This document shows positions 1 to 54,276 of a stretch of DNA of 54,276 nucleotides, one piece after another. The stretch lies in the IMG/VR virus record IMGVR_UViG_3300045020_000038, positions 1 through 54,276 of that record, one strand, 5' to 3'. Position 1 is the first letter of the stretch; each line of letters begins with the position of its first letter. The notes under the pieces are model-generated. The model was not told the DNA's origin. It made no database searches and saw nothing but the letters and a program-made list of their open reading frames with translations. The translations under genes and the position numbers were made by a program. This DNA is from a virus. Taxonomy: Duplodnaviria; Caudoviricetes.

Positions 1-127
1 GACAAGATATGCATTCGCATCCTGTCGATATCTCGGCTGAGGCTTTCCCTTACGATTAGCTTTATACTCTGGATCAACAGTATATCTGAATTGGTCAGTT
101 CCGGTAATGTAACACTCATACTCAGTA
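1..127. repeat. 127-bp exact terminal overlap with 54150-54276 (circular assembly overlap)
   Basis: gacaagatat...ctcagta is identical at both ends and lies inside one continuous exonuclease reading frame. Confidence 0.95.
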
Positions 128-255
128 GCTCCAGTGGAAGTAAGGATGCGCTCCATCATACCATCGATGTCAATCCGAGCAGCATCCCATCCAAACGTTT
201 CATTATAGATGGCGCAACTGTATGAGACTATATCCCCATCAATTAGCGCTTTCAA
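1..255 (-). CDS. 5'-3' exonuclease, N-terminal part (continues across the join at 54149 to 53655)
   Basis: TTG start at 255 behind GGGAG; MKALIDGDIVSYSCA...FRYTVDPEYKANRKGKPQP matches T7 gp6/FEN-type motifs. Confidence 0.9.
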   Translation of the reverse strand, partial: MKALIDGDIVSYSCAIYNETFGWDAARIDIDGMMERILTSTGATEYECYITGTDQFRYTVDPEYKANRKGKPQPRYRQDANAYLV

Positions 256-427
256 GAAACTCCCGCATTTCACGAAGGTATCGTGCGGCAATAAACTTGG
301 CGGTATCATAATCATCCGCACCACCAACACACTGTCCCTCATCATTGATGATACGATATGGATCTTTATTCACGAGTACCTCACCTTGCGCGTTTTGGAA
401 ATAATAAGGCTTAAATTGAATTTCCAT
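239..427 (-). CDS. hypothetical protein
   Basis: 62-aa ORF with GAGGT RBS, packed between neighbouring genes. Confidence 0.7.
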   Translation of the reverse strand: MEIQFKPYYFQNAQGEVLVNKDPYRIINDEGQCVGGADDYDTAKFIAARYLREMREFLESAN

Positions 428-583
428 TTATCGACCTCGTCCAGTGTTCCGTCGGGTTGAAGTATTACGACGTGCTGTGTTCAGTGCAATAGCAACGGCC
501 TGTTTCTGAGGCTTACCAGCAGCTTTTTCTGTGCGGATATTTTGACTAATGGCCTCTTTAGATTTACCCTTATTCAGCGGCAT
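428..583 (-). CDS. small basic phage protein ([16 protein letters not shown]...)
   Basis: ATG at 583 overlaps the end of the upstream ORF; Lys/Arg-rich 51 aa; the longer ORF-track start is unlikely. Confidence 0.7.
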
Positions 584-779
584 TCGGTGCAGCCTCCACA
601 ACGGTAGCGGCAGTTTCCACAGAAGCCGCAACGGTAGGGTTTACCGGAACGGCCTCCACAGCTTGAGCAGCCTTTACAGCATCTGCTGCTACCTGGGTAT
701 GAATATGTGAGAAGATCGCCTCAACCCTTTGTTCGAGAGAAGTCAGACGAGCCTTGATATCAGAGAGAAAATTAAACAT
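570..779 (-). CDS. hypothetical Ala/Val-rich protein
   Basis: ATG at 779 behind AAGGT; [20 protein letters not shown]... Confidence 0.7.
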
Positions 780-822
780 GTCATTTACCTTATAAAGTGA
801 ATAGAGAACTTCAATTACGGAA

Positions 823-1380
823 TCAGAAAGGAATATCTTCTTCCATCGTATCAATACTGCCCACATCCTTGCCGACAACAGCTTTAACATTATCGCTACT
901 GAAAACAAACTCTTCCAATTGACGTGCATAGTCGATAACCTCGTTAGCGTTCGGAATTACCTTTCCCGTCGCAGTTAGTGCATTCACCGCAGCACTGATG
1001 CTCGACTGTCGTACGATGTAAATCTGCTTCTTGGCTCGTTCCTCCGGAGTCTCCCACCCACCCTTCGTCACCGCAGGGCTTGATGCAGTAGCCCTTGTGG
1101 GTTGGTCCGCCACAGAAGAAGCACCGTTCCCTTTCGTTACCTTGATCCAATCGTTATACCCCGCATCGTTCTTTTTAACTTCCACATCCCAATGACTAGC
1201 GGCAGCCGCAGTAGCCAGTGTCTTGAATACATCTGCTTGTACACCAAAATCAAACAACTTCTTGGATTCAACCTTACCCTGAAAGGTAAGATTCTTATAA
1301 GCTACTTCCAACACTTGCATCGGCTTACCCGCCTTATTGGTCTGGGTAGTTACCATATTACTGAGAACTTGAATTTGCAT
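823..1380 (-). CDS. putative single-stranded DNA-binding protein
   Basis: beta-rich N-terminus, flexible linker, acidic C-terminal tail ending EEDIPF; adjacent to the polymerase; AAGGAG upstream of ATG 1380. Confidence 0.65.
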   Translation of the reverse strand: MQIQVLSNMVTTQTNKAGKPMQVLEVAYKNLTFQGKVESKKLFDFGVQADVFKTLATAAAASHWDVEVKKNDAGYNDWIKVTKGNGASSVADQPTRATASSPAVTKGGWETPEERAKKQIYIVRQSSISAAVNALTATGKVIPNANEVIDYARQLEEFVFSSDNVKAVVGKDVGSIDTMEEDIPF

Positions 1381-1417
1381 CTCTGCATTGCTCCTTGAGT
1401 ATTGAATTATAATTCTA

Positions 1418-2146
1418 TCAGAGTTTATCGGTTCTGTCAACTAGTTTCATATTTTTCATATCCATACCTGCCTTTACTTCACATCCCAAGGGTACCTGCC
1501 AATCATATTTAAAGGTACGTCGAATGTTAGTTACCAGATCATCGAAGACTTGGTAGAACAGATTAGCCACCTGTGAGACATATTTCTTTTCGGCATCTAC
1601 GACAATAGAATCGTGGACGGTCGAGATAAGCAAGACCGGAATACCAAGCGTACGAAGACGCCTCGCGAAGGAGATGCGGGCAATCATCATAACATCTGCA
1701 CCAGTACCCTGGACTGGGTAGTTTGTTAGGACGGTCCATGGTATTTTGACATTCCCATAGTTATCTCTCCCCATTGGGATTTCCCATACACGTCCGAAGG
1801 GTCCCATAATCGGCTCCCCTCGAACCACGCTTTCACTCCAGGCCAAATGAGTTTGGCTAATGACTCCGTATTTAGTATAGAATTTTTCCCCGATCGCATC
1901 CCAGAACTTAGGGTCTTTCGAGACGTGCATGAATGCTGGGTCGTTGGCGAATGCCCAACCACTACCACGGTAAATCGTCCGAAAGAGGTAGATCTTCGCA
2001 ATGAGCCGACTGGGGAGTTCAAACGCCGCCTGGTTAAGCGAGTGCGTATCAAGTCCCTTTGCAATTTCCTCCATCGCAACCGGGTCTCGTGCAAGCTCCG
2101 CAAGGGTGCGCCATTCGAGTTGTGCTGCATCACATGAGACAAGCAT
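1418..2146 (-). CDS. polA: family A DNA polymerase, C-terminal catalytic part
   Basis: motif A DAAQLEWR, motif B RLIAKIYLFRTIY (Phe at the 762-equivalent position), NYPVQGTGAD, motif C TVHDS; GGAG RBS and TAATG overlap. Confidence 0.93.
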   Translation of the reverse strand: MLVSCDAAQLEWRTLAELARDPVAMEEIAKGLDTHSLNQAAFELPSRLIAKIYLFRTIYRGSGWAFANDPAFMHVSKDPKFWDAIGEKFYTKYGVISQTHLAWSESVVRGEPIMGPFGRVWEIPMGRDNYGNVKIPWTVLTNYPVQGTGADVMMIARISFARRLRTLGIPVLLISTVHDSIVVDAEKKYVSQVANLFYQVFDDLVTNIRRTFKYDWQVPLGCEVKAGMDMKNMKLVDRTDKL

Positions 2147-2304
2147 TAATCTCCATAGTATCGTTTGATTTCAGTGAACAAAGTCAGACGGGCTTCCTCA
2201 CTCATATTCTTGATAAACTCTTCAAAGGTATCACTATACTCAAGAAGTACAAACATATCGTTGAGGAGTTTTTCTTCGGTTACCCTGGGTTTGCGGCTAG
2301 CCAC
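2146..2304 (-). CDS. 52-aa hypothetical protein inside the split polymerase locus
   Basis: GTG start behind GGAG; MASRKPRVTEEKLLNDMFVLLEY...YYGD; its stop overlaps the polymerase ATG (TAATG). Confidence 0.7.
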   Translation of the reverse strand: MASRKPRVTEEKLLNDMFVLLEYSDTFEEFIKNMSEEARLTLFTEIKRYYGD

Positions 2305-2435
2305 GTAGTGATCTCCGTGTTCTGATCATTAAGATTCTGAATCATTACCAACAGATTAGTGATGTCAGCCTGGTAGGCTGCTAGTTGTCCCTGGTTCTGT
2401 TGAAGGAGTTGTTGTAGTACTTCCTGTATTGTCAT
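2280..2435 (-). CDS. 51-aa Gln-rich coiled-coil protein inside the split polymerase locus
   Basis: TAATG overlap with the upstream polymerase gene; MTIQEVLQQLLQQNQGQLAAYQADITNL...ANPG. Confidence 0.7.
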   Translation of the reverse strand: MTIQEVLQQLLQQNQGQLAAYQADITNLLVMIQNLNDQNTEITTWLAANPG

Positions 2436-3565
2436 TAGTCGTATCTACTCACAAAAAGGTCATTTGCTTCTGAATCCAGATTCTGGAGATTGGGTCCACT
2501 TGAACTGAGTCGTCCGGTGGTTACCGTTACCTGATTGAACTGACCATGAAGATATTCAGGTTCCCAGTTCTGTTCTTCGGCCTTAAGGATAAGGCCATTG
2601 TAGGTCTTCGAGAGCAATGTCTCTAGCCGTACCTGCTTCTTGATAAGATCCAATATATGTCTAGTAGTTTTATTGGCTTTCAGCTTTAGCAAAGTATCAG
2701 CATTCGTGGCGAAGAATCCCTGCTTCTTAAGGGCACTACCACGCAAGGGTTCAATCAACCGGGGTAGTTCCACTAACCGTTCTATATTTTTATACTTCGG
2801 TTCACCAGCCCTTAGTCCCGTCTTGAAGACGCCCACCAGTTCTTTATCCGGGATTGTAATCGTGCCACCATACAGAAAGGCAGATAACTGATCGCCACTA
2901 CCAAAGTTAATAGGCACATCAGGATAAATCGTAGATAGTTCACCGGTGATTTGTTGTATTTGTTCTTTAATTTCTCCAGCACGGGTTCTTGCTAACTCCT
3001 CATTAAACTTTATTCCATTCCATTCCATCTCAGCCAGAATCATCAGGTCCATACACATCAGATTGCACAGACGCCTCTGTGATTCGGACATGAGACCCAT
3101 CTGATGTTCGTACAACCGTAAGGTCATAACAGCGTCCGTCGTAGCGTAGGAGCCCAGTATATCCCACGGAATGTCTTCCGTCTGGACTCCACGTTTCCAA
3201 TATTCCGCTACCTTGTCCTCTTTGTGTCCAAGACCATGTTTGACCAAGGACTCTTCGAGACTTGGATATTTCCATTGTTGGTTACTCAGTAAGAATTCAG
3301 CTACTTGGCAACACCAGATCCGGTTTTCTTCTAGGTTGATTCCGAGTTTTCGGCAGACGTTCGCATCGTATTTAATATTGAAGCCAACGATTGTTCCAGC
3401 TTTATCAACTCTTCGTTGCAGGAGTTCAATTGATTCCGGAGAGATCCTTTCTGCACCAGAATCTTGTTCATCTGCGAAAGAATAGCAGACAGGTTTGTGT
3501 CTTCGGTCACTCCAACTCCCCTTATTCCAAGTGTTTGACTCTGTATCGATAGCCAGAACATTCAT
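2435..3565 (-). CDS. polA: family A DNA polymerase, N-terminal part (3'-5' exonuclease plus thumb region)
   Basis: ExoI DTE, ExoII GFNIKYD, ExoIII YATTDA; ends just after TTGRLSSSGPNLQN. Confidence 0.92.
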   Translation of the reverse strand: MNVLAIDTESNTWNKGSWSDRRHKPVCYSFADEQDSGAERISPESIELLQRRVDKAGTIVGFNIKYDANVCRKLGINLEENRIWCCQVAEFLLSNQQWKYPSLEESLVKHGLGHKEDKVAEYWKRGVQTEDIPWDILGSYATTDAVMTLRLYEHQMGLMSESQRRLCNLMCMDLMILAEMEWNGIKFNEELARTRAGEIKEQIQQITGELSTIYPDVPINFGSGDQLSAFLYGGTITIPDKELVGVFKTGLRAGEPKYKNIERLVELPRLIEPLRGSALKKQGFFATNADTLLKLKANKTTRHILDLIKKQVRLETLLSKTYNGLILKAEEQNWEPEYLHGQFNQVTVTTGRLSSSGPNLQNLDSEANDLFVSRYD

Positions 3566-3744
3566 TCGTACATCATCGTAGTTAATACAAAGAAATGGAT
3601 ATCTAGTTTCTGTTCTTCCATTGAGAGATTATATCCTTCCGCGTTACCTTCAGCAGTTTCCAGATCTTTGAATACAGCTACTGGATGGAAGTCATCTCCA
3701 ATCTCCCGCATTACTACATATACCTGTGTAGATTTAAAGGTCAC
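3562..3744 (-). CDS. hypothetical protein
   Basis: 60-aa ORF overlapping both neighbours. Confidence 0.7.
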   Translation of the reverse strand: MTFKSTQVYVVMREIGDDFHPVAVFKDLETAEGNAEGYNLSMEEQKLDIHFFVLTTMMYE

Positions 3745-4957
3745 GATATCTTCCTATCTCTGGTTCAATCAACGTTTCCCAACGATCATGTCTCAACTTC
3801 GGATCAGTATCTTCATCTCCCCACAACTTATTCTTACTCAAATGGAGGAAACGAAGATTATCATAACCGGCTTCATTCACTTTTCCAACACCAAGAATCC
3901 AGTCCGCCTCAGCCTGTTTGCTTGTCTTAGCGTTAGCCACGTTTGCCATGGACAACCAGCGAACTCCCTCACCAGACCCATCTGCCTGGCAGACCCCGAT
4001 GACCGGACAATATGTCTTGGCGAGTTCACGAGCCCAAATGTATATGGATCCGAGTCGCAGATCCTCTCGATCATTGTCAAATCCTTTGATCTTATCGATC
4101 TGATCGAAAACAACGAGGCTCGGCTGGACTTTCTTACAGATGGCCTCAACTTGTTTAAAGTGAATTGACGCACTGTCCTTGAGCTTAATGTTGTCCTTAG
4201 TCGCCTGCAGATATTTCTCACGATTCTCTTCCAGATTACTCAGAAGTTGGGTGTTATCCATTCCAAGAGCAGACTGGTAACACCGAAGCATTACTTCCGT
4301 TCCGACCTGTTCATTGTTAAACCAGAGTACAGGATTCGTAGCTTGCGCAGCCATGAATGTAACTTCCGAAGCCAGGAACGTGGTTTTCCCTGTTTCCGGC
4401 CTTGCAAATACAAACCCAAAATTGCCCTGTCTAAGCGACCCAAGACGTTTATTGAGAGATTCAAGACGCCATCGCAAGCCTTCCACAGCGCGACTTGTAT
4501 TAACGATCTCCACAAGATCACTGCTAACGAAATCATTATCCTCGTCTTCACATAGTTGCTCCGGTGACTTGAGTTGTTCTACCAGTTGTTGATAGTCTTC
4601 TTCCTTACCCCGACCCTCCGCTAGTTCATAAGCAGATACAGATAGTTCCCGTAGAAGTCGGCTACGCTTGAACGTCTCAATAAGTTTTTCAGTCGAGAAA
4701 TCATTTGCATCTACCTGTTTGAGAGCGTCGAAGACGCCTGAGTAGAAATCTACCTTACTACGATTACTGGAGAAATACAGATTAGATAAGTCGTCAACGG
4801 TTAGATTACCGTCGGATTCTGTGGTAGTAAAGTACCCGTCGATGGTACGTACTACAGGATGTAGTTCCTTGGAGAAATCGGATACATCCAGGGTATCTCT
4901 GATCTTATTATAATTCTCTTTACTCAGAAGATATTTTACAATACTTAACTCTATCAG
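3734..4957 (-). CDS. DnaB-like (SF4) replicative helicase with a non-canonical start (CTG at 4957 or the next codon ATA)
   Basis: Walker A ARPETGKT, VVFDQ, GVCQA, KQAEAD; the frame is open 148 codons upstream of the GTG at 4513 with no ATG/GTG/TTG; GGAGGT RBS directly before. Confidence 0.9.
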   Translation of the reverse strand: MIELSIVKYLLSKENYNKIRDTLDVSDFSKELHPVVRTIDGYFTTTESDGNLTVDDLSNLYFSSNRSKVDFYSGVFDALKQVDANDFSTEKLIETFKRSRLLRELSVSAYELAEGRGKEEDYQQLVEQLKSPEQLCEDEDNDFVSSDLVEIVNTSRAVEGLRWRLESLNKRLGSLRQGNFGFVFARPETGKTTFLASEVTFMAAQATNPVLWFNNEQVGTEVMLRCYQSALGMDNTQLLSNLEENREKYLQATKDNIKLKDSASIHFKQVEAICKKVQPSLVVFDQIDKIKGFDNDREDLRLGSIYIWARELAKTYCPVIGVCQADGSGEGVRWLSMANVANAKTSKQAEADWILGVGKVNEAGYDNLRFLHLSKNKLWGDEDTDPKLRHDRWETLIEPEIGRYRDL

Positions 4958-5559
4958 ATATACCTCCCTCCAACTAGTTTCTTATTTTTGATAAAATCTT
5001 CAATAGCTTCGTGAACTTCTTTATTATTAAAAGTTGCTCGTTGCTGTCGAGGTGTTTCTTGCTTGGCAAATTCTCCAAAACCCTCTCCGGCTAATCTATC
5101 ATACTCTTTACAAGCATCCTGGTAATTATAAAAAGGTCCTCGTGAAATAACATTATTATCAATCTTCATATGTACATGCCAGGTATCACTACGAAAATCT
5201 TTTACTACTCCTTTAATACCTGTGAAAGAATTAAATTTCCTTTTCTTGTTTTGAGCATTCTGTTGTGCTGTCGCCAACCTAAGATTGTCCCAGCGATTGT
5301 TGCGTGCATTACCATCTTTATGATCTACATATTCAGGAGGCCATTCTCCTGTCATATAGAAGAAAGCTAATCGATGATAAGAATATGAATACCCTTCAAT
5401 TGTTATACTTCTATAGCCATATTCACTTTCTGTACCAGCAGGTCGTTCTATGTTACGACCTTGTTTTGGAACTAACCACCAGAACAAACCTGTTTCTGGT
5501 TCATACAACAATAGTTCTTTGAGTTCTTCTTGAGTTATCTTTTGTTCTTTATCTGTCAT
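4954..5559 (-). CDS. HNH homing endonuclease with an AP2-like C-terminal domain
   Basis: ITQEELKELLLYEPETG, YHRLAF, VDHKDGNARNNRWDNLR, TGIKGV, GFGEFA. Confidence 0.92.
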   Translation of the reverse strand: MTDKEQKITQEELKELLLYEPETGLFWWLVPKQGRNIERPAGTESEYGYRSITIEGYSYSYHRLAFFYMTGEWPPEYVDHKDGNARNNRWDNLRLATAQQNAQNKKRKFNSFTGIKGVVKDFRSDTWHVHMKIDNNVISRGPFYNYQDACKEYDRLAGEGFGEFAKQETPRQQRATFNNKEVHEAIEDFIKNKKLVGGRYI

Positions 5560-5604
5560 TAAGTATTCACTTATAAATAACCTGAACGGAAGAGAAAACA
5601 AATC

Positions 5605-5628
5605 AGCAGAGCCTTTGATGACTCTGCT
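5605..5628 (-). terminator. hairpin with a T-rich tail just downstream of a promoter
   Basis: AGCAGAG...CTCTGCT stem followed by GATTTGTTTTCTC on the minus strand. Confidence 0.4.
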
Positions 5629-5649
5629 TCAAAGAAAAGAGAAGTAATC

Positions 5650-5682
5650 TAACCTGACACAGTTTATTGGACTTGTCAAGTA
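5650..5682 (-). promoter_or_regulatory. putative promoter TTGACA-N17-CAGGTT with TGTG extension (copy 1)
   Basis: shares taacctgacacagttta and ttgtcaagta with 23905-23937; intergenic, upstream of the HNH/helicase/polymerase operon. Confidence 0.65.
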
Positions 5683-5745
5683 TTTCGTTCATCTTCCCTT
5701 TCCAATGTTACTTATATCTAGTTTACCATATAAATGGATACCTTG

Positions 5746-5895
5746 TCAAGAACTTTCATATCTTACCCTGTCACATCCTACCAAACTTCCATCCGGGTAT
5801 CGGTGGTAACCCGCCTCCGAGGGTATGTTTCTAAGATAGTTACGCCACGGATTAAACACTGGTAGACCTAACATACAACCGTCACACTGGTTAAT
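5746..5895 (-). CDS. small Cys-containing hypothetical protein, possible ATT start
   Basis: (I)NQCDGCMLGLPV...HRYPDGSLVGCDRVRY; ATT overlaps the stop of the upstream gene; an alternative ATG lies 7 codons in. Confidence 0.5.
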   Translation of the reverse strand: MNQCDGCMLGLPVFNPWRNYLRNIPSEAGYHRYPDGSLVGCDRVRYESS

Positions 5896-6079
5896 TCTCT
5901 GCGGAGTGATAGAGGGGTCGTAGTCCTTCTCTCCAATCGAGTCTACCCCTAAGCCTTCCAAGTTCCCAGGTGTTGTAGTCATATTCCCCTTCGGAAGGTA
6001 CATACGGATTGTCCCACGTAAAACCTCCGTCATAAAACCCAACACGGTATCCCTCAATATAAGATTGACTTCTAATCAT
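5891..6079 (-). CDS. ribosome modulation factor (Rmf)-like small protein
   Basis: YxxGYxxG...NPY...WxxG pattern as in Rmf; ATGA overlap with the upstream gene. Confidence 0.55.
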   Translation of the reverse strand: MIRSQSYIEGYRVGFYDGGFTWDNPYVPSEGEYDYNTWELGRLRGRLDWREGLRPLYHSAEN

Positions 6080-6435
6080 GGCGTACCTTCGATGTTGTCA
6101 TCCGGAATAACTGCTCGGTGTCCCTTGTTCCGTTCAAGTGCTTTGGCACAGTGGTTCTCCTGAAATATAGCTAGAAAGGAACACATACGACATCCCCACC
6201 CCCACGATGGGGGAGTAGTGCTCTGCTCATACAACTCAGCCTTGCTAGAACGGCTGGAGATCGTCTCGTCGGGGTCACCGAAGGCCAGGGTATTACCGAG
6301 ACAGTCCAACGTCACCAGGACGTTTTTAACGTACCCATCATCAGTACTGTACTTGTAGATCCCCAGGATAGACCGGGGTACTCGCCACAGAGCGATCCCC
6401 AGATTTTTGAAGTAAAGAATAAACAAACTATTCAT
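6076..6435 (-). CDS. conserved-looking phage hypothetical protein
   Basis: LDCLGNTLAFGDPDETISSR...ENHC motif; coupled to neighbours. Confidence 0.75.
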   Translation of the reverse strand: MNSLFILYFKNLGIALWRVPRSILGIYKYSTDDGYVKNVLVTLDCLGNTLAFGDPDETISSRSSKAELYEQSTTPPSWGWGCRMCSFLAIFQENHCAKALERNKGHRAVIPDDNIEGTP

Positions 6436-6748
6436 AGATCTTCTCCGTGATTACGTGGTTAAGTTTTCTTTGCCCCATCTCGTGAATTTCTTTGAGTTGT
6501 CGATCATAGTCCTTCATCTGTTCAATTGCTGCATCTTCCGAGTACCAGATATGTGTTTTGATATAACTATAAGGTGGATATCCCAATGCAGGTTCCCATT
6601 CACAGGAACCGGGTGTCTGAACATAGACCGCCCACGTGTAGGGATCTTCATGAACAATCTTATACTTGGCAAACAAAGGGGACTCCTTAGGAGGATAACC
6701 ATGTTGGATTACTGCCGATTCTGCTGGCTTATATTTAAACCAATTCAT
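6428..6748 (-). CDS. hypothetical protein
   Basis: AGGAG RBS, ATGA overlap. Confidence 0.75.
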   Translation of the reverse strand: MNWFKYKPAESAVIQHGYPPKESPLFAKYKIVHEDPYTWAVYVQTPGSCEWEPALGYPPYSYIKTHIWYSEDAAIEQMKDYDRQLKEIHEMGQRKLNHVITEKIYE

Positions 6749-6906
6749 TTTAAAATACTCCTGTAAAATTGTTCAAAGATCCGATCCAGTTGTAGGAGTA
6801 ATCGATCATACTTGTCGGGAATACCTTTAAATGAATTCCTTCGTTGACGAATCTCTTCATACTGCTGTAGGCACCATTTATAATATTCCGGATCAAGCAT
6901 TCTCAT
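6745..6906 (-). CDS. 53-aa hypothetical protein
   Basis: MRMLDPEYYKWCLQQYEEIRQRR...ILK; GAGG RBS; fills the gap between genes. Confidence 0.65.
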   Translation of the reverse strand: MRMLDPEYYKWCLQQYEEIRQRRNSFKGIPDKYDRLLLQLDRIFEQFYRSILK

Positions 6907-6907
6907 A

Positions 6908-6985
6908 TCATTTCCTCAACATTATGATAACATAGATAATCAGTGTTCCCCAGAACAATATATCAATTAAATCATAAGAGCTCAT
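6908..6985 (-). CDS. 25-aa putative single-TM peptide
   Basis: MSSYDLIDILFWGTLIIYVIIMLRK; ATGA overlap with the protease stop. Confidence 0.55.
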   Translation of the reverse strand: MSSYDLIDILFWGTLIIYVIIMLRK

Positions 6986-7674
6986 TTGAGATCTGCCAGT
7001 TCATAAGCCGGGGTTAGGTAACCAATCATAAACGGAATACCATTAATAACTTTCACCTGATCCATTTCCGCAAGACCCATTACACAACTGAGGGAATCAT
7101 CCACTGCCGGACCACCACTGTTCCCCGGCACTAACGAGGTATCATACTGGATAAAGTGATCAAATGGAACTGTCAGAATATCCTCTTGGGCACGATCCGG
7201 GTAAGCGACGTGACCAATGGAAACAGTCTTGGATAGACCGAGGGGTCCTCCCATGAGATCAAGTACCTCTCCATAATATGGTTTAAATGAGCATACAGCC
7301 AGCCCAACGGGCCAGTTGACCGTAGCATCACTGGTGGTAAGGGTCATGATGTCCGGACCCGTTGTATCGTCTGCATCACCGAGCTTCTGAATGTGGAAAG
7401 GGTGTTGCTTACCATCCCCAAAATCTACATTCAATACTGCTGTTGGATCCAATCCTTCGGCACAGTGTGCTGCCGTTACTACCTCATGTGTTCCCTTTAG
7501 TACCCAACCACTACAGTAACTGGAGTCCGTAGTCACTGCTACTACATTCTCCAGTTTCTGTTCCAGAGTCGGTGGAGGAACATAGTGACTAGTCTCATAA
7601 TAGATATGACCAAACAGAGACACCATAGCAATGAATGCCAAGGCACCAAGGGCGCTACCGATCTTCGTAAACAT
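6982..7674 (-). CDS. trypsin-like (S1) serine protease with an N-terminal membrane anchor
   Basis: VVTAAHC, PDIMTL, PGNSGGP catalytic triad motifs; hydrophobic N-terminal helix. Confidence 0.9.
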   Translation of the reverse strand: MFTKIGSALGALAFIAMVSLFGHIYYETSHYVPPPTLEQKLENVVAVTTDSSYCSGWVLKGTHEVVTAAHCAEGLDPTAVLNVDFGDGKQHPFHIQKLGDADDTTGPDIMTLTTSDATVNWPVGLAVCSFKPYYGEVLDLMGGPLGLSKTVSIGHVAYPDRAQEDILTVPFDHFIQYDTSLVPGNSGGPAVDDSLSCVMGLAEMDQVKVINGIPFMIGYLTPAYELADLK

Positions 7675-7865
7675 TATTTATCACCTTTAAGAATTTCTTC
7701 TAAAACCACATCATCATAAATTGTGTTGATCAACTTATTTGCTGCACGAATAGCGGGTTTCATCAACTGCTCTGCAGTATATACGTTACCCGGATTACTA
7801 AGAGTACTTCCAATAATACCTGCTGCATAACAAAGCAAACGCTCACGCTCATTACTTAATTTCAT
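7674..7865 (-). CDS. hypothetical protein
   Basis: TAATG overlaps on both sides. Confidence 0.75.
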   Translation of the reverse strand: MKLSNERERLLCYAAGIIGSTLSNPGNVYTAEQLMKPAIRAANKLINTIYDDVVLEEILKGDK

Positions 7866-8650
7866 TACAGTTTCAAAGCCTTTTTAATTTGATCAAGTGC
7901 ATGGTCCTTCGGATCATCTAATGTAAATATTGCTCGGCTATGTACCCCCAACATACCCAGTTGACGTGCCATCTTCTGTGCTTCCGGAAACTTGTCATGG
8001 TCCAGCCACACAAAGATATTCTTGTATAGCTGGCGGATACGACTTAGCTTTTTGAGCGGCATCGCTGCACTAAAGCACGGGATTCCATCAATGCCTGCGT
8101 GGCTAACGCAGATTCCGCTGATGCAGTCTTCAACAATGCAAGCCGTGTTTGTTGACGTGCGACTATAATAAGCTGCAATAACGTCCGCTGGCGTTCCTCC
8201 AGTAAAGAAGCGATTGTCATGGGTGGTACCGGCTCGGAAATTACGGGCTTGCCACAACACCAGGTCCTTATCTTCTCCATAAAATCGGAAGATGAGTTGT
8301 TCACGAGATTTACTCCAGCCAACATGGTGACGGATCAGATCGGGAACCGCCAGACCGTACTTACCTACCCATTCCAGCACTACCTCAGGATATCCTCCAG
8401 ACTCAGTGTCATCAGGACAGGATCGTAGTAGACTATTGCTCCCATCACTCTCGGGTCGTCGTTCTCCTGATTGCGACTGTCGAGATAGTTCTGATAGGCT
8501 CTTGACAAATCCGGATTCTCCCGGTTCATATGCTCCACATCCAAAACAGAATGCTGAACCTCCCTCATACCGGGCCAGATTGTCCTTTGATCCGCATACC
8601 GGACAGGGCTCATGCTTGAGAAATCGTGCGCTTTGTGCATAGCCATACAT
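7865..8650 (-). CDS. DNA primase (Zn ribbon plus TOPRIM), separate from the helicase
   Basis: HEPCPVCGSKDN...FCFGC zinc ribbon; IVED, WLDHD, DPKD TOPRIM motifs. Confidence 0.88.
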   Translation of the reverse strand: MYGYAQSARFLKHEPCPVCGSKDNLARYEGGSAFCFGCGAYEPGESGFVKSLSELSRQSQSGERRPESDGSNSLLRSCPDDTESGGYPEVVLEWVGKYGLAVPDLIRHHVGWSKSREQLIFRFYGEDKDLVLWQARNFRAGTTHDNRFFTGGTPADVIAAYYSRTSTNTACIVEDCISGICVSHAGIDGIPCFSAAMPLKKLSRIRQLYKNIFVWLDHDKFPEAQKMARQLGMLGVHSRAIFTLDDPKDHALDQIKKALKL

Positions 8651-8652
8651 AG

Positions 8653-9273
8653 TTACTCCATAACATCCAAGAGATTCTGCACCAACTTTCTTAGTTCCTC
8701 TTTCTCATATCGGAGATATGCATTAGGAGTGGGAATAGTCTCTCCCAGATCTTTCTTGCTAAACAACGTTGAATGTTTCTTTACCGTGGGAAACTCAAAG
8801 ACCATGAATGCCGTCAGTTTCTTTGGGTCATTCTGGACATTATGAATCTCTGTATGTTTTTGAAAGTGTGACTCTCCTAGTTTTAACTCCGTCTTTGATA
8901 CTATCTTTAATCCAATCTTCCTGAGAAACTCCAACTTGATTTTCTTTTCTTTATTTTCTGGATGCAGGGCTGACGTCAGATGATAGGCATTATAATCCTG
9001 CTTATCATAATCCACTTTATAAACCGTATTGACAATCCATCCATGTAATACCAGGAGCTGGCTATCATACAGATGATTATGGATCTGGACATTTGTGGTA
9101 TCCAGATTATCTCTCGGTTCAACTATATACAATCTGATTGTTTGATGTGGTGTGAAATCAAAACACACGTAATTCAAACCAGGAAAATGAAAGTTCTTGA
9201 TGGAATCTTTGACCATCTTATCCAGATTGTGTTCTAGTTGGAGTGAAATCCAATGCTTCCAGAATGAGTTCAT
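8653..9273 (-). CDS. cupin-fold protein
   Basis: IRLYI...IHNHLYDSQLLVLHGWIVN...EIHNV cupin metal motifs. Confidence 0.6.
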   Translation of the reverse strand: MNSFWKHWISLQLEHNLDKMVKDSIKNFHFPGLNYVCFDFTPHQTIRLYIVEPRDNLDTTNVQIHNHLYDSQLLVLHGWIVNTVYKVDYDKQDYNAYHLTSALHPENKEKKIKLEFLRKIGLKIVSKTELKLGESHFQKHTEIHNVQNDPKKLTAFMVFEFPTVKKHSTLFSKKDLGETIPTPNAYLRYEKEELRKLVQNLLDVME

Positions 9274-9278
9274 TTCCT

Positions 9279-9566
9279 TTACTTCCTCTTCTTACTAAAG
9301 TGTTGTTTGGGTACGATGATGTCTACTACCATTACATCCGGTACATCCATCATGTACTGCTTCACTTCTGCCAGATATCCCGTGGGAAGAGTACCCCGTT
9401 TAATATTTTGAACAGGACCGGATCGCATCTTCTCCATTACCTGACTGGTTTTCTGTGTCAACTCCTTGACTCCCGGGCAACTACAGTTGGGATTGTCACA
9501 GGTGGTTTTCTTCATCCACTCATCCCCGTTGAACCGTTGCTTACACGCCTTACATGTGACAATCAT
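9279..9566 (-). CDS. Zn-finger-like hypothetical protein
   Basis: ATG 9566 behind GGGAG; CKAC...CDNPNCSC. Confidence 0.65.
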   Translation of the reverse strand: MIVTCKACKQRFNGDEWMKKTTCDNPNCSCPGVKELTQKTSQVMEKMRSGPVQNIKRGTLPTGYLAEVKQYMMDVPDVMVVDIIVPKQHFSKKRK

Positions 9567-9567
9567 A

Positions 9568-9801
9568 CTACTCGCTCCCATTGTCGGCTCCCCTCGGGTC
9601 AAAGCTGATGCCTTCCATATCCTCGGCATTGTAATCCTCCTCATCTGCACCGAAACCCTCGGTGCTTTCGGTGATATCGGGTATCTCTTCCGCGACGTAA
9701 GAAAAGCACCGATCACATAGGTCAATAAAAGTCCCGCTAGAAGAATATTTGCGAGTGCTCTCACGGTTATTTAACCTCACATTGCAACTTAGGCAACGAA
9801 T
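9568..9801 (-). CDS. Zn-finger protein with an acidic tail, ATT start
   Basis: (I)RCLSC...ESTRKY...LCDRCF then a D/E-rich tail; GAGGA RBS before ATT; the GTG at 9780 would lose the first CxxC. Confidence 0.75.
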   Translation of the reverse strand: MRCLSCNVRLNNRESTRKYSSSGTFIDLCDRCFSYVAEEIPDITESTEGFGADEEDYNAEDMEGISFDPRGADNGSE

Positions 9802-9821
9802 TTTGGGTTCCTCTCTTTTTA

Positions 9822-10271
9822 TTATCGTGGACGACGTGGCGGAGCAACTGGACGATTAAAGAGTTCGTCAAGATTCACGTTACGGGGTTCCCATCTACCA
9901 GGATCAAACGCATCGCCGGGAGCAGCAACCTTAGCTTTCTCAACCCGTTTAGCTTTAACTGCTGGTTCGAGCTTCACTCCATCAGGTAGGACTTCCAGAA
10001 TTGTTTCTTCTTCTTTCAGTCGATCCGGGAAATTACGAGCTCGATCGTTAAACACCAGGATAGATCCGGTTACAGGAGACTTCAGATTCTCCAGCCCATC
10101 ATTAGTTTCAATGACGAGCATGGGTCCTCCCCTGACTACCTTGTTCAGATCCGCCTGCATCACGTGGAAACACTCACCCAACTTCTCTTCAATAAACCGT
10201 TGGGTAAATCCAATACGGAGTGTTCCTCGTGGACTGGTTTCTGTCCAGAGATTTCCGTTAACTTCTTTCAT
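9822..10271 (-). CDS. glycine cleavage system H-protein-like protein lacking the lipoyl lysine
   Basis: W...GTLRIGFT...LGE...VIETNDG...SPVTGSILVFN...P aligns with GcvH W...GTYTVGIT...LGD...VAESVKA...[11 protein letters not shown]...P. Confidence 0.8.
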   Translation of the reverse strand: MKEVNGNLWTETSPRGTLRIGFTQRFIEEKLGECFHVMQADLNKVVRGGPMLVIETNDGLENLKSPVTGSILVFNDRARNFPDRLKEEETILEVLPDGVKLEPAVKAKRVEKAKVAAPGDAFDPGRWEPRNVNLDELFNRPVAPPRRPR

Positions 10272-10453
10272 ACAACCTCTGTTTGAGTTTTAATCAATTC
10301 ATCTCTAAGTTTCATAAGCTCTAGCATACCTACCGTATTGACGTGGTATTTAGCCTGTGCATCAGTCAATAATCGAAGAAGATCCTGATGATCTTGACTC
10401 GTATTTATTTCAATTTTATATGGACGAAATGCCTTGGTTACATGAATTTTCAC
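10268..10453 (-). CDS. hypothetical protein
   Basis: GTG start, AGGAG RBS. Confidence 0.7.
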   Translation of the reverse strand: MKIHVTKAFRPYKIEINTSQDHQDLLRLLTDAQAKYHVNTVGMLELMKLRDELIKTQTEVV

Positions 10454-10611
10454 TGTAAATCTCCTAGATATCGCAACATTTCTACCGCTGTTTCATGAAA
10501 CTGAAATCGAGTAGTAATTCCAATGTCCCGAAGATCTGACCAAAAGAAAGGAAAGATTCTTTGTTGTAGATAAAACCATCCATCCCGCTTTTGTTTTATT
10601 CTGAATTTCAT
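10450..10611 (-). CDS. 53-aa hypothetical protein
   Basis: MKFRIKQKRDGWFYLQQRIFPFFW...; ATGA and GTGA overlaps with neighbours. Confidence 0.7.
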   Translation of the reverse strand: MKFRIKQKRDGWFYLQQRIFPFFWSDLRDIGITTRFQFHETAVEMLRYLGDLQ

Positions 10612-10799
10612 TTCAAATCCTTCAAAAAGATTTCAATTTTCTCCAGTGTATCTGCATCGTCTCTAGAAAGTTTGGACAACATAGACTTTGGATGTATAAT
10701 CTCCCATCGAGCTCTATGTATGATTACCAAGAGATCGTCCAAGTCTTGCTTGGTCTCTAGAATAATAGTCATCGGTGCAAATTGTTTTTGGATCTTCAT
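10608..10799 (-). CDS. hypothetical protein
   Basis: ATGA overlap with the ATP-grasp stop. Confidence 0.7.
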   Translation of the reverse strand: MKIQKQFAPMTIILETKQDLDDLLVIIHRARWEIIHPKSMLSKLSRDDADTLEKIEIFLKDLK

Positions 10800-11662
10800 T
10801 TTAGATGCCTAACAAACGCTTGTGCGTAGTTTCCCACGGTACTGCCCTCAAGTCCTGGCGCGGTGTTGACTTCCAGACAGTAACACTCGTTCCGTTTTTC
10901 ATTCCAAATGATGTCAACTGCACCAAAGTCGAGGTTGAGTTGAGCCACCACTCGTTGAGCCATTTGTCGCATCCCTTCAGGCTCGGTGATGTCTTCACGA
11001 CAATAGACCCATCCGGTTTGATGATTACGTACCTGAAAGTCTGCCTTAAAATCTTCTGGCAGATCCTTTCGTTTTCGCTTTTCCTGAACATCGATTACTT
11101 CTCCAAAGGCGACGTGGATCCGGAACTCTTTTTGCTTCTTGATGTACTGCACATACAACGGTGCCCGGACCAGTTTATCTTCGGTATCAGCAAGCACAAT
11201 ACCGGCACCAGAATGACCAGAAAGTACGGTCCGACACACCACAGTAATCTTTTCAGCCAACCAGCTAGTTGCAACAGCTCGGTCGGTAGTATAAACGGGT
11301 ATACGAATTCCATCCACATCCTTCAAAGCGTTAAAAGTACTCAGCTTATTACTGGCGACAGCCACATTAGCTGGATTGTTGATAGTCTTCTTCCCTTCAC
11401 CCACCTCTAGATTGGAGTTGCCCCAATTGATATAGACAGTCCATGGATGTTCCTTGAAGGTGGGGTTCGGGCGATCAGTGAACAGTCGGCGGATTTTGTA
11501 GCCGCAGAGTTCGCTCATTGATAGAGCCAGATTCCTTGCTGACTGAGAGCCGATCTTGTACGGCAGCAGCACTAGAGGCCGCCTTGGTGCGGGCTGCTTC
11601 AATTGCTTTCTTGGTGTTGGTGTACGATGCAAGGTACTTGTCACGGTAGTCCTCCCGTTCAA
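10796..11662 (-). CDS. RimK-like ATP-grasp ligase (true start probably about 11570-11602)
   Basis: INWG, ASNKL, GHSGAGI, YVQYI, EFRIHV, VRNH, DFGAVDII, LEVNTAPG. Confidence 0.92.
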   Translation of the reverse strand: MNGRTTVTSTLHRTPTPRKQLKQPAPRRPLVLLPYKIGSQSARNLALSMSELCGYKIRRLFTDRPNPTFKEHPWTVYINWGNSNLEVGEGKKTINNPANVAVASNKLSTFNALKDVDGIRIPVYTTDRAVATSWLAEKITVVCRTVLSGHSGAGIVLADTEDKLVRAPLYVQYIKKQKEFRIHVAFGEVIDVQEKRKRKDLPEDFKADFQVRNHQTGWVYCREDITEPEGMRQMAQRVVAQLNLDFGAVDIIWNEKRNECYCLEVNTAPGLEGSTVGNYAQAFVRHLK

Positions 11663-13082
11663 TCTTCTTGGCGATACAGTCAGGGCACAACATTGTCAAT
11701 ACATTAACTGGCTTTTCTTTCTTCGGCATGATGACATGCTTCTCAACAAGAGTTGTAAATACTTTCTCCCAAGCCTCTACCTTACGTTGGCATTCCATAC
11801 AGCATCCATGATTCATGGCATAGTCCCACAACATAACCGGGACTTCCTTGGAATGTACCTGTGTAAATGTAGCCTTCTTGGTATCCTTTACGTGGATGGT
11901 CCATCCTCCATTAACTGTATGGGTGTGATGTTGTACCGTCCCAATACACATTGTTTCAAACCACTGAGGTAATTCATTACCCGATACATCATGTGGAAGA
12001 AATCCCTTGACATCCAGACGTTCCTTCCCGGGGGTCATAACCAACCCATTGAAAGAGAACCGTCCATTGGCTGTCTTCGATGCCGCATGAATCTTGATCA
12101 GCATTGTCTCATTACGAGGGAATGCCTCATTGTACGCATGGATAGATGCAGTCCGAGCTTCCGCCTGATCCTCATCACTAGAAGGCGAGGTGTCTTTTGC
12201 GAGCGTTAGCGCGCAGGGCTTCGAAGGCGTCGGGGTCGAGTGGGCTTGTTTTGCGGGAGCCATCTCCGTCCCTTTCGGAAAAAGCTCACAGTCCTTCCGT
12301 GCCTGTGCCCTCATACCCGTACTATATCGTTGCCAAGCCAGAAGCTCGGCATCATCGTCGAACTCCCCCGATAGGGTCACATCCTCCTTGTTAAAGGAAC
12401 CATCAGCGTTGAATACAAAAATCTCGCCTGGTTCAATCGGGATAGAACGCTTGATCTCAATATGAGCGCGCTGTGCCGGGAAAGCAGCAATCCACGCCTC
12501 CGAAGTGAGGAACATGAAGTTATCACTTTCCAGAATACAGAGAGGTCGTTCATCATTCCGGGTAGCATACAACTTCTCAGTATTGGTATCATACCAGATC
12601 AATGCAAATGCCCCATTAATCTTGGAGATTACTCTCTTGTAATCACCATGACCTTCTAGTTCACTTTCTTCTGCCAACGCGTGGGCGATAGCGTGGCTAT
12701 CCACCTTGGTACTCACGTCGGTCAGGTTCTTCTGATCCTTCAACGTACCATTGTGAACCAGAATAATATTCTTTTCCACGAAGGGATGGGCGTTGTCTGT
12801 GTTGACTTCACCACGGGTCGCCGCACGGTTGTGCCCAACAATAAACTTACCCCGATTGGTAACACTAGACTTGAATTCTCCCCACTCCGTCGATCGGAAT
12901 AGATTGTAGGGATGTGAACCATGCTTAATAGCTCGAACATCACCATTACGGAAACGGGTAAATACCCCCGTCGAATCCTTCCCTCGGATGGAATCAATCA
13001 GTAACATGGTTTCGAATACCTCCACGTCACCATAGTTGAATCCTTGGGGCTTACGAGCGATCATTCCCAAAAGTCCGCACAT
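11475..13082 (-). CDS. class II (Ntn) glutamine amidotransferase with a long C-terminal extension
   Basis: MCG N-terminus, RGKDSTG, GHNRAAT, NAHPF, HNGT, VDS, GAFAL, RPL. Confidence 0.92.
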   Translation of the reverse strand: MCGLLGMIARKPQGFNYGDVEVFETMLLIDSIRGKDSTGVFTRFRNGDVRAIKHGSHPYNLFRSTEWGEFKSSVTNRGKFIVGHNRAATRGEVNTDNAHPFVEKNIILVHNGTLKDQKNLTDVSTKVDSHAIAHALAEESELEGHGDYKRVISKINGAFALIWYDTNTEKLYATRNDERPLCILESDNFMFLTSEAWIAAFPAQRAHIEIKRSIPIEPGEIFVFNADGSFNKEDVTLSGEFDDDAELLAWQRYSTGMRAQARKDCELFPKGTEMAPAKQAHSTPTPSKPCALTLAKDTSPSSDEDQAEARTASIHAYNEAFPRNETMLIKIHAASKTANGRFSFNGLVMTPGKERLDVKGFLPHDVSGNELPQWFETMCIGTVQHHTHTVNGGWTIHVKDTKKATFTQVHSKEVPVMLWDYAMNHGCCMECQRKVEAWEKVFTTLVEKHVIMPKKEKPVNVLTMLCPDCIAKKIEREDYRDKYLASYTNTKKAIEAARTKAASSAAAVQDRLSVSKESGSINERTLRLQNPPTVH

Positions 13083-13085
13083 CAG

Positions 13086-13982
13086 TTATGCTCCGATAAT
13101 TTTAAAATAAGGCGACTCTTTCGAGACACTTTTGATCAAGGTTGTTAACCTGTTACGGTCGATGAACGACCTCTTGACTACACCACTGGAACGACGGATA
13201 TCCTCAAATGATTCAAACTTCAATCGAATATCATCGTTACCAAAGATATCGTGTAGCAATTCCCTCCAGTTAGTAAAGGCATTACACTCAATTGCCAATC
13301 GACAAATGGCGGGAGTCCCCACCTTCAGTACATAGTCCACCAACTTATTGATAATCCGAATCCAGATCACCACCTTATTGTGATTGAAGGTTCCATGCAT
13401 GTGACGAAATTCAATGGTACCGAATTCCCCCAGCGGAATGATATTCAATCCCGCATACTTGGACCAGGTTTCTACAACGGCACCCAGATTCTCCCGACCC
13501 ATGCCAGTAATCAGCATGGTATCCATCAACGGTACACAGTAGATATTCTTGATTCGTCCACGACCCGTGTACTTATAGAACAACGGCTCAAGGATGGTAT
13601 ACAACATCAAGATGTCGGTTACCTGTGTTCCGGTCATCCCCTGACAATTCACATGTACGTGGATGGACGTACGTGGAGAGAAGCAGCATGACTCAGCCAG
13701 ACTGTTACCCAGTAAATCCTGCAACGCATTGGGGGCATACTTGGCTGCGATCGGATGCGTCACCCATTCCACACCAGCATTACGCAAACTACCATCTGCC
13801 TTATTCATCCACACCGGTTGTGGATTGTGTTTATATCCAGCATTCTCCACTTCCACTTCAATACCAATGGCCCGATCACAATCGATAACCTCTGGACCAG
13901 GCTGCATCGTGGCATAGAAGGGACCAGCATCCAGTATCGTCGGAGGACGTACCCCGAAGATATCTCCTACAGTTTTAGCCAT
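13086..13982 (-). CDS. putative amidoligase (Amidoligase_2 type)
   Basis: GIEVEVE, DGSLR, EWVT, SIHVHVN, KYAGLN, GTIEFR. Confidence 0.9.
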   Translation of the reverse strand: MAKTVGDIFGVRPPTILDAGPFYATMQPGPEVIDCDRAIGIEVEVENAGYKHNPQPVWMNKADGSLRNAGVEWVTHPIAAKYAPNALQDLLGNSLAESCCFSPRTSIHVHVNCQGMTGTQVTDILMLYTILEPLFYKYTGRGRIKNIYCVPLMDTMLITGMGRENLGAVVETWSKYAGLNIIPLGEFGTIEFRHMHGTFNHNKVVIWIRIINKLVDYVLKVGTPAICRLAIECNAFTNWRELLHDIFGNDDIRLKFESFEDIRRSSGVVKRSFIDRNRLTTLIKSVSKESPYFKIIGA

Positions 13983-14601
13983 GAATATCCTCCAGCAAGA
14001 ATTGTACAGTCGGACGATAATCTTCTTCCATCAACACCGTGAGTTTTCCCTTCGAATCCACTCGTGCAATTGGATGAACCCAATGCCATAGCACGTAATC
14101 CGGATTCTCGAACAACGTTTGAGTCAAGGTGAAGTTATCCCGTAGTGCAACACCACGAAATCCCCCTACCTTCAACATCTTCAATGCCTCCTTGACAGAA
14201 TAGGTTTCGTGCTCGAAGGCGTCACGGATTTCTGCGTGATTCCATCGGGACCGATTACCCACCACATTCCGGGTAACATTAAACAGAACACTGTTATCCG
14301 GGCAGATTCCCCTACGATACTGCCGTTGGGGGCGACGGTAGAATACCATCGCATCCGTTTCATGCTGGAATACCCCGACCGGAGGATACTTGAATCGGAG
14401 TTGATGCCCATCCGATCCAAAGTTAATCTGGAATTTACCCAGAGTATCACTGGATAGATGCATGGTGGCAATCTTCGATCCACCTGTCTCTTCTACCAGA
14501 TCTACCTTGACCAGTTCTTCCTCTCGATCTGCGATATCCAGCCAGACAAACGTTCCTTGCCAGCGTCGGCTAAAGTCCTGGATCACTTCCGAGTTAGTCA
14601 C
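13975..14601 (-). CDS. hypothetical protein within the ligase cluster
   Basis: GTG start with AGGAG RBS; overlaps both neighbours. Confidence 0.8.
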   Translation of the reverse strand: MTNSEVIQDFSRRWQGTFVWLDIADREEELVKVDLVEETGGSKIATMHLSSDTLGKFQINFGSDGHQLRFKYPPVGVFQHETDAMVFYRRPQRQYRRGICPDNSVLFNVTRNVVGNRSRWNHAEIRDAFEHETYSVKEALKMLKVGGFRGVALRDNFTLTQTLFENPDYVLWHWVHPIARVDSKGKLTVLMEEDYRPTVQFLLEDIHG

Positions 14602-15377
14602 AGTCCAATCTCCTGCTTCAGTTGAGCGAGCAACTTCAGATCGCTGTTGTTGATACAGGCTTGGATCATTGCACCCTGTTCATCCGTGAATGTCCGACCA
14701 GATGCCACGAATTCCAGAGCTTTTTCGGTCTGATCCCAGACCCACTGAATCCGTTCATCCGATTCGATCCACCGATTGGACGCGGTGCGATATTCCACCC
14801 CGTAACTCTTCTTACGGAATGCTCCAGCCTTACCATATAACTCACGACGACCAGCATCGTTGTCAAACTCCAGCATCAGACAGCCAACAAAGGCGTCCAT
14901 CGCCTTGACAACAGCCAGCATGTCCATCTCGTCATGGTCAAACTGAATGTGGATATGGCCACCACACGAGCGGAGATTCTTGTTCGCTGCTTGTGGAGGG
15001 GGGTTTTGATTACCATTATTCCACGCATTGTAATCCGGCTCACAGCCGAAAGTCTTAGCAGCACGAGTTTGCAACTGATCATCATCGAACACGGCGCTGG
15101 GCTTTATCACCATTTCCAATCCCAACTCGGCAGCACGAGCCTTGATCCAATCCTTATTCAGATTGATATTCTTGATGAAGTCCGCCGCACTCCTGCAAGG
15201 AGGGGTGTTGAATTCAATCGTAACATTGTCTTCCTGCACAGCGTTACCTTCATCGTCAATCGGACGAGGTTGTTCTTTCGAACCCCCTACCAGACCAACA
15301 CTGCTGATGAACTTGTTGTTCTTCGGATCGAAGAGAAACGTTTCAGGATCACAGCCAAGGCGTCGAATTTGTTGCAT
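14598..15377 (-). CDS. phiEco32-like COOH.NH2 ligase type 2
   Basis: LGCDPE, QEDNVTIEFN, FGCEPDYNAW, GGHIHI, RRELYGKAG, YGVEYRT. Confidence 0.92.
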   Translation of the reverse strand: MQQIRRLGCDPETFLFDPKNNKFISSVGLVGGSKEQPRPIDDEGNAVQEDNVTIEFNTPPCRSAADFIKNINLNKDWIKARAAELGLEMVIKPSAVFDDDQLQTRAAKTFGCEPDYNAWNNGNQNPPPQAANKNLRSCGGHIHIQFDHDEMDMLAVVKAMDAFVGCLMLEFDNDAGRRELYGKAGAFRKKSYGVEYRTASNRWIESDERIQWVWDQTEKALEFVASGRTFTDEQGAMIQACINNSDLKLLAQLKQEIGL

Positions 15378-15384
15378 GTTAACC

Positions 15385-16128
15385 TCACTTATTCAGGATA
15401 TATTGATCAACTTTACGCAGGCAATACTGGACAAACGGACTTTCTTCCGGGTTACCCACAAATTCCGGATGACCTTGAATCGCTAGACCCTTGATATCCG
15501 GGAACCACACAATCTCCGGTTCAGGAGTATCCGTCTTGTGCATCTCGGCATCTTCAGCATCTCCCTCCGTGATGTATGTGTTACTCCGCTTAGGCCATGC
15601 CTGAGCCAACAATACGTGACTCACATCAAACGGATACATCATCTGGTGGTGTACCGACGTGGTATTGATCACGATATCTTCATCCAGACACTTCATCCCG
15701 TGTGTACCACCGTGATTGTTCACGTGCTGGATAAGACGCCCACCAGCCAAAGCACACAGAAGTTGAGCACCCCGGCAAACACCGATAAGAGCAATCCCCC
15801 TCTCCATAGCCGCGAAACATGCTTCAGCTTCCACTTGATCCCGTCGTGATAGACTTGTACGAGCATCAGTATACTTACTAGGCAGCTCCCCATATAGAGA
15901 AGGAGAAATATCCTCCCCACCCCAAATAACGAGAGCATCAATGTCGACTCCATTTGCAATCTCCGTGGGAGTTACCAGTCGACCCTTCTGGTAACGTTGA
16001 TCAAAGGGATCCAGGGTACCCGTACCCATTCCTACATGACCGAGAGTCAACGCCTTCGATTCTTGTCCCAACGTTAGTACTTCGCTTTCAACTGCCTTAA
16101 CGATATCTGTCAATTTACTTACTCCCAT
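15385..16128 (-). CDS. class I glutamine amidotransferase / peptidase C26 (gamma-glutamyl hydrolase-like)
   Basis: GGEDISP, GVCRGAQLL, SVHHQ, QGHPEF. Confidence 0.9.
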   Translation of the reverse strand: MGVSKLTDIVKAVESEVLTLGQESKALTLGHVGMGTGTLDPFDQRYQKGRLVTPTEIANGVDIDALVIWGGEDISPSLYGELPSKYTDARTSLSRRDQVEAEACFAAMERGIALIGVCRGAQLLCALAGGRLIQHVNNHGGTHGMKCLDEDIVINTTSVHHQMMYPFDVSHVLLAQAWPKRSNTYITEGDAEDAEMHKTDTPEPEIVWFPDIKGLAIQGHPEFVGNPEESPFVQYCLRKVDQYILNK

Positions 16129-16474
16129 TTGTCAGAACATAACATTCAAGGGTATTACCACTTCCCGGATTCTTCCACTTGTGGACAAACAAACAGTCCG
16201 GTTGTTCACGCACAAGAGTGCGCAATTCCTTATTATCAAATATCCGATTACCACTACGTTTAACAAAGTTAAACACAATGGGTCGTTTTCCACACTCATC
16301 GCGAGCTTTTGTGAGCTCGTTAATCCAGGCTTCTTTTAGCGTGGGAAATCCGTATCGATTTGCCCACGCGGCGGACTCCAAAATCGGATATGAATCAAAA
16401 CTTCCTGCCGTCATCATTCCACAGCAAAAAGAAATATCATCTACGGACATGTCCGCTACAAATTTCTTGCTCAT
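16115..16474 (-). CDS. CCG-motif hypothetical protein (paralog A)
   Basis: FCCG...RPIVFNFV...WKNPGSGNTLECYV. Confidence 0.8.
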   Translation of the reverse strand: MSKKFVADMSVDDISFCCGMMTAGSFDSYPILESAAWANRYGFPTLKEAWINELTKARDECGKRPIVFNFVKRSGNRIFDNKELRTLVREQPDCLFVHKWKNPGSGNTLECYVLTNGSK

Positions 16475-16475
16475 T

Positions 16476-16784
16476 TCAATCCTCAGTAGCTGTCATATTG
16501 TTCTTGATGACATATGAATCAATCCGATTATACGTACCTGGATTGGTCCAGTGACCCAGATATACTACGTCCGGATGATTCTTCACTGCTGCAACAATTT
16601 CCTCCGGACTGGATCTCACGAAATTGAAGATCAGCGGACGACCATTTGCATCATCGATCAACTCTTCAACCAGTTCAGCCGCCGAATCGGAATTGAATTC
16701 GGTATCGTCATCTCCCGTGAAATACCCCGCTTCATTGAAGCCACAGCAAAACGGTAGCCTGGCTGTATCCGCTTGAAAACTCAC
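16476..16784 (-). CDS. CCG-motif hypothetical protein (paralog B)
   Basis: GTG 16784 behind GGAGGT; FCCG...RPLIFNFV...WTNPGTYNRIDSYV. Confidence 0.8.
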   Translation of the reverse strand: MSFQADTARLPFCCGFNEAGYFTGDDDTEFNSDSAAELVEELIDDANGRPLIFNFVRSSPEEIVAAVKNHPDVVYLGHWTNPGTYNRIDSYVIKNNMTATED

Positions 16785-17236
16785 AGTTCCACCTCCGATT
16801 CCGCTGTCGCTTTGGCGACGGGTTTGAGAACCAATTCGCCTGCGTCGTTGTACTGCTTGGTGATAATGGTGGGCTGCGCGGTCTCGAAGATATCTCCACA
16901 TTTGAATACCCCATAGAGACGAGTCGGCTTCAACGCAGCTTGCTCTTCTGCATACGTCTTGGCTTTACCCTCTGACGTGAATACAACAATATCATTCTTG
17001 GTTTTGGAATCCGGAAAGAAACCATAACCAGAATCTTCTGCGGGAGAATCTTCCACAATCACTTGAGGACGTCGCTCAGCGCGACGATTGTCCGGCTGTG
17101 CCCGGGCTGGTTGAGCTTCCTGCAACCCAAACCCCTGATCTCGTCCGATACCATTCACGAGTACGACCTTGTTAGGATCAGCGGCTACATCCAATGGAAC
17201 GACCAGCCACATACGCCCTACAGTTTTACCAGCCAT
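16781..17236 (-). CDS. hypothetical protein
   Basis: GGAG RBS, 151 aa, packed operon. Confidence 0.8.
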   Translation of the reverse strand: MAGKTVGRMWLVVPLDVAADPNKVVLVNGIGRDQGFGLQEAQPARAQPDNRRAERRPQVIVEDSPAEDSGYGFFPDSKTKNDIVVFTSEGKAKTYAEEQAALKPTRLYGVFKCGDIFETAQPTIITKQYNDAGELVLKPVAKATAESEVEL

Positions 17237-17242
17237 TTTCTA

Positions 17243-17479
17243 TCACTCCAAAATAACATCAGGTAGTTCACGATCTCTCAAGAAACTAACGCCTTCTTCT
17301 TCCAGCACAGTCTGCGACAGAAAGACAAAAGGTTTCTTGAGCTCTCCCAAAAACTGCTCTACTGCACCCAGAATCTCATATGGTTCATGATTAACCGTGA
17401 GAACCGTTACGTATTTATTCCCACTGATAAACGTGAATTGCATCCATCGATCCCGGTAATAATTCCGGAAATCAATCAC
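17243..17479 (-). CDS. hypothetical protein
   Basis: GTGA overlap, GAGG RBS. Confidence 0.75.
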   Translation of the reverse strand: MIDFRNYYRDRWMQFTFISGNKYVTVLTVNHEPYEILGAVEQFLGELKKPFVFLSQTVLEEEGVSFLRDRELPDVILE

Positions 17480-18021
17480 ATTTGTTCCTCAATAATGGAA
17501 TCCAGCAAGTCGTCCGACAGACATGCATGAATCACAAACAGATCCTCCGCCCATGCGGCTTCACGGTTTGGTCCTTGCGGATCGAGCCATAAAACCGAAA
17601 AGGGAGTCCAGACGGTATCGTTCGCCATCAGATACCGGTTTACATCCAGAATAACTCCCCACTGGATATGGGTCTTATACCTCCATTCACTGCACCACTT
17701 ACGTGCAACGACTGTTCCCTTTCCATACCCGTGAATCTCTGCCTGTTTGAGATATTCATTCATCTCATTGGCAGTGGGTCGTTGGGGTGCGTGATACTTG
17801 ATTGAGTGGACTTTGTCCTTAAAAATAAAATCGTACTTATCCCGGGTGCTGGCCAATCGACAGGGACTTTCCAGACTTTTGGTATCCACTGTCATCGCCT
17901 GCTTTCCGGCACGAATGACTGAGATATCCACAACACTGGGTTTCTCAAAATACAACTTACCCGGAATACCTAAGTCATCTTGCATCTCTTCCGGCACGGG
18001 GCCTTTATATCGGCGGCCCAT
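17476..18021 (-). CDS. hypothetical protein
   Basis: AAGGAG RBS, 181 aa. Confidence 0.8.
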   Translation of the reverse strand: MGRRYKGPVPEEMQDDLGIPGKLYFEKPSVVDISVIRAGKQAMTVDTKSLESPCRLASTRDKYDFIFKDKVHSIKYHAPQRPTANEMNEYLKQAEIHGYGKGTVVARKWCSEWRYKTHIQWGVILDVNRYLMANDTVWTPFSVLWLDPQGPNREAAWAEDLFVIHACLSDDLLDSIIEEQM

Positions 18022-18294
18022 TTAATGAAACTCCTTCAGCAGTTGTTGGCGGGTAGATTCGGTGAGATGCAATCCGTTCAACTGGAGAATATCCCGGGAA
18101 CCATCCCGTTGACGAATAATACGGAAACGGCTAGCAACTCCCCACCCCTCTCCGTAAAAAATATCATACAGATTGTGGTCCATCCGAAATACCTTGGACC
18201 CATCCGGACGATTACGTGTATGTGTCTTGTGTTGCCGGACACAACGGCTGGTATATTCAGACTCAGTCATCACTCTTGATCTCCCATTCAACAA
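18022..18294 (-). CDS. hypothetical protein (start probably at MTESEY, about 18270)
   Basis: packed operon; GGGAG upstream of the internal ATG. Confidence 0.7.
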   Translation of the reverse strand: MLNGRSRVMTESEYTSRCVRQHKTHTRNRPDGSKVFRMDHNLYDIFYGEGWGVASRFRIIRQRDGSRDILQLNGLHLTESTRQQLLKEFH

Positions 18295-18664
18295 TGTAAT
18301 GATTTTTGCGCGCTGGAACGGCGAAATTATGCTCCAGATAACGTTCGGCGTCGAGCCAGGAGTTGAAAACCCCAGAACAGAATCGTCCCGCGGGGTGATT
18401 CCAGATAGCGTATCGTCTCTCGGGAGTCACATCCACTACAATCAACCCCGAATTACAAATTACATCGGAACCAATTCCCTCATACACCCATAAGGTTCCG
18501 TCCTTATGATTTATATAATTGGTAGAAACCAATCGAGCGGGTCTCGGGGACGCTCCCACAGCTCCATTCCAAAACGCCTTCAATTTCCCACTCTGAACAT
18601 TGGGGAGATCAGAAGGAACCAAAATACGATATTTGCGATCACTTTGTTGCACGGACATAGCCAA
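18263..18664 (-). CDS. hypothetical protein
   Basis: GAGGA RBS; overlaps neighbours. Confidence 0.75.
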   Translation of the reverse strand: MAMSVQQSDRKYRILVPSDLPNVQSGKLKAFWNGAVGASPRPARLVSTNYINHKDGTLWVYEGIGSDVICNSGLIVVDVTPERRYAIWNHPAGRFCSGVFNSWLDAERYLEHNFAVPARKNHYIVEWEIKSDD

Positions 18665-19440
18665 ATTTCCTCAGAAGGTCATCGGGAACTTCTCCTGCAT
18701 TGAGACAATCCTCTACTGTGTAAAGTCGATTCTGTCTTGCATGTGCCTTTCTCAGTTCGGACTTTTTCTGCTCTTCAGCAAACCTCGCCGCGATCAGCGG
18801 CTTTGCTGCCTCGATCAGCTTGGCTTGTTCCTCCACCTTTAGTTGGTGATACCACAACGGATTGTAAAATCCGTATACCGGATCGTGGTAGACATATTTA
18901 TCCCATACTGCTGCCGGAACCTTCTTCGGCGAAAACACATGCAGATGCAACGTGTGTGGGGCATGATTGTAATTGGGACGAACGTCTACTTCTTCAGCTC
19001 CGAGTTCGCGCAACAGATTAGCAACTGTGTTATTTAGTTCCAGTTGATAATTAGCTGCAATAAAATAGAAGTTCTGAGTGGTCATCAGATGCCGCCGGAT
19101 TTGACACACGATGTTCTGACGTGTCTTGGTATCCATTATCTCCATACCAATCGACTCAATGATTGATGCTCCACAGCAGTTAAACTGGTGTGGTTGAGTA
19201 TAGACCAGATACGGAATCGTCCGGGGATAAGTTTTTGGATCCGGAGCCATATAGCAGATTTGGTGGGCTCCCTGTTTGTATATCGAACCGTCGATATACA
19301 TCTGCATTACTTCCGGGAGGCAGGCCATCTCTCGGAGAGGAGCCGGAGCCTTTTTCACACCACTGGGTTGACTGAATCCCTGGGTCAACACTTCAACCCC
19401 ATTCGATGAAAACATGTTATTGATGAATTGCTGCTGCATC
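18639..19440 (-). CDS. hypothetical protein with an internal CCG-motif domain and a C-terminal helix
   Basis: ATG 19440 behind GGGGAG; FNCCGA...FYFIA...PNYNHAPHTLHLHVF. Confidence 0.75.
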
Positions 19441-19611
19441 TCGGACATCTCCCCTAACGTAAATGAAAAGATTGAAGGAAAATACATCTTCCCCACTGCC
19501 GATGTTGATTCGCTCTGCCTCGGCCTCTTCTTGTGCCAATGCCCGCGCATTAATCTCACGTAACTCGGCGATGATTTCGTCGTATGTGTCTTCATTGAAC
19601 ACAGATTCCAT
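19417..19611 (-). CDS. acidic hypothetical protein (MESVFNEDTY...)
   Basis: AAGGA RBS before ATG 19611. Confidence 0.65.
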   Translation of the reverse strand: MESVFNEDTYDEIIAELREINARALAQEEAEAERINIGSGEDVFSFNLFIYVRGDVRDAAAIHQ

Positions 19612-19612
19612 A

Positions 19613-19747
19613 CTAATCCTTATGGATGGAATAACATTTAAAAGACTTGGGTTTAACTTCTTCGATATATGTGAATACTTCTTCAAGCGTATCGAAGTCA
19701 ATCTCTACCAGATCTTTCCACTCATTCAAGTAACGCAATCTCCACAC
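19613..19747 (-). CDS. 44-aa hypothetical protein
   Basis: GTG behind GGAG; MWRLRYLNEWKDLVEIDFDTLEEVF... Confidence 0.6.
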   Translation of the reverse strand: MWRLRYLNEWKDLVEIDFDTLEEVFTYIEEVKPKSFKCYSIHKD

Positions 19748-19748
19748 A

Positions 19749-19919
19749 TCAATCTCCGGTCTGATCTCTCCATGCCTCTATATCCGACTTGAGATCTGTA
19801 TTTTGTTCCTCCAACTCCCGGATGTAATTAGCCAGAATACGACAGGCCAATGCAGGAACAGCGATGACATCATCCGCTTCGAAAATCGCTGCTACGCGGA
19901 GCGCGTCATCTACTGTCAT
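19749..19919 (-). CDS. hypothetical protein (MTVDDALRV...)
   Basis: ATG immediately after the upstream stop; coiled-coil C-terminus. Confidence 0.65.
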   Translation of the reverse strand: MTVDDALRVAAIFEADDVIAVPALACRILANYIRELEEQNTDLKSDIEAWRDQTGD

Positions 19920-19920
19920 A

Positions 19921-20229
19921 CTACTCTTGGTCTTTCCGGTCATAATAGGATGCTCCCTCATTTTGATAAAGGTAATGAATCGGAGACTGCTTCGTCGGAT
20001 CGAAGTTTTCGACCACAAACACCTGACCGTGATTGAATCGTCCGCTGCTTACCAGACGACCGGTACGGCGACAGAAGTTTTCCCGATCGGCACACCGAGC
20101 GATTGAGTATTTGAGCTTTCCTTCCGCGACTTCATACGCAATGGTCTTGCCACCCTTAGTCCGGACAGTGTCTGTCTGTGTATCCGGACCATCGTTGATA
20201 TCAACGTAACGGAAATGAAGAAATTTCAT
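19921..20229 (-). CDS. conserved-looking phage hypothetical protein
   Basis: GAGG RBS; GGKTIAY...ARCADRENFCRRTGR motif. Confidence 0.8.
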   Translation of the reverse strand: MKFLHFRYVDINDGPDTQTDTVRTKGGKTIAYEVAEGKLKYSIARCADRENFCRRTGRLVSSGRFNHGQVFVVENFDPTKQSPIHYLYQNEGASYYDRKDQE

Positions 20230-20237
20230 ATGAACCT

Positions 20238-20408
20238 CTACTTGGAATCAATAAGTGTTACGATAACTTCATCCAACTTGAAGTTACGATTTTGGAAGGA
20301 AATATTCATTTCCTGTCCCGGTTTGAGCTTGAAGTTTTCACCGACATGTTGAGAAATTATCTCGGCTAATTCATTCACATTAATACGAATAACCTGTTCT
20401 TTTTTCAT
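20238..20408 (-). CDS. 56-aa hypothetical protein
   Basis: MKKEQVIRINVNELAEIISQHV...DSK; fills the gap between genes. Confidence 0.65.
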   Translation of the reverse strand: MKKEQVIRINVNELAEIISQHVGENFKLKPGQEMNISFQNRNFKLDEVIVTLIDSK

Positions 20409-20411
20409 AAG

Positions 20412-20636
20412 CTACTTACCCCATCCCCAACCTACGGCTTCATCGAATGCCGATTGATTGGGAACAAATTGATCCGTGTTGACGGAATGAAACGTTGCAC
20501 TACGGACGTGAAAGTCCTTGTGCTCTTTTTCTGCTTGATCAAACGCCTCCTGAATTGATACAGCATGGATAATCACTTCCTTCTTTTCAAAGGGAGTGGA
20601 CTTACGGATGATAGATACAAGCCAATTGGTCATCAT
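20412..20636 (-). CDS. hypothetical protein
   Basis: GGAG RBS. Confidence 0.7.
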   Translation of the reverse strand: MMTNWLVSIIRKSTPFEKKEVIIHAVSIQEAFDQAEKEHKDFHVRSATFHSVNTDQFVPNQSAFDEAVGWGWGK

Positions 20637-20668
20637 GAGTGTTGCTCCAACGCGATAATATCGCTTTT

Positions 20669-20863
20669 TTATTGAATGGGTGCGGCCAAAAGAGACATAG
20701 AAAGGACGGGATAGTTGGTTGCAAACTCATCCCACGAATCACATCCATATTCCGGATGTGTGTTAACCCATTGACGCTGAACGTCGAATACATCCGTAGC
20801 ATCATACCGGGCCAGCATATTCATTGATACACGGTGGATAACAGCAAATTGCATAATACTCAC
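20669..20863 (-). CDS. hypothetical protein
   Basis: first ORF after the intergenic hairpin region; AAGGT RBS. Confidence 0.55.
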   Translation of the reverse strand: MSIMQFAVIHRVSMNMLARYDATDVFDVQRQWVNTHPEYGCDSWDEFATNYPVLSMSLLAAPIQ

Positions 20864-20938
20864 CTTAGTACTTACCTTACATGAAGTAAGGCTTAAGATT
20901 ACAAACCCTACAATTGTAACTGTAGGTCCTGTAACGCC

Positions 20939-20960
20939 AAAAGCCCCAATTAAGGGGCTT
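20939..20960 (-). terminator. putative intrinsic terminator
   Basis: AAGCCCC-loop-GGGGCTT followed by TT on the minus strand. Confidence 0.55.
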
Positions 20961-20988
20961 AAGGGATACTACTAGAGGGTCTAGTGAG

Positions 20989-21189
20989 CTAACACCAGAC
21001 TACCTTGTTAAAAGAGACATAGCGGGCGTAGATTGGGATTCCACTCCATCCACAAATACGCTCGCGCCAATACCCACGCCCACGCGGACAATCATAGACT
21101 TGATTGCGGACCATTTTGCCAACTCCAATCGACGTAACAGACCTTAAGGTCTGAAGTGGTAAGGGTTTGCTGCAAATGCGACATTCCAT
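20989..21189 (-). CDS. Cys-containing hypothetical protein
   Basis: 66-aa ORF with CRIC...CP...C. Confidence 0.5.
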   Translation of the reverse strand: MECRICSKPLPLQTLRSVTSIGVGKMVRNQVYDCPRGRGYWRERICGWSGIPIYARYVSFNKVVWC

Positions 21190-21245
21190 CCTGATAAGTC
21201 ATTAGATGGAGTGACAGAGACAGACCTAACAGGATGGACAACACA

Positions 21246-21476
21246 CTAAGCTCCAAAGGGGTCGGTATACCCCGGTTTAATCCACTCGTCACGAGACCAA
21301 GGGGATTGATTATCGGTACGATCTAACGTCACACGGACAATTGACCCTTGGGACATGTTGGACAAGAAACTACGGATAATTTCGTGTTTCTCATCAATCC
21401 GTTTAAGACGGACCGAATGATGTACAGTCTCACCATTAGGGCCATCGGGTTCCCAAAAACACAATTCAAGTGCCAT
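21246..21476 (-). CDS. hypothetical protein
   Basis: GGGAG RBS. Confidence 0.7.
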   Translation of the reverse strand: MALELCFWEPDGPNGETVHHSVRLKRIDEKHEIIRSFLSNMSQGSIVRVTLDRTDNQSPWSRDEWIKPGYTDPFGA

Positions 21477-21561
21477 AACTTCTACTCCCGTGAATCAATG
21501 ACTACTGGCCATCGTCAGAGTACGCCTCACGTACTGAACCCCTCACGGGGTTTTCGGCCTA

Positions 21562-22353
21562 TTACTCCGTTACTTCTTCTTCTGATTCGGGTTCCGTCTC
21601 CGGGGTTTCCGTGACTTCAACGCCAGTAGCATAAAGCAACAGCTCTGCAATCTGAAACAGAACGTTCGGACCATACTTGCCGATCAGCTTTTCAGCCTCT
21701 TTGGTTGCCAGCGACGTTTCCTTATCGACCCGAGCTTGTTGCATGGCGGATTCGGCAAGCTTGAACGTCCGCTCATTCCATTGAGGGAGCGTCTCGATAC
21801 GGCTGTCAAACGGATTATCTTTCTGGACTTCCTGAAGTGCGTCGACTTGCTCCTTATTGTCGCGTTGAAGACGGGCGGTCTCTTTTTGCGCTTCTGTCTT
21901 CAAAGCGTCGCCTTTCCAATCCACCTGAGCGGCATCAAGCGCCCGCTTGGCGAGCACGCGCATATCCTGATAGCCCGTCTTGTCGTCATACCCCATATCA
22001 TCAAGCTGGAGTCGCGCAAAGCGCAAAGCGCCCCATGCTTGTTGGATGACGGTGCGCGTGTTCATAGCCGATTGCTCTTTCGGACCGCGATCGGCACCCT
22101 TAGGCTTGCCTGTAGGCCAATCAACCAACACGGCCTTTTTGACCATGTTATCAGCCGCACCCTTGATTTGGAGCGCATCCGCGATATCAGCCAATTGTCG
22201 GATGATACCCATCTTGGTGATTTGAGCGTCGTCGGATACAACAAACGTGTTATAGAGATATTCGCCCGTTACAACGAGGGGACGAACGATGGGTGCAGGT
22301 GCAGCGGGTTCCATCTTACCGTCGACAACTGCGGCAGTAGCTACTTGAGACAT
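21562..22353 (-). CDS. large early hypothetical protein with an acidic C-terminus
   Basis: AAGGAG RBS before ATG 22353; helical; ends ETPETEPESEEEVTE. Confidence 0.85.
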   Translation of the reverse strand: MSQVATAAVVDGKMEPAAPAPIVRPLVVTGEYLYNTFVVSDDAQITKMGIIRQLADIADALQIKGAADNMVKKAVLVDWPTGKPKGADRGPKEQSAMNTRTVIQQAWGALRFARLQLDDMGYDDKTGYQDMRVLAKRALDAAQVDWKGDALKTEAQKETARLQRDNKEQVDALQEVQKDNPFDSRIETLPQWNERTFKLAESAMQQARVDKETSLATKEAEKLIGKYGPNVLFQIAELLLYATGVEVTETPETEPESEEEVTE

Positions 22354-22520
22354 GGTGAAATACTCCTTAGAGGTTACAAGAAAGGGGACTACAAAGGTCA
22401 TTGTAGACCATCTCCAAAGAAAAACAAGATAATAACGTTAGGATTTTTCTTACACCAACCTAACACCCGAATCCGACCGGCAAATACATCTAGGGAGAAG
22501 TATAGACCATAGAACAATGT

Positions 22521-22549
22521 AGCGTATGCTTAATTGAGAACTGTTACAA
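22521..22549 (-). promoter_or_regulatory. putative sigma70 promoter TTGTAA-N17-TACGCT
   Basis: correct spacing, intergenic, between a terminator and the large early gene. Confidence 0.5.
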
Positions 22550-22613
22550 CCTTTACAAACACCTTTCAAAGCAATATTCATGCCTGTAAGGTCAGTACTA
22601 ACCAAAGGACAAT

Positions 22614-22638
22614 AAAAAAGCCCGTTGGTTGGGCGGGC
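22614..22638 (-). terminator. intrinsic terminator
   Basis: GCCCG...CGGGC stem followed by TTTTTT. Confidence 0.75.
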
Positions 22639-22645
22639 ATATAGG

Positions 22646-22789
22646 TTAGTGAATCTCTGCATCCGGGGGGAGTCTACTTACTATCTCCCAATCTCCGTTA
22701 TCGTGTACAAGGTATACAATCCATCTCTTCTGCATCATAGACCATTGGATATGAAACTGTCCCATTGGTAAACATCGTCTTGTACGCAT
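22646..22789 (-). CDS. 47-aa hypothetical protein
   Basis: AAGGGG RBS; MRTRRCLPMGQFHIQWS...AEIH, ends just before the terminator. Confidence 0.55.
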   Translation of the reverse strand: MRTRRCLPMGQFHIQWSMMQKRWIVYLVHDNGDWEIVSRLPPDAEIH

Positions 22790-22802
22790 TTTAAAGCCCC
22801 TT

Positions 22803-23000
22803 CTAGCGGTTTGTCGATCTACCCGGTACTTCCCTATACGTCTCGCCCTGCGAAGCCTCTAGCGGGCGTTTAATGCCTCCATGCTTGGCAATCCGTTCAT
22901 CAAAAGCCTGTAACTCCCGATCAATCTTGGCTGCACACCGTAGGGCTAGCGCCAGCGAGATTAGATCAACTGCGAAAATACCCAACAAAAGTGTATACAC
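22803..23000 (-). CDS. hypothetical protein with an N-terminal hydrophobic helix
   Basis: GTG start, GGGG RBS. Confidence 0.55.
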   Translation of the reverse strand: MYTLLLGIFAVDLISLALALRCAAKIDRELQAFDERIAKHGGIKRPLEASQGETYREVPGRSTNR

Positions 23001-23001
23001 G

Positions 23002-23259
23002 TTAGAACCCCCAGTTCATGGGCTTGACTTCGGCGCGCTTCTCACGTACCGCTCGCTGAAAACACGGTTCACACGAGTGGAGTTTGAAGTATCCCTCACC
23101 ATAGACATACTCGCTTCTGAGCTTACACTCCGGCTCGGACACGAACGTGTTGCACACAGGACACGGTACTGTGACCGTGACTTTGAAAGCCCAAGAAGGG
23201 CGGGTTACATATTTGGTCATTTCCGCTCCGTAATAGCGATGTACACCAACATTACACAA
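23002..23259 (-). CDS. Zn-finger-like hypothetical protein (start probably MTKYV, 23220)
   Basis: CPVC...CEPC; GGAGCGG upstream of the internal ATG. Confidence 0.55.
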   Translation of the reverse strand: MCNVGVHRYYGAEMTKYVTRPSWAFKVTVTVPCPVCNTFVSEPECKLRSEYVYGEGYFKLHSCEPCFQRAVREKRAEVKPMNWGF

Positions 23260-23286
23260 ATGAGAACGAACAACATAACAAGCTCC

Positions 23287-23541
23287 TTACAGGACGTCGT
23301 CCTTATTGAGAACAGCAGAAGCCGGGAAACCATTAAAGATGGATTGATACGCCTTGTCTTCGACAGCCTGACTAAGCAAGTCTTCTGTGCCTAGCCAGTC
23401 ATCCATCGCGTGGTAACGCGTACTGTGATCAATCTCCACAACACACCTCCTACATAGCATTTGGGTATGTTCAGTATAGGTGATAACAATCGGATTTACA
23501 AGGTTTCGAGATGGGTGAAGCGTACTAACGTGACTACTCAC
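23287..23541 (-). CDS. hypothetical protein, first early gene (start uncertain)
   Basis: an internal AGGAGGT suggests a later start near 23440. Confidence 0.45.
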   Translation of the reverse strand: MSSHVSTLHPSRNLVNPIVITYTEHTQMLCRRCVVEIDHSTRYHAMDDWLGTEDLLSQAVEDKAYQSIFNGFPASAVLNKDDVL

Positions 23542-23863
23542 CTGACTGGATGCTAACTACTTGATTATACATGATTGATCCTTGACACCTTAAATAAACC
23601 CTTGCGGATGACCTTATGTCTTTATTTAAAATGACCTAGTTTACGACGGGGGGTAGGGGGGAAAACGGACTTAATGAAATAGCTCGAAAGGCAGGATGCT
23701 ATGTTTCTAGCACTTTTTGAAAGGTAGGGACGTTCTGGAATATAAAAAATGGCTCGGCGGTGAGGCATACCTCGCCAGTACCTGGCTCAGTAGGTATCGG
23801 GATCTTTGTGGATCCCTCGCCATAGCTTTACATCTTATTTAAATAACATCAACCCGAAGAAAG

Positions 23864-23884
23864 AAAAAAGAGACATTCGTCTCT
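23864..23884 (-). terminator. hairpin plus T-run just downstream of a promoter
   Basis: AGAGAC-GAAT-GTCTCT followed by TTTTTCTTT. Confidence 0.5.
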
Positions 23885-23904
23885 AAAAAAGAAAGAAGAA
23901 AGTA

Positions 23905-23937
23905 TAACCTGACACAGTTTAATCATTTTGTCAAGTA
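23905..23937 (-). promoter_or_regulatory. putative promoter TTGACA-N17-CAGGTT with TGTG extension (copy 2)
   Basis: near-identical to 5650-5682. Confidence 0.65.
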
Positions 23938-23982
23938 CTTTCTGTAAAAAGATAGAAAAAGATGAAATAGTGTAAAAAAGAC

Positions 23983-24011
23983 TTGACTTTTCTATTAAAC
24001 TAATATATGAT
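23983..24011 (+). promoter_or_regulatory. sigma70 promoter TTGACT-N17-TATGAT
   Basis: near-consensus boxes, A-rich upstream region, faces the packaging/structural arm. Confidence 0.75.
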
Positions 24012-24032
24012 TATGATTGTAGTATAAAAGTG

Positions 24033-24061
24033 TTGACAAGTTCTCACTTTTGTGGTAGGTC
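24033..24061 (+). promoter_or_regulatory. putative promoter TTGACA-N17-TAGGTC with TGTG extension
   Basis: same architecture as the sites at 5650 and 23905. Confidence 0.55.
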
Positions 24062-24159
24062 TTGCGTACCTATCCACTGATTAGGGAGGTGATCCCATAT
24101 CTCGTCAGCCGGCCACGTCAGACGTTAACAGGTTGTGGCATCTAACAAAAAGGACAAAG

Positions 24160-24750
24160 ATGGCCTTATCAGATTCCCCTATTGGACGTACTCTCCGGCC
24201 CGCCAGACGGGCTATTGCCGCTCGTAAGCGCAACTGGAGTGATGGTCAGAAGCTGGAAGCTGTCCAGACCTTTATGGTCCTGGGTAATCTCAAGTTGGTT
24301 AGTGGCACCCTGAAGATTCCGTATGATACCCTGAAAGTCTGGAAAGCCAGTGAATGGTGGAAGACCCTGGAAGGGGAACTGCGGGTACAGGATGATCTCC
24401 AGCTTTCCACCCGCCTGCAGCGGATCGTTGCTAAGTCGTATGATGTCGTAGAAGACCGGCTAGAACATGGTGACTTCGTCTACGATCAAAAGACTGGGGT
24501 AATGCGACGGAAGCCAGTAGCCATGCGGGATGCCCACAAGGTAGCACTGGATCTCTCAGATAAACGGGATCTGTTGATTGACCGGCACATGACCGGAGAT
24601 ACAATCACTACCGACAAGATTGAAAAAACACTACAAGATCTGGCAGCCAATTTCGAACGAATTGCTAACCAGATTACGACTAGTAAACACCCTATTGATG
24701 TAACAGATGTGATATTCGGAGACGATGAACATGCCAAGGAAAAACCCTGA
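24160..24750 (+). CDS. terS: putative terminase small subunit (HTH)
   Basis: N-terminal HTH (IPYDTLKVWKASEWW), helical body, first gene of the packaging module, AAGGA RBS. Confidence 0.7.
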   Translation: MALSDSPIGRTLRPARRAIAARKRNWSDGQKLEAVQTFMVLGNLKLVSGTLKIPYDTLKVWKASEWWKTLEGELRVQDDLQLSTRLQRIVAKSYDVVEDRLEHGDFVYDQKTGVMRRKPVAMRDAHKVALDLSDKRDLLIDRHMTGDTITTDKIEKTLQDLAANFERIANQITTSKHPIDVTDVIFGDDEHAKEKP

Positions 24751-24991
24751 TGGATCCCGAGACTACAGTTACGACACCAAGTACGAAGCAACCAAGCAGC
24801 ACCGACACGAACGGGTTGAGCGAGTCACCGCCCGAAGAGAGTTGGCGAAGGAAGGTAAGGTTTCTAAAGGCGACGGCCAGGATGTTGATCATATCCGCCC
24901 AGTATCTAAAGGCGGTACGAACCAGCGATCGAATCTACGAGCGATCAGTGCTCACGCAAATCGATCGAAGGGGAACCGCAGCAAACCATGA
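24731..24991 (+). CDS. small HNH endonuclease next to the terminase
   Basis: DVDHIRPVSKGGTNQRSNLRAISAHANRSK. Confidence 0.88.
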   Translation: MPRKNPDGSRDYSYDTKYEATKQHRHERVERVTARRELAKEGKVSKGDGQDVDHIRPVSKGGTNQRSNLRAISAHANRSKGNRSKP

Positions 24992-26505
24992 AAATTACCA
25001 GTCAAGTCGTAGCAGGATTCGTGGGTAGTCTGCTGGCACCGAACTTCGAAGATAGTTGTGCTTCTCCGGAGTTTCACCACGAAGTGTGGGATCTGTGTTG
25101 CAGCAACGAACGATTCGTCGCCATAGCAGCCCCTCGTGGACACGCTAAATCGACCGCTGTGACGTTCGGATATGGTCTAGCTACCCTCCTATTCAGGGAG
25201 CGTAAGTTCATGCTCCTGGTGTCTGATACAGAGTCTCAGGCGGCTCTTTTCCTGGGGAATATCAAGAATGCCCTCCAGGATAACCAGCAACTGATCGAAC
25301 TGTTTGGATTGAAGCGTAATCTGGCTGGACAGGTAGCCTTTGTAAAAGATAGCGAAACTGACATCATTGTAGAATTTGATGACGGACATAGATTCCGTAT
25401 TATCGCTAAAGGCTCAGAACAGAAACTTCGTGGTCTTCTCTGGAATAACTCCCGTCCCGATATTATTATCGGTGATGACATGGAGAATGATGAACTGGTA
25501 ATGAACAAGGAGCGTCGTCTCAAGTTCAAGAAGTGGGTAAACAATGCCTTGCTTCCCTGCCGGTCAGACAAAGGTATCATTCGCTTCGTGGGAACTATTC
25601 TCCATATGGACAGTATGCTGGAAGGCTTGATGCCCAAACTATACGACAAGAAGACAATCACAGAACCACTGAAACAGTATTCTAGTCGTCGTAATATGTG
25701 GAAATCGATTAAGTATCGTGCCCACAGTGATGACTTCAAGCAGATCCTTTGGCCACAGAAGAAGACGGCTGAAGAATTCAAGATGCTCCGCCAACAGGCT
25801 TTTGATAACGGGATGCCCGATGGATACAGTCAGGAATATCTCAACATACCAATTGATGAAAGTACCACGTACTTCCGCCGAACAGATTTCCTTCCCATGC
25901 GGGAAGAAGATTATAAATCCCCTTGCCGCTATTACATTACAGCGGACCTGGCGATCTCTGACAAGGAAACAGCAGATTACTCTGTATTTGTGGTCGGAGC
26001 AGTGGATGAAGACAAACGAATCCAGATCCGGAATGTTATCCGCGAACGCATGGATGGCCGGGAAATTGTCGACACCCTCCTGATGCTTCAGAAGCTGTAT
26101 CAACCTGAGGCTATTGGTATTGAGGAAATGCAGGTCTCCAAGGCCATTGGTCCGTTCCTTCGGGAAGAGATGATCAAGAACAATAACTTCATTTCTCTGT
26201 ATCCCTTGAAACATGGTGGTAAGGATAAGATCACCCGGGCACGTTCCATTCAGGCTCGTATGCGAGCAAGTGGATGTAAGTTTGATAAGGCTGGGGACTG
26301 GTATCTAACCTTCGAAGATGAATTGATGCGCTTTCCTCGGGACAAGCATGATGACCAGGTTGATGCCTTTAGTTATCTCGGTTTGATGCTCGATGTAATT
26401 ATTGAAGCTCCTACAGTCAAAGAACTTGAAGAAGAGGAATACCAGGAAGAATACGAAAAGTCTGGTATGAACAACCAAGGACAATGTGAAAGTACAGGAT
26501 ACTGA
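24988..26505 (+). CDS. terL: terminase large subunit
   Basis: Walker A APRGHAKST, RPDIIIGDDME, SQEYLN, ADLA, HDDQVDA. Confidence 0.95.
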   Translation: MKITSQVVAGFVGSLLAPNFEDSCASPEFHHEVWDLCCSNERFVAIAAPRGHAKSTAVTFGYGLATLLFRERKFMLLVSDTESQAALFLGNIKNALQDNQQLIELFGLKRNLAGQVAFVKDSETDIIVEFDDGHRFRIIAKGSEQKLRGLLWNNSRPDIIIGDDMENDELVMNKERRLKFKKWVNNALLPCRSDKGIIRFVGTILHMDSMLEGLMPKLYDKKTITEPLKQYSSRRNMWKSIKYRAHSDDFKQILWPQKKTAEEFKMLRQQAFDNGMPDGYSQEYLNIPIDESTTYFRRTDFLPMREEDYKSPCRYYITADLAISDKETADYSVFVVGAVDEDKRIQIRNVIRERMDGREIVDTLLMLQKLYQPEAIGIEEMQVSKAIGPFLREEMIKNNNFISLYPLKHGGKDKITRARSIQARMRASGCKFDKAGDWYLTFEDELMRFPRDKHDDQVDAFSYLGLMLDVIIEAPTVKELEEEEYQEEYEKSGMNNQGQCESTGY

Positions 26506-26507
26506 TT

Positions 26508-28796
26508 ATGCCTATTAATGGAACGCCCGGTGGGGCTATGCAAGCGATGCAAGCTGGCTCCCAAGGTGGGGGCTTTGATCCTAACCAGGATCCGTACAAT
26601 CTGGCTGACGTAGCTCAACAAGCGGGCCAACAACAGCAACAGATGAATCAGATGCCGCAGCAGCCGCAACAGCCTGATATCCCTCACCCAGATCAACAAC
26701 AACCTCACCAACGTCTGCGTGGTTTCATCGAATCTGTTAACATCGCTGAAAAGCTGGATGAACAGACCTTGATGAAGATTGGCCATGATTGTGCCGAGGG
26801 GTTTGAAGTTGATCTGATGAGTCGAGATGTCTGGGAACGGAAGATCAATGAATACACTAAACTGGCTCAGCAACTTCAGGAACAACGGACATATCCTTGG
26901 CCTAAAGCCAGTAATGTTAAGTACCCACTCCTTTCGACTGCTGCTATGCAGTTTGCTGCTCGGGCTTATCCTACCTTGGTTCCTTCTGATGGTAAAATTG
27001 TACTGGGGCAAGTGATTGGTAAAGATCCCGATGATGCTAAACAAGATCAGGCTGATCGTATTAGTACTTACATGTCTTATGACATTATGCATCAGATGAA
27101 GGGTTGGGAAGAAGGTATGGATAAACTCCTTATCATGCTCCCGATTGTTGGTACTATCTTCAAGAAAACCTATTGGGATCCTATCAAGAAACAGAATTGC
27201 AGCCATGTATTGATGCCCAAGAATGTAGTGGTTAATTATTGGGCTACCGATCTGTGTGATGCTGAACGGGTCAGTGAAATGATCCCGATGACCAAGCGTC
27301 AGATCAAACAACGCAAGATGAGCAAGTTGTTTTGTGAAGATGTGGATCTGGGAGCTCCTCCGAGCATTCCTTTTGATTTACATCCAAAACAAACTCAGTG
27401 GATGCCTAGTAATGACGACACTACTCCTTATGAAATCATTGAGCAGCATTGTTACTACGATCTTGATGATGATGGGTATGCTGAACCTTATATTGTTACC
27501 TTTCACAGGCAGACTCGTAAGGTTCTCCGGATTACCGCGCGTTTTGATGAAAACACTATGTTGTTTAACGACGATGGTAGTCTGGCTGGGATTGAGCCTA
27601 TTCATTACTATACCAAGTTTGGGTTCATCCCAAGCCCTGATGGGGGTTTTTATGACATCGGCTTTGGCATGCTTCTCGGCCCGCTTAATGAATCAGTTAA
27701 CACCCTCATCAACCAATTGATCGACAGTGGTACACTTAATAACCTCCAATCTGGTTTTATCGGTAAGGGTCTTCGTCTGCGCATGGGTGATATGCGTTTT
27801 ATGCCTGGTCAATGGCAAGCGGTAAATGCTGTTGGAGATGACCTGAAGAAACAGATCTTCCCGCTCCCGACCAAGGAGCCTAGCCCCGTGTTGTTCAACC
27901 TCATGGGCACCCTCATTACCTCTGGTAAGGAACTAGCTTCTGTTGCTGATATCTTCACTGGTAAGATGCCTGGACAGAACACTCCTGCTACCACAACGAT
28001 GGCCACAGTTGAGCAGGGAATGAAGGTCTTCACCGCGATCTATAAACGGATCTATCGGGCTTTGGCCGAAGAGTTCTGTAAACTCTTTAAGTTAAATGCA
28101 ACTTATCTGAATCCCCAGACCTATAGTGCTGTGGTTAACGAACCTATTGGACCAGATGATTTTGATGAAACCACGTATCGAGTTATCCCGGCGGCTGATC
28201 CCAATGCAGTCAGTGCGCAGGAGAAACTGCAGAAAGCACAGGGTCTGCTTGAACTGTTGCCTATTGGAGTACTCGATCCTGTACAGGTTATCACACGAGT
28301 GCTTAAAGCACAAGAACAGCCGAATTATGAGCAGTTGTTCAACCAGGCAGTTCAACAGACAGGTCAAATGCCTCCGCCGCCACCTGACCCGAAGGCGCAG
28401 GAACTACAGATGAAAGCTCAGGCTCAGCAACAAGATGCTCAGCTTAAGATGGTAATGGGTCAACAAAAGATGGAACTGGAAGGACGTAGCGCTGAACAGA
28501 AGATGGCTATGCAAGCTCAGGAACATCAGCAGGAAATGCAGTTCAAGCAACAGGAAGCACAGATTGGTGCTCAAGCCCAACTTCACCAGACACAAGCCCA
28601 GATTCAGGGTGAATTGATGAAGAATAAGGCGGAAGCCCAGATGCATCAACAAACGTTGCAACATGGCGAAGAAGATCATAAAGCTCAGTTGCAGCATGGT
28701 GAAGAAGCCCATAAGGCCACCATCCAACAGAAGAAGGAGACTTCCAAATTAGCAGCCCAATCCAAATCTTCGCCGACTGGCGCAAAGAAGAAGTAA
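26508..28796 (+). CDS. portal protein (P22-like, long Gln-rich C-terminal coiled coil)
   Basis: follows TerL; PWPKASNV, GFYDIGFG, NQLID, TATTTMA motifs; 762 aa. Confidence 0.9.
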   Translation: MPINGTPGGAMQAMQAGSQGGGFDPNQDPYNLADVAQQAGQQQQQMNQMPQQPQQPDIPHPDQQQPHQRLRGFIESVNIAEKLDEQTLMKIGHDCAEGFEVDLMSRDVWERKINEYTKLAQQLQEQRTYPWPKASNVKYPLLSTAAMQFAARAYPTLVPSDGKIVLGQVIGKDPDDAKQDQADRISTYMSYDIMHQMKGWEEGMDKLLIMLPIVGTIFKKTYWDPIKKQNCSHVLMPKNVVVNYWATDLCDAERVSEMIPMTKRQIKQRKMSKLFCEDVDLGAPPSIPFDLHPKQTQWMPSNDDTTPYEIIEQHCYYDLDDDGYAEPYIVTFHRQTRKVLRITARFDENTMLFNDDGSLAGIEPIHYYTKFGFIPSPDGGFYDIGFGMLLGPLNESVNTLINQLIDSGTLNNLQSGFIGKGLRLRMGDMRFMPGQWQAVNAVGDDLKKQIFPLPTKEPSPVLFNLMGTLITSGKELASVADIFTGKMPGQNTPATTTMATVEQGMKVFTAIYKRIYRALAEEFCKLFKLNATYLNPQTYSAVVNEPIGPDDFDETTYRVIPAADPNAVSAQEKLQKAQGLLELLPIGVLDPVQVITRVLKAQEQPNYEQLFNQAVQQTGQMPPPPPDPKAQELQMKAQAQQQDAQLKMVMGQQKMELEGRSAEQKMAMQAQEHQQEMQFKQQEAQIGAQAQLHQTQAQIQGELMKNKAEAQMHQQTLQHGEEDHKAQLQHGEEAHKATIQQKKETSKLAAQSKSSPTGAKKK

Positions 28797-28981
28797 CTGT
28801 TGCTGTGTTTGAATACCTGAAGACACTACGTGATACAGCCCTTCAGGACCTAGAGTTTAATGCTGGCAAAGATGCCCTACATGACCGCTGGAATGCGGGC
28901 CTCCTTGCTGGAATTAATGAAGTGCTCAACATGAGAGCAGATTCTATTTTAGACGAGGAGAGTCAAGAAAATGACTATTAA
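28748..28981 (+). CDS. 77-aa post-portal protein, ATT start
   Basis: AAGGAG-8 nt-ATT; (I)SSPIQIFADWRKEEVTVAVFEYLK...ENDY; fills the portal-GroES gap. Confidence 0.7.
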   Translation: MSSPIQIFADWRKEEVTVAVFEYLKTLRDTALQDLEFNAGKDALHDRWNAGLLAGINEVLNMRADSILDEESQENDY

Positions 28982-29324
28982 AGCCGTATTGCACCGATTG
29001 GTGGTACAACCTGTAGATATTGAAGTCTACGACGATGTGGCAATCAAGATGAAAGAACTGGGCTTCGCTCAAGCAAAGACTGAGGAAACCAAATATCTTC
29101 ATACTCAGATTGATCAGGGTTATGTTCTGGATGTAGGCCCTACAGCCTTCCTGGATTATGTAAAGAAGCATGATCTGGCAGTTCCAGTCAAAGTAGGTAC
29201 TCTCGTTACCTATGCTCGTCATAGTGGTAAAGCAGTAAAAGAAGATCCGCGCAAGGATGATTACGTTGTTATTCTGAATGACGAAGACATCTTGTGCATT
29301 CATGAGGAGACTCAAAATGGCTAA
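28971..29324 (+). CDS. GroES-like co-chaperonin
   Basis: IKAVLHRLVVQP...GYVLDVGP...VKVGTLVTYARHSG...ILNDEDILC matches the Cpn10 pattern. Confidence 0.85.
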   Translation: MTIKAVLHRLVVQPVDIEVYDDVAIKMKELGFAQAKTEETKYLHTQIDQGYVLDVGPTAFLDYVKKHDLAVPVKVGTLVTYARHSGKAVKEDPRKDDYVVILNDEDILCIHEETQNG

Positions 29325-30099
29325 TGATCCCAAGAATGAACAAGGCATTAAGATCGAAGGTGAAGCACTTACTCCGGTACAACAAGAAGCCCTGGAACAG
29401 GGTTGGGTACCTAAAGATGAGTTTGATGGTGATCCGGAACGATTCGTAGATGCTGGTGAATTTCTCCGTCGTGGAGAACTCTTCCGAAAGATTGAATCCC
29501 AATCCAAGGAAATGAAGGATATGCGCCGTGCTTTGGCTGAACTTGCGAAACATAATTCCAAGATTGCTGAAGTAGAATACAAACGTGCTATTGCAGATCT
29601 GAAAGCACAAAAGAAGACAGCGCTCTCTGAAGGAGACGCAGATAAAGTTGTAGAGATCGATGATAAGTTGGATCTCGTAAAAGATCAACAACGACTAGCC
29701 TCACAACAAGCAGTACAACAGGCAATTCCGCAAGAAGTTCATCCTGAACTGCAGAATTGGATCTCGAATAACTCCTGGTATGAAACCAATAAGGGTATGC
29801 GAGGTTGGGCAGATGCCCGTGGTGTCGAACTTGCTGAAGAAGGTAAGTCCCCCCGAGAAGTCCTTAAGGCTCTCGAAAAAGAAGTCAAAGATCGTTTTAA
29901 AGAGAAGTTCACCAACCCTAATCGGGAACGTGCTGGTGCTGTTGAAGGAGTCCGTGGACGTCCTGCTGCAAGCAAATCAGATGATTCCTATGAGTTGACT
30001 GATACCGAAAGAACGATTATGAATACTCTGGTGAACCAGAAGGTTCTTACCAAGGAAGAGTATATCAAGCAGCTCAAAGCTGTTAAAGAACGTAACTAA
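29317..30099 (+). CDS. putative scaffolding protein
   Basis: GAGGAG RBS; charged coiled coil; GWVP and NSWY motifs; lies between portal and capsid. Confidence 0.75.
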   Translation: MANDPKNEQGIKIEGEALTPVQQEALEQGWVPKDEFDGDPERFVDAGEFLRRGELFRKIESQSKEMKDMRRALAELAKHNSKIAEVEYKRAIADLKAQKKTALSEGDADKVVEIDDKLDLVKDQQRLASQQAVQQAIPQEVHPELQNWISNNSWYETNKGMRGWADARGVELAEEGKSPREVLKALEKEVKDRFKEKFTNPNRERAGAVEGVRGRPAASKSDDSYELTDTERTIMNTLVNQKVLTKEEYIKQLKAVKERN

Positions 30100-30117
30100 C
30101 CCCAGAGGGATCATACA

Positions 30118-30552
30118 ATGGTAAACCGTAAAACCGCACAAGACGAATCAACTGTGACGAGAGCTCGTCCGAAACGTACTCCTGTTGGGGCACGTCCTAG
30201 GCTACATCTGGAAGGTAAAGATCCCAACTTCGAATATCGTTGGGTTAATGATACTCCAGGTAATGTCTCAACGTATAAATATCATGGATGGCAACTCTGT
30301 ACAAATGATGAAGTAGATACGGGTAACTTCCGGGCTGAACAAGCTACCGAAGTTGGCTCTCTTGCTTCCGCAATCGTAGATGGTGGGAATGGTCTTAAAG
30401 CATATGTTATGAAGATTTCTAAGGAAGAATTCCAGGAAATCCAGGACTATTATGAAGAGATCAATCGCTCCACCGAAGAGACAATGCATCCGAATCGTAA
30501 CGATGGCGAATATGGTAAAATTGAAATTGATCGCTCTGGTCGACGGATTTAA
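30118..30552 (+). CDS. conserved-looking head-module protein
   Basis: PNFEYRWVND...GW...VMKI motif. Confidence 0.75.
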   Translation: MVNRKTAQDESTVTRARPKRTPVGARPRLHLEGKDPNFEYRWVNDTPGNVSTYKYHGWQLCTNDEVDTGNFRAEQATEVGSLASAIVDGGNGLKAYVMKISKEEFQEIQDYYEEINRSTEETMHPNRNDGEYGKIEIDRSGRRI

Positions 30553-30595
30553 CCTTACTCAGCCATCACTGTAAATTATTTTTGGAGATTTATAA

Positions 30596-31201
30596 ATGGC
30601 TAACGTAAGTCGTATTAACGGGTTCACGCCCGTTCTGCACTTCGATGGTTCTCCTTGGAATGGACAAGTTCGTCGGTATGTTACTGGTACTGGTGATGCA
30701 ACTCCGATCTTCAAGGGTGACCTCGTAACACTTGCTGCAGTAACTGATCAACCTGGTGCTGTTGCCTATCAAGGTAACGTTGGTGGTACCCAGGGTGTTA
30801 CTAAAGCAACTATTGGTGCGTCTAACCCGGTTGTTGGTGTAGCAGTTGGTTTTATGATTAACCCGCTTAACCTCAACAGCCCCCAATATCGTCTAGCATC
30901 GACTGCTATCTATGTTTTGGTAGTTGACGATCCGACGGTCATTTTCGAAGTCCAATCAGGCGCGGCTGCAAGTCCGACTGATTTGAACAGCAATGGTGTT
31001 GTTACTGACAATGGTGGTTCTACTGTGACTGGTGTTTCTGGTCAGTTTGTGAGCGCCTATGGTACATCGGCTACTAACCAGGTTAAGGTAATGGGCGCTG
31101 TACAACGAGTCGATAATGATATCACTTCCACGAACTACAAGATCTTGGTGAGTTTGAACAATCATCAATACTCTGGTGGTACTGGTACTGCTGGCGTCTA
31201 A
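30596..31201 (+). CDS. putative capsid decoration/minor capsid protein
   Basis: MAN...GFTP, IFKGDLV, VVDDP.VIFEVQ; immediately upstream of the major capsid gene. Confidence 0.7.
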   Translation: MANVSRINGFTPVLHFDGSPWNGQVRRYVTGTGDATPIFKGDLVTLAAVTDQPGAVAYQGNVGGTQGVTKATIGASNPVVGVAVGFMINPLNLNSPQYRLASTAIYVLVVDDPTVIFEVQSGAAASPTDLNSNGVVTDNGGSTVTGVSGQFVSAYGTSATNQVKVMGAVQRVDNDITSTNYKILVSLNNHQYSGGTGTAGV

Positions 31202-31213
31202 GGAGAATAGAAA

Positions 31214-32128
31214 ATGGCAAGTATTATCAATAGTTCGAGCTTTGCAAAAGCTCTTTGGCCTGGCGTAAATGCCTGGTGGGGTAAGGCTTACGATGAGTAT
31301 CCTGTTGAATGGGATAAACTCTTCGAGAAGTTTACTTCGCGGAAGCAGTATGAAGAAGATGTTGGTATCTCTTCGTTCGGTCTGGCATCGGTTAAGCCTG
31401 AAGGCTCGCCGATCACGTATGATGGTGAAACCCAAACCTTCACGACTCGCTACACTCACATCGTCTATGCTATCGGGTTTATTATCACCCGAGAAATCAT
31501 GGAAGATGATCAATATGATGTAGTTGGTCAGCGTAAGGCACAAGGTCTTGCTTTCTCGGTTCGTCAGACGAAGGAAGTCAACGGTGCTAACGTGTACAAC
31601 CGTGCATTCAATGCATCGTATGTTGGTGGTGATAATGTCTCGATGGTAAACTCGGCTCACCCCCTGTTTGCTGGTGGCACGTTCTCCAACCAGATCGCGA
31701 CTGCTGCTGACCTGAGCGAAGCTGCTCTGGAACAAGCATGTATCGATATCGCCAACTTCACGAATGACCGTGGTCTGCGTATTGCAGTTCGTCCGGAATC
31801 GCTGATTCTTCCGATTCAACTTGAATTCGAAGCTGAGCGTATCCTGAAGACGGAACGTCGTGTTTCGAGTAACCTGAACGATGTCAATGCACTGAAAGAA
31901 ACTGGTCGTTTCCCGAAGGGCATCATCCTCAACCACTACTTCACCAACCCGCTTGCATGGTTCATCCGCACGGACGTGAAGAACGGTCTGAAGATGTTTG
32001 AACGTCGTGGTGATGAATTTGAAATGGATAACGATTTCGATACTGAAAACGCCCGTTTCAAAGCAACCTCGCGTTACAGCTTTGGTTGGACTGATCCTCG
32101 TTGCATCTATGCTTCACCGGGTGTGTGA
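31214..32128 (+). CDS. major capsid protein
   Basis: AGGAG RBS, strongly biased codons, KPEG, ITREIMEDDQY, RYSFGWTDPR. Confidence 0.9.
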   Translation: MASIINSSSFAKALWPGVNAWWGKAYDEYPVEWDKLFEKFTSRKQYEEDVGISSFGLASVKPEGSPITYDGETQTFTTRYTHIVYAIGFIITREIMEDDQYDVVGQRKAQGLAFSVRQTKEVNGANVYNRAFNASYVGGDNVSMVNSAHPLFAGGTFSNQIATAADLSEAALEQACIDIANFTNDRGLRIAVRPESLILPIQLEFEAERILKTERRVSSNLNDVNALKETGRFPKGIILNHYFTNPLAWFIRTDVKNGLKMFERRGDEFEMDNDFDTENARFKATSRYSFGWTDPRCIYASPGV

Positions 32129-32134
32129 TAAATC

Positions 32135-32152
32135 GCAGCTCTTCGGGGCTGC
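32135..32152 (+). terminator. C(UUCG)G hairpin after the capsid gene
   Basis: GCAGCTC-TTCG-GGGCTGC then TTCTT. Confidence 0.55.
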
Positions 32153-32169
32153 TTCTTCTGGAGATTTAA

Positions 32170-32631
32170 ATGGGTATTAAGAATGTAGCGGATCTGATTT
32201 CGCTTAACCCCAGTTATCCGGACGCACAGAATCCCGTTCGTAAGTCTCGCCTTGTAGTTCCGTTCCAGGTTCTTCGCACGAATACGACTGCTATTAAAGT
32301 AGCGGTACTTCCTGCTGATGCAACCATCGTTGGCTTTACCTGGTTTATCCAGACGGCCTCGAATGCAACGACGACTGCAACGGTAACGCTTACCGGCCAA
32401 GGTGTGGGTCCGACTGGACAGACGTTTGCTTTTGGTTCACAAAACGTTTTGGTTACTGGTACGTATTTGATGAATTCCACCGTGAATATCCTGACGGGTA
32501 CTTTCAATCTGGAGCGGCCTCCGGCAGTCCAGACATCTGGTGATATCATCATTTATGCAACGTATGCCGAAACCGGTACGGCTTCCACGACTGGTGGACC
32601 GTTCTATTGCATTATTGATTACGTTCGTTAA
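32170..32631 (+). CDS. putative virion structural protein
   Basis: GGAG RBS, Thr-rich beta protein. Confidence 0.75.
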   Translation: MGIKNVADLISLNPSYPDAQNPVRKSRLVVPFQVLRTNTTAIKVAVLPADATIVGFTWFIQTASNATTTATVTLTGQGVGPTGQTFAFGSQNVLVTGTYLMNSTVNILTGTFNLERPPAVQTSGDIIIYATYAETGTASTTGGPFYCIIDYVR

Positions 32632-32634
32632 TCT

Positions 32635-32656
32635 GGCAGCCTCTTCGGAGGCTGTT
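32635..32656 (+). terminator. C(UUCG)G hairpin
   Basis: GGCAGCCTC-TTCG-GAGGCTGTT then TCACTT. Confidence 0.55.
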
Positions 32657-32673
32657 TCACTTGGAGATACTTA

Positions 32674-32988
32674 ATGCGTCCCGTTACGGAAACAGTAACT
32701 GGAGTTGGGACTTCCCCAACTATCCCGATGGATTTTCGGGCACAGAATTTTAATATTGGTTTTGGGTGTGAGGTTACTGGTTCGGTGACGTATTCAGTGC
32801 AGCATACTTTTGACGATATTTATAATCCCTTGATTACACCCGTTTGGTTTAATCATGCATTTGTAGTTGGTGCTACTACGAGTATGGATGGTAACTATGC
32901 CTTCCCAATTCGTGCTATGCGCCTTAACGTTACAGCCGGCACTGGCTCTGTAACCATTAACATTATTTCGTCGTCTGGTCAGGGTTAA
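32674..32988 (+). CDS. putative virion structural protein
   Basis: YSVQHTFDD, FPIRAMRLNVTAGTG. Confidence 0.75.
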   Translation: MRPVTETVTGVGTSPTIPMDFRAQNFNIGFGCEVTGSVTYSVQHTFDDIYNPLITPVWFNHAFVVGATTSMDGNYAFPIRAMRLNVTAGTGSVTINIISSSGQG

Positions 32989-32993
32989 TCATC

Positions 32994-33674
32994 ATGACTA
33001 CAGCCGTCTCTCTCGTTACAGGTGTATCTGGTGCAGGAGTCGGATTTCAACCTCCTAGTTCAAATACAAATCAAGCTGTTGCCACAACGGCCTATGTAAA
33101 TACACAACTCGAATATATTCGATCTACCCTTCCGCTAACAGGTGTAACCGGAGGGGTATATAATCAAGCAACTCTTGGATCTGGCTGTACCTTTGCAATT
33201 CTCTCCTCTGGTGGTGTTATCACTGGTATTGCTACTGTGGTTTCTGGGGGAAATAATTATGTGGTTGGAGATCTTTTGGTCGCCCAAACTGGTAATTATG
33301 ATGCAGTGGTTCGAGTAACATCAGTCAATAGTGGGTCGGTTTTGACACTAGCTGTGGTCTATGGTGGTACTGGTTATACTAATGGTCTCCAAACAACCTC
33401 TGGAGAAATTCCTCCGGGTGAACGTTTTGTACCGATCTTTGGAACACTTACCAGTAATATGACTATTGTGATTGCTGGCGGCCCTTCATTAACGACAACT
33501 CGCCGTCCAATCTTTGCTAATAACACTACTGGGGCTTTTACCGTAACTGTGTTGCTAAGTAATGGTGCTGGGGGTACGGTAGGAACAGGTGTAGTTCTCA
33601 CACAAGGATCTAACAATTCTACTGCCCAAATGGTTGTAACGGATGGACAGGCAGATGTCTGGAAAGTAGCATGA
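32994..33674 (+). CDS. putative tail fibre-related protein
   Basis: VATTAYV motif; Gly/Thr/Val-rich. Confidence 0.7.
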   Translation: MTTAVSLVTGVSGAGVGFQPPSSNTNQAVATTAYVNTQLEYIRSTLPLTGVTGGVYNQATLGSGCTFAILSSGGVITGIATVVSGGNNYVVGDLLVAQTGNYDAVVRVTSVNSGSVLTLAVVYGGTGYTNGLQTTSGEIPPGERFVPIFGTLTSNMTIVIAGGPSLTTTRRPIFANNTTGAFTVTVLLSNGAGGTVGTGVVLTQGSNNSTAQMVVTDGQADVWKVA

Positions 33675-33841
33675 GTGGAGTTACCATTGATCCTAGTGTT
33701 ACCGATGGTCCTTCAGTGGTCGATGGTCCAGGTGTCTCTGAATATGTTTCAACAACTGCTGGTGCCATGCAAGGAGATCTACTTCTTATGACAACAGCAA
33801 TTCTTTTATTGATGACTGGTGGTAGTCTTCTTCTTGTATAA
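33671..33841 (+). CDS. 56-aa structural-module protein
   Basis: ATGA overlap; MSGVTIDPSVTDGP...LLLMTTAILLLMTGGSLLLV. Confidence 0.65.
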   Translation: MSGVTIDPSVTDGPSVVDGPGVSEYVSTTAGAMQGDLLLMTTAILLLMTGGSLLLV

Positions 33842-33849
33842 GGTCTGTT

Positions 33850-34851
33850 ATGGCAGCTAATCAAAATGTAACCCAACTGACGCAGCAAACGGTTAGTGCT
33901 AATACCACATCTCTGTTTTATGCTGTGACGAATGGCACGACAGATACCGGATTACCTTTATCTGTCTTTGTCAATAATCTGGGATTGACAGGAGTTCCCA
34001 CGGCCCCAACGGCAGGATCTCTTATTAATACTACCCAGATAGCAACTGGTGCTTATGTGGCAAGTTTTTATGCACCATTAGCAAGTCCGACTTTTACTGG
34101 TACTCCAACACTACCTACAGGTACTATCGCAGTAACACAGACCGCTGGTAATAATAGTACGGCAGTGGCTACGACCGCCTTTGTTGTAGCTTCTTTTGCT
34201 CCGCTGGCATCTCCTACATTGACCGGTACTCCGTTGGCTCCTACAGCCACCACGGGCACGTCTACGACCCAACTGGCCACGACGGCATTTGTTGGCAATA
34301 GTTTCGCAGCACCCCCGGCGTATGGTACGACAACCCCCGCTGCCGTTCATGCCACTACCATCAGTGCCTCAGGCCTCATCTCGCCGACCAGTACTGTGGG
34401 TATTGCCGGTACGACGGCAGCCGATAATGCTCAGGCCGGCAGTGTGGGCGAGTTCATTTCGTCGATTGTCGTTGCAGGCTCAGCAGTGGCCTTGACCAGC
34501 GGCACACCCGTCAATATCACTTCGATTTCCCTGACGGCGGGCGACTGGGAAGTGCAGGGCGATGCGTATTTCACGGGCGGCGCGTCTACGGTGGGCGTCT
34601 ACCGTGCGGCTTCGGTATCGCAGACGACCGGAACGCTGGACCTGAATGTGCCGAACTACAATATTGCACCGGACTACGCTTCGACTCCGTTCGGAACGAC
34701 GACAGGAAACGCGAGCGGCCTGGGCGTGCTCACGCCCATGATCAGAAAGTCGTTTGCCTCGACGACGACGATTTTTCTTGTCGTGCAGGCAGGGTTTTCG
34801 GTATCGACGGAATCGGCATACGGAATGCTCCGAGCCCGTCGCGTGAGGTAA
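33850..34851 (+). CDS. tail fibre protein with internal repeats
   Basis: repeated (L/F)TG.P.APT and ATTAFV...APLASPT units; GC-rich C-terminal module with SISLTAGDW. Confidence 0.8.
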   Translation: MAANQNVTQLTQQTVSANTTSLFYAVTNGTTDTGLPLSVFVNNLGLTGVPTAPTAGSLINTTQIATGAYVASFYAPLASPTFTGTPTLPTGTIAVTQTAGNNSTAVATTAFVVASFAPLASPTLTGTPLAPTATTGTSTTQLATTAFVGNSFAAPPAYGTTTPAAVHATTISASGLISPTSTVGIAGTTAADNAQAGSVGEFISSIVVAGSAVALTSGTPVNITSISLTAGDWEVQGDAYFTGGASTVGVYRAASVSQTTGTLDLNVPNYNIAPDYASTPFGTTTGNASGLGVLTPMIRKSFASTTTIFLVVQAGFSVSTESAYGMLRARRVR

Positions 34852-34857
34852 CTCACA

Positions 34858-35298
34858 ATGCCACGTAACTATTATAAAGAAGGTGAGTGGAACATCCGGT
34901 GTATGATCTGTGATAGAAAGATCAAATCCGGTGAAATTATGAAACGATGGGATGGTCTTCTGGTATGTCCAGATGATTATGAGAATCGTCATCCTATGGA
35001 TTTTTTAAGAGCAAGACAAGAGCGCATTAATGTGCCATTTGCTTATCAGTCATCTTTTACTCTGTCTGATGCCCCTAAATATCCACAATATCCCTTCTGT
35101 ACAGCAATGGGATCGAGTGGTATTACTGGCTGGGGCGTAGCAGGTTGTATGCGGCCCTCCTTGGGATTTCCTAATGGTCTCCCCGTCACGGCCCCTGAAA
35201 TTCCAGATGAACCTACTTCATTACAGATAGCACTCATGTCGACGGGATTGTTATTGTTAATGAATGGGAACTTTCTTAGTACTGTAACTTTAGACTAA
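34858..35298 (+). CDS. Zn-binding structural-module protein
   Basis: WNIRCMIC...RWDGLLVCPDDYENRHPMDF. Confidence 0.7.
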   Translation: MPRNYYKEGEWNIRCMICDRKIKSGEIMKRWDGLLVCPDDYENRHPMDFLRARQERINVPFAYQSSFTLSDAPKYPQYPFCTAMGSSGITGWGVAGCMRPSLGFPNGLPVTAPEIPDEPTSLQIALMSTGLLLLMNGNFLSTVTLD

Positions 35299-35309
35299 TA
35301 ATAATCACT

Positions 35310-35510
35310 ATGACCGAACTACACGAACGCGTTGCCGCCCTGGAGCAAGCACGCAAAGATGACCGGGAAACAATCACCAAGATCTTAGCTCATGTAAAAT
35401 CTATCGATGAGAATATGAATCGGTATAAAGGTTTTATTGGAGCAGTCTGGTTTGCTATTTCATGTATTGGTGTTTTCTTCAGTGCATTTAAATTCTTTCA
35501 CAAAGGTTAA
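35310..35510 (+). CDS. small coiled-coil plus single-TM protein (possible holin/antiholin)
   Basis: ERVAALE coiled coil, C-terminal hydrophobic helix. Confidence 0.6.
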   Translation: MTELHERVAALEQARKDDRETITKILAHVKSIDENMNRYKGFIGAVWFAISCIGVFFSAFKFFHKG

Positions 35511-35512
35511 TT

Positions 35513-35947
35513 ATGGGTATTCTTGATCTTGTCGCGGGACCTATCTTGGACATTGTAGACAAGATTATCCCAACACCTATGACTGCAGAGCAGAAAGTTC
35601 AAGCTCAATTGGCAGTAGCACAACTTGCACAAAATGAAGAATTTAAACAAATTGATGCACAGTTAGCTACGACTCAACAACAAACAGATACTGATAAGGC
35701 TGAAGCATCTAGTAATAGTTTATTTGTTGCTGGATGGCGGCCCTTTATTGGCTGGATTTGTGGTACCGGTCTTGGTTGGAACTATATTGGAATTTCTGTG
35801 CTTTCCTTCTTGACTACGGTAGTGGGACATCCGGTTGTGATGCAAAAAGCTGATCTCAGTGAAATGATGCCACTACTTATTGGTATGCTCGGTTTGGGTG
35901 GTATGCGTACATATGAAAAAATCAATGGAGTAAATAGTGGCCAATAG
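35513..35947 (+). CDS. holin of the 3TM / GTA-holin type
   Basis: FVAGWRPFIGWICG and MLGLGGMRTYEK motifs. Confidence 0.85.
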   Translation: MGILDLVAGPILDIVDKIIPTPMTAEQKVQAQLAVAQLAQNEEFKQIDAQLATTQQQTDTDKAEASSNSLFVAGWRPFIGWICGTGLGWNYIGISVLSFLTTVVGHPVVMQKADLSEMMPLLIGMLGLGGMRTYEKINGVNSGQ

Positions 35948-37505
35948 TCCAACCAATGTCACCTTTGTTGATTATGTTACTCCGGTAACTGCGACATGGC
36001 TTAATTTTGTAAACAATGCTGTTCAAGGATTAGCAGGATCTGTACTTTCGTTTGGCGCGGACCCCACTGGAGCTACGGATAGTACATTAGCTTTTCAGAA
36101 AGCATTGAATGCTGGCGGATCAGTATATATCCCAAATGGAACCTATCAGATTTCTAGTATTACAGTTCCCGTTGGTTGTAATAGTATGCTAGGTCAATCC
36201 CGTTCTGGCGTGATTTTTGTCCCCGCAACCGGACGAAGTTCAGGGACTCCCCTTATTACATTGAATGCCACATCTCGTGGTCAGTATGGTAATTTTACTA
36301 TTCAAGCAACTTCTGCCCTAACAGATTCTCCAATTTTTATTACTAATGATAATTATTCTGATTTATCATTTGTAACTATTACTAATTGTGGTGGAATTGG
36401 TATTCAGACGAATACCTGTACTGGTACCAGAATCTTCTCGAATTCAGTATTAGATAATGGTACCTGTGCAATTTTTAATGGTGCTTCTAATTATGTAGAG
36501 ATTTTTGGTAATGAATGTTATTCGGTAAGTTCCGATACTAATTCTACGATTGGAACTCAAAATGGAACCAATAATTCCATTTATGATAATTATTGTAAAC
36601 GCACTACTGCTAGTATTGGATTCTGTATTGGAGTACAATTCGAATCTTATACAACGGTTAAAAACAATACCGTACTTCCAAATACCCTGGAAGGTATTGC
36701 TACCACGGATTCAAGCCACATTAGTATCCTGGATAATACAGTGTATTGCCAAACAGGACATCATGATTTTGGTATTACTATTGATGCAACTGCGGCTAAT
36801 GCTTTGTCCTGTGTTGTAGCGAATAATCATATTGAAAATAGTGGAAAAGCTGGTGTTGATCTTACCTCAACATCCTCTTCTGCATATTGTCTTGGTTGTA
36901 CAATCCAAGGAAATCATGTACTCGATCCGTGTCAGAATCAATTGGCAGGAGAACCGCATGCAGCCTTTATTGTTACTCAAGGTACTGGGATTAATGCGAC
37001 TCAAAACACGGTACAAAATAACACAGTAGTTGATTTCACGAATCAAGTGCATTATATTTGCTATGAAAATAATGGTACGGCAAATATTTTTAAAGATAAC
37101 TCACCAGTAGTTAATACTGCAATTCTTACAACCGAAAACATTTCTAGTGGAACTACATCTCGGTTCTGGGATATGCTGCAGAATATTTATTCTGTAAACG
37201 TCGTGGCCGCTAGTGGTACTCTTGGGGGATTTACTTCTACTGGACTTTATAGTCGTCGTGGCCAGTTTATTGATTTATTTATCACGGTTAATATTAGTAA
37301 TGCCGGTAGTGGGACAAATGCTTTGGATATTTCTTTACCATTTGCATGTACTGGGGCATTATCGGGACGTGAGACAACTACCGGTGGTTCAATAAGCGGT
37401 AGTGCAAATAATTCAACCGCAATCTTTACAACATTCTATAATGGAGGTTATCCTGGTGTTACCGGATATAATCTGGTATTGAGTGGTACCCTCGAACTTA
37501 CTTAA
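35937..37505 (+). CDS. tailspike / beta-helix depolymerase (pectate lyase-like)
   Basis: VTATWLN head-binding motif, SFGADPTGATDSTLAFQKAL, YIPNGTY, Asn-rich parallel beta-helix repeats. Confidence 0.85.
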   Translation: MANSPTNVTFVDYVTPVTATWLNFVNNAVQGLAGSVLSFGADPTGATDSTLAFQKALNAGGSVYIPNGTYQISSITVPVGCNSMLGQSRSGVIFVPATGRSSGTPLITLNATSRGQYGNFTIQATSALTDSPIFITNDNYSDLSFVTITNCGGIGIQTNTCTGTRIFSNSVLDNGTCAIFNGASNYVEIFGNECYSVSSDTNSTIGTQNGTNNSIYDNYCKRTTASIGFCIGVQFESYTTVKNNTVLPNTLEGIATTDSSHISILDNTVYCQTGHHDFGITIDATAANALSCVVANNHIENSGKAGVDLTSTSSSAYCLGCTIQGNHVLDPCQNQLAGEPHAAFIVTQGTGINATQNTVQNNTVVDFTNQVHYICYENNGTANIFKDNSPVVNTAILTTENISSGTTSRFWDMLQNIYSVNVVAASGTLGGFTSTGLYSRRGQFIDLFITVNISNAGSGTNALDISLPFACTGALSGRETTTGGSISGSANNSTAIFTTFYNGGYPGVTGYNLVLSGTLELT

Positions 37506-37513
37506 TAGGAATT

Positions 37514-38275
37514 ATGATGGCAGTATCTGGAGATACCACCTGGACAATGAATCAAGCAGCTATTGTTAATGCTGCTTTCCGAAAGATTGGTGTAGCCGTC
37601 GATGGAGCTACTGCCACTCCTACCCAAATTATCAATGCTAATGAAGCACTGAATAATGTGGTGTTTAGTTTATATGCAATGGGTATGCCCGTCTGGGCAA
37701 TGACTACGACCTCTTTTACTCCGACCCAAGGTGTTATAACATATCCGGTCGGATTAACTACAGGTGTTCAAACAAATCTTATTATTCCCGCTCCACTTAA
37801 GATTACCCAGGGATGGAGTCGAGATAATATTAGTAATACAGATATCCCATTAAATATTTATACTCAGTATAATTACAATCTATTGAGTACCAAGATTAAT
37901 CAAGGATATCCTGTCCACTTGTGGTATCAACCATTGAATCAGACTGGTGTGATTACTATTTGGCCTGCTCCTGATCAATATACGGCAACAAATCGATCAA
38001 TCTTTATTGTCTATCAACGACCCTTTGATCAATTTGATCAGACTACGGATACACCCGATTTTCCTCAGATCTGGCTAGAACCGTTGATTTATTCTCTAGC
38101 ACACAGACTCTCTCCTGAATTTGGTCTTCCTTTGAGTGAGCAAGATAAATTAAATGAGACTGCAAATTCTTTAATACAGAATGCTCTTTCCTTCGGTACA
38201 GAAGAGGGTGGTTTATTTATTCAACCGGATTGGGTTGTTATGGGCATGGGTTCGGATAATCCAAATGGCTACTAA
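37514..38275 (+). CDS. putative head-tail adaptor
   Basis: IVNAAFRKIG, ITIWPAPD, DFPQIW...LAHRL. Confidence 0.7.
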   Translation: MMAVSGDTTWTMNQAAIVNAAFRKIGVAVDGATATPTQIINANEALNNVVFSLYAMGMPVWAMTTTSFTPTQGVITYPVGLTTGVQTNLIIPAPLKITQGWSRDNISNTDIPLNIYTQYNYNLLSTKINQGYPVHLWYQPLNQTGVITIWPAPDQYTATNRSIFIVYQRPFDQFDQTTDTPDFPQIWLEPLIYSLAHRLSPEFGLPLSEQDKLNETANSLIQNALSFGTEEGGLFIQPDWVVMGMGSDNPNGY

Positions 38276-38304
38276 GAGCGCAAGCAGCGCGATGGAGAGA
38301 TGTC

Positions 38305-39756
38305 ATCGCTACTAATCCTTATTTCACACAATTACATACACAGCGTTTTTCTTTTATTGGATCTCCCCAACAACGGGATGGTACAGCTACAAAAGATCAA
38401 CGTTTTGTGAATATGTATCCGGAGATGATTAAAGCTCCTGTTACGGATGGAAAGAAATATTTTCTTAAGAAACGTCCAGGGACGAGTGCTTTATTTACGC
38501 TCGGCGCAGGTCAAGGCCGAGGAACTTTTTATTGGCAAACAAACGGAAATTATTTATCTGTTGTTGGTAATGTACTTTATTCTAATTCGACCGCTATTGC
38601 TTTCCTTACCACCGGAAGTGGTCCTGTCGGATTCACAGAATTTCGTACACCTGTATCTGACTATATTTTTCTGTGTGATGGCACTCATGGATATACAATT
38701 ACAGTTGGAAATGTTGTTACCCTGATTACCGATGCTAATTTTCCTAGCCCACATATTCCACGACCAGTCTTCTTGGATGGATATATTTTTCTAGGTCAGG
38801 CGGGCAGTCAGGATATCATAAATAGTAATCTGAATGACGCCACAACCTGGCCCATCGATGGGTTCATCAGTGCAGAAATGTTCCCAGATAACTTAGTTGG
38901 ATTAGCAAAAGTACAGAACTACATTGCTGCAATCGGTGGAGAATCCATCGAGTGGTTCTACGATAACGCCAACGCAACGGGCAGTCCACTAAATAGAAAT
39001 GCACCAGCCGTCTCCCAGTTGGGTTGTCCTGCTATGCAGACAATTAATCAAACGGAAATGGAATTGATCCTGGTGGGCCAGACTGCAAACGGTGGTAGGA
39101 CCGTATGGGTCATTAATGGATTCCAGCCGACAGAAATTGCAACTGAACCAGTCCGTGAGGCTCTGGATTTGGAGGGGACGGGTATTGTAAATGCTACCGC
39201 GTTCACGATCCAATGTTCGGGACACAAATGGTATGTCCTTAATCTTAAGACAAACCAAAGAACTTTTGTCTACGATTTTGAAGAACAGATGTGGCATGAA
39301 TGGGGATCGATGAGCAATAATGTTTTGTCAGGTTTTGTATTTGACTATGCTGCAGATTCTGGAAATGGTTCTCCTCTACTAATCAGTCAAAATAATGCCG
39401 GACAAGCCTGGATTTTGAGTCCATCCAATTATACGGATGGGGGTGGAAATTTTGAATGTCTAGTAGTTACTAGTAAGATTGATTTCGATACAGTGATGCG
39501 CAAACGAATTTTCCGGCTATCTCTTGTAGCCGATGGTCCCGATAATGATGTACCTGTACCGATAACTGTATCATGGACGGATGATGATTATAATACCTTT
39601 ACTCCTGGAACAATTCTAAATTTAAGTGGTGGTTATTCTACGATAACTCAACTAGGTTATACACGGAGAAGGGCTTTCCAATTTATCTATATTCAACCCT
39701 TTCCTCTTCGAATGGAATCTTTTGAATTAGATATCATCCAAGAAGTGAGGCGCTAA
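38305..39756 (+). CDS. tail nozzle / P22 gp10-like DNA stabilisation protein, probable ATC start
   Basis: N.YPE, KKRPG, FLDGY, SIEWF, TFVYD...WHEW, LG.TRRRAF; the frame is open from ATC 38305 (GGAG RBS) with no ATG/GTG/TTG until 38407. Confidence 0.82.
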   Translation: MATNPYFTQLHTQRFSFIGSPQQRDGTATKDQRFVNMYPEMIKAPVTDGKKYFLKKRPGTSALFTLGAGQGRGTFYWQTNGNYLSVVGNVLYSNSTAIAFLTTGSGPVGFTEFRTPVSDYIFLCDGTHGYTITVGNVVTLITDANFPSPHIPRPVFLDGYIFLGQAGSQDIINSNLNDATTWPIDGFISAEMFPDNLVGLAKVQNYIAAIGGESIEWFYDNANATGSPLNRNAPAVSQLGCPAMQTINQTEMELILVGQTANGGRTVWVINGFQPTEIATEPVREALDLEGTGIVNATAFTIQCSGHKWYVLNLKTNQRTFVYDFEEQMWHEWGSMSNNVLSGFVFDYAADSGNGSPLLISQNNAGQAWILSPSNYTDGGGNFECLVVTSKIDFDTVMRKRIFRLSLVADGPDNDVPVPITVSWTDDDYNTFTPGTILNLSGGYSTITQLGYTRRRAFQFIYIQPFPLRMESFELDIIQEVRR

Positions 39757-40262
39757 TGTCTGCAGGAATCCCTCCGCCACCACTCAACTCTCCTAATGGT
39801 AGTTATTATTGGCTTGAGTGGTATACCCAGTTAACCAATGTCTTGAATCAAACTGGATATCCTTTTACAGCTTTGAGTTTTTCTGGTTCTGATATTGCTA
39901 GTATTCAATCTCGTAATCACAATGAGTTAACCCAGATTCAAGGAGGGACTGCTTCTGGTGTATCTCCTGGTACTGGTTTTGCTTATCACATGACTGGAAA
40001 GGGATATGTATCGGCTGGTGGTACCCTAACTGGTGGGCCTTCTGGTTGGTCCATCACAAACCCATCTGCCGGGGTTTACACTTTGACTACCGGATTATCC
40101 ACCGCTCTACCAGCAATTGGAGCTATGGCAACCTCAAACACAAATGGTATTGTAGTTGACTGGATTGATTTATCCTCGACTGGGTTTGTTACCTTTCATC
40201 TGGTAGCTCGAAATACAACTACCCCGCAAAACGGAGCTTTTACTTTTCTGGTGAGTACATGA
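39756..40262 (+). CDS. putative tail accessory protein
   Basis: TAATG overlap; PPPP, WLEWY, SRNHNELTQIQGG. Confidence 0.7.
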   Translation: MSAGIPPPPLNSPNGSYYWLEWYTQLTNVLNQTGYPFTALSFSGSDIASIQSRNHNELTQIQGGTASGVSPGTGFAYHMTGKGYVSAGGTLTGGPSGWSITNPSAGVYTLTTGLSTALPAIGAMATSNTNGIVVDWIDLSSTGFVTFHLVARNTTTPQNGAFTFLVST

Positions 40263-40705
40263 TTAAAACGATCTTGACACGAGAAGATGCTGAACGAATT
40301 ATGGAATTAGGTCGACAACTCCACCAAGAATCTCGTTTTGCTCATCAACCATATGATGAACTCCGTTGCTGGCAAGCTCTTGATAATACCCTAGCGTCTC
40401 CCGATCGGCATTTTATTGCTTTTGATTCAGAGTATCGGGGATTTATCTTAATGACTATGACCCAGGAATTCTTCTCGGGAACTAAATGGTCAGGAGATCG
40501 ATGTCTATATATAGCTCCTGAATATCGTGGTGGATCTCTAGTCGTACGATTACTCAATGCAGCTTACAACTGGTCAAAAGAGAATGGTGCAGAAGAAATG
40601 GTAATCTTGCACAATACGGGCATCAATACTGATAAAGCCCCTAAACTATTTAATAAATTGGGATTTGATATGAAGGGTTATATCTTTGTGAAGGAGATCC
40701 AGTAA
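40259..40705 (+). CDS. GNAT-family acetyltransferase
   Basis: LYIAPEYRGG...WSKENGA...LFNKLGF. Confidence 0.85.
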   Translation: MIKTILTREDAERIMELGRQLHQESRFAHQPYDELRCWQALDNTLASPDRHFIAFDSEYRGFILMTMTQEFFSGTKWSGDRCLYIAPEYRGGSLVVRLLNAAYNWSKENGAEEMVILHNTGINTDKAPKLFNKLGFDMKGYIFVKEIQ

Positions 40706-42030
40706 TGTGTGGAATTATTGATGACGCCCTTCCTATTCTGGGTAGTATTGCGGGTACGATCATTGCCCCAGGTATTGGTACAGCTATTGGTGCAGGGCTA
40801 GGGGGTGCTGTCGGAAACTATGCACAAACCCACAACTTCGGGTCGGCACTGGAATCTGGTGCTATCTCGGGTGGGGCCTCTGCTCTTGGTAATTGGGCTG
40901 GTGGTCTACTTGGCCCTACTGCTGGGGCGGATGGGGGCGCTTTGAGTACTACCCAACAAGGTGCCTCCACCCTTGGTGATGTAGAACAGGGTGCTGGTGG
41001 TGCTGCCTTATTTGGTCCAGCAGCCGGTACTGGTACAGCTATTGGTAATGCTGCTGGTAGTATTGGAGCTGGTGGATTAGGTGTTGCTGGCGGCTCTAGT
41101 CTATCCGGTGTAGGATCTGGTCTCGGTTATCTTTCGGGTCTCGGTGGGACTCCTACCGGTACTGGTCTTGGTTTGGGGGGTACGGGTTCTAGTGCCGACC
41201 TTAATGGTGTTATGAATGGTACCAGTGGACCAGGAGGTCTTACCTCAGCTTCTCCTGTACCCACTGCTATGGGGCAAACTACTCCGACAGCAGGCGCGGC
41301 TGGTGTATCTAGTCCCACTGCGGGGAATGCGGTCGGTTCACTGTCCAATACGGGAGCAGTTGGTACCGAAGGGACCGGCTCTCCTATGGGATTTGATCAG
41401 ACCGGAGGTGCTCAATTTACTGATGCTGGTGCTCAGGGTGCTGCCCCACAGGGTTCTTTGGCTTCGATGTATGGTCCGACCTCAGTGGCTGGTGGATCTC
41501 CACAAGGAGCTTTAATTGCTCAGACTGGGCAGGATGTAAATCCGGGTGTACAGTTTGGTGCAATGGGACAAGGTACTGCCGGTTCTGTTGCGGATGCTGG
41601 ACAATCGGGAACCCTTGGTAGTATCTTTGGTGATACTGGTACGGATATGAAACTCCTAAATACCGGACTGAATGCATATCAACAATTCGCCAAACAGAAT
41701 GCAGCAAATAACTATCGGAATTCCATTAATCAGATTTTTAGTCCGACCGGTGCTTATGCACAACAGATGCAAAGTAATATTGCCCGGCAATATGCTGCAC
41801 AAGGTAAGAATGCTGAAGCTGGACCCCAAGGTGTACAATTGGCTGCTGCCCTCGCCCAAGCTCAAGCACAAGCTCTTGGTGGAAGTAACTATGCCAATGC
41901 TGCTCAGAATACGGCTGGTGCATCGGCTCTAAATGGATTGTTTGCTAACTTCTCTACCCCTCAAGCACAACAAGGTCTAACTAACTTTGGTAAGAATGCT
42001 TTCCAGGGTCTTCAAACTCTTTGGAGTTAA
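40705..42030 (+). CDS. putative internal virion / DNA ejection protein
   Basis: Gly/Ala-rich with hydrophobic N-terminal helices; follows the GNAT gene. Confidence 0.7.
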   Translation: MCGIIDDALPILGSIAGTIIAPGIGTAIGAGLGGAVGNYAQTHNFGSALESGAISGGASALGNWAGGLLGPTAGADGGALSTTQQGASTLGDVEQGAGGAALFGPAAGTGTAIGNAAGSIGAGGLGVAGGSSLSGVGSGLGYLSGLGGTPTGTGLGLGGTGSSADLNGVMNGTSGPGGLTSASPVPTAMGQTTPTAGAAGVSSPTAGNAVGSLSNTGAVGTEGTGSPMGFDQTGGAQFTDAGAQGAAPQGSLASMYGPTSVAGGSPQGALIAQTGQDVNPGVQFGAMGQGTAGSVADAGQSGTLGSIFGDTGTDMKLLNTGLNAYQQFAKQNAANNYRNSINQIFSPTGAYAQQMQSNIARQYAAQGKNAEAGPQGVQLAAALAQAQAQALGGSNYANAAQNTAGASALNGLFANFSTPQAQQGLTNFGKNAFQGLQTLWS

Positions 42031-42033
42031 TCT

Positions 42034-42999
42034 ATGCCATACCAAAATGATATGTCTACTTTGGCAGATGTAGTGGGACCGGCATATGCAGCACAACAAG
42101 CGGGTATCCAGAATGATTATGCCAATCAACAAGAGGCTGCTAAAGCTGCAGTAGCACAGGGTACAATTGGTGCTGAAATTGCAAAACCAACACTAGCTAA
42201 TCAATTTACTCAAGCTCAGACTAGTAATGAACAAGGCCTGGCTAAGACCTCGAATGCTGCTGGGAATATTGCTCAGGCTGCTGAACCCAGTGGAGCACAA
42301 GCAGCAGTTGCTGGTAATCAGTTGAAGATGACAGCAGATCAAGCGCAGAAACTTGGTCAAGTAGGTCAACTGGCGGGACAAGCGGCAGCATATATGGATA
42401 ACGTCCCCGCTCCTGCTAGACCGGCTGCTATGGCCCAACTACTGCAATCAAATAATATAGATCCCACCACGCTGGGTCCCCTAGCTTCTGGTGATCCAGC
42501 GACCCTTCGTCAAGCGGCTGATGCAATGGCCAAGTCTTCGGCCCAGTTTATTCAGGAATCTGCCCTCACTGGTCAAAAAGTTGCTGGTGAAGAAAATGTT
42601 GCTGGTATTGGTGCAGCGGGTCATATCCAAGCTACCAAGGAACTGGTTGGTGGTCGTGTGGATGTGGCTAATATCCAAGCGCAAGTTAAACAAGCAACGG
42701 CACCTTTGGCAGCTCTTCAGCAACAACTTTACACTAGACTTACCAATGGTACCTCCAAAGATCCTGCTAGTGATCGTGCAATGCTTAACAACATTAATCA
42801 AACAATTCAGCAGATTCGACAGACCTCTCTGTTCCAACAAGGTATTACTGGTACCAATGCTCCGTCAACTGTACCTCCGGTACCAACAACAGGTGGAGGT
42901 GGGGGTACCCAAGCACCAACGGGGAATCAACCCGCCCCTACGGCTCCTGATCAAAATGCTATTGAAGCGGAAATGCGTAGACGTGGTCTTCTTAAATAA
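42034..42999 (+). CDS. putative internal virion protein
   Basis: Ala/Gln-rich helical protein ending AEMRRRGLLK. Confidence 0.7.
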   Translation: MPYQNDMSTLADVVGPAYAAQQAGIQNDYANQQEAAKAAVAQGTIGAEIAKPTLANQFTQAQTSNEQGLAKTSNAAGNIAQAAEPSGAQAAVAGNQLKMTADQAQKLGQVGQLAGQAAAYMDNVPAPARPAAMAQLLQSNNIDPTTLGPLASGDPATLRQAADAMAKSSAQFIQESALTGQKVAGEENVAGIGAAGHIQATKELVGGRVDVANIQAQVKQATAPLAALQQQLYTRLTNGTSKDPASDRAMLNNINQTIQQIRQTSLFQQGITGTNAPSTVPPVPTTGGGGGTQAPTGNQPAPTAPDQNAIEAEMRRRGLLK

Positions 43000-43007
43000 G
43001 GTAACAC

Positions 43008-46000
43008 ATGGCAGATCTTTCTCAACTCAGTAATGATCAACTCACTCAGTTGTATTCTATTACTAAACAAGAGACTGGTGGGGCTTCTGATAAGTCCACC
43101 ATTACCAGTCCCAAGGGGGCTACTGGTTCTATGCAAGTAGAACCGGCTACTGCCGGGGATCCGGGATTTGGTGTACGACCTTCTGATGGTTCACCTGAAG
43201 ACACGGCCCGCATGGGCCGTGACTATTTCTTGGCCTTGTCACAACACTACAAGGATCCCACAACCGCTGCTATTGCTTATAATATGGGTCCAGGTCGTAC
43301 GGATAAATGGTTAGAGAATGGAGCTAACCCTGCAGATCTCCCTACGGAGACTCTAGCATATGCCCACAACTTTAATCAGAATACCCAACAGGCTACCCAA
43401 CAACAACAACCCCAAGCTCCTCAACAACAAGGGGGTGGTGATCTCTCGTCTCTAACAGATGATCAGTTGAAACAGATGTATAAAGCCCCAGCAGATGATA
43501 AGAACAGTCTCTGGAACAACATCAAAGGGCTTGGTCTACAAGCAGCAAATCTGGCTGTAGCAGGGATTGAAACTCCGGCTATCCTTGGTGCCGGAGCTAT
43601 TGGAGCCACCGGTCGGGCTCTTGAAGGTCAACCTTTAGCAGCGAACCTGGCCAAGACTGTTGAGAATGTTCAAAAGAACTACGGACAATTCTCTGCTGAA
43701 GCAGGTTTGAATAAAGCCGGTATTGATACATCTGGAGTCCAGGATACAGCAGGATATCAGCTTCCTAATGAAGCTATGAACTATATTGGAAATACTCTAC
43801 CAGGTCAGCTAGCTGCTGCTGGTACTGCTGGTTCTCCGTTCAGTGCTGCTCAAACACTGAGTCCAAGTCAACAAGCAGTTGCTAAACCAGCTTTGCAATT
43901 AGCCGAACTAGCCACACCCTTCCTACATAGAGGAGGTGGTATAGTAGCCGAAGGTGCTGGTGCTCCTGCGGAGGCTGCTGCTAAACTAGCTGGTGATGAT
44001 GCAGCCGCTCCTAGTGCAAATCAGTTTACGGGACCTCCTCGTAATGCCGCAGATTTTGGTCCACGGCGTTCTATTATTGTAGATAGTCAGGGACGTGCTG
44101 TATTCCAAGGACAAGAACCGACTACTGAACAATTACTGGCAGATGCTGCTCAACGTCGTGCCGAAGCCTTCATGGGACCCAACGCCGGTCCTCCGGCCCC
44201 AGCACGTCCATCATTTCCTCCAAACATGGGACCAAATGAAGGCCCTCAACAAATGTTCCCAGGTAATATGGGTGCTAATGAAGGTCCACAGATTCCCAAT
44301 GCTCAGGCATTTGCTCGGGGGATCATGCAACCGGTGGAACCTAATATGGGTCCACAACGTCCACCTATCACTGTAGATCGCCAAGGGGTGGCTTCGACCA
44401 ATCTTGGTAATACCCAAGAACAGATGGCATTACAAGGTCAACAAGCTGGATTAGAACAAGCCCAACGTAATGCCGGATTGGCCCAATTACAAGGCCAAGG
44501 GGAATTATTTCCTCAAGGAACAGAAGGTCAAGCTAGTCCATTTAATCCTAATCGGTTATCTGAGGACTATCAACAACCATTCAATCCGAGAAATCCGACT
44601 AACCTTCGTCAGGGTCAACTAGATTTTACCCAAGCACAAACACCTGATATATTCCAAGTAAATCGTGAAGGTGAAGCCGGGACTCCCCAACAACATGAGG
44701 AAGTTGCTCCATATCGGGATGCGACACAACGGCGTATGGATGATATGTCCCGACAATCTCCTGAGCAGTTGGATATGTTTAATCCAATTGACCAACGTAC
44801 ATTTGATCAATTTGGTCCTAATGAAACACCGCGTAGTTTAAATCCTGATGAATTTGCGGAGACAGTTCAGAATCTTGCAGCAAAAGATGGTACTAGATTT
44901 CCGTTGCCTGAAGATATGGAGGGAGCATATAGTCGCTATCTGGATACTGTACGAGATGATCAAGGTGGTTTATTTGATCGAGCAACCATTGCCAAGAAGT
45001 TTGTGGAAGCTGCTGCCGATGAATCAAAATCTCGGATGGTAGCAGATCATCCAATTGTTAAAGCTAATCAAGATCGAGTTAATCGTCTTCAAGCATCTAT
45101 TGATCAAGCGGGGGGTGTAGCCCCTCCTGGTATGAGAGATGCACTCGCACAAGCACAACGAACCTTGGAAAAATCCCAGGAAAATATTGGTAAGCAAATG
45201 CCTAAGGATCCCCGTCTGCCTTATGAAAAGGACGGTGTGGTTAATATGTTTACCTTTGGTAATCTTCCAGAGATGTTTAAGAGTATCGGTGCTGTGCTAA
45301 AGGGACTACATGGTGTAGTATTCAAAACACTTGATCGCATGATTCCTGCTAGTCGTAATCTGGATTCTTTTGCCAAGATCGCGCAGCAAGGTATCAAGAA
45401 CTTTGTTAACCGGGAAGCTAATCGAGACTGGTCACAGACCGTCAATGAGAAGCCGATGGATCAACTAGGTAAGATCCCGGGTATGAGGAATGCTGTAGAT
45501 TCTCTGAATCCCCATGCACAAGATGATCTTAGTCCAGAAGAACTGAAAGCACAATTTAACCAAGCTACTGATCTATCAGATAGTAAGGTAGGTAACTTCC
45601 TTCGGAATAACGTTCTGCAGGGTGGGTTGATGTTGTCTGATTTTAGTCGACATCCACTGGTAAAATATACTACCGACTCTGTAGCGAAGGCTTTCCGCTC
45701 TGCGGACAAGTGGGCTAGGGAAAATCTGTTGAATAAACAGACCGGGCTGGGTCAGATGATCAAGGATATGCCTCTGGATCACTTCACTGAGATCCGTACT
45801 CTGATGGAAGCTAATGAAGGTACTCGTGAGTTTACTCCGTCTGAATTGAAGAATCGCGGATTCACAGATGAACAGATCAAGTACTACCAGCGTAGTTTGG
45901 AACTACAGAAGGAAGCCTTTACCAAATTTAATACGGGAAGACAAGCAGCCGGGTTGCCCCCGGTAACACCTCGTATTGCCCACATCGCTGGTTATTTTAC

Positions 46001-48107
46001 TGGAGATTTTAAGCAGATTGTAAAGGATAGTGAAGGTCGAGTGGTAGCAGTACTTGGACATAACAATCGTACTGCCCTTGGAGTTATTGCTAAGCGGTTT
46101 CAGGAACTACATCCGGATGGAGAGAATCTGGATATGGGTAAACCAATACTCCGTAAGGGTAGTGTAGATGATCATACCTTCAATGGCTTCATGAACATCC
46201 TGAATGAACTGTCCAAGACCAATGCAGATATTGATCGGATTGTACAGGCGTACCATGATACCCAGATGGCCAGCACTAACAAACTGAGCCAGATGGCTAA
46301 CCGGGGTAAGTTTAAATCTAATCCGGAAAATACCGTTGGTGGGGCAGAGGGAAGTAAACTTTGGCAGTCGATGCAACAGAATGCAATCGATGGTGGGAAA
46401 CAACAGTTGAAGTATCTAGATTCCGTGAATCGCTGGAGTGAGTTTCAACAAGCTATCAGCAAGGCTGAGAACTTCATTAAGGATCCTACTGTAGATGCAC
46501 CCAATGCTAAGGCTGTTAGTCAAGACTATCTGGACAACCAGATGCATCGGAACCTAGGTGATCTGAATAAGTTTACCAACAGTATGGTAAATGGTATTGC
46601 TGAAGTGACTGGTGTAGGTCCTACCCAAATGCGACAGATGGCTAACTTTACCAAGACTGGTTTGCTTAATATGTTTGTTGGTCTCGGGAAGTTCAGTCAT
46701 AGTCTTGTTACACTACTTCAACCGATCTTTGGTATTCCAATGGTGAATAGTGTAATGCGAGCTGATGGTGCTGCTTTTGGTAAAGCTAGTGTCTTGTCGA
46801 TCTTCAAATCTTTGATGTCGAATAAAGATATGTTGCAATCCCTGGCAACCAAACAACCCATTAGTGATCCATTTGTACGAGCAGCGAATGAGTATGCACG
46901 AGCTAATGATAGCTTCAATACTAGTCAGTTTAATATGGGTACCATTGCACATCAACCATCCAAACTGGGTAATGCTCTTCACATTAATGTGACTGTTCCT
47001 GAATCAGGTACTCGGGCATTTACGTATATGTATTATGCCCATATGCTGAAGGATACTGTTGGTGATCAGATGTCTGATAAGGAGATCTTTGGTACCGCCC
47101 ACAATGCTGTACAAAAAGTAATGGCGGACTATAGTCGAGAGGCAGCAGCACCCATGTTTAACAAGATGGGTTTCCTGGGTGATCTTACCCGGATGTTGAC
47201 GACCTTCAAGATGAATCAGATCAGCCAAGCAGCCACTGCAGGTAAGATGTTTGGTCAAGGCAAGGTAGGTCCGATGGTAACAATGCTTGCAACTAGTATT
47301 GCTGCTTCAGGAGTTCGTGGTTTTATTGGATACAACATTGCCAATGGTCTGTTGGGGCAACTTACCACATGGGCCACCAAACAAGGCTTAATGCAGCAAC
47401 CGACCAACTTGGATCAAATCCTATTGCATTCGCTTCATGGAGTGAATAAGGGTCTTGCAGATGCTCTGAATTTTGGGATGACATCGGGTCTTGGTATTGA
47501 TATGACAGGATCTCTGTCTCATGCGGATGACATTCCTGACGATCCTCTAGGGACTCTTTTGCCAGAAGGTAGTCCTGTGGCAAAGGTGGTGGGTTCTGTA
47601 GCGACTCTAGCAGAACATCCCAACAAGCAGAATGCGAAAGCGGCTCTGTATGATGCATTACCTAACTCTATGAAAGGGGTTATGGAGAATATGGCGTATA
47701 CGGATAAGAATGGTAATTACTATGATCCCCACACCGGGAATCTGGTAGCTAACCGCACACCCACTGATCAGATGAAACGGAACTTCTCATTCCGTCCGCT
47801 GGACGAAAGTAAGATGCGTCTGCAGGCTACAGTTGGTGCTGAACAGAATCAACAACTGGAAACAGTGAAGTCTGAGATTATTAAACGGGCTTTAAGTGAT
47901 TCCGATTCTGGTAGTCTTACCCAACAAGCTATGCATGATTATGCGAATAGGTATTACCAGGCTGGAGGAGATCCTACTGAACTAGCTAATAAACTAGCTA
48001 CTCATATGGGAGTTAACAAGCATCTCAACATTGAACAACGTGAAGCCGGTATGGCTAGTGGCCTAGCTGGTGCAGAACGTTATCAACGCGCACAAGGACT
48101 TAAATGA
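43008..48107 (+). CDS. large internal virion protein with an N-terminal lytic transglycosylase domain
   Basis: QETGG, SPKGATGSMQVEPATA, AYNMGPG, ET.AY SLT motifs; 1699 aa. Confidence 0.85.
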   Translation: MADLSQLSNDQLTQLYSITKQETGGASDKSTITSPKGATGSMQVEPATAGDPGFGVRPSDGSPEDTARMGRDYFLALSQHYKDPTTAAIAYNMGPGRTDKWLENGANPADLPTETLAYAHNFNQNTQQATQQQQPQAPQQQGGGDLSSLTDDQLKQMYKAPADDKNSLWNNIKGLGLQAANLAVAGIETPAILGAGAIGATGRALEGQPLAANLAKTVENVQKNYGQFSAEAGLNKAGIDTSGVQDTAGYQLPNEAMNYIGNTLPGQLAAAGTAGSPFSAAQTLSPSQQAVAKPALQLAELATPFLHRGGGIVAEGAGAPAEAAAKLAGDDAAAPSANQFTGPPRNAADFGPRRSIIVDSQGRAVFQGQEPTTEQLLADAAQRRAEAFMGPNAGPPAPARPSFPPNMGPNEGPQQMFPGNMGANEGPQIPNAQAFARGIMQPVEPNMGPQRPPITVDRQGVASTNLGNTQEQMALQGQQAGLEQAQRNAGLAQLQGQGELFPQGTEGQASPFNPNRLSEDYQQPFNPRNPTNLRQGQLDFTQAQTPDIFQVNREGEAGTPQQHEEVAPYRDATQRRMDDMSRQSPEQLDMFNPIDQRTFDQFGPNETPRSLNPDEFAETVQNLAAKDGTRFPLPEDMEGAYSRYLDTVRDDQGGLFDRATIAKKFVEAAADESKSRMVADHPIVKANQDRVNRLQASIDQAGGVAPPGMRDALAQAQRTLEKSQENIGKQMPKDPRLPYEKDGVVNMFTFGNLPEMFKSIGAVLKGLHGVVFKTLDRMIPASRNLDSFAKIAQQGIKNFVNREANRDWSQTVNEKPMDQLGKIPGMRNAVDSLNPHAQDDLSPEELKAQFNQATDLSDSKVGNFLRNNVLQGGLMLSDFSRHPLVKYTTDSVAKAFRSADKWARENLLNKQTGLGQMIKDMPLDHFTEIRTLMEANEGTREFTPSELKNRGFTDEQIKYYQRSLELQKEAFTKFNTGRQAAGLPPVTPRIAHIAGYFTGDFKQIVKDSEGRVVAVLGHNNRTALGVIAKRFQELHPDGENLDMGKPILRKGSVDDHTFNGFMNILNELSKTNADIDRIVQAYHDTQMASTNKLSQMANRGKFKSNPENTVGGAEGSKLWQSMQQNAIDGGKQQLKYLDSVNRWSEFQQAISKAENFIKDPTVDAPNAKAVSQDYLDNQMHRNLGDLNKFTNSMVNGIAEVTGVGPTQMRQMANFTKTGLLNMFVGLGKFSHSLVTLLQPIFGIPMVNSVMRADGAAFGKASVLSIFKSLMSNKDMLQSLATKQPISDPFVRAANEYARANDSFNTSQFNMGTIAHQPSKLGNALHINVTVPESGTRAFTYMYYAHMLKDTVGDQMSDKEIFGTAHNAVQKVMADYSREAAAPMFNKMGFLGDLTRMLTTFKMNQISQAATAGKMFGQGKVGPMVTMLATSIAASGVRGFIGYNIANGLLGQLTTWATKQGLMQQPTNLDQILLHSLHGVNKGLADALNFGMTSGLGIDMTGSLSHADDIPDDPLGTLLPEGSPVAKVVGSVATLAEHPNKQNAKAALYDALPNSMKGVMENMAYTDKNGNYYDPHTGNLVANRTPTDQMKRNFSFRPLDESKMRLQATVGAEQNQQLETVKSEIIKRALSDSDSGSLTQQAMHDYANRYYQAGGDPTELANKLATHMGVNKHLNIEQREAGMASGLAGAERYQRAQGLK

Positions 48108-48688
48108 ATACCAACAATCTAACTTATAGCCCGAACGGTTTTAAGCTCACAGAGCAATTCGAGGGTTTGTCCCTGACGGCTTACCAGGATGTAGCCGGTG
48201 TATGGACTAATGGTTATGGGAATACTCACGGAGTTGTTCCTGGTAGTACCATTAGTTTTCAACAGGCTCAGAATGATCTCGCGAGCAACATCGAAGGAGC
48301 TGAGTATGTTGTCAACCGTGTAGTTACTGTGCAACTCAATCAGAATCAATTTGATGCATTGGTGGATTTCGTATTCAATCTGGGAAGCGCTAACTTTCAA
48401 TCCAGCACCCTTCTCCGGAAGCTCAATGTGGGAGATGTATCTGGCGCTAGTGCTGAGTTTCCTAAGTGGAATCATGCGGGGGGTGTAGTAGTAGATGGAT
48501 TAACGAGACGAAGGCTCTCGGAACAAGCCCTTTTCAATACACAAGTGCTCGTGGAAAGCCCACCAAACACTACGACTGTATCTACTGGGATAGTAACCCA
48601 ACCAGTTGATCCAAGCCCTACGGTTACGTCGGTAGTTTCGGATATACAACAGGTAATCACTGATCTTCAAAATAAATTCTCCAGTTAA
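48104..48688 (+). CDS. endolysin, GH24 lysozyme with a C-terminal extension
   Basis: FEG.SLTAYQDVAGVWTNGYGNT, NQNQFDALVDFVFNLG, GLTRRRLSE. Confidence 0.93.
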   Translation: MNTNNLTYSPNGFKLTEQFEGLSLTAYQDVAGVWTNGYGNTHGVVPGSTISFQQAQNDLASNIEGAEYVVNRVVTVQLNQNQFDALVDFVFNLGSANFQSSTLLRKLNVGDVSGASAEFPKWNHAGGVVVDGLTRRRLSEQALFNTQVLVESPPNTTTVSTGIVTQPVDPSPTVTSVVSDIQQVITDLQNKFSS

Positions 48689-48718
48689 AAGAAAGCCGCC
48701 CTTAAGGCGGCCTTTTTT
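48686..48718. terminator. bidirectional intrinsic terminator between the convergent arms
   Basis: AAAAGAAA-GCCGCC-CTTAA-GGCGGC-CTTTTTT. Confidence 0.85.
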
Positions 48719-48851
48719 ATACTTCAACTACATCTTTATACCACAAAATCCGCAGGACTCCGAGATCCAGACAACCAATAAATCCCATCTGCTCATCTTC
48801 TACATATTCAATACCAAAAGCTAAACCATGAATAAACTGGAACACTATCAT
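48717..48851 (-). CDS. 44-aa hypothetical protein
   Basis: GGAG RBS; MIVFQFIHGLAFGIEYVED...DLGVLRILW. Confidence 0.65.
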   Translation of the reverse strand: MIVFQFIHGLAFGIEYVEDEQMGFIGCLDLGVLRILWYKDVVEV

Positions 48852-48881
48852 GTCGCTACGCTCCACCGCGATCTGCGTCGC

Positions 48882-50789
48882 TCATAAGATGTCACAACTC
48901 CCCGAAGTACAGGCGAACTCTTGGGCACCATTCGTAGTGTCTTCATTCGTCTCATAGTTATCAAACTCTACCCAAGGTATCTTTGGGAACGATGTTCGAA
49001 GTTCATTATACTTTTCCTCCGAGATATCCTGGTATGGCGCTTGTTGATATACGTGATCATTGTGAGGTAGGAAAGAGACTCCACCAATTTCATCCAGATG
49101 TTTATACACCCATGCACCAACTTCAAGCCACTCATGTTCCCTCACGTACACAGTAATACTTGGGTTATGCTCACACCAATGACGCTTAAAAGATAGGTAA
49201 TGTTCCAACTGTTGGATCGCAGTACGGTCCGATCGGTTAACACTACCAGCAGGAGCAGCCACTGGAAAAGAGAAAACAAGATTAGAGCTATTCGTAACGT
49301 CCACTTCATATGGGACTCCTTTCTCCTGCATGAATACTGCAAGTGGATCTTTTACATCAGCTCGGACAGTACGCACATAATGACTATTATGGCGAGGGTG
49401 GATCCCACTAGCAGAGTCCACCAACTGAGATACAGTGCCACTAGGCTTAACAGTAGTAATAGCAGCACTAGGATTAATCCCCAGCTTTGCAGCCCATTCA
49501 GCATTCGTTTGAATAGTTTCATTCTTTAGTCCGGTGAGTAGATCCGCAAGATCAGTGCCCCGATCATGGCCGCTAAGGATAGGATTATCCATAATGCCAG
49601 TAAGAGATACCCCCAACAAACGTTCGTCTTCCGCATTTACTTTCCATTGCTTTCGGATGTACCGGAAGTCTGTGAGTGTTGATTGGAACGTCCCAAGGAT
49701 TGTAGCGAGCCTAACCTTATCGACAAGTTCTTTGCTAGTATCCGATTGTCGGACAACGACTTCTGTAAGGTTACAAAAACCGAAGGGTCGGAGAATAATC
49801 TCCCCGCAAGGGTTTGTTCCAAAGTCGTGATCAACTTCTCGGCGTCCAGTAGCTGCTGCTTGCTTCTTTGCAGATACCCGGTTATATATTCCACGTTCGC
49901 CTGATTTGCTTTCATAGAGAGCATGCCATTCCTTCATAAAGATGCCAACATCGGGCTTTTCAGTATACGCTACAGAATTATTGGCAAGAGCGCGGTGAAC
50001 AGAACCATCCCACCAAGCACCATTCTTGGCGTTCCGCATACGTTCATCCGTGAGATTAGACAGGCTAATGAGGGCGCTACGACGAACCCCACCAACCACA
50101 ACCACCTGTGCCACTTTACATACCAGGTCATGACATTCTATTGAGTTGAGCTTTCGGCCCAAGGCACCCTTGAATAGTTGCTTAGTGAAGTTGAATAGTT
50201 CCACCAAAGGAGCAGGACCACTTGCTCGGCCTCCGAAAGTTTTGAGGCGCGCTCCTGAAGGTCGGATTCGGTCAACATCAAGTGACGGAGATTGTCCTGA
50301 ATAAAGGAGGGCGATGAGTTGGCGAAATGCCGAAGCCCAACCCTGCTTAGAATCTGCGACAACAATATTTGTTTCCGAATCGTAAATGCGCTCCGGAACT
50401 TCTGGAAGTTTATTAATGTATTGTCTTTCAACACTGAATCCTACTCCAGTACCATTCATTAGAATGTACATGATTTCATCGAAACACTTCTGATCCTGAA
50501 TAGGAATATAGGAACAGTTATATCCTGCGATGTTATCCCGTTCAAGAGCCGGACCAGCCGTCATCAATGCCCGCATACTGGGCATTACCTCCAGACCATG
50601 AATAGCAGTATAAATACTATCATAGGGGAAAAGATCGCCAAACCTATTAGCCCAGAAATCACAATACCGCTTAACCGTTTCATGCCAATGTTCCCTTCGG
50701 CCTTCTTTATCTAGCCACCTTGCGTAGCGGCTCTTATACACATAGTGTTGTAGATCGTTCAATATTAATATGTCCCTTTCCAATACCAA
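48882..50789 (-). CDS. nrdJ: class II (B12-dependent) ribonucleotide reductase (start probably TTG about 50762)
   Basis: MPSMR, YNCS, GGVRRSA, TNPCGEI, FCNL, TVKPSGT, C-terminal CTSGSC; no beta-subunit gene present. Confidence 0.9.
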   Translation of the reverse strand: MVLERDILILNDLQHYVYKSRYARWLDKEGRREHWHETVKRYCDFWANRFGDLFPYDSIYTAIHGLEVMPSMRALMTAGPALERDNIAGYNCSYIPIQDQKCFDEIMYILMNGTGVGFSVERQYINKLPEVPERIYDSETNIVVADSKQGWASAFRQLIALLYSGQSPSLDVDRIRPSGARLKTFGGRASGPAPLVELFNFTKQLFKGALGRKLNSIECHDLVCKVAQVVVVGGVRRSALISLSNLTDERMRNAKNGAWWDGSVHRALANNSVAYTEKPDVGIFMKEWHALYESKSGERGIYNRVSAKKQAAATGRREVDHDFGTNPCGEIILRPFGFCNLTEVVVRQSDTSKELVDKVRLATILGTFQSTLTDFRYIRKQWKVNAEDERLLGVSLTGIMDNPILSGHDRGTDLADLLTGLKNETIQTNAEWAAKLGINPSAAITTVKPSGTVSQLVDSASGIHPRHNSHYVRTVRADVKDPLAVFMQEKGVPYEVDVTNSSNLVFSFPVAAPAGSVNRSDRTAIQQLEHYLSFKRHWCEHNPSITVYVREHEWLEVGAWVYKHLDEIGGVSFLPHNDHVYQQAPYQDISEEKYNELRTSFPKIPWVEFDNYETNEDTTNGAQEFACTSGSCDIL

Positions 50790-50903
50790 TAACCATTAAA
50801 TTCTTTCAGCTTAATATAAGGAAGCAAATCAGGATAAGGAAAGCGAGGTGCTTTAATTACAAAGTAACTATGTCCCATCCATTGTACTTCCCAGAAGTAG
50901 ACT

Positions 50904-51101
50904 TCAGTCTTCTTGGTCTTCCAGTTTAGACGCTGGGCGATTGGAAGTATCCTTGCCTTCAAGATATTCTTCCAGAATTTCTTTAACTTTAGCATTGTGA
51001 ATATAGTTCCGTACCAAGAAGTCCTTGATTAGTTCATCCGCTTCAGAATCCCGTACTTCATTGGTCATCTTTCGTTTCGTCTTGAAATCAGTCTTCTTCA
51101 T
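50904..51101 (-). CDS. hypothetical protein
   Basis: packed operon; start uncertain. Confidence 0.55.
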   Translation of the reverse strand: MKKTDFKTKRKMTNEVRDSEADELIKDFLVRNYIHNAKVKEILEEYLEGKDTSNRPASKLEDQED

Positions 51102-51279
51102 CTTCGTCGAAATACTCCAGAAGCTGGTCATACTTTTCGATTACCTGGTCTGCTAGAAACTCCACCAATTCTTCACTGGTAATATCCAGCAGTTCTAGAA
51201 TGGTTAGCTCGTCAAGCTGACTCAGCCTCTCCATCATTTCCTGCAGTGTTCGTTCCGTTATTGTCATTTTTGTAGTCAT
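51088..51279 (-). CDS. acidic hypothetical protein
   Basis: LDELTILELLDITSEELVE; GAGG RBS. Confidence 0.75.
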   Translation of the reverse strand: MTTKMTITERTLQEMMERLSQLDELTILELLDITSEELVEFLADQVIEKYDQLLEYFDEDEED

Positions 51280-51565
51280 CTTCCTCGTAGTACATATCTA
51301 ACCCCAGCGCAGAACCAATGGTATATTCCAGGGTAGCCCCCGCACTCTCTTGCCATCCAATAAGCATATACATCGCTTCACAATGAATCAGTGCCTCGAT
51401 ATCCTTGATCATACATTCTTTCCAATCCGCTTTTGGATCTGGATTAATGTCGACCGGATTGACAACCTCCCACCCATCATATCGTAGATCATCTGCCACA
51501 GAATTGAAGGCATCAAAGTTCATACCTTCGTAACCAGTCATCGGTCCAGCAATATAGATGCTCAT
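51212..51565 (-). CDS. DUF4406 / nucleoside deoxyribosyltransferase-like protein
   Basis: IYIAGPMTG, VVNP, GWQESAGATLE. Confidence 0.85.
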   Translation of the reverse strand: MSIYIAGPMTGYEGMNFDAFNSVADDLRYDGWEVVNPVDINPDPKADWKECMIKDIEALIHCEAMYMLIGWQESAGATLEYTIGSALGLDMYYEEDDYKNDNNGTNTAGNDGEAESA

Positions 51566-52116
51566 TACTTGTCCTCAATCGTATAATGTTTGGGGAATTT
51601 ATCCTTATGATTATTTTTTATCTTTTTTACCAAAGGAGTATATTGTTCAATCAATTTCTGATATCCTTCTCCCCTCGTCTGACGATCATCTACAAGTTTT
51701 CCAGTACTTTGTGCATCTACCAGAATAGCCAGACAAGCCAGAGCATGAGCAAGGTGAGGAACCCCGCTGTCATCAGCATTATCCTCTCCTTCAAACCAGG
51801 CATCCAGATGACGCTTGCAGGCATCCACATAAATACTAGAACGCACACCAGCATGCCTCCAATTGGAGCGCCCATATTTACACATCCCGTCGAGTAGACC
51901 TAGAGTACCAAATATAGTAGCACTAGCGGGCCATAGATGAAGAGGTAGTTTATCACTACCTATAACATCTTTTGGATTAGAAGGTTTCATCAAAAGATTC
52001 TGACCCTCTTGTTGGTTACTCCATTCAAGGAGTTCTAGTTCTTGAATGCCCATATTAATATGCGGTAATGACCAAAGGTTTATCGGTGGCAGCTTTAAGT
52101 TTTTCCAGTCTATCAT
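51565..52116 (-). CDS. DUF5664 dATP/dGTP diphosphohydrolase-like protein
   Basis: NPKD.IG..KLPLHL, G..KYGRSNW, RHL.AW.EGED, HLAHA. Confidence 0.85.
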   Translation of the reverse strand: MIDWKNLKLPPINLWSLPHINMGIQELELLEWSNQQEGQNLLMKPSNPKDVIGSDKLPLHLWPASATIFGTLGLLDGMCKYGRSNWRHAGVRSSIYVDACKRHLDAWFEGEDNADDSGVPHLAHALACLAILVDAQSTGKLVDDRQTRGEGYQKLIEQYTPLVKKIKNNHKDKFPKHYTIEDK

Positions 52117-52297
52117 TTAGATCCAGGATAGCCATAGAGAGAACATGAAATGTGGTTGCATCAGCTGTCTGCCAATCTTCTAGATCCTTGGCATACACCA
52201 GAGCTCCCCCAGCCCCATGCATCAACTCTTCAATCCGTTTATAATCGGACGCATCCATGCGTGCCGAACGAGCTGTGCTCTTATCAGTTTGATCCAT
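52055..52297 (-). CDS. hypothetical protein
   Basis: GGAG RBS before ATG 52297. Confidence 0.6.
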   Translation of the reverse strand: MDQTDKSTARSARMDASDYKRIEELMHGAGGALVYAKDLEDWQTADATTFHVLSMAILDLNDRLEKLKAATDKPLVITAY

Positions 52298-53051
52298 ACT
52301 TACGCTCCAGATAGGGGAGACTAATAAACATTTCATCGAATTCGCCGTCATCTACTTCATTGAGCATAAAGGCACCTCGCCAGTGTTTATTACCCTGTGG
52401 TCCTAGATAATCTTCATCATGTTCATAACATGAACCTGCAATGATCGATGCGATACGCCGACCATCTGCCCGGTATCCATAAGCTACCTGTCGACCTTGT
52501 TGATGGCCTGCAATACAACTCATGTGTTTTTTGTTAAGAGTGAGTTGAGCACTTGAGATAGGACGGTTGCTAACACCGGTGACAAAATAATGGCTGTAAG
52601 CAATACCATCAATAACAACCACGTCAAGAAACGGGTGTACTTCCCACCCATAATCGCTGTAACCCAGGTCATCGACACTAATAGTCCCATCGAGTTTAGG
52701 ATCACCATTAACCACGCGATCAATTCGATTCTCGTGGTTACCGAGGGTAAGAACCATTCGAGGCTTGTACTGACGTTTACCATTCTTTCGCTGCCTATCG
52801 TTGTGTTCCTTAATAGGCTTCAGAAGGTGCTCCATTGCTTTATGGCTTGCTTCCACGTCAGCGATATACCGACGGCCTTCGAACGCCTTTTTACCAATAT
52901 CGTAGCTAGACAAACTAGCCATATCGGCGAAGTCCCCAATATTAATAATAATATCAGGCTGATGGTCACAGATATAATTACCAATTCGTGTAAGATAATC
53001 ATAACTGTGACCAGGTTTTACTTGACAATCTGGCAAAATAAAATGTCGCAA
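52284..53051 (-). CDS. calcineurin-like metallophosphoesterase
   Basis: PDCQ, GDFAD, LGNHE, SHY, GHQQ. Confidence 0.9.
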   Translation of the reverse strand: MRHFILPDCQVKPGHSYDYLTRIGNYICDHQPDIIINIGDFADMASLSSYDIGKKAFEGRRYIADVEASHKAMEHLLKPIKEHNDRQRKNGKRQYKPRMVLTLGNHENRIDRVVNGDPKLDGTISVDDLGYSDYGWEVHPFLDVVVIDGIAYSHYFVTGVSNRPISSAQLTLNKKHMSCIAGHQQGRQVAYGYRADGRRIASIIAGSCYEHDEDYLGPQGNKHWRGAFMLNEVDDGEFDEMFISLPYLERKYGSN

Positions 53052-53053
53052 GA

Positions 53054-53245
53054 TTATTGCTCCGTGTCGGGCATTTCGTAAATGTCGAAGCCCTCATGTT
53101 CTAGTGTTGAAACAAAGGGAACTGCACCAGCTTGTATGATAGCTTCCATCCCCATCTCAATCACAAACGCTAGTTCCTTTCCTTCGAGCACTCCTTGGAA
53201 TACTACACTTCCATTATCTTTTTCTGTTACATGCTTAATGTGCAA
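53054..53245 (-). CDS. hypothetical protein
   Basis: TTG 53245 behind GGAGGT; MHIKHVTEKDNGSVVFQG... Confidence 0.75.
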   Translation of the reverse strand: MHIKHVTEKDNGSVVFQGVLEGKELAFVIEMGMEAIIQAGAVPFVSTLEHEGFDIYEMPDTEQ

Positions 53246-53609
53246 ACCAGACCTCCGGAATCGTGTCGATTGTTGCCCATTCAATCCCATGCTTATCACA
53301 GTACTCACCGTATGTAGTCTTGGAGACTCGGCTCAGCTTATTATTGGGATTCTGGAAAACGAGATAGACCGTTACTTCAGGATGCTGTTCCCGGATATGT
53401 AGGTGCTTGGCTCTATCTGCTGCTCGCCACAGACCTTTGGTTTCTATATAGACGTTCTCTTTTATTTTCCAGTCTGGGTTATAGGTATGTTCTACCAGAT
53501 ATTTCAGCTTGTTAGTTTCATATTCTAACTGAGGATATCGGGTGTGAAACTCCTGCTCAAATTTACTCTTGTACGGTAAGGTCGAGACTCGTTTCTTTTT
53601 GCGTGTTAT
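53235..53609 (-). CDS. T7 endonuclease I-like Holliday junction resolvase, ATA start (absent from the ORF track)
   Basis: (I)TRKKKR...YKSKFE...LEYE...HTYNPDW...YIETKG...VFQN...KTTYGEYCDKHG...IPEVW; AAGGGGGG RBS; no ATG/GTG/TTG anywhere in the frame. Confidence 0.9.
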   Translation of the reverse strand: MTRKKKRVSTLPYKSKFEQEFHTRYPQLEYETNKLKYLVEHTYNPDWKIKENVYIETKGLWRAADRAKHLHIREQHPEVTVYLVFQNPNNKLSRVSKTTYGEYCDKHGIEWATIDTIPEVWFAH

Positions 53610-53754
53610 AGTAGCCCCCCTTGAGCCACGTACATGGGAAACGATCCAGACCTGCTAGATAGTATCCGATGTAGGGTCGTTCAATTCCTGCGATGAAGTC
53701 TGTGATGACAACCTTGCTGCCTGCTCGGCTAGTTGTGTAAAGTGGATAGCCCAA
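53563..53754 (-). CDS. hypothetical protein overlapping the exonuclease and endonuclease genes
   Basis: 63 aa, RPYIGYY...FPCTW..GG.Y...SLDL; covers the exo-endo gap. Confidence 0.55.
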   Translation of the reverse strand: MGYPLYTTSRAGSKVVITDFIAGIERPYIGYYLAGLDRFPCTWLKGGYYNTQKETSLDLTVQE

Positions 53755-54149
53755 TCGTCGTCTTCCTTTCGCCAGATATAAAGTAATCGTCCTTGTCTCA
53801 ATAACCTTTCATCATCATTGTACAAAGTCTGTACAGCTTGAAACATATCGATTTCATCCACGAGATCATTGATAATCTTGGCGGATTTAACTGGACCGAT
53901 ACCACCAACTCCCCGAATCCCATCAGCAGTATCACCAGTAAGCAACTGCCTATAGAAAGAACGGAGTCCATCAACAGGAGATACCAGATCGTATTCATTC
54001 CGCCGCCAATTGTAATGATGTCCCGGAACCTGTTTCAGATCTTTGTCAATACTTGCAATGATTGTTGTTCCGTCCACGCTTTGAGACTGTGCAATACCGA
54101 GAGCATCGTCAGCTTCGATGATAGTGGTAACTCTGGCACCGTAGGTAGC
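53655..54149 (-). CDS. 5'-3' exonuclease, C-terminal part
   Basis: EADDALG, SIDKDL.QVPG, QLLTGDTADGIRGVGGIG. Confidence 0.92.
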   Translation of the reverse strand, partial: ATYGARVTTIIEADDALGIAQSQSVDGTTIIASIDKDLKQVPGHHYNWRRNEYDLVSPVDGLRSFYRQLLTGDTADGIRGVGGIGPVKSAKIINDLVDEIDMFQAVQTLYNDDERLLRQGRLLYIWRKEDDDWAIHFTQLAEQAARLSSQTSSQELNDPTSDTI

Positions 54150-54276
54150 GACAAGATATGCATTCGCATCCTGTCGATATCTCGGCTGAGGCTTTCCCTT
54201 ACGATTAGCTTTATACTCTGGATCAACAGTATATCTGAATTGGTCAGTTCCGGTAATGTAACACTCATACTCAGTA
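54150..54276. repeat. duplicate of 1-127
   Basis: exact match. Confidence 0.95.

Follow-up and report, generated by a model that had tools for sequence, protein, structure and literature searches.

Near-cognate codons at the start of five genes in an uncultured soil phage and among its relatives

Most of what is known of near-cognate initiation comes from a few bacterial genes. A preprint by Hecht et al. (bioRxiv 10.1101/063800) calls infC and pcnB the only two confirmed non-canonical starts in Escherichia coli, and its reporters give about 0.1–3% of AUG output for exactly the four codons considered here (ATT, ATA, ATC and CTG); by another report, AUA performed like AUG in vitro within an optimised initiation region. 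In Streptomyces, the GTC start of sigR is described as repressed by IF3 (PMC5472188).

The window, the complete 54,276-bp record of an uncultured soil phage with 86 genes, carries five genes in which no in-frame ATG, GTG or TTG could encode the conserved N-terminus, as judged from stop-to-stop frames and their first canonical codons. Like infC and pcnB, which have an AUU behind a Shine-Dalgarno (SD) sequence, are discriminated by IF3 and have reduced or regulated output, these genes have near-cognate codons behind SD sequences. They differ in number, with five in one genome and near-cognates at about 8% of the first codons aligned in the clade, and in that the codon is not conserved among orthologs except in the post-portal gene. 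Autoregulation of the infC type is inapplicable because the products are a helicase, a nuclease, a nozzle and small proteins rather than IF3, and it was set aside also on conservation, which fails in four of the five genes, most orthologs having ATG. The codons in the window and its clade are exactly the near-cognate class of the Hecht et al. reporters; those were engineered in E. coli, whereas the phage genes are natural and have been kept over long divergence. Streptomyces sigR is closer in being a natural non-canonical start and, as described, an IF3-based translational control point, but it is a single regulatory gene with a different codon and a demonstrated IF3 response.

The five start sites

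The five genes, and the open reading frame (ORF) that overlaps the first of them, are as follows.

3734..4957, minus strand: DnaB-like replicative helicase, starting with CTG 4957 (Pfam DnaB_C; phrog_19 aligns with residues 2–376)
4962..4971, minus strand: helicase SD GGAGGGAGGT, read directly, inside the 3' end of the HNH ORF and identical in the near-identical record L005
4954..5601, minus strand: HNH homing-endonuclease ORF (Pfam HNH_3, 5e-16; phrog_99), its TGA overlapping the helicase CTG (CTGA)
9568..9801, minus strand: Zn-finger gene (2 x CxxC), 77 aa, starting with ATT 9801; SD GAGAGGAA at 9808–9815
28748..28981, plus strand: post-portal gene, 77 aa, starting with ATT 28748, 49 nt inside the portal gene; SD AAGGAG at 28734–28739
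38305..39756, plus strand: tail nozzle or hub, starting with ATC 38305 (PF11134, phrog_578); SD GGAGAG at 38294–38299
53235..53609, minus strand: endonuclease I, starting with ATA 53609 (PF05367); SD AAGGGGGG at 53615–53622

The first-pass annotation had placed near-cognate starts with SD sites at these five positions, and the reading frames and ortholog alignments bear it out: the first codon of the relatives, usually ATG, aligns with the near-cognate codon in all five genes, which is the check that annotation had proposed, and independent metagenomic relatives have ATT, ATA, ATC or CTG at the same codon. All five codons are preceded by an exact SD match of 4–6 nt at a spacing of 4–9 nt. The motif by itself is at chance level, since an SD match of at least 5 nt precedes 318 of the 3,996 near-cognate triplets found on the coding strands, so the pattern does not discriminate and the evidence is the orthology.

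The helicase frame is open for 415 codons (3734..4981, minus strand), but its first canonical start, GTG 4513, would remove 148 conserved residues including the N-domain. GGAGGT lies 4 nt upstream of CTG 4957, and the conserved second codon is ATA 4954: where the window has CTG, sister lineages have TTG or ATG, followed by ATA or ATT. In Alcaligenes phage QDWS535 and Methylophilales phage MEP402 the annotated ATG start of the helicase is no more than two codons away from the CTG position. The 5' end of the gene is seen in 77 of 80 IMG/VR loci, and the homologous codon is ATT, ATA or CTG in 18. The other relatives do not have the HNH ORF upstream and their leaders differ; the middle part of that ORF fails to align even with the near-identical record.

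In the Zn-finger gene, GAGG lies 8 nt before ATT 9801, and no canonical codon occurs between the in-frame stop at 9856–9858 and the ATT; a start at GTG 9780 would lose seven conserved residues and with them the first CxxC. Of 52 loci in which the 5' end is seen, 48 have ATG or GTG here or one codon earlier (mostly ATG, M-R-C-x-x-C), and the remaining four have ATT (L008–L010, with the same leader, and L030). The first canonical start of the nozzle gene, GTG 38407, would cost 34 conserved residues; GGAG lies 7 nt before ATC 38305, where 11 of 13 close relatives have ATG-(A/S)-T/V-N-P-Y-F-T-Q and the other two (L085 and L086) have ATC. The endonuclease I frame (53235..53654) has no canonical start at all. 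AAGG with a run of six G (G6) precedes ATA 53609, phrog_945 aligns residues 4–122 with profile positions 5–129 of 145, and the relatives have ATG (L103 and L104), ATT (L102) or, in the near-identical L101, the same ATA and G6 run.

The post-portal gene is the one case in which the codon itself is kept: with AAGGAG 8 nt upstream, ATT 28748 is present in four of six relatives (L106, 100% identical; L107, 82%; L108, 75%; L109, 60%), and L107–L109 have an in-frame TAA four codons upstream of it. In the remaining two, L088 and its near-duplicate L089, ATT is absent and an in-frame ATC lies three codons before the site. GTG 28805, which is in frame (58 aa) and was overlooked by the first-pass annotation, would cost 19 conserved residues, and it was rejected as the start since the position reads GTC or GTA in L107, L108 and L088. 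The overlapping portal frame here reads AAA TTA GCA; an ATG would turn it into TGA and an ATA into TAA, so the start is limited to ATT or ATC. This fits the known type of overlapping-gene constraint on start codons but accounts for only one of the five sites; the helicase overlap (ATC TGA), unlike the post-portal site, would accept ATG or TTG synonymously.

Start codons across the clade

First codons were compared in 22 families from 80 loci covering the relatives' replication modules, and in a control of 28 T7 genes from 32 T7-like loci analysed with the same script. Near-cognate first codons make up 35 of 451 aligned positions in the relatives and 3 of 592 in the control (Fisher p = 1.5e-10), and 14 of 314 in the families that are canonical in the window (p = 6.5e-5 against the same control); these tests are descriptive, as aligned positions of related loci are non-independent and the T7-like control is less diverged (69–100% identity). 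The 35 comprise ATT (23), ATA (8), ATC (2) and CTG (2), and seven of them have a distant in-frame canonical codon upstream. The T7-like phages are likewise podophages with endonuclease I, a DnaB-family helicase, a nozzle and a compact, SD-led gene layout, but 543 of their 592 first codons are ATG and at most three are near-cognate, two of these with an in-frame ATG upstream. A clade in which such codons are roughly ten times or more commoner than in T7-likes is a natural data set on the trade-off between start codon and SD strength and on the constraints that overlapping frames place on starts.

Near-cognate codons do not cluster significantly by genome (p = 0.10–0.22). Across the relatives one and the same codon switches among ATG, TTG or GTG and near-cognates; the helicase tree requires at least 11 changes of start state, and one clade is near-cognate in 12 of 17 rows. 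In the helicase context the mean SD match is 6.06 nt before near-cognate codons (16 of 16 with at least 5 nt), 5.31 before GTG or TTG and 3.61 before ATG (8 of 28 with at least 5 nt), a comparison biased by choosing the near-cognate codon with the best SD. Among nine independent helicase pairs, 6.3 go in the same direction, the stronger SD being with the near-cognate, and none in the opposite one (median p = 0.03). Within the window the five SD sites, at 4–6 nt, do not surpass those of the ATG genes, whose mean is about 4.0, so SD compensation is shown in the helicase family only. In the class-II glutamine amidotransferase of the relatives the position of the start is a functional necessity, as Cys must directly follow the initiator; in L022, L028, L037 and L039 this gene begins ATT-TGY or ATC-TGT, preceded by a strong SD and by no canonical codon. 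Cultured distant relatives of the clade infect Alcaligenes and Methylophilales.

Proposed mechanism and its rivals

It seems quite likely (a probability of roughly 0.8) that the five codons are genuine initiation codons with reduced output, in a setting that is clade-wide and has repeatedly re-evolved. That estimate draws on the lack of canonical starts, on the way first codons align among orthologs, on independent assemblies that repeat the codons, on their excess over the control clade and on the association with SD sites. Ordinary SD pairing 4–9 nt upstream would place the 30S subunit at the near-cognate codon, where initiator fMet-tRNA would read AUU, AUA or AUC with a third-position mismatch and CUG with a first-position mismatch, the proteins still starting with fMet. 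IF3 proofreading would penalise these complexes and give less output per mRNA than AUG, with the size of the penalty set by the rest of the initiation region. The result would be a heritable setting, re-evolved repeatedly in this uncultured podophage clade, in which weaker codons tend to be paired with stronger SD sequences. Local causes may add to this, namely the portal overlap at the post-portal gene and, at the helicase, the CTGA overlap with an inserted homing-endonuclease ORF, through which translational coupling is possible. Stop-start overlap of the kind expected for such coupling is found at both of these genes, but it is not general in the relatives. A low translation level, and so low dosage, is a plausible selected effect. 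Low dosage is a less natural fit for the nozzle, a structural protein, than for the enzymes.

Sequencing error is an unlikely cause of these codons, and the wider explanation that they are sequencing or assembly errors, a 6G-for-7G miscall hiding ATG 53635, or start mutations in genes that are dying or start further downstream, is highly improbable. One more G in the G6 run at 53615–53620 would indeed bring ATG 53635 into frame, ATG 38300 sits 5 nt before the nozzle ATC (in a different frame), and four of the five genes have downstream GTGs. But CTG 4957, ATT 28748, ATA 53609 and the G6 run all recur in the near-identical record, which comes from a different metagenome and has a SNP near that run; a second assembly (a Logan contig from run X1, probably the source sample) covers 34300–54276 at a depth of 33 with no differences and no gaps; and contigs of two other studies cover 53257–54276 with no gaps. 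With the G6 run identical in the independent record and in contigs of three studies, and orthologs that begin at the near-cognate codon itself, an indel artefact or a programmed frameshift was rejected. Coding sequence 3' of each site is conserved with third-position changes, downstream starts would lose the helicase N-domain, the CxxC pair and conserved N-termini, and the non-canonical codons seen are all among the four best near-cognates, the four for which the scripts searched, with no second-position variant (AAG, ACG or AGG) noted. Termination-reinitiation, by which ribosomes ending an upstream ORF would restart nearby with little regard to the identity of the start and no need for de novo near-cognate initiation, is doubtful as a general cause. 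It would suit the helicase CTG overlapping the HNH stop, the post-portal ATT inside the portal gene, ATA 53609 overlapping the TAA that closes a 9-codon ORF beginning with ATG 53635, and the Zn-finger and nozzle starts, which lie 21–30 nt past an upstream stop. Nearly every gene in this compact genome, however, is equally near an upstream stop, and in some relatives the helicase ATT or ATA follows a long AT-rich intergenic leader with no upstream ORF, as L102 has none before endonuclease I. Reinitiation in E. coli, moreover, is reported still to require initiator tRNA and to be depressed by IF3 overproduction (PMC2268962).

It is possible, though on balance not favoured, that the clade or its hosts initiate with unusually low stringency, 5–8% of genes (mostly replication enzymes) using a near-cognate codon with a near-optimal SD; the hosts or infected cells would discriminate poorly, a variant IF3 or initiator tRNA being one conceivable cause, and near-cognates would drift as nearly neutral. 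Such relaxation would explain the commonness of the trait and accepts the codons as starts. It accords with the clade-wide rate, with the frequency of start-state changes, with at least one near-cognate in 21 of 58 distinct genome fragments, and with TTG and GTG also being commoner than in T7-likes (63 of 451 vs 31 of 592). The GC content of near-cognate loci is about 41–48%, and the relatives richest in AT are not among them; this suggests an effect of sub-clade or host and not a mutational bias. The stronger SD sites accompanying near-cognates, on the other hand, imply that these codons are still not cost-free, and structural-module families other than the window's two have none (0 of 129), so their use depends on gene class and is not uniform; nor do matches in genome collections point to a host, being phage contigs binned into MAGs of many phyla. 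If low stringency is nevertheless the case, the start codon would be a freely evolving rheostat, with a host IF3 or initiator-tRNA variant or an IF3-weakening phage factor implied, and the five initiation regions would serve as ready-made probes of relaxed proofreading in the host or infected cell. The first-pass annotation had offered either low dosage or a timer, in which an effector made by the phage would relax IF3 during infection and so turn on the near-cognate genes jointly. Low dosage is compatible with all findings and matches the published 0.1–3% of AUG; the timer, by contrast, is without support and very unlikely. What speaks for it is circumstantial. IF3 is described as the gatekeeper for these codons (PMC5499595). 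At least 35 of 42 early proteins belong to no known family, which leaves some room for an effector. T7 protein kinase, for its part, has been reported to phosphorylate initiation factors. Against a timer, the affected genes are spread over the replication (early) and structural (late) arms, and the set is unstable, a record with a 98% identical helicase starting both the Zn-finger gene and the nozzle with ATG. Frame overlap accounts for the post-portal ATT, the helicase near-cognates of relatives sit behind promoter-like AT-rich leaders of early genes, and a Pfam scan of 62 proteins revealed no domain of a kinase or ADP-ribosyltransferase and none resembling an IF. The window has neither a tRNA nor an Rfam RNA.

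Other proposed starts and gene calling

Two further sites have the appearance of near-cognate starts.

5746..5895, minus strand: ORF of 49 aa with ATT 5895 and a weak SD, possibly starting at ATG 5874 or not a gene
24085..24099, plus strand: decoy, a perfect GGAGGTGATC followed by ATA 24097; the real start is ATG 24160

The smaller ORF had been put forward as a sixth, weaker case, which lacks support: no homolog was found in the 80 helicase-centred loci (L005–L084) or the protein collection, the segment around ATT 5895 is missing from the near-identical record, and ATG 5874 is in frame. ATA 24097 was rejected despite its perfect SD, since orthologs begin at the codon aligned with ATG 24160 (M/V-A-L-S/T-D). 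As to the use of TTG by several replication genes, also claimed earlier, TTG 53051 stands, but TTG 1440 belongs to TTGACA, a -35-like hexamer, and the real start there is an ATG 20 codons downstream. TTG 5601 is, by reading frame, the first canonical codon of the HNH ORF. The RNR start is probably the TTG nine codons below 50789. Common phage gene callers generally consider only ATG, GTG and TTG, and because of this near-cognate genes will be truncated or missed in databases; in GenBank MW202697, for example, the helicase has AAGGAG, 8 nt and then ATA ATA, and its annotated CDS is 42 codons short.

Genome layout and comparison set

The window has direct terminal repeats and is a complete 54,276 bp IMG/VR virus record, and its genes lie in two arms:

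~23,500 down to 1, then 54,276 down to 48,882, minus strand: replication and nucleotide-metabolism genes
24,133-48,688, plus strand: terminase, portal, capsid, SU10-type adaptor, nozzle and a 1,699-aa protein

Megablast with a 6 kb query found no match to it among the GenBank phages. By protein the nearest named phages, with the identity of their helicases, are Alcaligenes phage vB_Af_QDWS535 (47%), MW202697 (50%; an uncultured "Manatee Spring" phage) and MEP401/402 (40%; Methylophilales phages of the Zobellviridae). The whole window sequence is present in one soil-metagenome run; genome collections gave 12 matches, all of them phage contigs in MAGs labelled Ktedonobacterales to archaea, which are uninformative on the host. 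A near-identical IMG/VR record (loci L005, L087, L101, L106 and L122; the "twin record" below) shows strong mosaicism with the window: identity is 98% for the helicase and 100% for the post-portal and terS-like genes, but only 66% for the nozzle. Several small early genes occur in just one of the two genomes (window 10271-10606, 8656-9279 and 5638-5891).

First codons were compared with those of 80 IMG/VR loci around helicase relatives (98-46% identity), 16 around nozzle relatives, four around the post-portal gene and five further records, by projecting the tblastn alignment of each locus back onto query residue 1. The Shine-Dalgarno (SD) motif alone is weak evidence, as 318 of 3,996 coding-strand near-cognate triplets (ATT, ATA, ATC or CTG) have an SD match of at least 5 nt at 3-12 nt; it is orthology, not the SD motif, that decides the status of each predicted start.

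Five near-cognate starts and their orthologs

The first-pass annotation had proposed near-cognate starts behind SD sequences for five genes, and this is borne out: each site was read directly, and the first codons of the relatives' genes map to all five. The helicase frame (3734..4981, minus strand) has 415 open codons, and its earliest ATG, GTG or TTG is GTG 4513; the 148 codons from CTG 4957 to GTG 4513 code for a DnaB-type N-terminal region, and the phrog_19 match covers residues 2-376. GGAGGGAGGT lies upstream of CTG 4957. The helicase 5' end is visible in 77 of the 80 loci, and in the majority of these the codon aligned to CTG 4957, or the one before, is ATG or TTG/GTG. Since the closest relatives that are not identical have TTG-ATA-GAA (L006) or ATG (L007) here, CTG 4957 is homologous to their start codon, and ATA 4954 is the conserved codon after it. 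In eighteen loci this position is ATT, ATA or CTG behind an AAGGAG-type SD, with no canonical codon (ATG, GTG or TTG) nearby. The MW202697 helicase has AAGGAG, 8 nt and ATA-ATA, and its annotated CDS is shortened to an internal ATG; the annotated helicase ATGs of the Alcaligenes and Methylophilales phages lie at most two codons from CTG 4957. The helicase is immediately preceded by an insertion that, among the genomes compared, the window shares with the twin record alone:

4954-5601, minus strand: HNH homing-endonuclease ORF

The 3' end of this ORF carries the helicase SD, and its TGA stop overlaps the CTG start (CTGA); CTG is not imposed by this overlap, in which ATG or TTG would be synonymous changes. 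A link between the helicase CTG and homing-endonuclease target immunity is speculation. Only the two ends of the ORF (~55 nt and ~95 nt) align with the twin record and the middle (5048-5585) does not, so the inserts that the two genomes carry at this one place are different or strongly diverged.

The Zn-finger gene start, ATT 9801 (minus strand), lies 7-8 nt after GAGAGGAA, and the only canonical codon near it, GTG 9780, is downstream of the first CxxC. Among the 52 loci where this 5' end is visible, 48 have ATG or GTG at the ATT 9801 codon or one before, most commonly as ATG-CGN-TGY (M-R-C-x-x-C); the other four have ATT, namely L008-L010, whose leader is the same as the window's, and L030. 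In the twin record this start is ATG and the leader differs. The nozzle start, ATC 38305 (plus strand), follows GGAG by 7 nt. In 11 of 13 close relatives it is ATG followed by A/S-T/V-N-P-Y-F-T-Q, and in L085 and L086 it is ATC as in the window. ATG 38300 was rejected as the nozzle start; it lies in another frame, its SD spacing is 2 nt, and it is the ATC 38305 frame that encodes ATG/ATC-A/S-T-N-P in the orthologs.

The post-portal gene start, ATT 28748 (plus strand), lies 8 nt after AAGGAG and 49 nt inside the portal gene. The ATT is conserved in L106 (100% identical), L107 (82%), L108 (75%) and L109 (60%), and in L107-L109 an in-frame TAA lies four codons 5' of it; the near-duplicate L088 and L089 lack the ATT and have an in-frame ATC three codons earlier. 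The earlier statement that no canonical codon could give the full frames holds in that the conserved N-termini require the near-cognates, although it overlooked the in-frame GTG 28805, whose position is GTC or GTA in three lineages. Third-position changes are synonymous, which indicates that this frame is coding from the portal stop onwards. The portal frame at 28748 reads AAA-TTA-GCA, where ATT to ATG would give TGA and ATT to ATA would give TAA; a full-length portal protein therefore allows only ATT or ATC.

The endonuclease I frame (53235..53654, minus strand) contains no canonical start at all, and its ATA 53609 is preceded by AAGGGGGG. The homologous codon is ATG in L103 and L104, ATT in L102 (72% identity; AAGGGAG, 8 nt, ATT) and ATA in the near-identical L101. 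A nine-codon ORF upstream, whose TAA overlaps the ATA, is absent from L102. ATG 53635 is out of frame and would be in frame if the G6 run were G7; it was rejected as a hidden start, as the twin record has the same G6 and ATA and the contigs described below have no gaps.

Sequencing or assembly error at these sites is unlikely. The twin record, from a different metagenome and with SNPs near the sites, has the same CTG, ATT 28748, ATA 53609 and G6 run. Comparison with second assemblies used contigs and covered 34300-54276 only: a Logan contig of run X1 has 0 differences and 0 gaps over this range at a depth of 33 (X1 is probably the source sample, which makes this an independent assembly and not an independent sample), and over 53257-54276 contigs of two other studies show 0 gaps and differ at 10 letters. 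At 53256/53257, towards the 3' end of endonuclease I, contigs of two other soil studies have 37 extra letters, with divergence beyond.

Near-cognate starts across the clade

A single script was used to classify the codon aligned to the first codon of 22 window gene families in the 80 helicase-centred loci, and the identical script was run on 28 T7 genes in 32 T7-like IMG/VR loci.

Start codons in the clade census and the T7-like control
Set: positions; ATG; GTG; TTG; near-cognate; unclear
Clade: 451; 339; 30; 33; 35; 14
T7-like control: 592; 543; 29; 2; 3; 15

The near-cognates seen were ATT (23), ATA (8), ATC (2) and CTG (2). Nineteen families are canonical in the window and hence were not picked through the finding itself; they have 14 near-cognates in 314 positions, or 10 when those with a canonical codon far upstream are left out. 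In two of the three near-cognate calls in the control there is an in-frame ATG upstream. Fisher tests (35/451 vs 3/592, p = 1.5e-10; 14/314 vs 3/592, p = 6.5e-5) are descriptive, because related loci are non-independent and the T7-like control is less diverged. In an earlier version of the census, five near-cognate calls in the 15377 family were false because an ATG lies four codons downstream, and the script was made stricter for the counts given here. The class-II glutamine amidotransferase (Pfam GATase_6/7/4) is the most telling case, since its catalytic Cys must come right after the initiator; in four relatives a strong SD is followed by ATT-TGY or ATC-TGT, and no canonical codon lies upstream. 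Near-cognate starts, as predicted by these alignments, are a property of the clade, wider than one genome. Near-cognates do not cluster significantly by genome, and the 21 structural-arm families besides the two discussed above gave none in 129 distinct contexts.

A FastTree of 77 helicases contains 19 near-cognate rows and calls for at least 11 changes between near-cognate and canonical states; one clade has 12 near-cognates in 17 rows with branch lengths of 0.1-0.3. The near-cognate state thus recurs and also persists. The mean length of the longest SD match in distinct helicase contexts is 6.06 nt for near-cognates, 5.31 for GTG/TTG and 3.61 for ATG, and matches of at least 5 nt occur in 16/16, 10/13 and 8/28, respectively, with a bias in that the best-SD codon was taken where several near-cognates were possible. 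In nine phylogenetically independent near-cognate/ATG pairs, the stronger SD was with the near-cognate in 6.3 and the opposite in 0 (median sign-test p 0.03).

Initiation mechanism and other candidate starts

The best-supported reading is ordinary initiation in which SD pairing would lead fMet-tRNA to a mismatched codon, and IF3 proofreading would lower the yield to an extent set by context. An E. coli reporter study puts the ATT/ATA/ATC/CTG class at ~0.1-3% of AUG (bioRxiv 10.1101/063800); a further paper reports that with an optimised initiation region in vitro AUA is like AUG and AUU weaker, and that non-AUG starts are more sensitive to nutrient limitation and ppGpp (PMC5499595). PMC4648390 concerns eukaryotic cells. 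Low dosage, which the first-pass annotation offered as a purpose, is a reasonable suggestion for the helicase, the junction-cutting nuclease and small regulators and a less obvious one for the nozzle. Its other proposal, a timer in which a phage effector relaxes IF3 proofreading on infection and so switches these genes on, is unsupported: the gene set that would depend on it differs between near-identical genomes and is spread over early and late modules alike, and the post-portal ATT is accounted for by the portal overlap. No candidate effector domain or tRNA was found in the scanned proteins or the window, most early proteins being without annotation; ARAGORN and Rfam both found nothing in the window, so the phage has no initiator-like tRNA. 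Relaxed start-codon stringency as a host or infected-cell background is a possible but less likely explanation of why such starts are common. AT mutation pressure was rejected as a cause; loci with near-cognates have a GC content of 42.7% vs 39.6% in those without (p = 4e-4), and it is ATG that is found in the relatives richest in AT. A limited literature search gave no description of near-cognate starts across a phage clade, and the window is an unusually dense case of the already known near-cognate initiation. The finding bears on phage annotation, and the clade offers a natural system for start-codon stringency.

A weaker sixth start, ATT 5895, is unsupported: its SD is weak, an in-frame ATG lies at 5874, the ORF has no homologs in the helicase-centred loci or the protein collection, and the segment is missing from the twin record. 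The TTG starts also proposed survive in part. TTG 1440 (minus strand) belongs to the TTGACA of a -35/-10-like pair (TTGACA, 17 nt, TAGAAT; window 1380-1440); orthologs of this gene start ~20 codons downstream at the window's ATG, and many relatives have TTGACA...TATAAT at the equivalent of 1380-1440. The class-II (B12-type) ribonucleotide reductase probably does start at TTG, though nine codons downstream of the first TTG (window 50762-50789, minus strand), at a codon that aligns with TTG in L011 and ATG in L006 and L007. The 40-codon frame at 20877-20999 (minus strand) has no canonical start; a GC-rich hairpin (GCCCC-TTAAT-TGGGGC) lies within it, with a T run behind, and the segment is probably no gene but an intrinsic terminator between early genes. 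An SD-like decoy precedes the terS-like gene:

24085-24106, plus strand: GGAGGTGATCCC, the full 16S 3'-end complement, then ATATCTCGTC, ~65 nt upstream of the terS-like ATG 24160

ATA 24097 follows a perfect 10-nt SD (GGAGGTGATC) and is not a start, as orthologs begin at the codon aligned to ATG 24160. A similar GTGATCCCTTATCTCGTCC lies upstream of the terS-like ortholog in L123 and L125.

The 11475-16128 cluster (minus strand) encodes a class-II glutamine amidotransferase, a phiEco32-like COOH-NH2 ligase and a peptidase C26/class-I GATase, and early proteins near it match Amidoligase_2, RimK/ATP-grasp and dGTP_diPhyd_N; taken together, these genes resemble a module for nucleotide or DNA hypermodification. 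The gene for the family-A DNA polymerase is in two parts (window 1418-3565, minus strand), with two small ORFs between them:

3565..2435, minus strand: part with the 3'-5' exonuclease and the beginning of the polymerase domain
2146..1418, minus strand: part with the remaining polymerase domain

A split DNA polymerase is annotated in the same way in a Methylophilales phage record.

Follow-up and report, generated by a model that had tools for sequence, protein, structure and literature searches.

The question raised by this locus is what a protein built like the H protein of the glycine cleavage system (GcvH), with an acid in place of the lipoyl lysine, does beside an operon of amide-forming ligases in a phage. 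The window analysed here is the complete 54,276-bp genome of an uncultivated phage. Its GcvH-like gene and the surrounding features are listed in Table 1. The protein is a known fold in a new variant, a GcvH scaffold with an acidic tip in place of the lipoyl-Lys.

Table 1. Features of the window around the GcvH-like gene, in ascending order of coordinates
Feature	Coordinates	Strand	Basis or remarks
Second Zn-ribbon protein, 95 aa	9279..9566	minus	ATG 9564-9566; automated ORF call ran to 9764
Small Zn-ribbon protein, acidic tail, 77 aa	9568..9801	minus	Probable ATT start after strong Shine-Dalgarno; directly downstream of GcvH-like gene
GcvH-like protein, 149 aa	9822..10271	minus	ORF, ATG start, stop codon 9822-9824; Pfam GCV_H E 0.0046; AF2 and Foldseek fold
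Disordered basic Pro/Ala/Arg-rich tail, residues 101-149, end RRPR	9825..9971	minus	pLDDT 50-63
GcvH-fold domain (predicted), residues 1-100	9972..10271	minus	Block pLDDT 87-94; ~100 columns align to H proteins
Hairpin-tip motif E55-T56-N57-D58-G59	10095..10109	minus	HMM alignment to E. coli GcvH; turn between strands 50-56 and 59-65
C34-F35-H36, family-specific conserved Cys/His pair	10164..10172	minus	C34 165/182, H36 167/182
Three small ORFs (61, 53, 63 aa)	10268..10799	minus	Between ATP-grasp and GcvH-like gene; 4-nt start/stop overlaps
RimK-like ATP-grasp ligase	10796..11662	minus	Pfam RimK (PF08443) E 8.6e-6; phrog_2599 E 1e-73; NCBIfam rimK_fam, MptN
Class-II (Ntn) glutamine amidotransferase with C-terminal extension	11475..13082	minus	GATase_6 (PF13522) E 3.9e-15; phrog_4736
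Amidoligase_2 (carboxylate-amine ligase)	13086..13982	minus	PF12224 E 7.2e-7; phrog_7469 E 7e-39
Conserved module protein, 208 aa	13975..14601	minus	phrog_11055; syntenic in relatives and Alcaligenes phage
phiEco32-type COOH-NH2 ligase	14598..15377	minus	PF14395 E 4.6e-9; phrog_3815 E 5.6e-68
Peptidase_C26 / class-I GATase-like gamma-glutamyl hydrolase	15385..16128	minus	PF07722 E 5.8e-16; phrog_7218

GcvH scaffold and hairpin tip

The GcvH-like gene and the small ORF upstream of it overlap at start and stop (ATGA). Positions 7-83 of the 122 in the Pfam GCV_H profile (PF01597) fall on residues 7-83 of the protein with zero net gap, in agreement with the nearly gap-free GcvH alignment (residues ~8-85) of a previous sequence-only reading. 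The profile search that this reading had called for gave a match at E 0.0046, with a score (17.3 bits) below the curated cut-off of 22.2 bits. Some relatives of the window protein exceed this cut-off, and 37 of 42 aligned family members match GCV_H at E<=0.01 (best 7.9e-8). The NCBIfam matches are three GcvH-type models only, all far under cut-off (TIGR00527 and PRK01202 at 17.6 and 21.4 bits vs about 116 and 117). A profile of the 42 sequences matched nine PDB sequences at E<=1, namely six GcvH (best E 0.022), two hnRNP M and one E2 lipoyl domain. No family for the protein was found in PHROGs. The likeness to GcvH is real and well beyond chance.

The AF2 model has a pLDDT per ten-residue block of 87-94 over residues 1-100 and of 50-63 in the tail. 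By this model, residues 1-100 are predicted to form the barrel-sandwich hybrid fold of GcvH. Foldseek gave 22 matches in the PDB at E<=0.001, and the best 21 of the 22 are all GcvH, GcvH-L or H-protein complexes (E 5.8e-6 to 1.8e-4, TM by target 0.56-0.69), with an identity of H proteins to the window protein of 15-23% along the matches. E2 lipoyl and BCCP domains matched at E 0.08 or worse, vs ~1e-5 for H proteins. GCV_H clusters of the ESM Atlas were found by features and by structure alike, and BFVD gave zero matches at E<=0.001. The barrel fold, the near gap-free alignment and the profile match thus bear out what had been read from the letters alone.

The window protein shares with GcvH (PF01597, TIGR00527) the hybrid-barrel fold including the H-protein-specific N-terminal strands, with ~77 residues gap-free, and retains W9, E(-3), the SPxxG turn and P82. 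Unlike GcvH, its family is found in viruses only and has Asp/Glu for the lipoyl-Lys, new conserved Cys34/His36 and AxNFPD motifs, and a disordered basic tail for the C-terminal helix region. The basic, Pro-rich character noted earlier for this tail is confirmed by 8 Pro, 7 Arg, 4 Lys and 7 Ala among its 49 aa (net charge +4). Tails in the family are 11-169 aa long (median 81.5; A 13.3, R 10.6, P 9.3%; median charge +1), and R[RK]xR ends the protein in 25/42 near relatives. Flexible linkers of like composition occur in lipoyl and biotinyl carriers.

The printed HMM alignment sets 'iEtnDg' over E. coli 'AESVKA' and so places Asp58 (codon GAT, 10098-10100) opposite the lipoyl-Lys, the replacement that the sequence-only reading had proposed. 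DSSP on the AF2 model describes N57-D58 as a two-residue turn joining strands 50-56 and 59-65. Position 58 is D in 141 and E in 24 of 182 aligned sequences (acidic in 165), K in none, and non-acidic in 16, plus one fragment; the D/E conservation across phage homologs that had been named as a check therefore holds in most sequences. E55 (-3 from the lipoyl site) is kept in 180, T56 in 164, N57 in 161 and G69 (+11) in 178 of the 182. The tip is, as judged from the alignment, under purifying selection, because of the counts for D/E58, E55, T56 and N57 and the lack of K. A lipoyl-lysine at the hairpin tip occurs neither in the window protein nor in any of the 182 family members, and since no member has the lysine, the database label 'glycine cleavage system H lipoate-binding protein' is misleading. 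C34, H36 and an acid at 58 are jointly kept in 138/182, and no coupling between loss of the Cys34/His36 pair and loss of the acid was seen among the 182 sequences. About 30 positions of the family alignment are at least 90% conserved, including the new motif absent from GcvH.

Family spread and relation to lipoyl proteins

Clustering at 50% identity divides the family into 162 clusters, all viral and with intact frames. A pattern scan (alignments A1, A3) of 185,579 prokaryote species genomes found no member of the family, which makes it an invention of phages rather than a metabolic gene that was carried along. Neither GCV_T nor BPL_LplA_LipB was found in the complete phage genome, so the protein is not a metabolic GcvH; host genes could in principle serve as the T protein or the lipoate-attaching partner. 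When the window protein and two further family members (P0100, P0131) were compared by tblastn with 50,697 phage records, zero matches were obtained. A pattern scan of IMG/VR for distant members (alignments A3, A5) found nothing, and one of metagenomes with alignment A3 gave a single 1,576-nt contig. The sole cultured relative is the Alcaligenes phage vB_Af_QDWS535, whose homologue is a short, unannotated ORF of 94 aa with Tyr at position 58 and without the motif, the Cys/His pair and the tail; tblastn of this ORF against the same 50,697 records recovered itself only. Forms fused with an enzyme, searched as longer members, were not found, which is weak evidence. Full-text literature searches gave no description of a phage-encoded GcvH-like protein with an unlipoylatable tip, in line with the earlier statement that no such system is known. 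Judging by titles and abstracts, the papers found on GcvH-like proteins do not concern phage proteins. Among the papers listed on phage COOH-NH2 ligases, and on phage amidoligases since 2019, no functional study was seen.

The protein could also be a host gcvH that was captured, lost its function and is now in decay; its scores under the Pfam and NCBIfam cut-offs and the short, motif-less, unannotated Alcaligenes copy would speak for this origin. The number of clusters with intact frames, the ~30 conserved positions with a motif that GcvH lacks, and the confident fold prediction all stand against it; it is contradicted by the conservation data and is extremely improbable.

The top Foldseek match is GcvH-L (PDB 5a35; E 5.8e-6, TM by target 0.69), the short H-like protein of the SirTM/macrodomain operon, which serves outside glycine cleavage as a target of an operon-encoded modifying enzyme. 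In GcvH-L the lipoyl-Lys is retained, and lipoylation precedes ADP-ribosylation. The window proteins that were scanned include no sirtuin, macrodomain or LplA, and a search of the whole genome gave no LplA/LipB. BCCP and E2 lipoyl domains resemble the window protein in the hairpin-tip residue, the E-T-x-X spacing to the SP..G turn, and the flexible Ala/Pro-rich tether. The lipoyl domain motif is 'ETDKA', and biotin carboxylase is the ATP-grasp partner of BCCP. Unlike these domains, which are also remote by Foldseek (E 0.08 or worse), the window protein lacks a tip Lys and is accompanied by neither a cofactor ligase nor a partner carboxylase or dehydrogenase.

It is not very likely that the protein is a decoy directed at the host, that is, an H-protein mimic that would bind LplA/LipB/LipA or GcvP/T/L, E1/E3, fill the lipoyl-lysine pocket with its acidic tip, and rewire glycine, one-carbon or 2-oxoacid metabolism. 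The GcvH-specific scaffold (Foldseek E ~1e-5 vs 0.08 or worse for E2 lipoyl/BCCP) would suit such a mimic, as would the nearly invariant E55 (180/182) and G69 (178/182), at the -3 and +11 positions that are reported to be determinants of lipoyltransferase recognition. The lack of a lipoate ligase or T protein in the phage and the absence of the family from the prokaryote genomes scanned point the same way. However, identity to real H proteins is just 15-23%, the lipoamide-cleft residues are not kept (in an alignment to pea and E. coli sequences), and a disordered tail takes the place of the C-terminal third of GcvH. A decoy has no obvious need of the invariant T56-N57 or of the C34/H36 pair, and blocking new lipoylation would probably be slow relative to lytic infection. 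If true, this would make the protein the first inhibitor of lipoyl/H-protein machinery from a phage.

The ligase operon

The genes from 16128 to 9279 are tightly packed, with starts and stops overlapping or near-abutting, and promoter- and terminator-like sites in the operon are no commoner than in shuffles. The ATP-grasp ORF, on the same strand, has its end at 10796 and thus 525 nt upstream of the GcvH-like gene, which agrees with the ~0.5 kb given previously; its start is uncertain, and gene callers begin at M49. The RimK-like nature ascribed to this enzyme is upheld by Pfam RimK, by NCBIfam rimK_fam/MptN and by its profile, which in the PDB matches RimK-type chains alone; by this measure RimK protein-glutamate ligases are the only relatives with a solved structure. 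The 208-aa module protein has a pLDDT of 36.5 in single-sequence AF2 and no usable match in the Atlas. The Peptidase_C26 protein has weak NCBIfam matches to gamma-glutamyl amide hydrolase. The three small ORFs after the ATP-grasp gene are variable among relatives, and no family was found for them.

The operon resembles the phiEco32/LUZ24-type amidoligase module of phages, which Iyer et al. reportedly treated in 2009, in its COOH-NH2_lig, ~200-aa protein, Amidoligase_2, GATase-II and ATP-grasp genes, located upstream of the primase. This gene order is common to the window, LUZ24, K4, Lyrsu02 and the Alcaligenes phage. The operon differs in that the ATP-grasp gene of phiEco32/LUZ24-type phages is followed by an AIG2/GGCT cyclotransferase or by other small genes, with no GcvH-like gene present. 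The releasing enzyme of such a module is represented by Peptidase_C26 (E 5.8e-16), and no GGACT was found in the window. The same module enzymes appear in the UFV-P2 gene table (PMC3890496). Passages of two papers (PMC10580990, PMC3890496) treat the module as of unknown function, and in one of them (PMC10580990) the OM43-phage authors go no further than citing suggestions that it modifies the cell wall or serves secondary metabolism. Amidoligase/amidotransferase genes near thymidine-hypermodification genes in other contigs are noted by Lee et al. (PMC8989533). For DNA hypermodification by the module, which was also considered, the genome offers no ThyA-like, ThyX or PurZ gene. Many lytic phages carry the amidoligase/GATase/ATP-grasp module, and a conserved non-enzymatic protein inside the operon gives a concrete handle on it.

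Amidoligase_2, GATase-II and ATP-grasp genes lie upstream of the GcvH-like gene in 6/6 IMG/VR loci with enough flank. An ATP-grasp gene also precedes it in the 1.6-kb metagenome contig of a distant subfamily (L009), and in the Alcaligenes phage there is an 8-nt overlap between the ATP-grasp stop and the GcvH-like start. The loci with context all belong to collinear genomes of a single phage lineage; co-occurrence is for this reason not independent evidence, and the adjacency may stem from shared ancestry alone. The ATP-grasp of the module is present in 312/50,697 phage records, including LUZ24-like Pseudomonas phages, and an HMM search found no GcvH-like ORF within 7 kb of it in 5/6 isolates examined. 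The module is thus far wider than the GcvH-like gene, and the protein cannot be its obligate carrier. The gene sits at the border of the ligase module and the replication genes, in a region variable among related phages; the corresponding region holds a gamma-glutamyl cyclotransferase in LUZ24 and Lyrsu02 and other small genes in K4. The link to the ligase cluster proposed previously therefore stands within one lineage, and fails as a general rule, the module occurring without the gene in most isolates examined.

The phage amide ligases may use the protein as an accessory substrate, or dock to it, in this lineage specifically; this role is adopted here tentatively, short of being probable. The protein would be a GcvH-derived 'swinging-arm' module that is unlipoylatable, with a ~100-residue hybrid barrel on a flexible Ala/Pro/Arg-rich tether. 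Its functional site would have been rebuilt as an acidic hairpin tip (E55-T-N-D/E58) with the conserved Cys34/His36 pair. Candidate partners would be the two glutamine-synthetase-type carboxylate-amine ligases, the RimK-like ATP-grasp, the class-II amidotransferase and the C26 gamma-glutamyl hydrolase. The tip might enter a ligase active site, either as a carboxylate acceptor, whose activation as acyl phosphate would be followed by amidation or extension, or as a docking or regulatory element directed at the active site. Hybrid-barrel carriers are known substrates of ATP-grasp enzymes, which act on their hairpin-tip groups (as biotin carboxylase does on BCCP), and the RimK-family LysX loads a carrier carboxylate (LysW). 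Complex prediction of ATP-grasp residues 28-288 (65-row alignment) with GcvH-like residues 1-105 scored 0.11 and 0.01, with the mark at 0.32, and so speaks neither for nor against contact. For the GcvH-like protein we only infer contact with a ligase, covalent modification and the identity of the cargo.

A new carrier chemistry is unlikely, in which the glutamine-synthetase-type ligases or the RimK-like ATP-grasp would activate the Asp/Glu58 carboxylate as acyl phosphate and load it with an amine cargo, to be amidated by GATase-II, extended, and released by the C26 hydrolase. Its outcome, LysW-like amide chemistry on a hybrid barrel from which the phage would obtain a peptide-like product or an altered protein, is no more probable. 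The carrier proposed in the sequence-only reading retains in its favour the fold, the conserved acid and the ligase context; it is weakened by the collinear loci, the 16/182 non-acidic sequences, the Tyr of the Alcaligenes homologue and the 5/6 isolates without the gene. The LysW/ArgW systems with LysX/ArgX are alike in that a small protein is encoded near a RimK-family ATP-grasp (here 525 nt upstream, same strand). LysX joins an amine to the carboxylate of its carrier through an amide bond, as in the chemistry proposed here. Whereas LysW is a Zn-ribbon with a C-terminal acceptor Glu, the window protein is a hybrid barrel with an internal Asp and an RRPR end; the acidic-tailed Zn-ribbon neighbour (9568-9801) looks, if anything, more LysW-like, though its C-terminus is unconserved. 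If the acidic tip is an acceptor, carrier-protein chemistry would be extended past lysine-linked cofactors.

Zn-ribbon neighbours

A tblastn search detected the small Zn-ribbon gene in each of the nine loci L001-L009. In the relatives it is a full ORF starting MRCLSCN, and the ATT of the window occupies the position of their ATG, 7-8 nt after AAGAGAGGAA. In the seven loci, from IMG/VR and metagenomes, with full ORFs it begins next to where the GcvH-like frame ends, and in the Alcaligenes phage 2 nt separate the two genes. The protein has a strongly acidic tail, and its C-terminus is not conserved. In the longer automated ORF call for the second Zn-ribbon protein ('orf161'), the conserved part begins at residues 59-69. 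Searches with the Zn-ribbon proteins gave neither a family nor a solved relative.

These neighbours bring up a function without any tie to the ligases, in which the GcvH-like protein would work with the downstream acidic Zn-ribbon, the second Zn-ribbon and the primase; it could, for example, be a protein-protein adaptor that uses its basic tail, early in infection or in replication, to hold nucleic acid or the acidic tail of the neighbouring protein. Its tightest conserved adjacency is indeed that with the small acidic Zn-ribbon gene (L001-L009; 2 nt in the Alcaligenes phage), 0 to 3 variable small ORFs intervene on the ATP-grasp side, and its tail is basic (+4 in the window, family median +1) against a strongly acidic one in the neighbour. 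This function is nevertheless doubtful, as the tail varies widely in both length and sequence and is missing from the Alcaligenes homologue, the conserved acidic tip and Cys/His pair are left unexplained, and the Zn-ribbon proteins have no family or solved relative to build on. RimK-type enzymes extend acidic C-termini, and the acidic Zn-ribbon neighbour looks like a better substrate for them, which is a point against the GcvH-like protein as accessory of the ligases.

Fold of the GcvH-like protein

The window is a complete viral genome of 54,276 bp, an IMG/VR record that has direct terminal repeats and an estimated completeness of 100%. The predicted fold of residues 1-100 of its GcvH-like protein is that of the glycine-cleavage H protein (GcvH); all methods concur, and the likeness claimed in the sequence-only reading is confirmed. 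Profile positions 7-83 of Pfam GCV_H match residues 7-83 with zero net gaps at E 0.0046 and 17.3 bits, which is below the cut-off of 22.2 bits. GCV_H is matched at E ≤ 0.01 by 37 of 42 close family members (best 7.9e-8), and the NCBIfam matches are to GcvH-type models only, all far under cut-offs. The family profile had nine matches among PDB sequences at E ≤ 1, namely six GcvH (best E 0.022), two hnRNP M and one E2 lipoyl domain. The AlphaFold2 model (42-row alignment) has block pLDDT values of 87-94 for residues 1-100 and 50-63 for the tail. Foldseek against PDB yielded 22 matches to this model at E ≤ 0.001, of which the best 21 are all H proteins or GcvH-L (E 5.8e-6 to 1.8e-4, TM by target 0.56-0.69); E2 lipoyl and biotinyl domains reached E 0.08 or worse. 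An ESM Atlas search was consistent with the GcvH fold.

The fold itself is already known, as are non-canonical H-like proteins (GcvH-L), which are also represented by the NCBIfam model 'not_gcvH'. A virus-only family with a conserved acid for the lipoyl lysine, a Cys/His motif of its own and a disordered tether, encoded in a phage amidoligase operon, appears undescribed; a literature search found no description of such a protein.

Acidic tip and family conservation

In the HMM alignment the family motif 'iEtnDg' stands over 'AESVKA' of E. coli GcvH, and therefore Asp58 (codon GAT, 10098-10100) occupies the place of the lipoyl lysine, as had been claimed. N57-D58 form a two-residue turn between strands 50-56 and 59-65 in the AlphaFold2 model. 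Of 59 candidates from a word-seeded search, 41 were relatives by the threshold of E ≤ 0.01. When 1.84 billion cluster representatives were searched exhaustively with HMMER, 162 passed E ≤ 1e-3, and 121 of them E ≤ 1e-10. The family alignment (n = 182) contains the window protein and all 181 fetched sequences, none dropped, one being an 83-aa fragment. Conservation of Asp or Glu at the site, which the earlier reading had proposed to check, was found: position 58 is D in 141 and E in 24 members, followed by T (6), S (3), N (2), G (2), C, M, I and a gap (1 each), and Lys in none of the 182. The source annotation, 'glycine cleavage system H lipoate-binding protein', cannot be right, because the family is without the lysine. 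E55 is present in 180/182, T56 in 164, N57 in 161, P66 in 181, G69 in 178, A78 in 179 and P82 in all 182. C34 (165/182) and H36 (167/182) are missing as a pair from GcvH, which has hydrophobic residues there (window 10164-10172, minus strand); they could conceivably be a metal site or a catalytic dyad. Cys34, His36 and the acid at 58 are all kept in 138/182, with uncorrelated losses. A decaying remnant is contradicted by conservation and is highly improbable.

Every aligned member has a variable, low-complexity tail after the domain, which ranges in length from 11 to 169 residues (median 81.5) and in which Ala, Arg, Pro and Gln are abundant; R[RK]xR is the C-terminal end in 25 of 42 near relatives. 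The window protein's tail is basic and Pro-rich as described earlier, with 8 Pro, 7 Arg and 4 Lys in 49 residues and a net charge of +4. Searching found no longer or fused forms. The family was not found in PHROGs or in BFVD at E ≤ 0.001. Tblastn with three different members against 50,697 phage records was likewise negative, as were pattern scans covering 185,579 prokaryote species genomes.

That the protein is a decoy for host enzymes recognising the H protein is unlikely. In favour of this, the scaffold resembles GcvH specifically, and the family alignment retains the -3 Glu and +11 Gly, which are reportedly lipoyltransferase determinants. Against it, the protein shares only 15-23% identity with real H proteins (Foldseek against PDB), and a decoy would leave the invariant T56-N57 and C34/H36 unexplained.

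Amidoligase operon and co-occurrence

The GcvH-like gene is the last of a tightly packed minus-strand block (see table). Promoter- and terminator-like sites in 7500-17500 were not enriched relative to shuffled sequence.

Features of the GcvH-like gene and its surroundings
Feature	Position	Strand	Remarks
Peptidase_C26 / class-I GATase	15385-16128	-	first gene of block
phiEco32-type COOH-NH2 ligase	14598-15377	-	second gene
Conserved 208-aa protein	13975-14601	-	third gene; uncharacterised
Amidoligase_2	13086-13982	-	fourth gene
Class-II GATase	11475-13082	-	fifth gene
RimK-like ATP-grasp	10796-11662	-	sixth gene
Three small ORFs		-	between ATP-grasp and GcvH-like gene
GcvH-like gene	9822-10271	-	149-aa ORF; ATG overlaps stop of preceding small ORF
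Zn-ribbon protein	9568-9801	-	77 aa, acidic tail, conserved; directly downstream of GcvH-like gene; tblastn match in 9/9 loci (L001-L009)
GcvH-like ORF, Alcaligenes phage	L011 7776-8060 = OK172329.1 about 35401-35685	+ (L011), - (OK172329.1)	94 aa; in 843-nt GenBank annotation 'gap', directly after ATP-grasp

In phiEco32, LUZ24-like and Paundecimvirus phages the block is known as the amidoligase module, which lies upstream of primase; its original analysis is reportedly that of Iyer et al. 2009. Annotated regions of cultured phages place the module upstream of primase, as does the UFV-P2 gene table (PMC3890496). For the role of the module, the OM43-phage paper offers only cited proposals, cell-wall modification or secondary metabolism (PMC10580990). 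All four matches of the ATP-grasp profile to solved structures are RimK-type protein-glutamate ligases (E 1.8e-8 to 1.1e-6). With 312 phage records and 3,946 proteins at E ≤ 1e-20, ATP-grasp far exceeds the GcvH-like family. The ATP-grasp ORF overlaps the 3' end of the class-II GATase by 188 nt in another frame (11475-11662, minus strand). Relatives have such an overlap too, the one in the Alcaligenes phage being 77 nt long. Gene callers set the ATP-grasp start at M49, but a conserved LLPYKxGSxSA N-terminus lies 5' of it; either the genes truly overlap or a start or stop is mis-set. A trypsin-like serine protease with an N-terminal hydrophobic anchor (6982-7674, minus strand) is syntenic with the block in six of eight IMG/VR loci (L002-L006, L008), with no L007 match reported.

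Relatives at 43-95% identity are encoded in these eight loci. All six that extend far enough upstream contain Amidoligase_2, GATase-II and ATP-grasp, in unchanged order, and the other two end at the contig edge; C26 and COOH-NH2 ligase genes are present in five of the six, the sixth beginning at the amidoligase. The distant 'ECWHILP' subfamily is represented here by a single locus, a 1,576-nt contig (L009). It has fragments of an ATP-grasp followed by a small ORF, then the GcvH-like gene, whose tip is IENNDG, and then two Zn-ribbon ORFs. Its ATP-grasp (3-461, plus strand) is in two frames (3-173, 267-461), a frameshift or assembly error. Taken as no more than a rough proxy, the 'longest contig' length listed for 17 GcvH-like matches of the word-seeded search is the same as that of an ATP-grasp match. 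The domain HMM, run on six-frame ORFs of six module-bearing cultured phages, had one match (E 1.2e-14), an unannotated ORF of Alcaligenes phage vB_Af_QDWS535 whose 5' end shares 8 nt with the 3' end of the ATP-grasp; its tip is AEMSYG, with Tyr in the lipoyl-site column, and it is without Cys/His pair or tail. In the other five, Vibrio phages KIT05 and 275E43-1 and Pseudomonas phages Lyrsu02, K4 and LUZ24, no GcvH-like ORF was found within 7 kb. Lyrsu02 and LUZ24 have a gamma-glutamyl cyclotransferase at that position (LUZ24 gp22, UPF0131 domain), and the window has none. Co-occurrence with the ligase cluster held in 6/6 IMG/VR loci with sufficient upstream sequence, but within one collinear lineage, and five of six cultured module phages are without the gene within 7 kb.

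Carrier idea and downstream neighbour

The protein had been proposed as a carrier whose tip carboxylate accepts amide-linked cargo from the phage ligases. In favour are the acidic tip, apparently rebuilt and strongly conserved, the tail, which may be a tether like those of swinging-arm carriers, and the predicted RimK-family ligase and two acyl-phosphate-forming ligases of the same operon. The precedents of biotin carboxylase, which acts on the BCCP hairpin, and LysX, which loads a LysW carboxylate, also count for it. Against it, all gene context comes down to a single collinear lineage, the gene occupies a variable stretch between ligase and replication modules, the module is widespread without it, and the acid at 58 is missing from the sole cultured homologue as well as from ~9% of members. 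The protein is therefore not the module's obligate carrier, and the proposal is supported only in part; quite possibly the protein is at most a lineage-specific substrate, docking element or regulator.

Another unlikely reading is a partnership with downstream genes. In its favour, the most constant neighbour is the small Zn-ribbon protein with its strongly acidic tail, encoded 2 nt after the GcvH-like gene in the Alcaligenes phage. Judged by its acidic C-terminal region, the Zn-ribbon protein resembles a RimK/LysX substrate more closely than the GcvH-like protein, but conservation does not reach its last residues. Its frame is concealed under 'orf161', an over-extended automatic ORF call. Relatives begin with ATG (MRCLSCN...), whereas the window (ATT) and IMG/VR locus L003 have Ile at that position. 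In the window a strong AAGAGAGGAA Shine-Dalgarno precedes it by 7-8 nt, which points to ATT as a non-canonical start.

Elsewhere, a 183-aa protein (51565-52116, minus strand) has a dATP/dGTP diphosphohydrolase N-terminal domain (PF18909, E 2e-22); the window genome has no PurZ-like adenylosuccinate synthetase, ThyA or ThyX. The family-A DNA polymerase is apparently split in two ORFs (1418-2146 and 2435-3565, minus strand), as in the LUZ24 annotation, and an HNH endonuclease gene (4954-5601, minus strand) lies near it, between the helicase and upstream genes.
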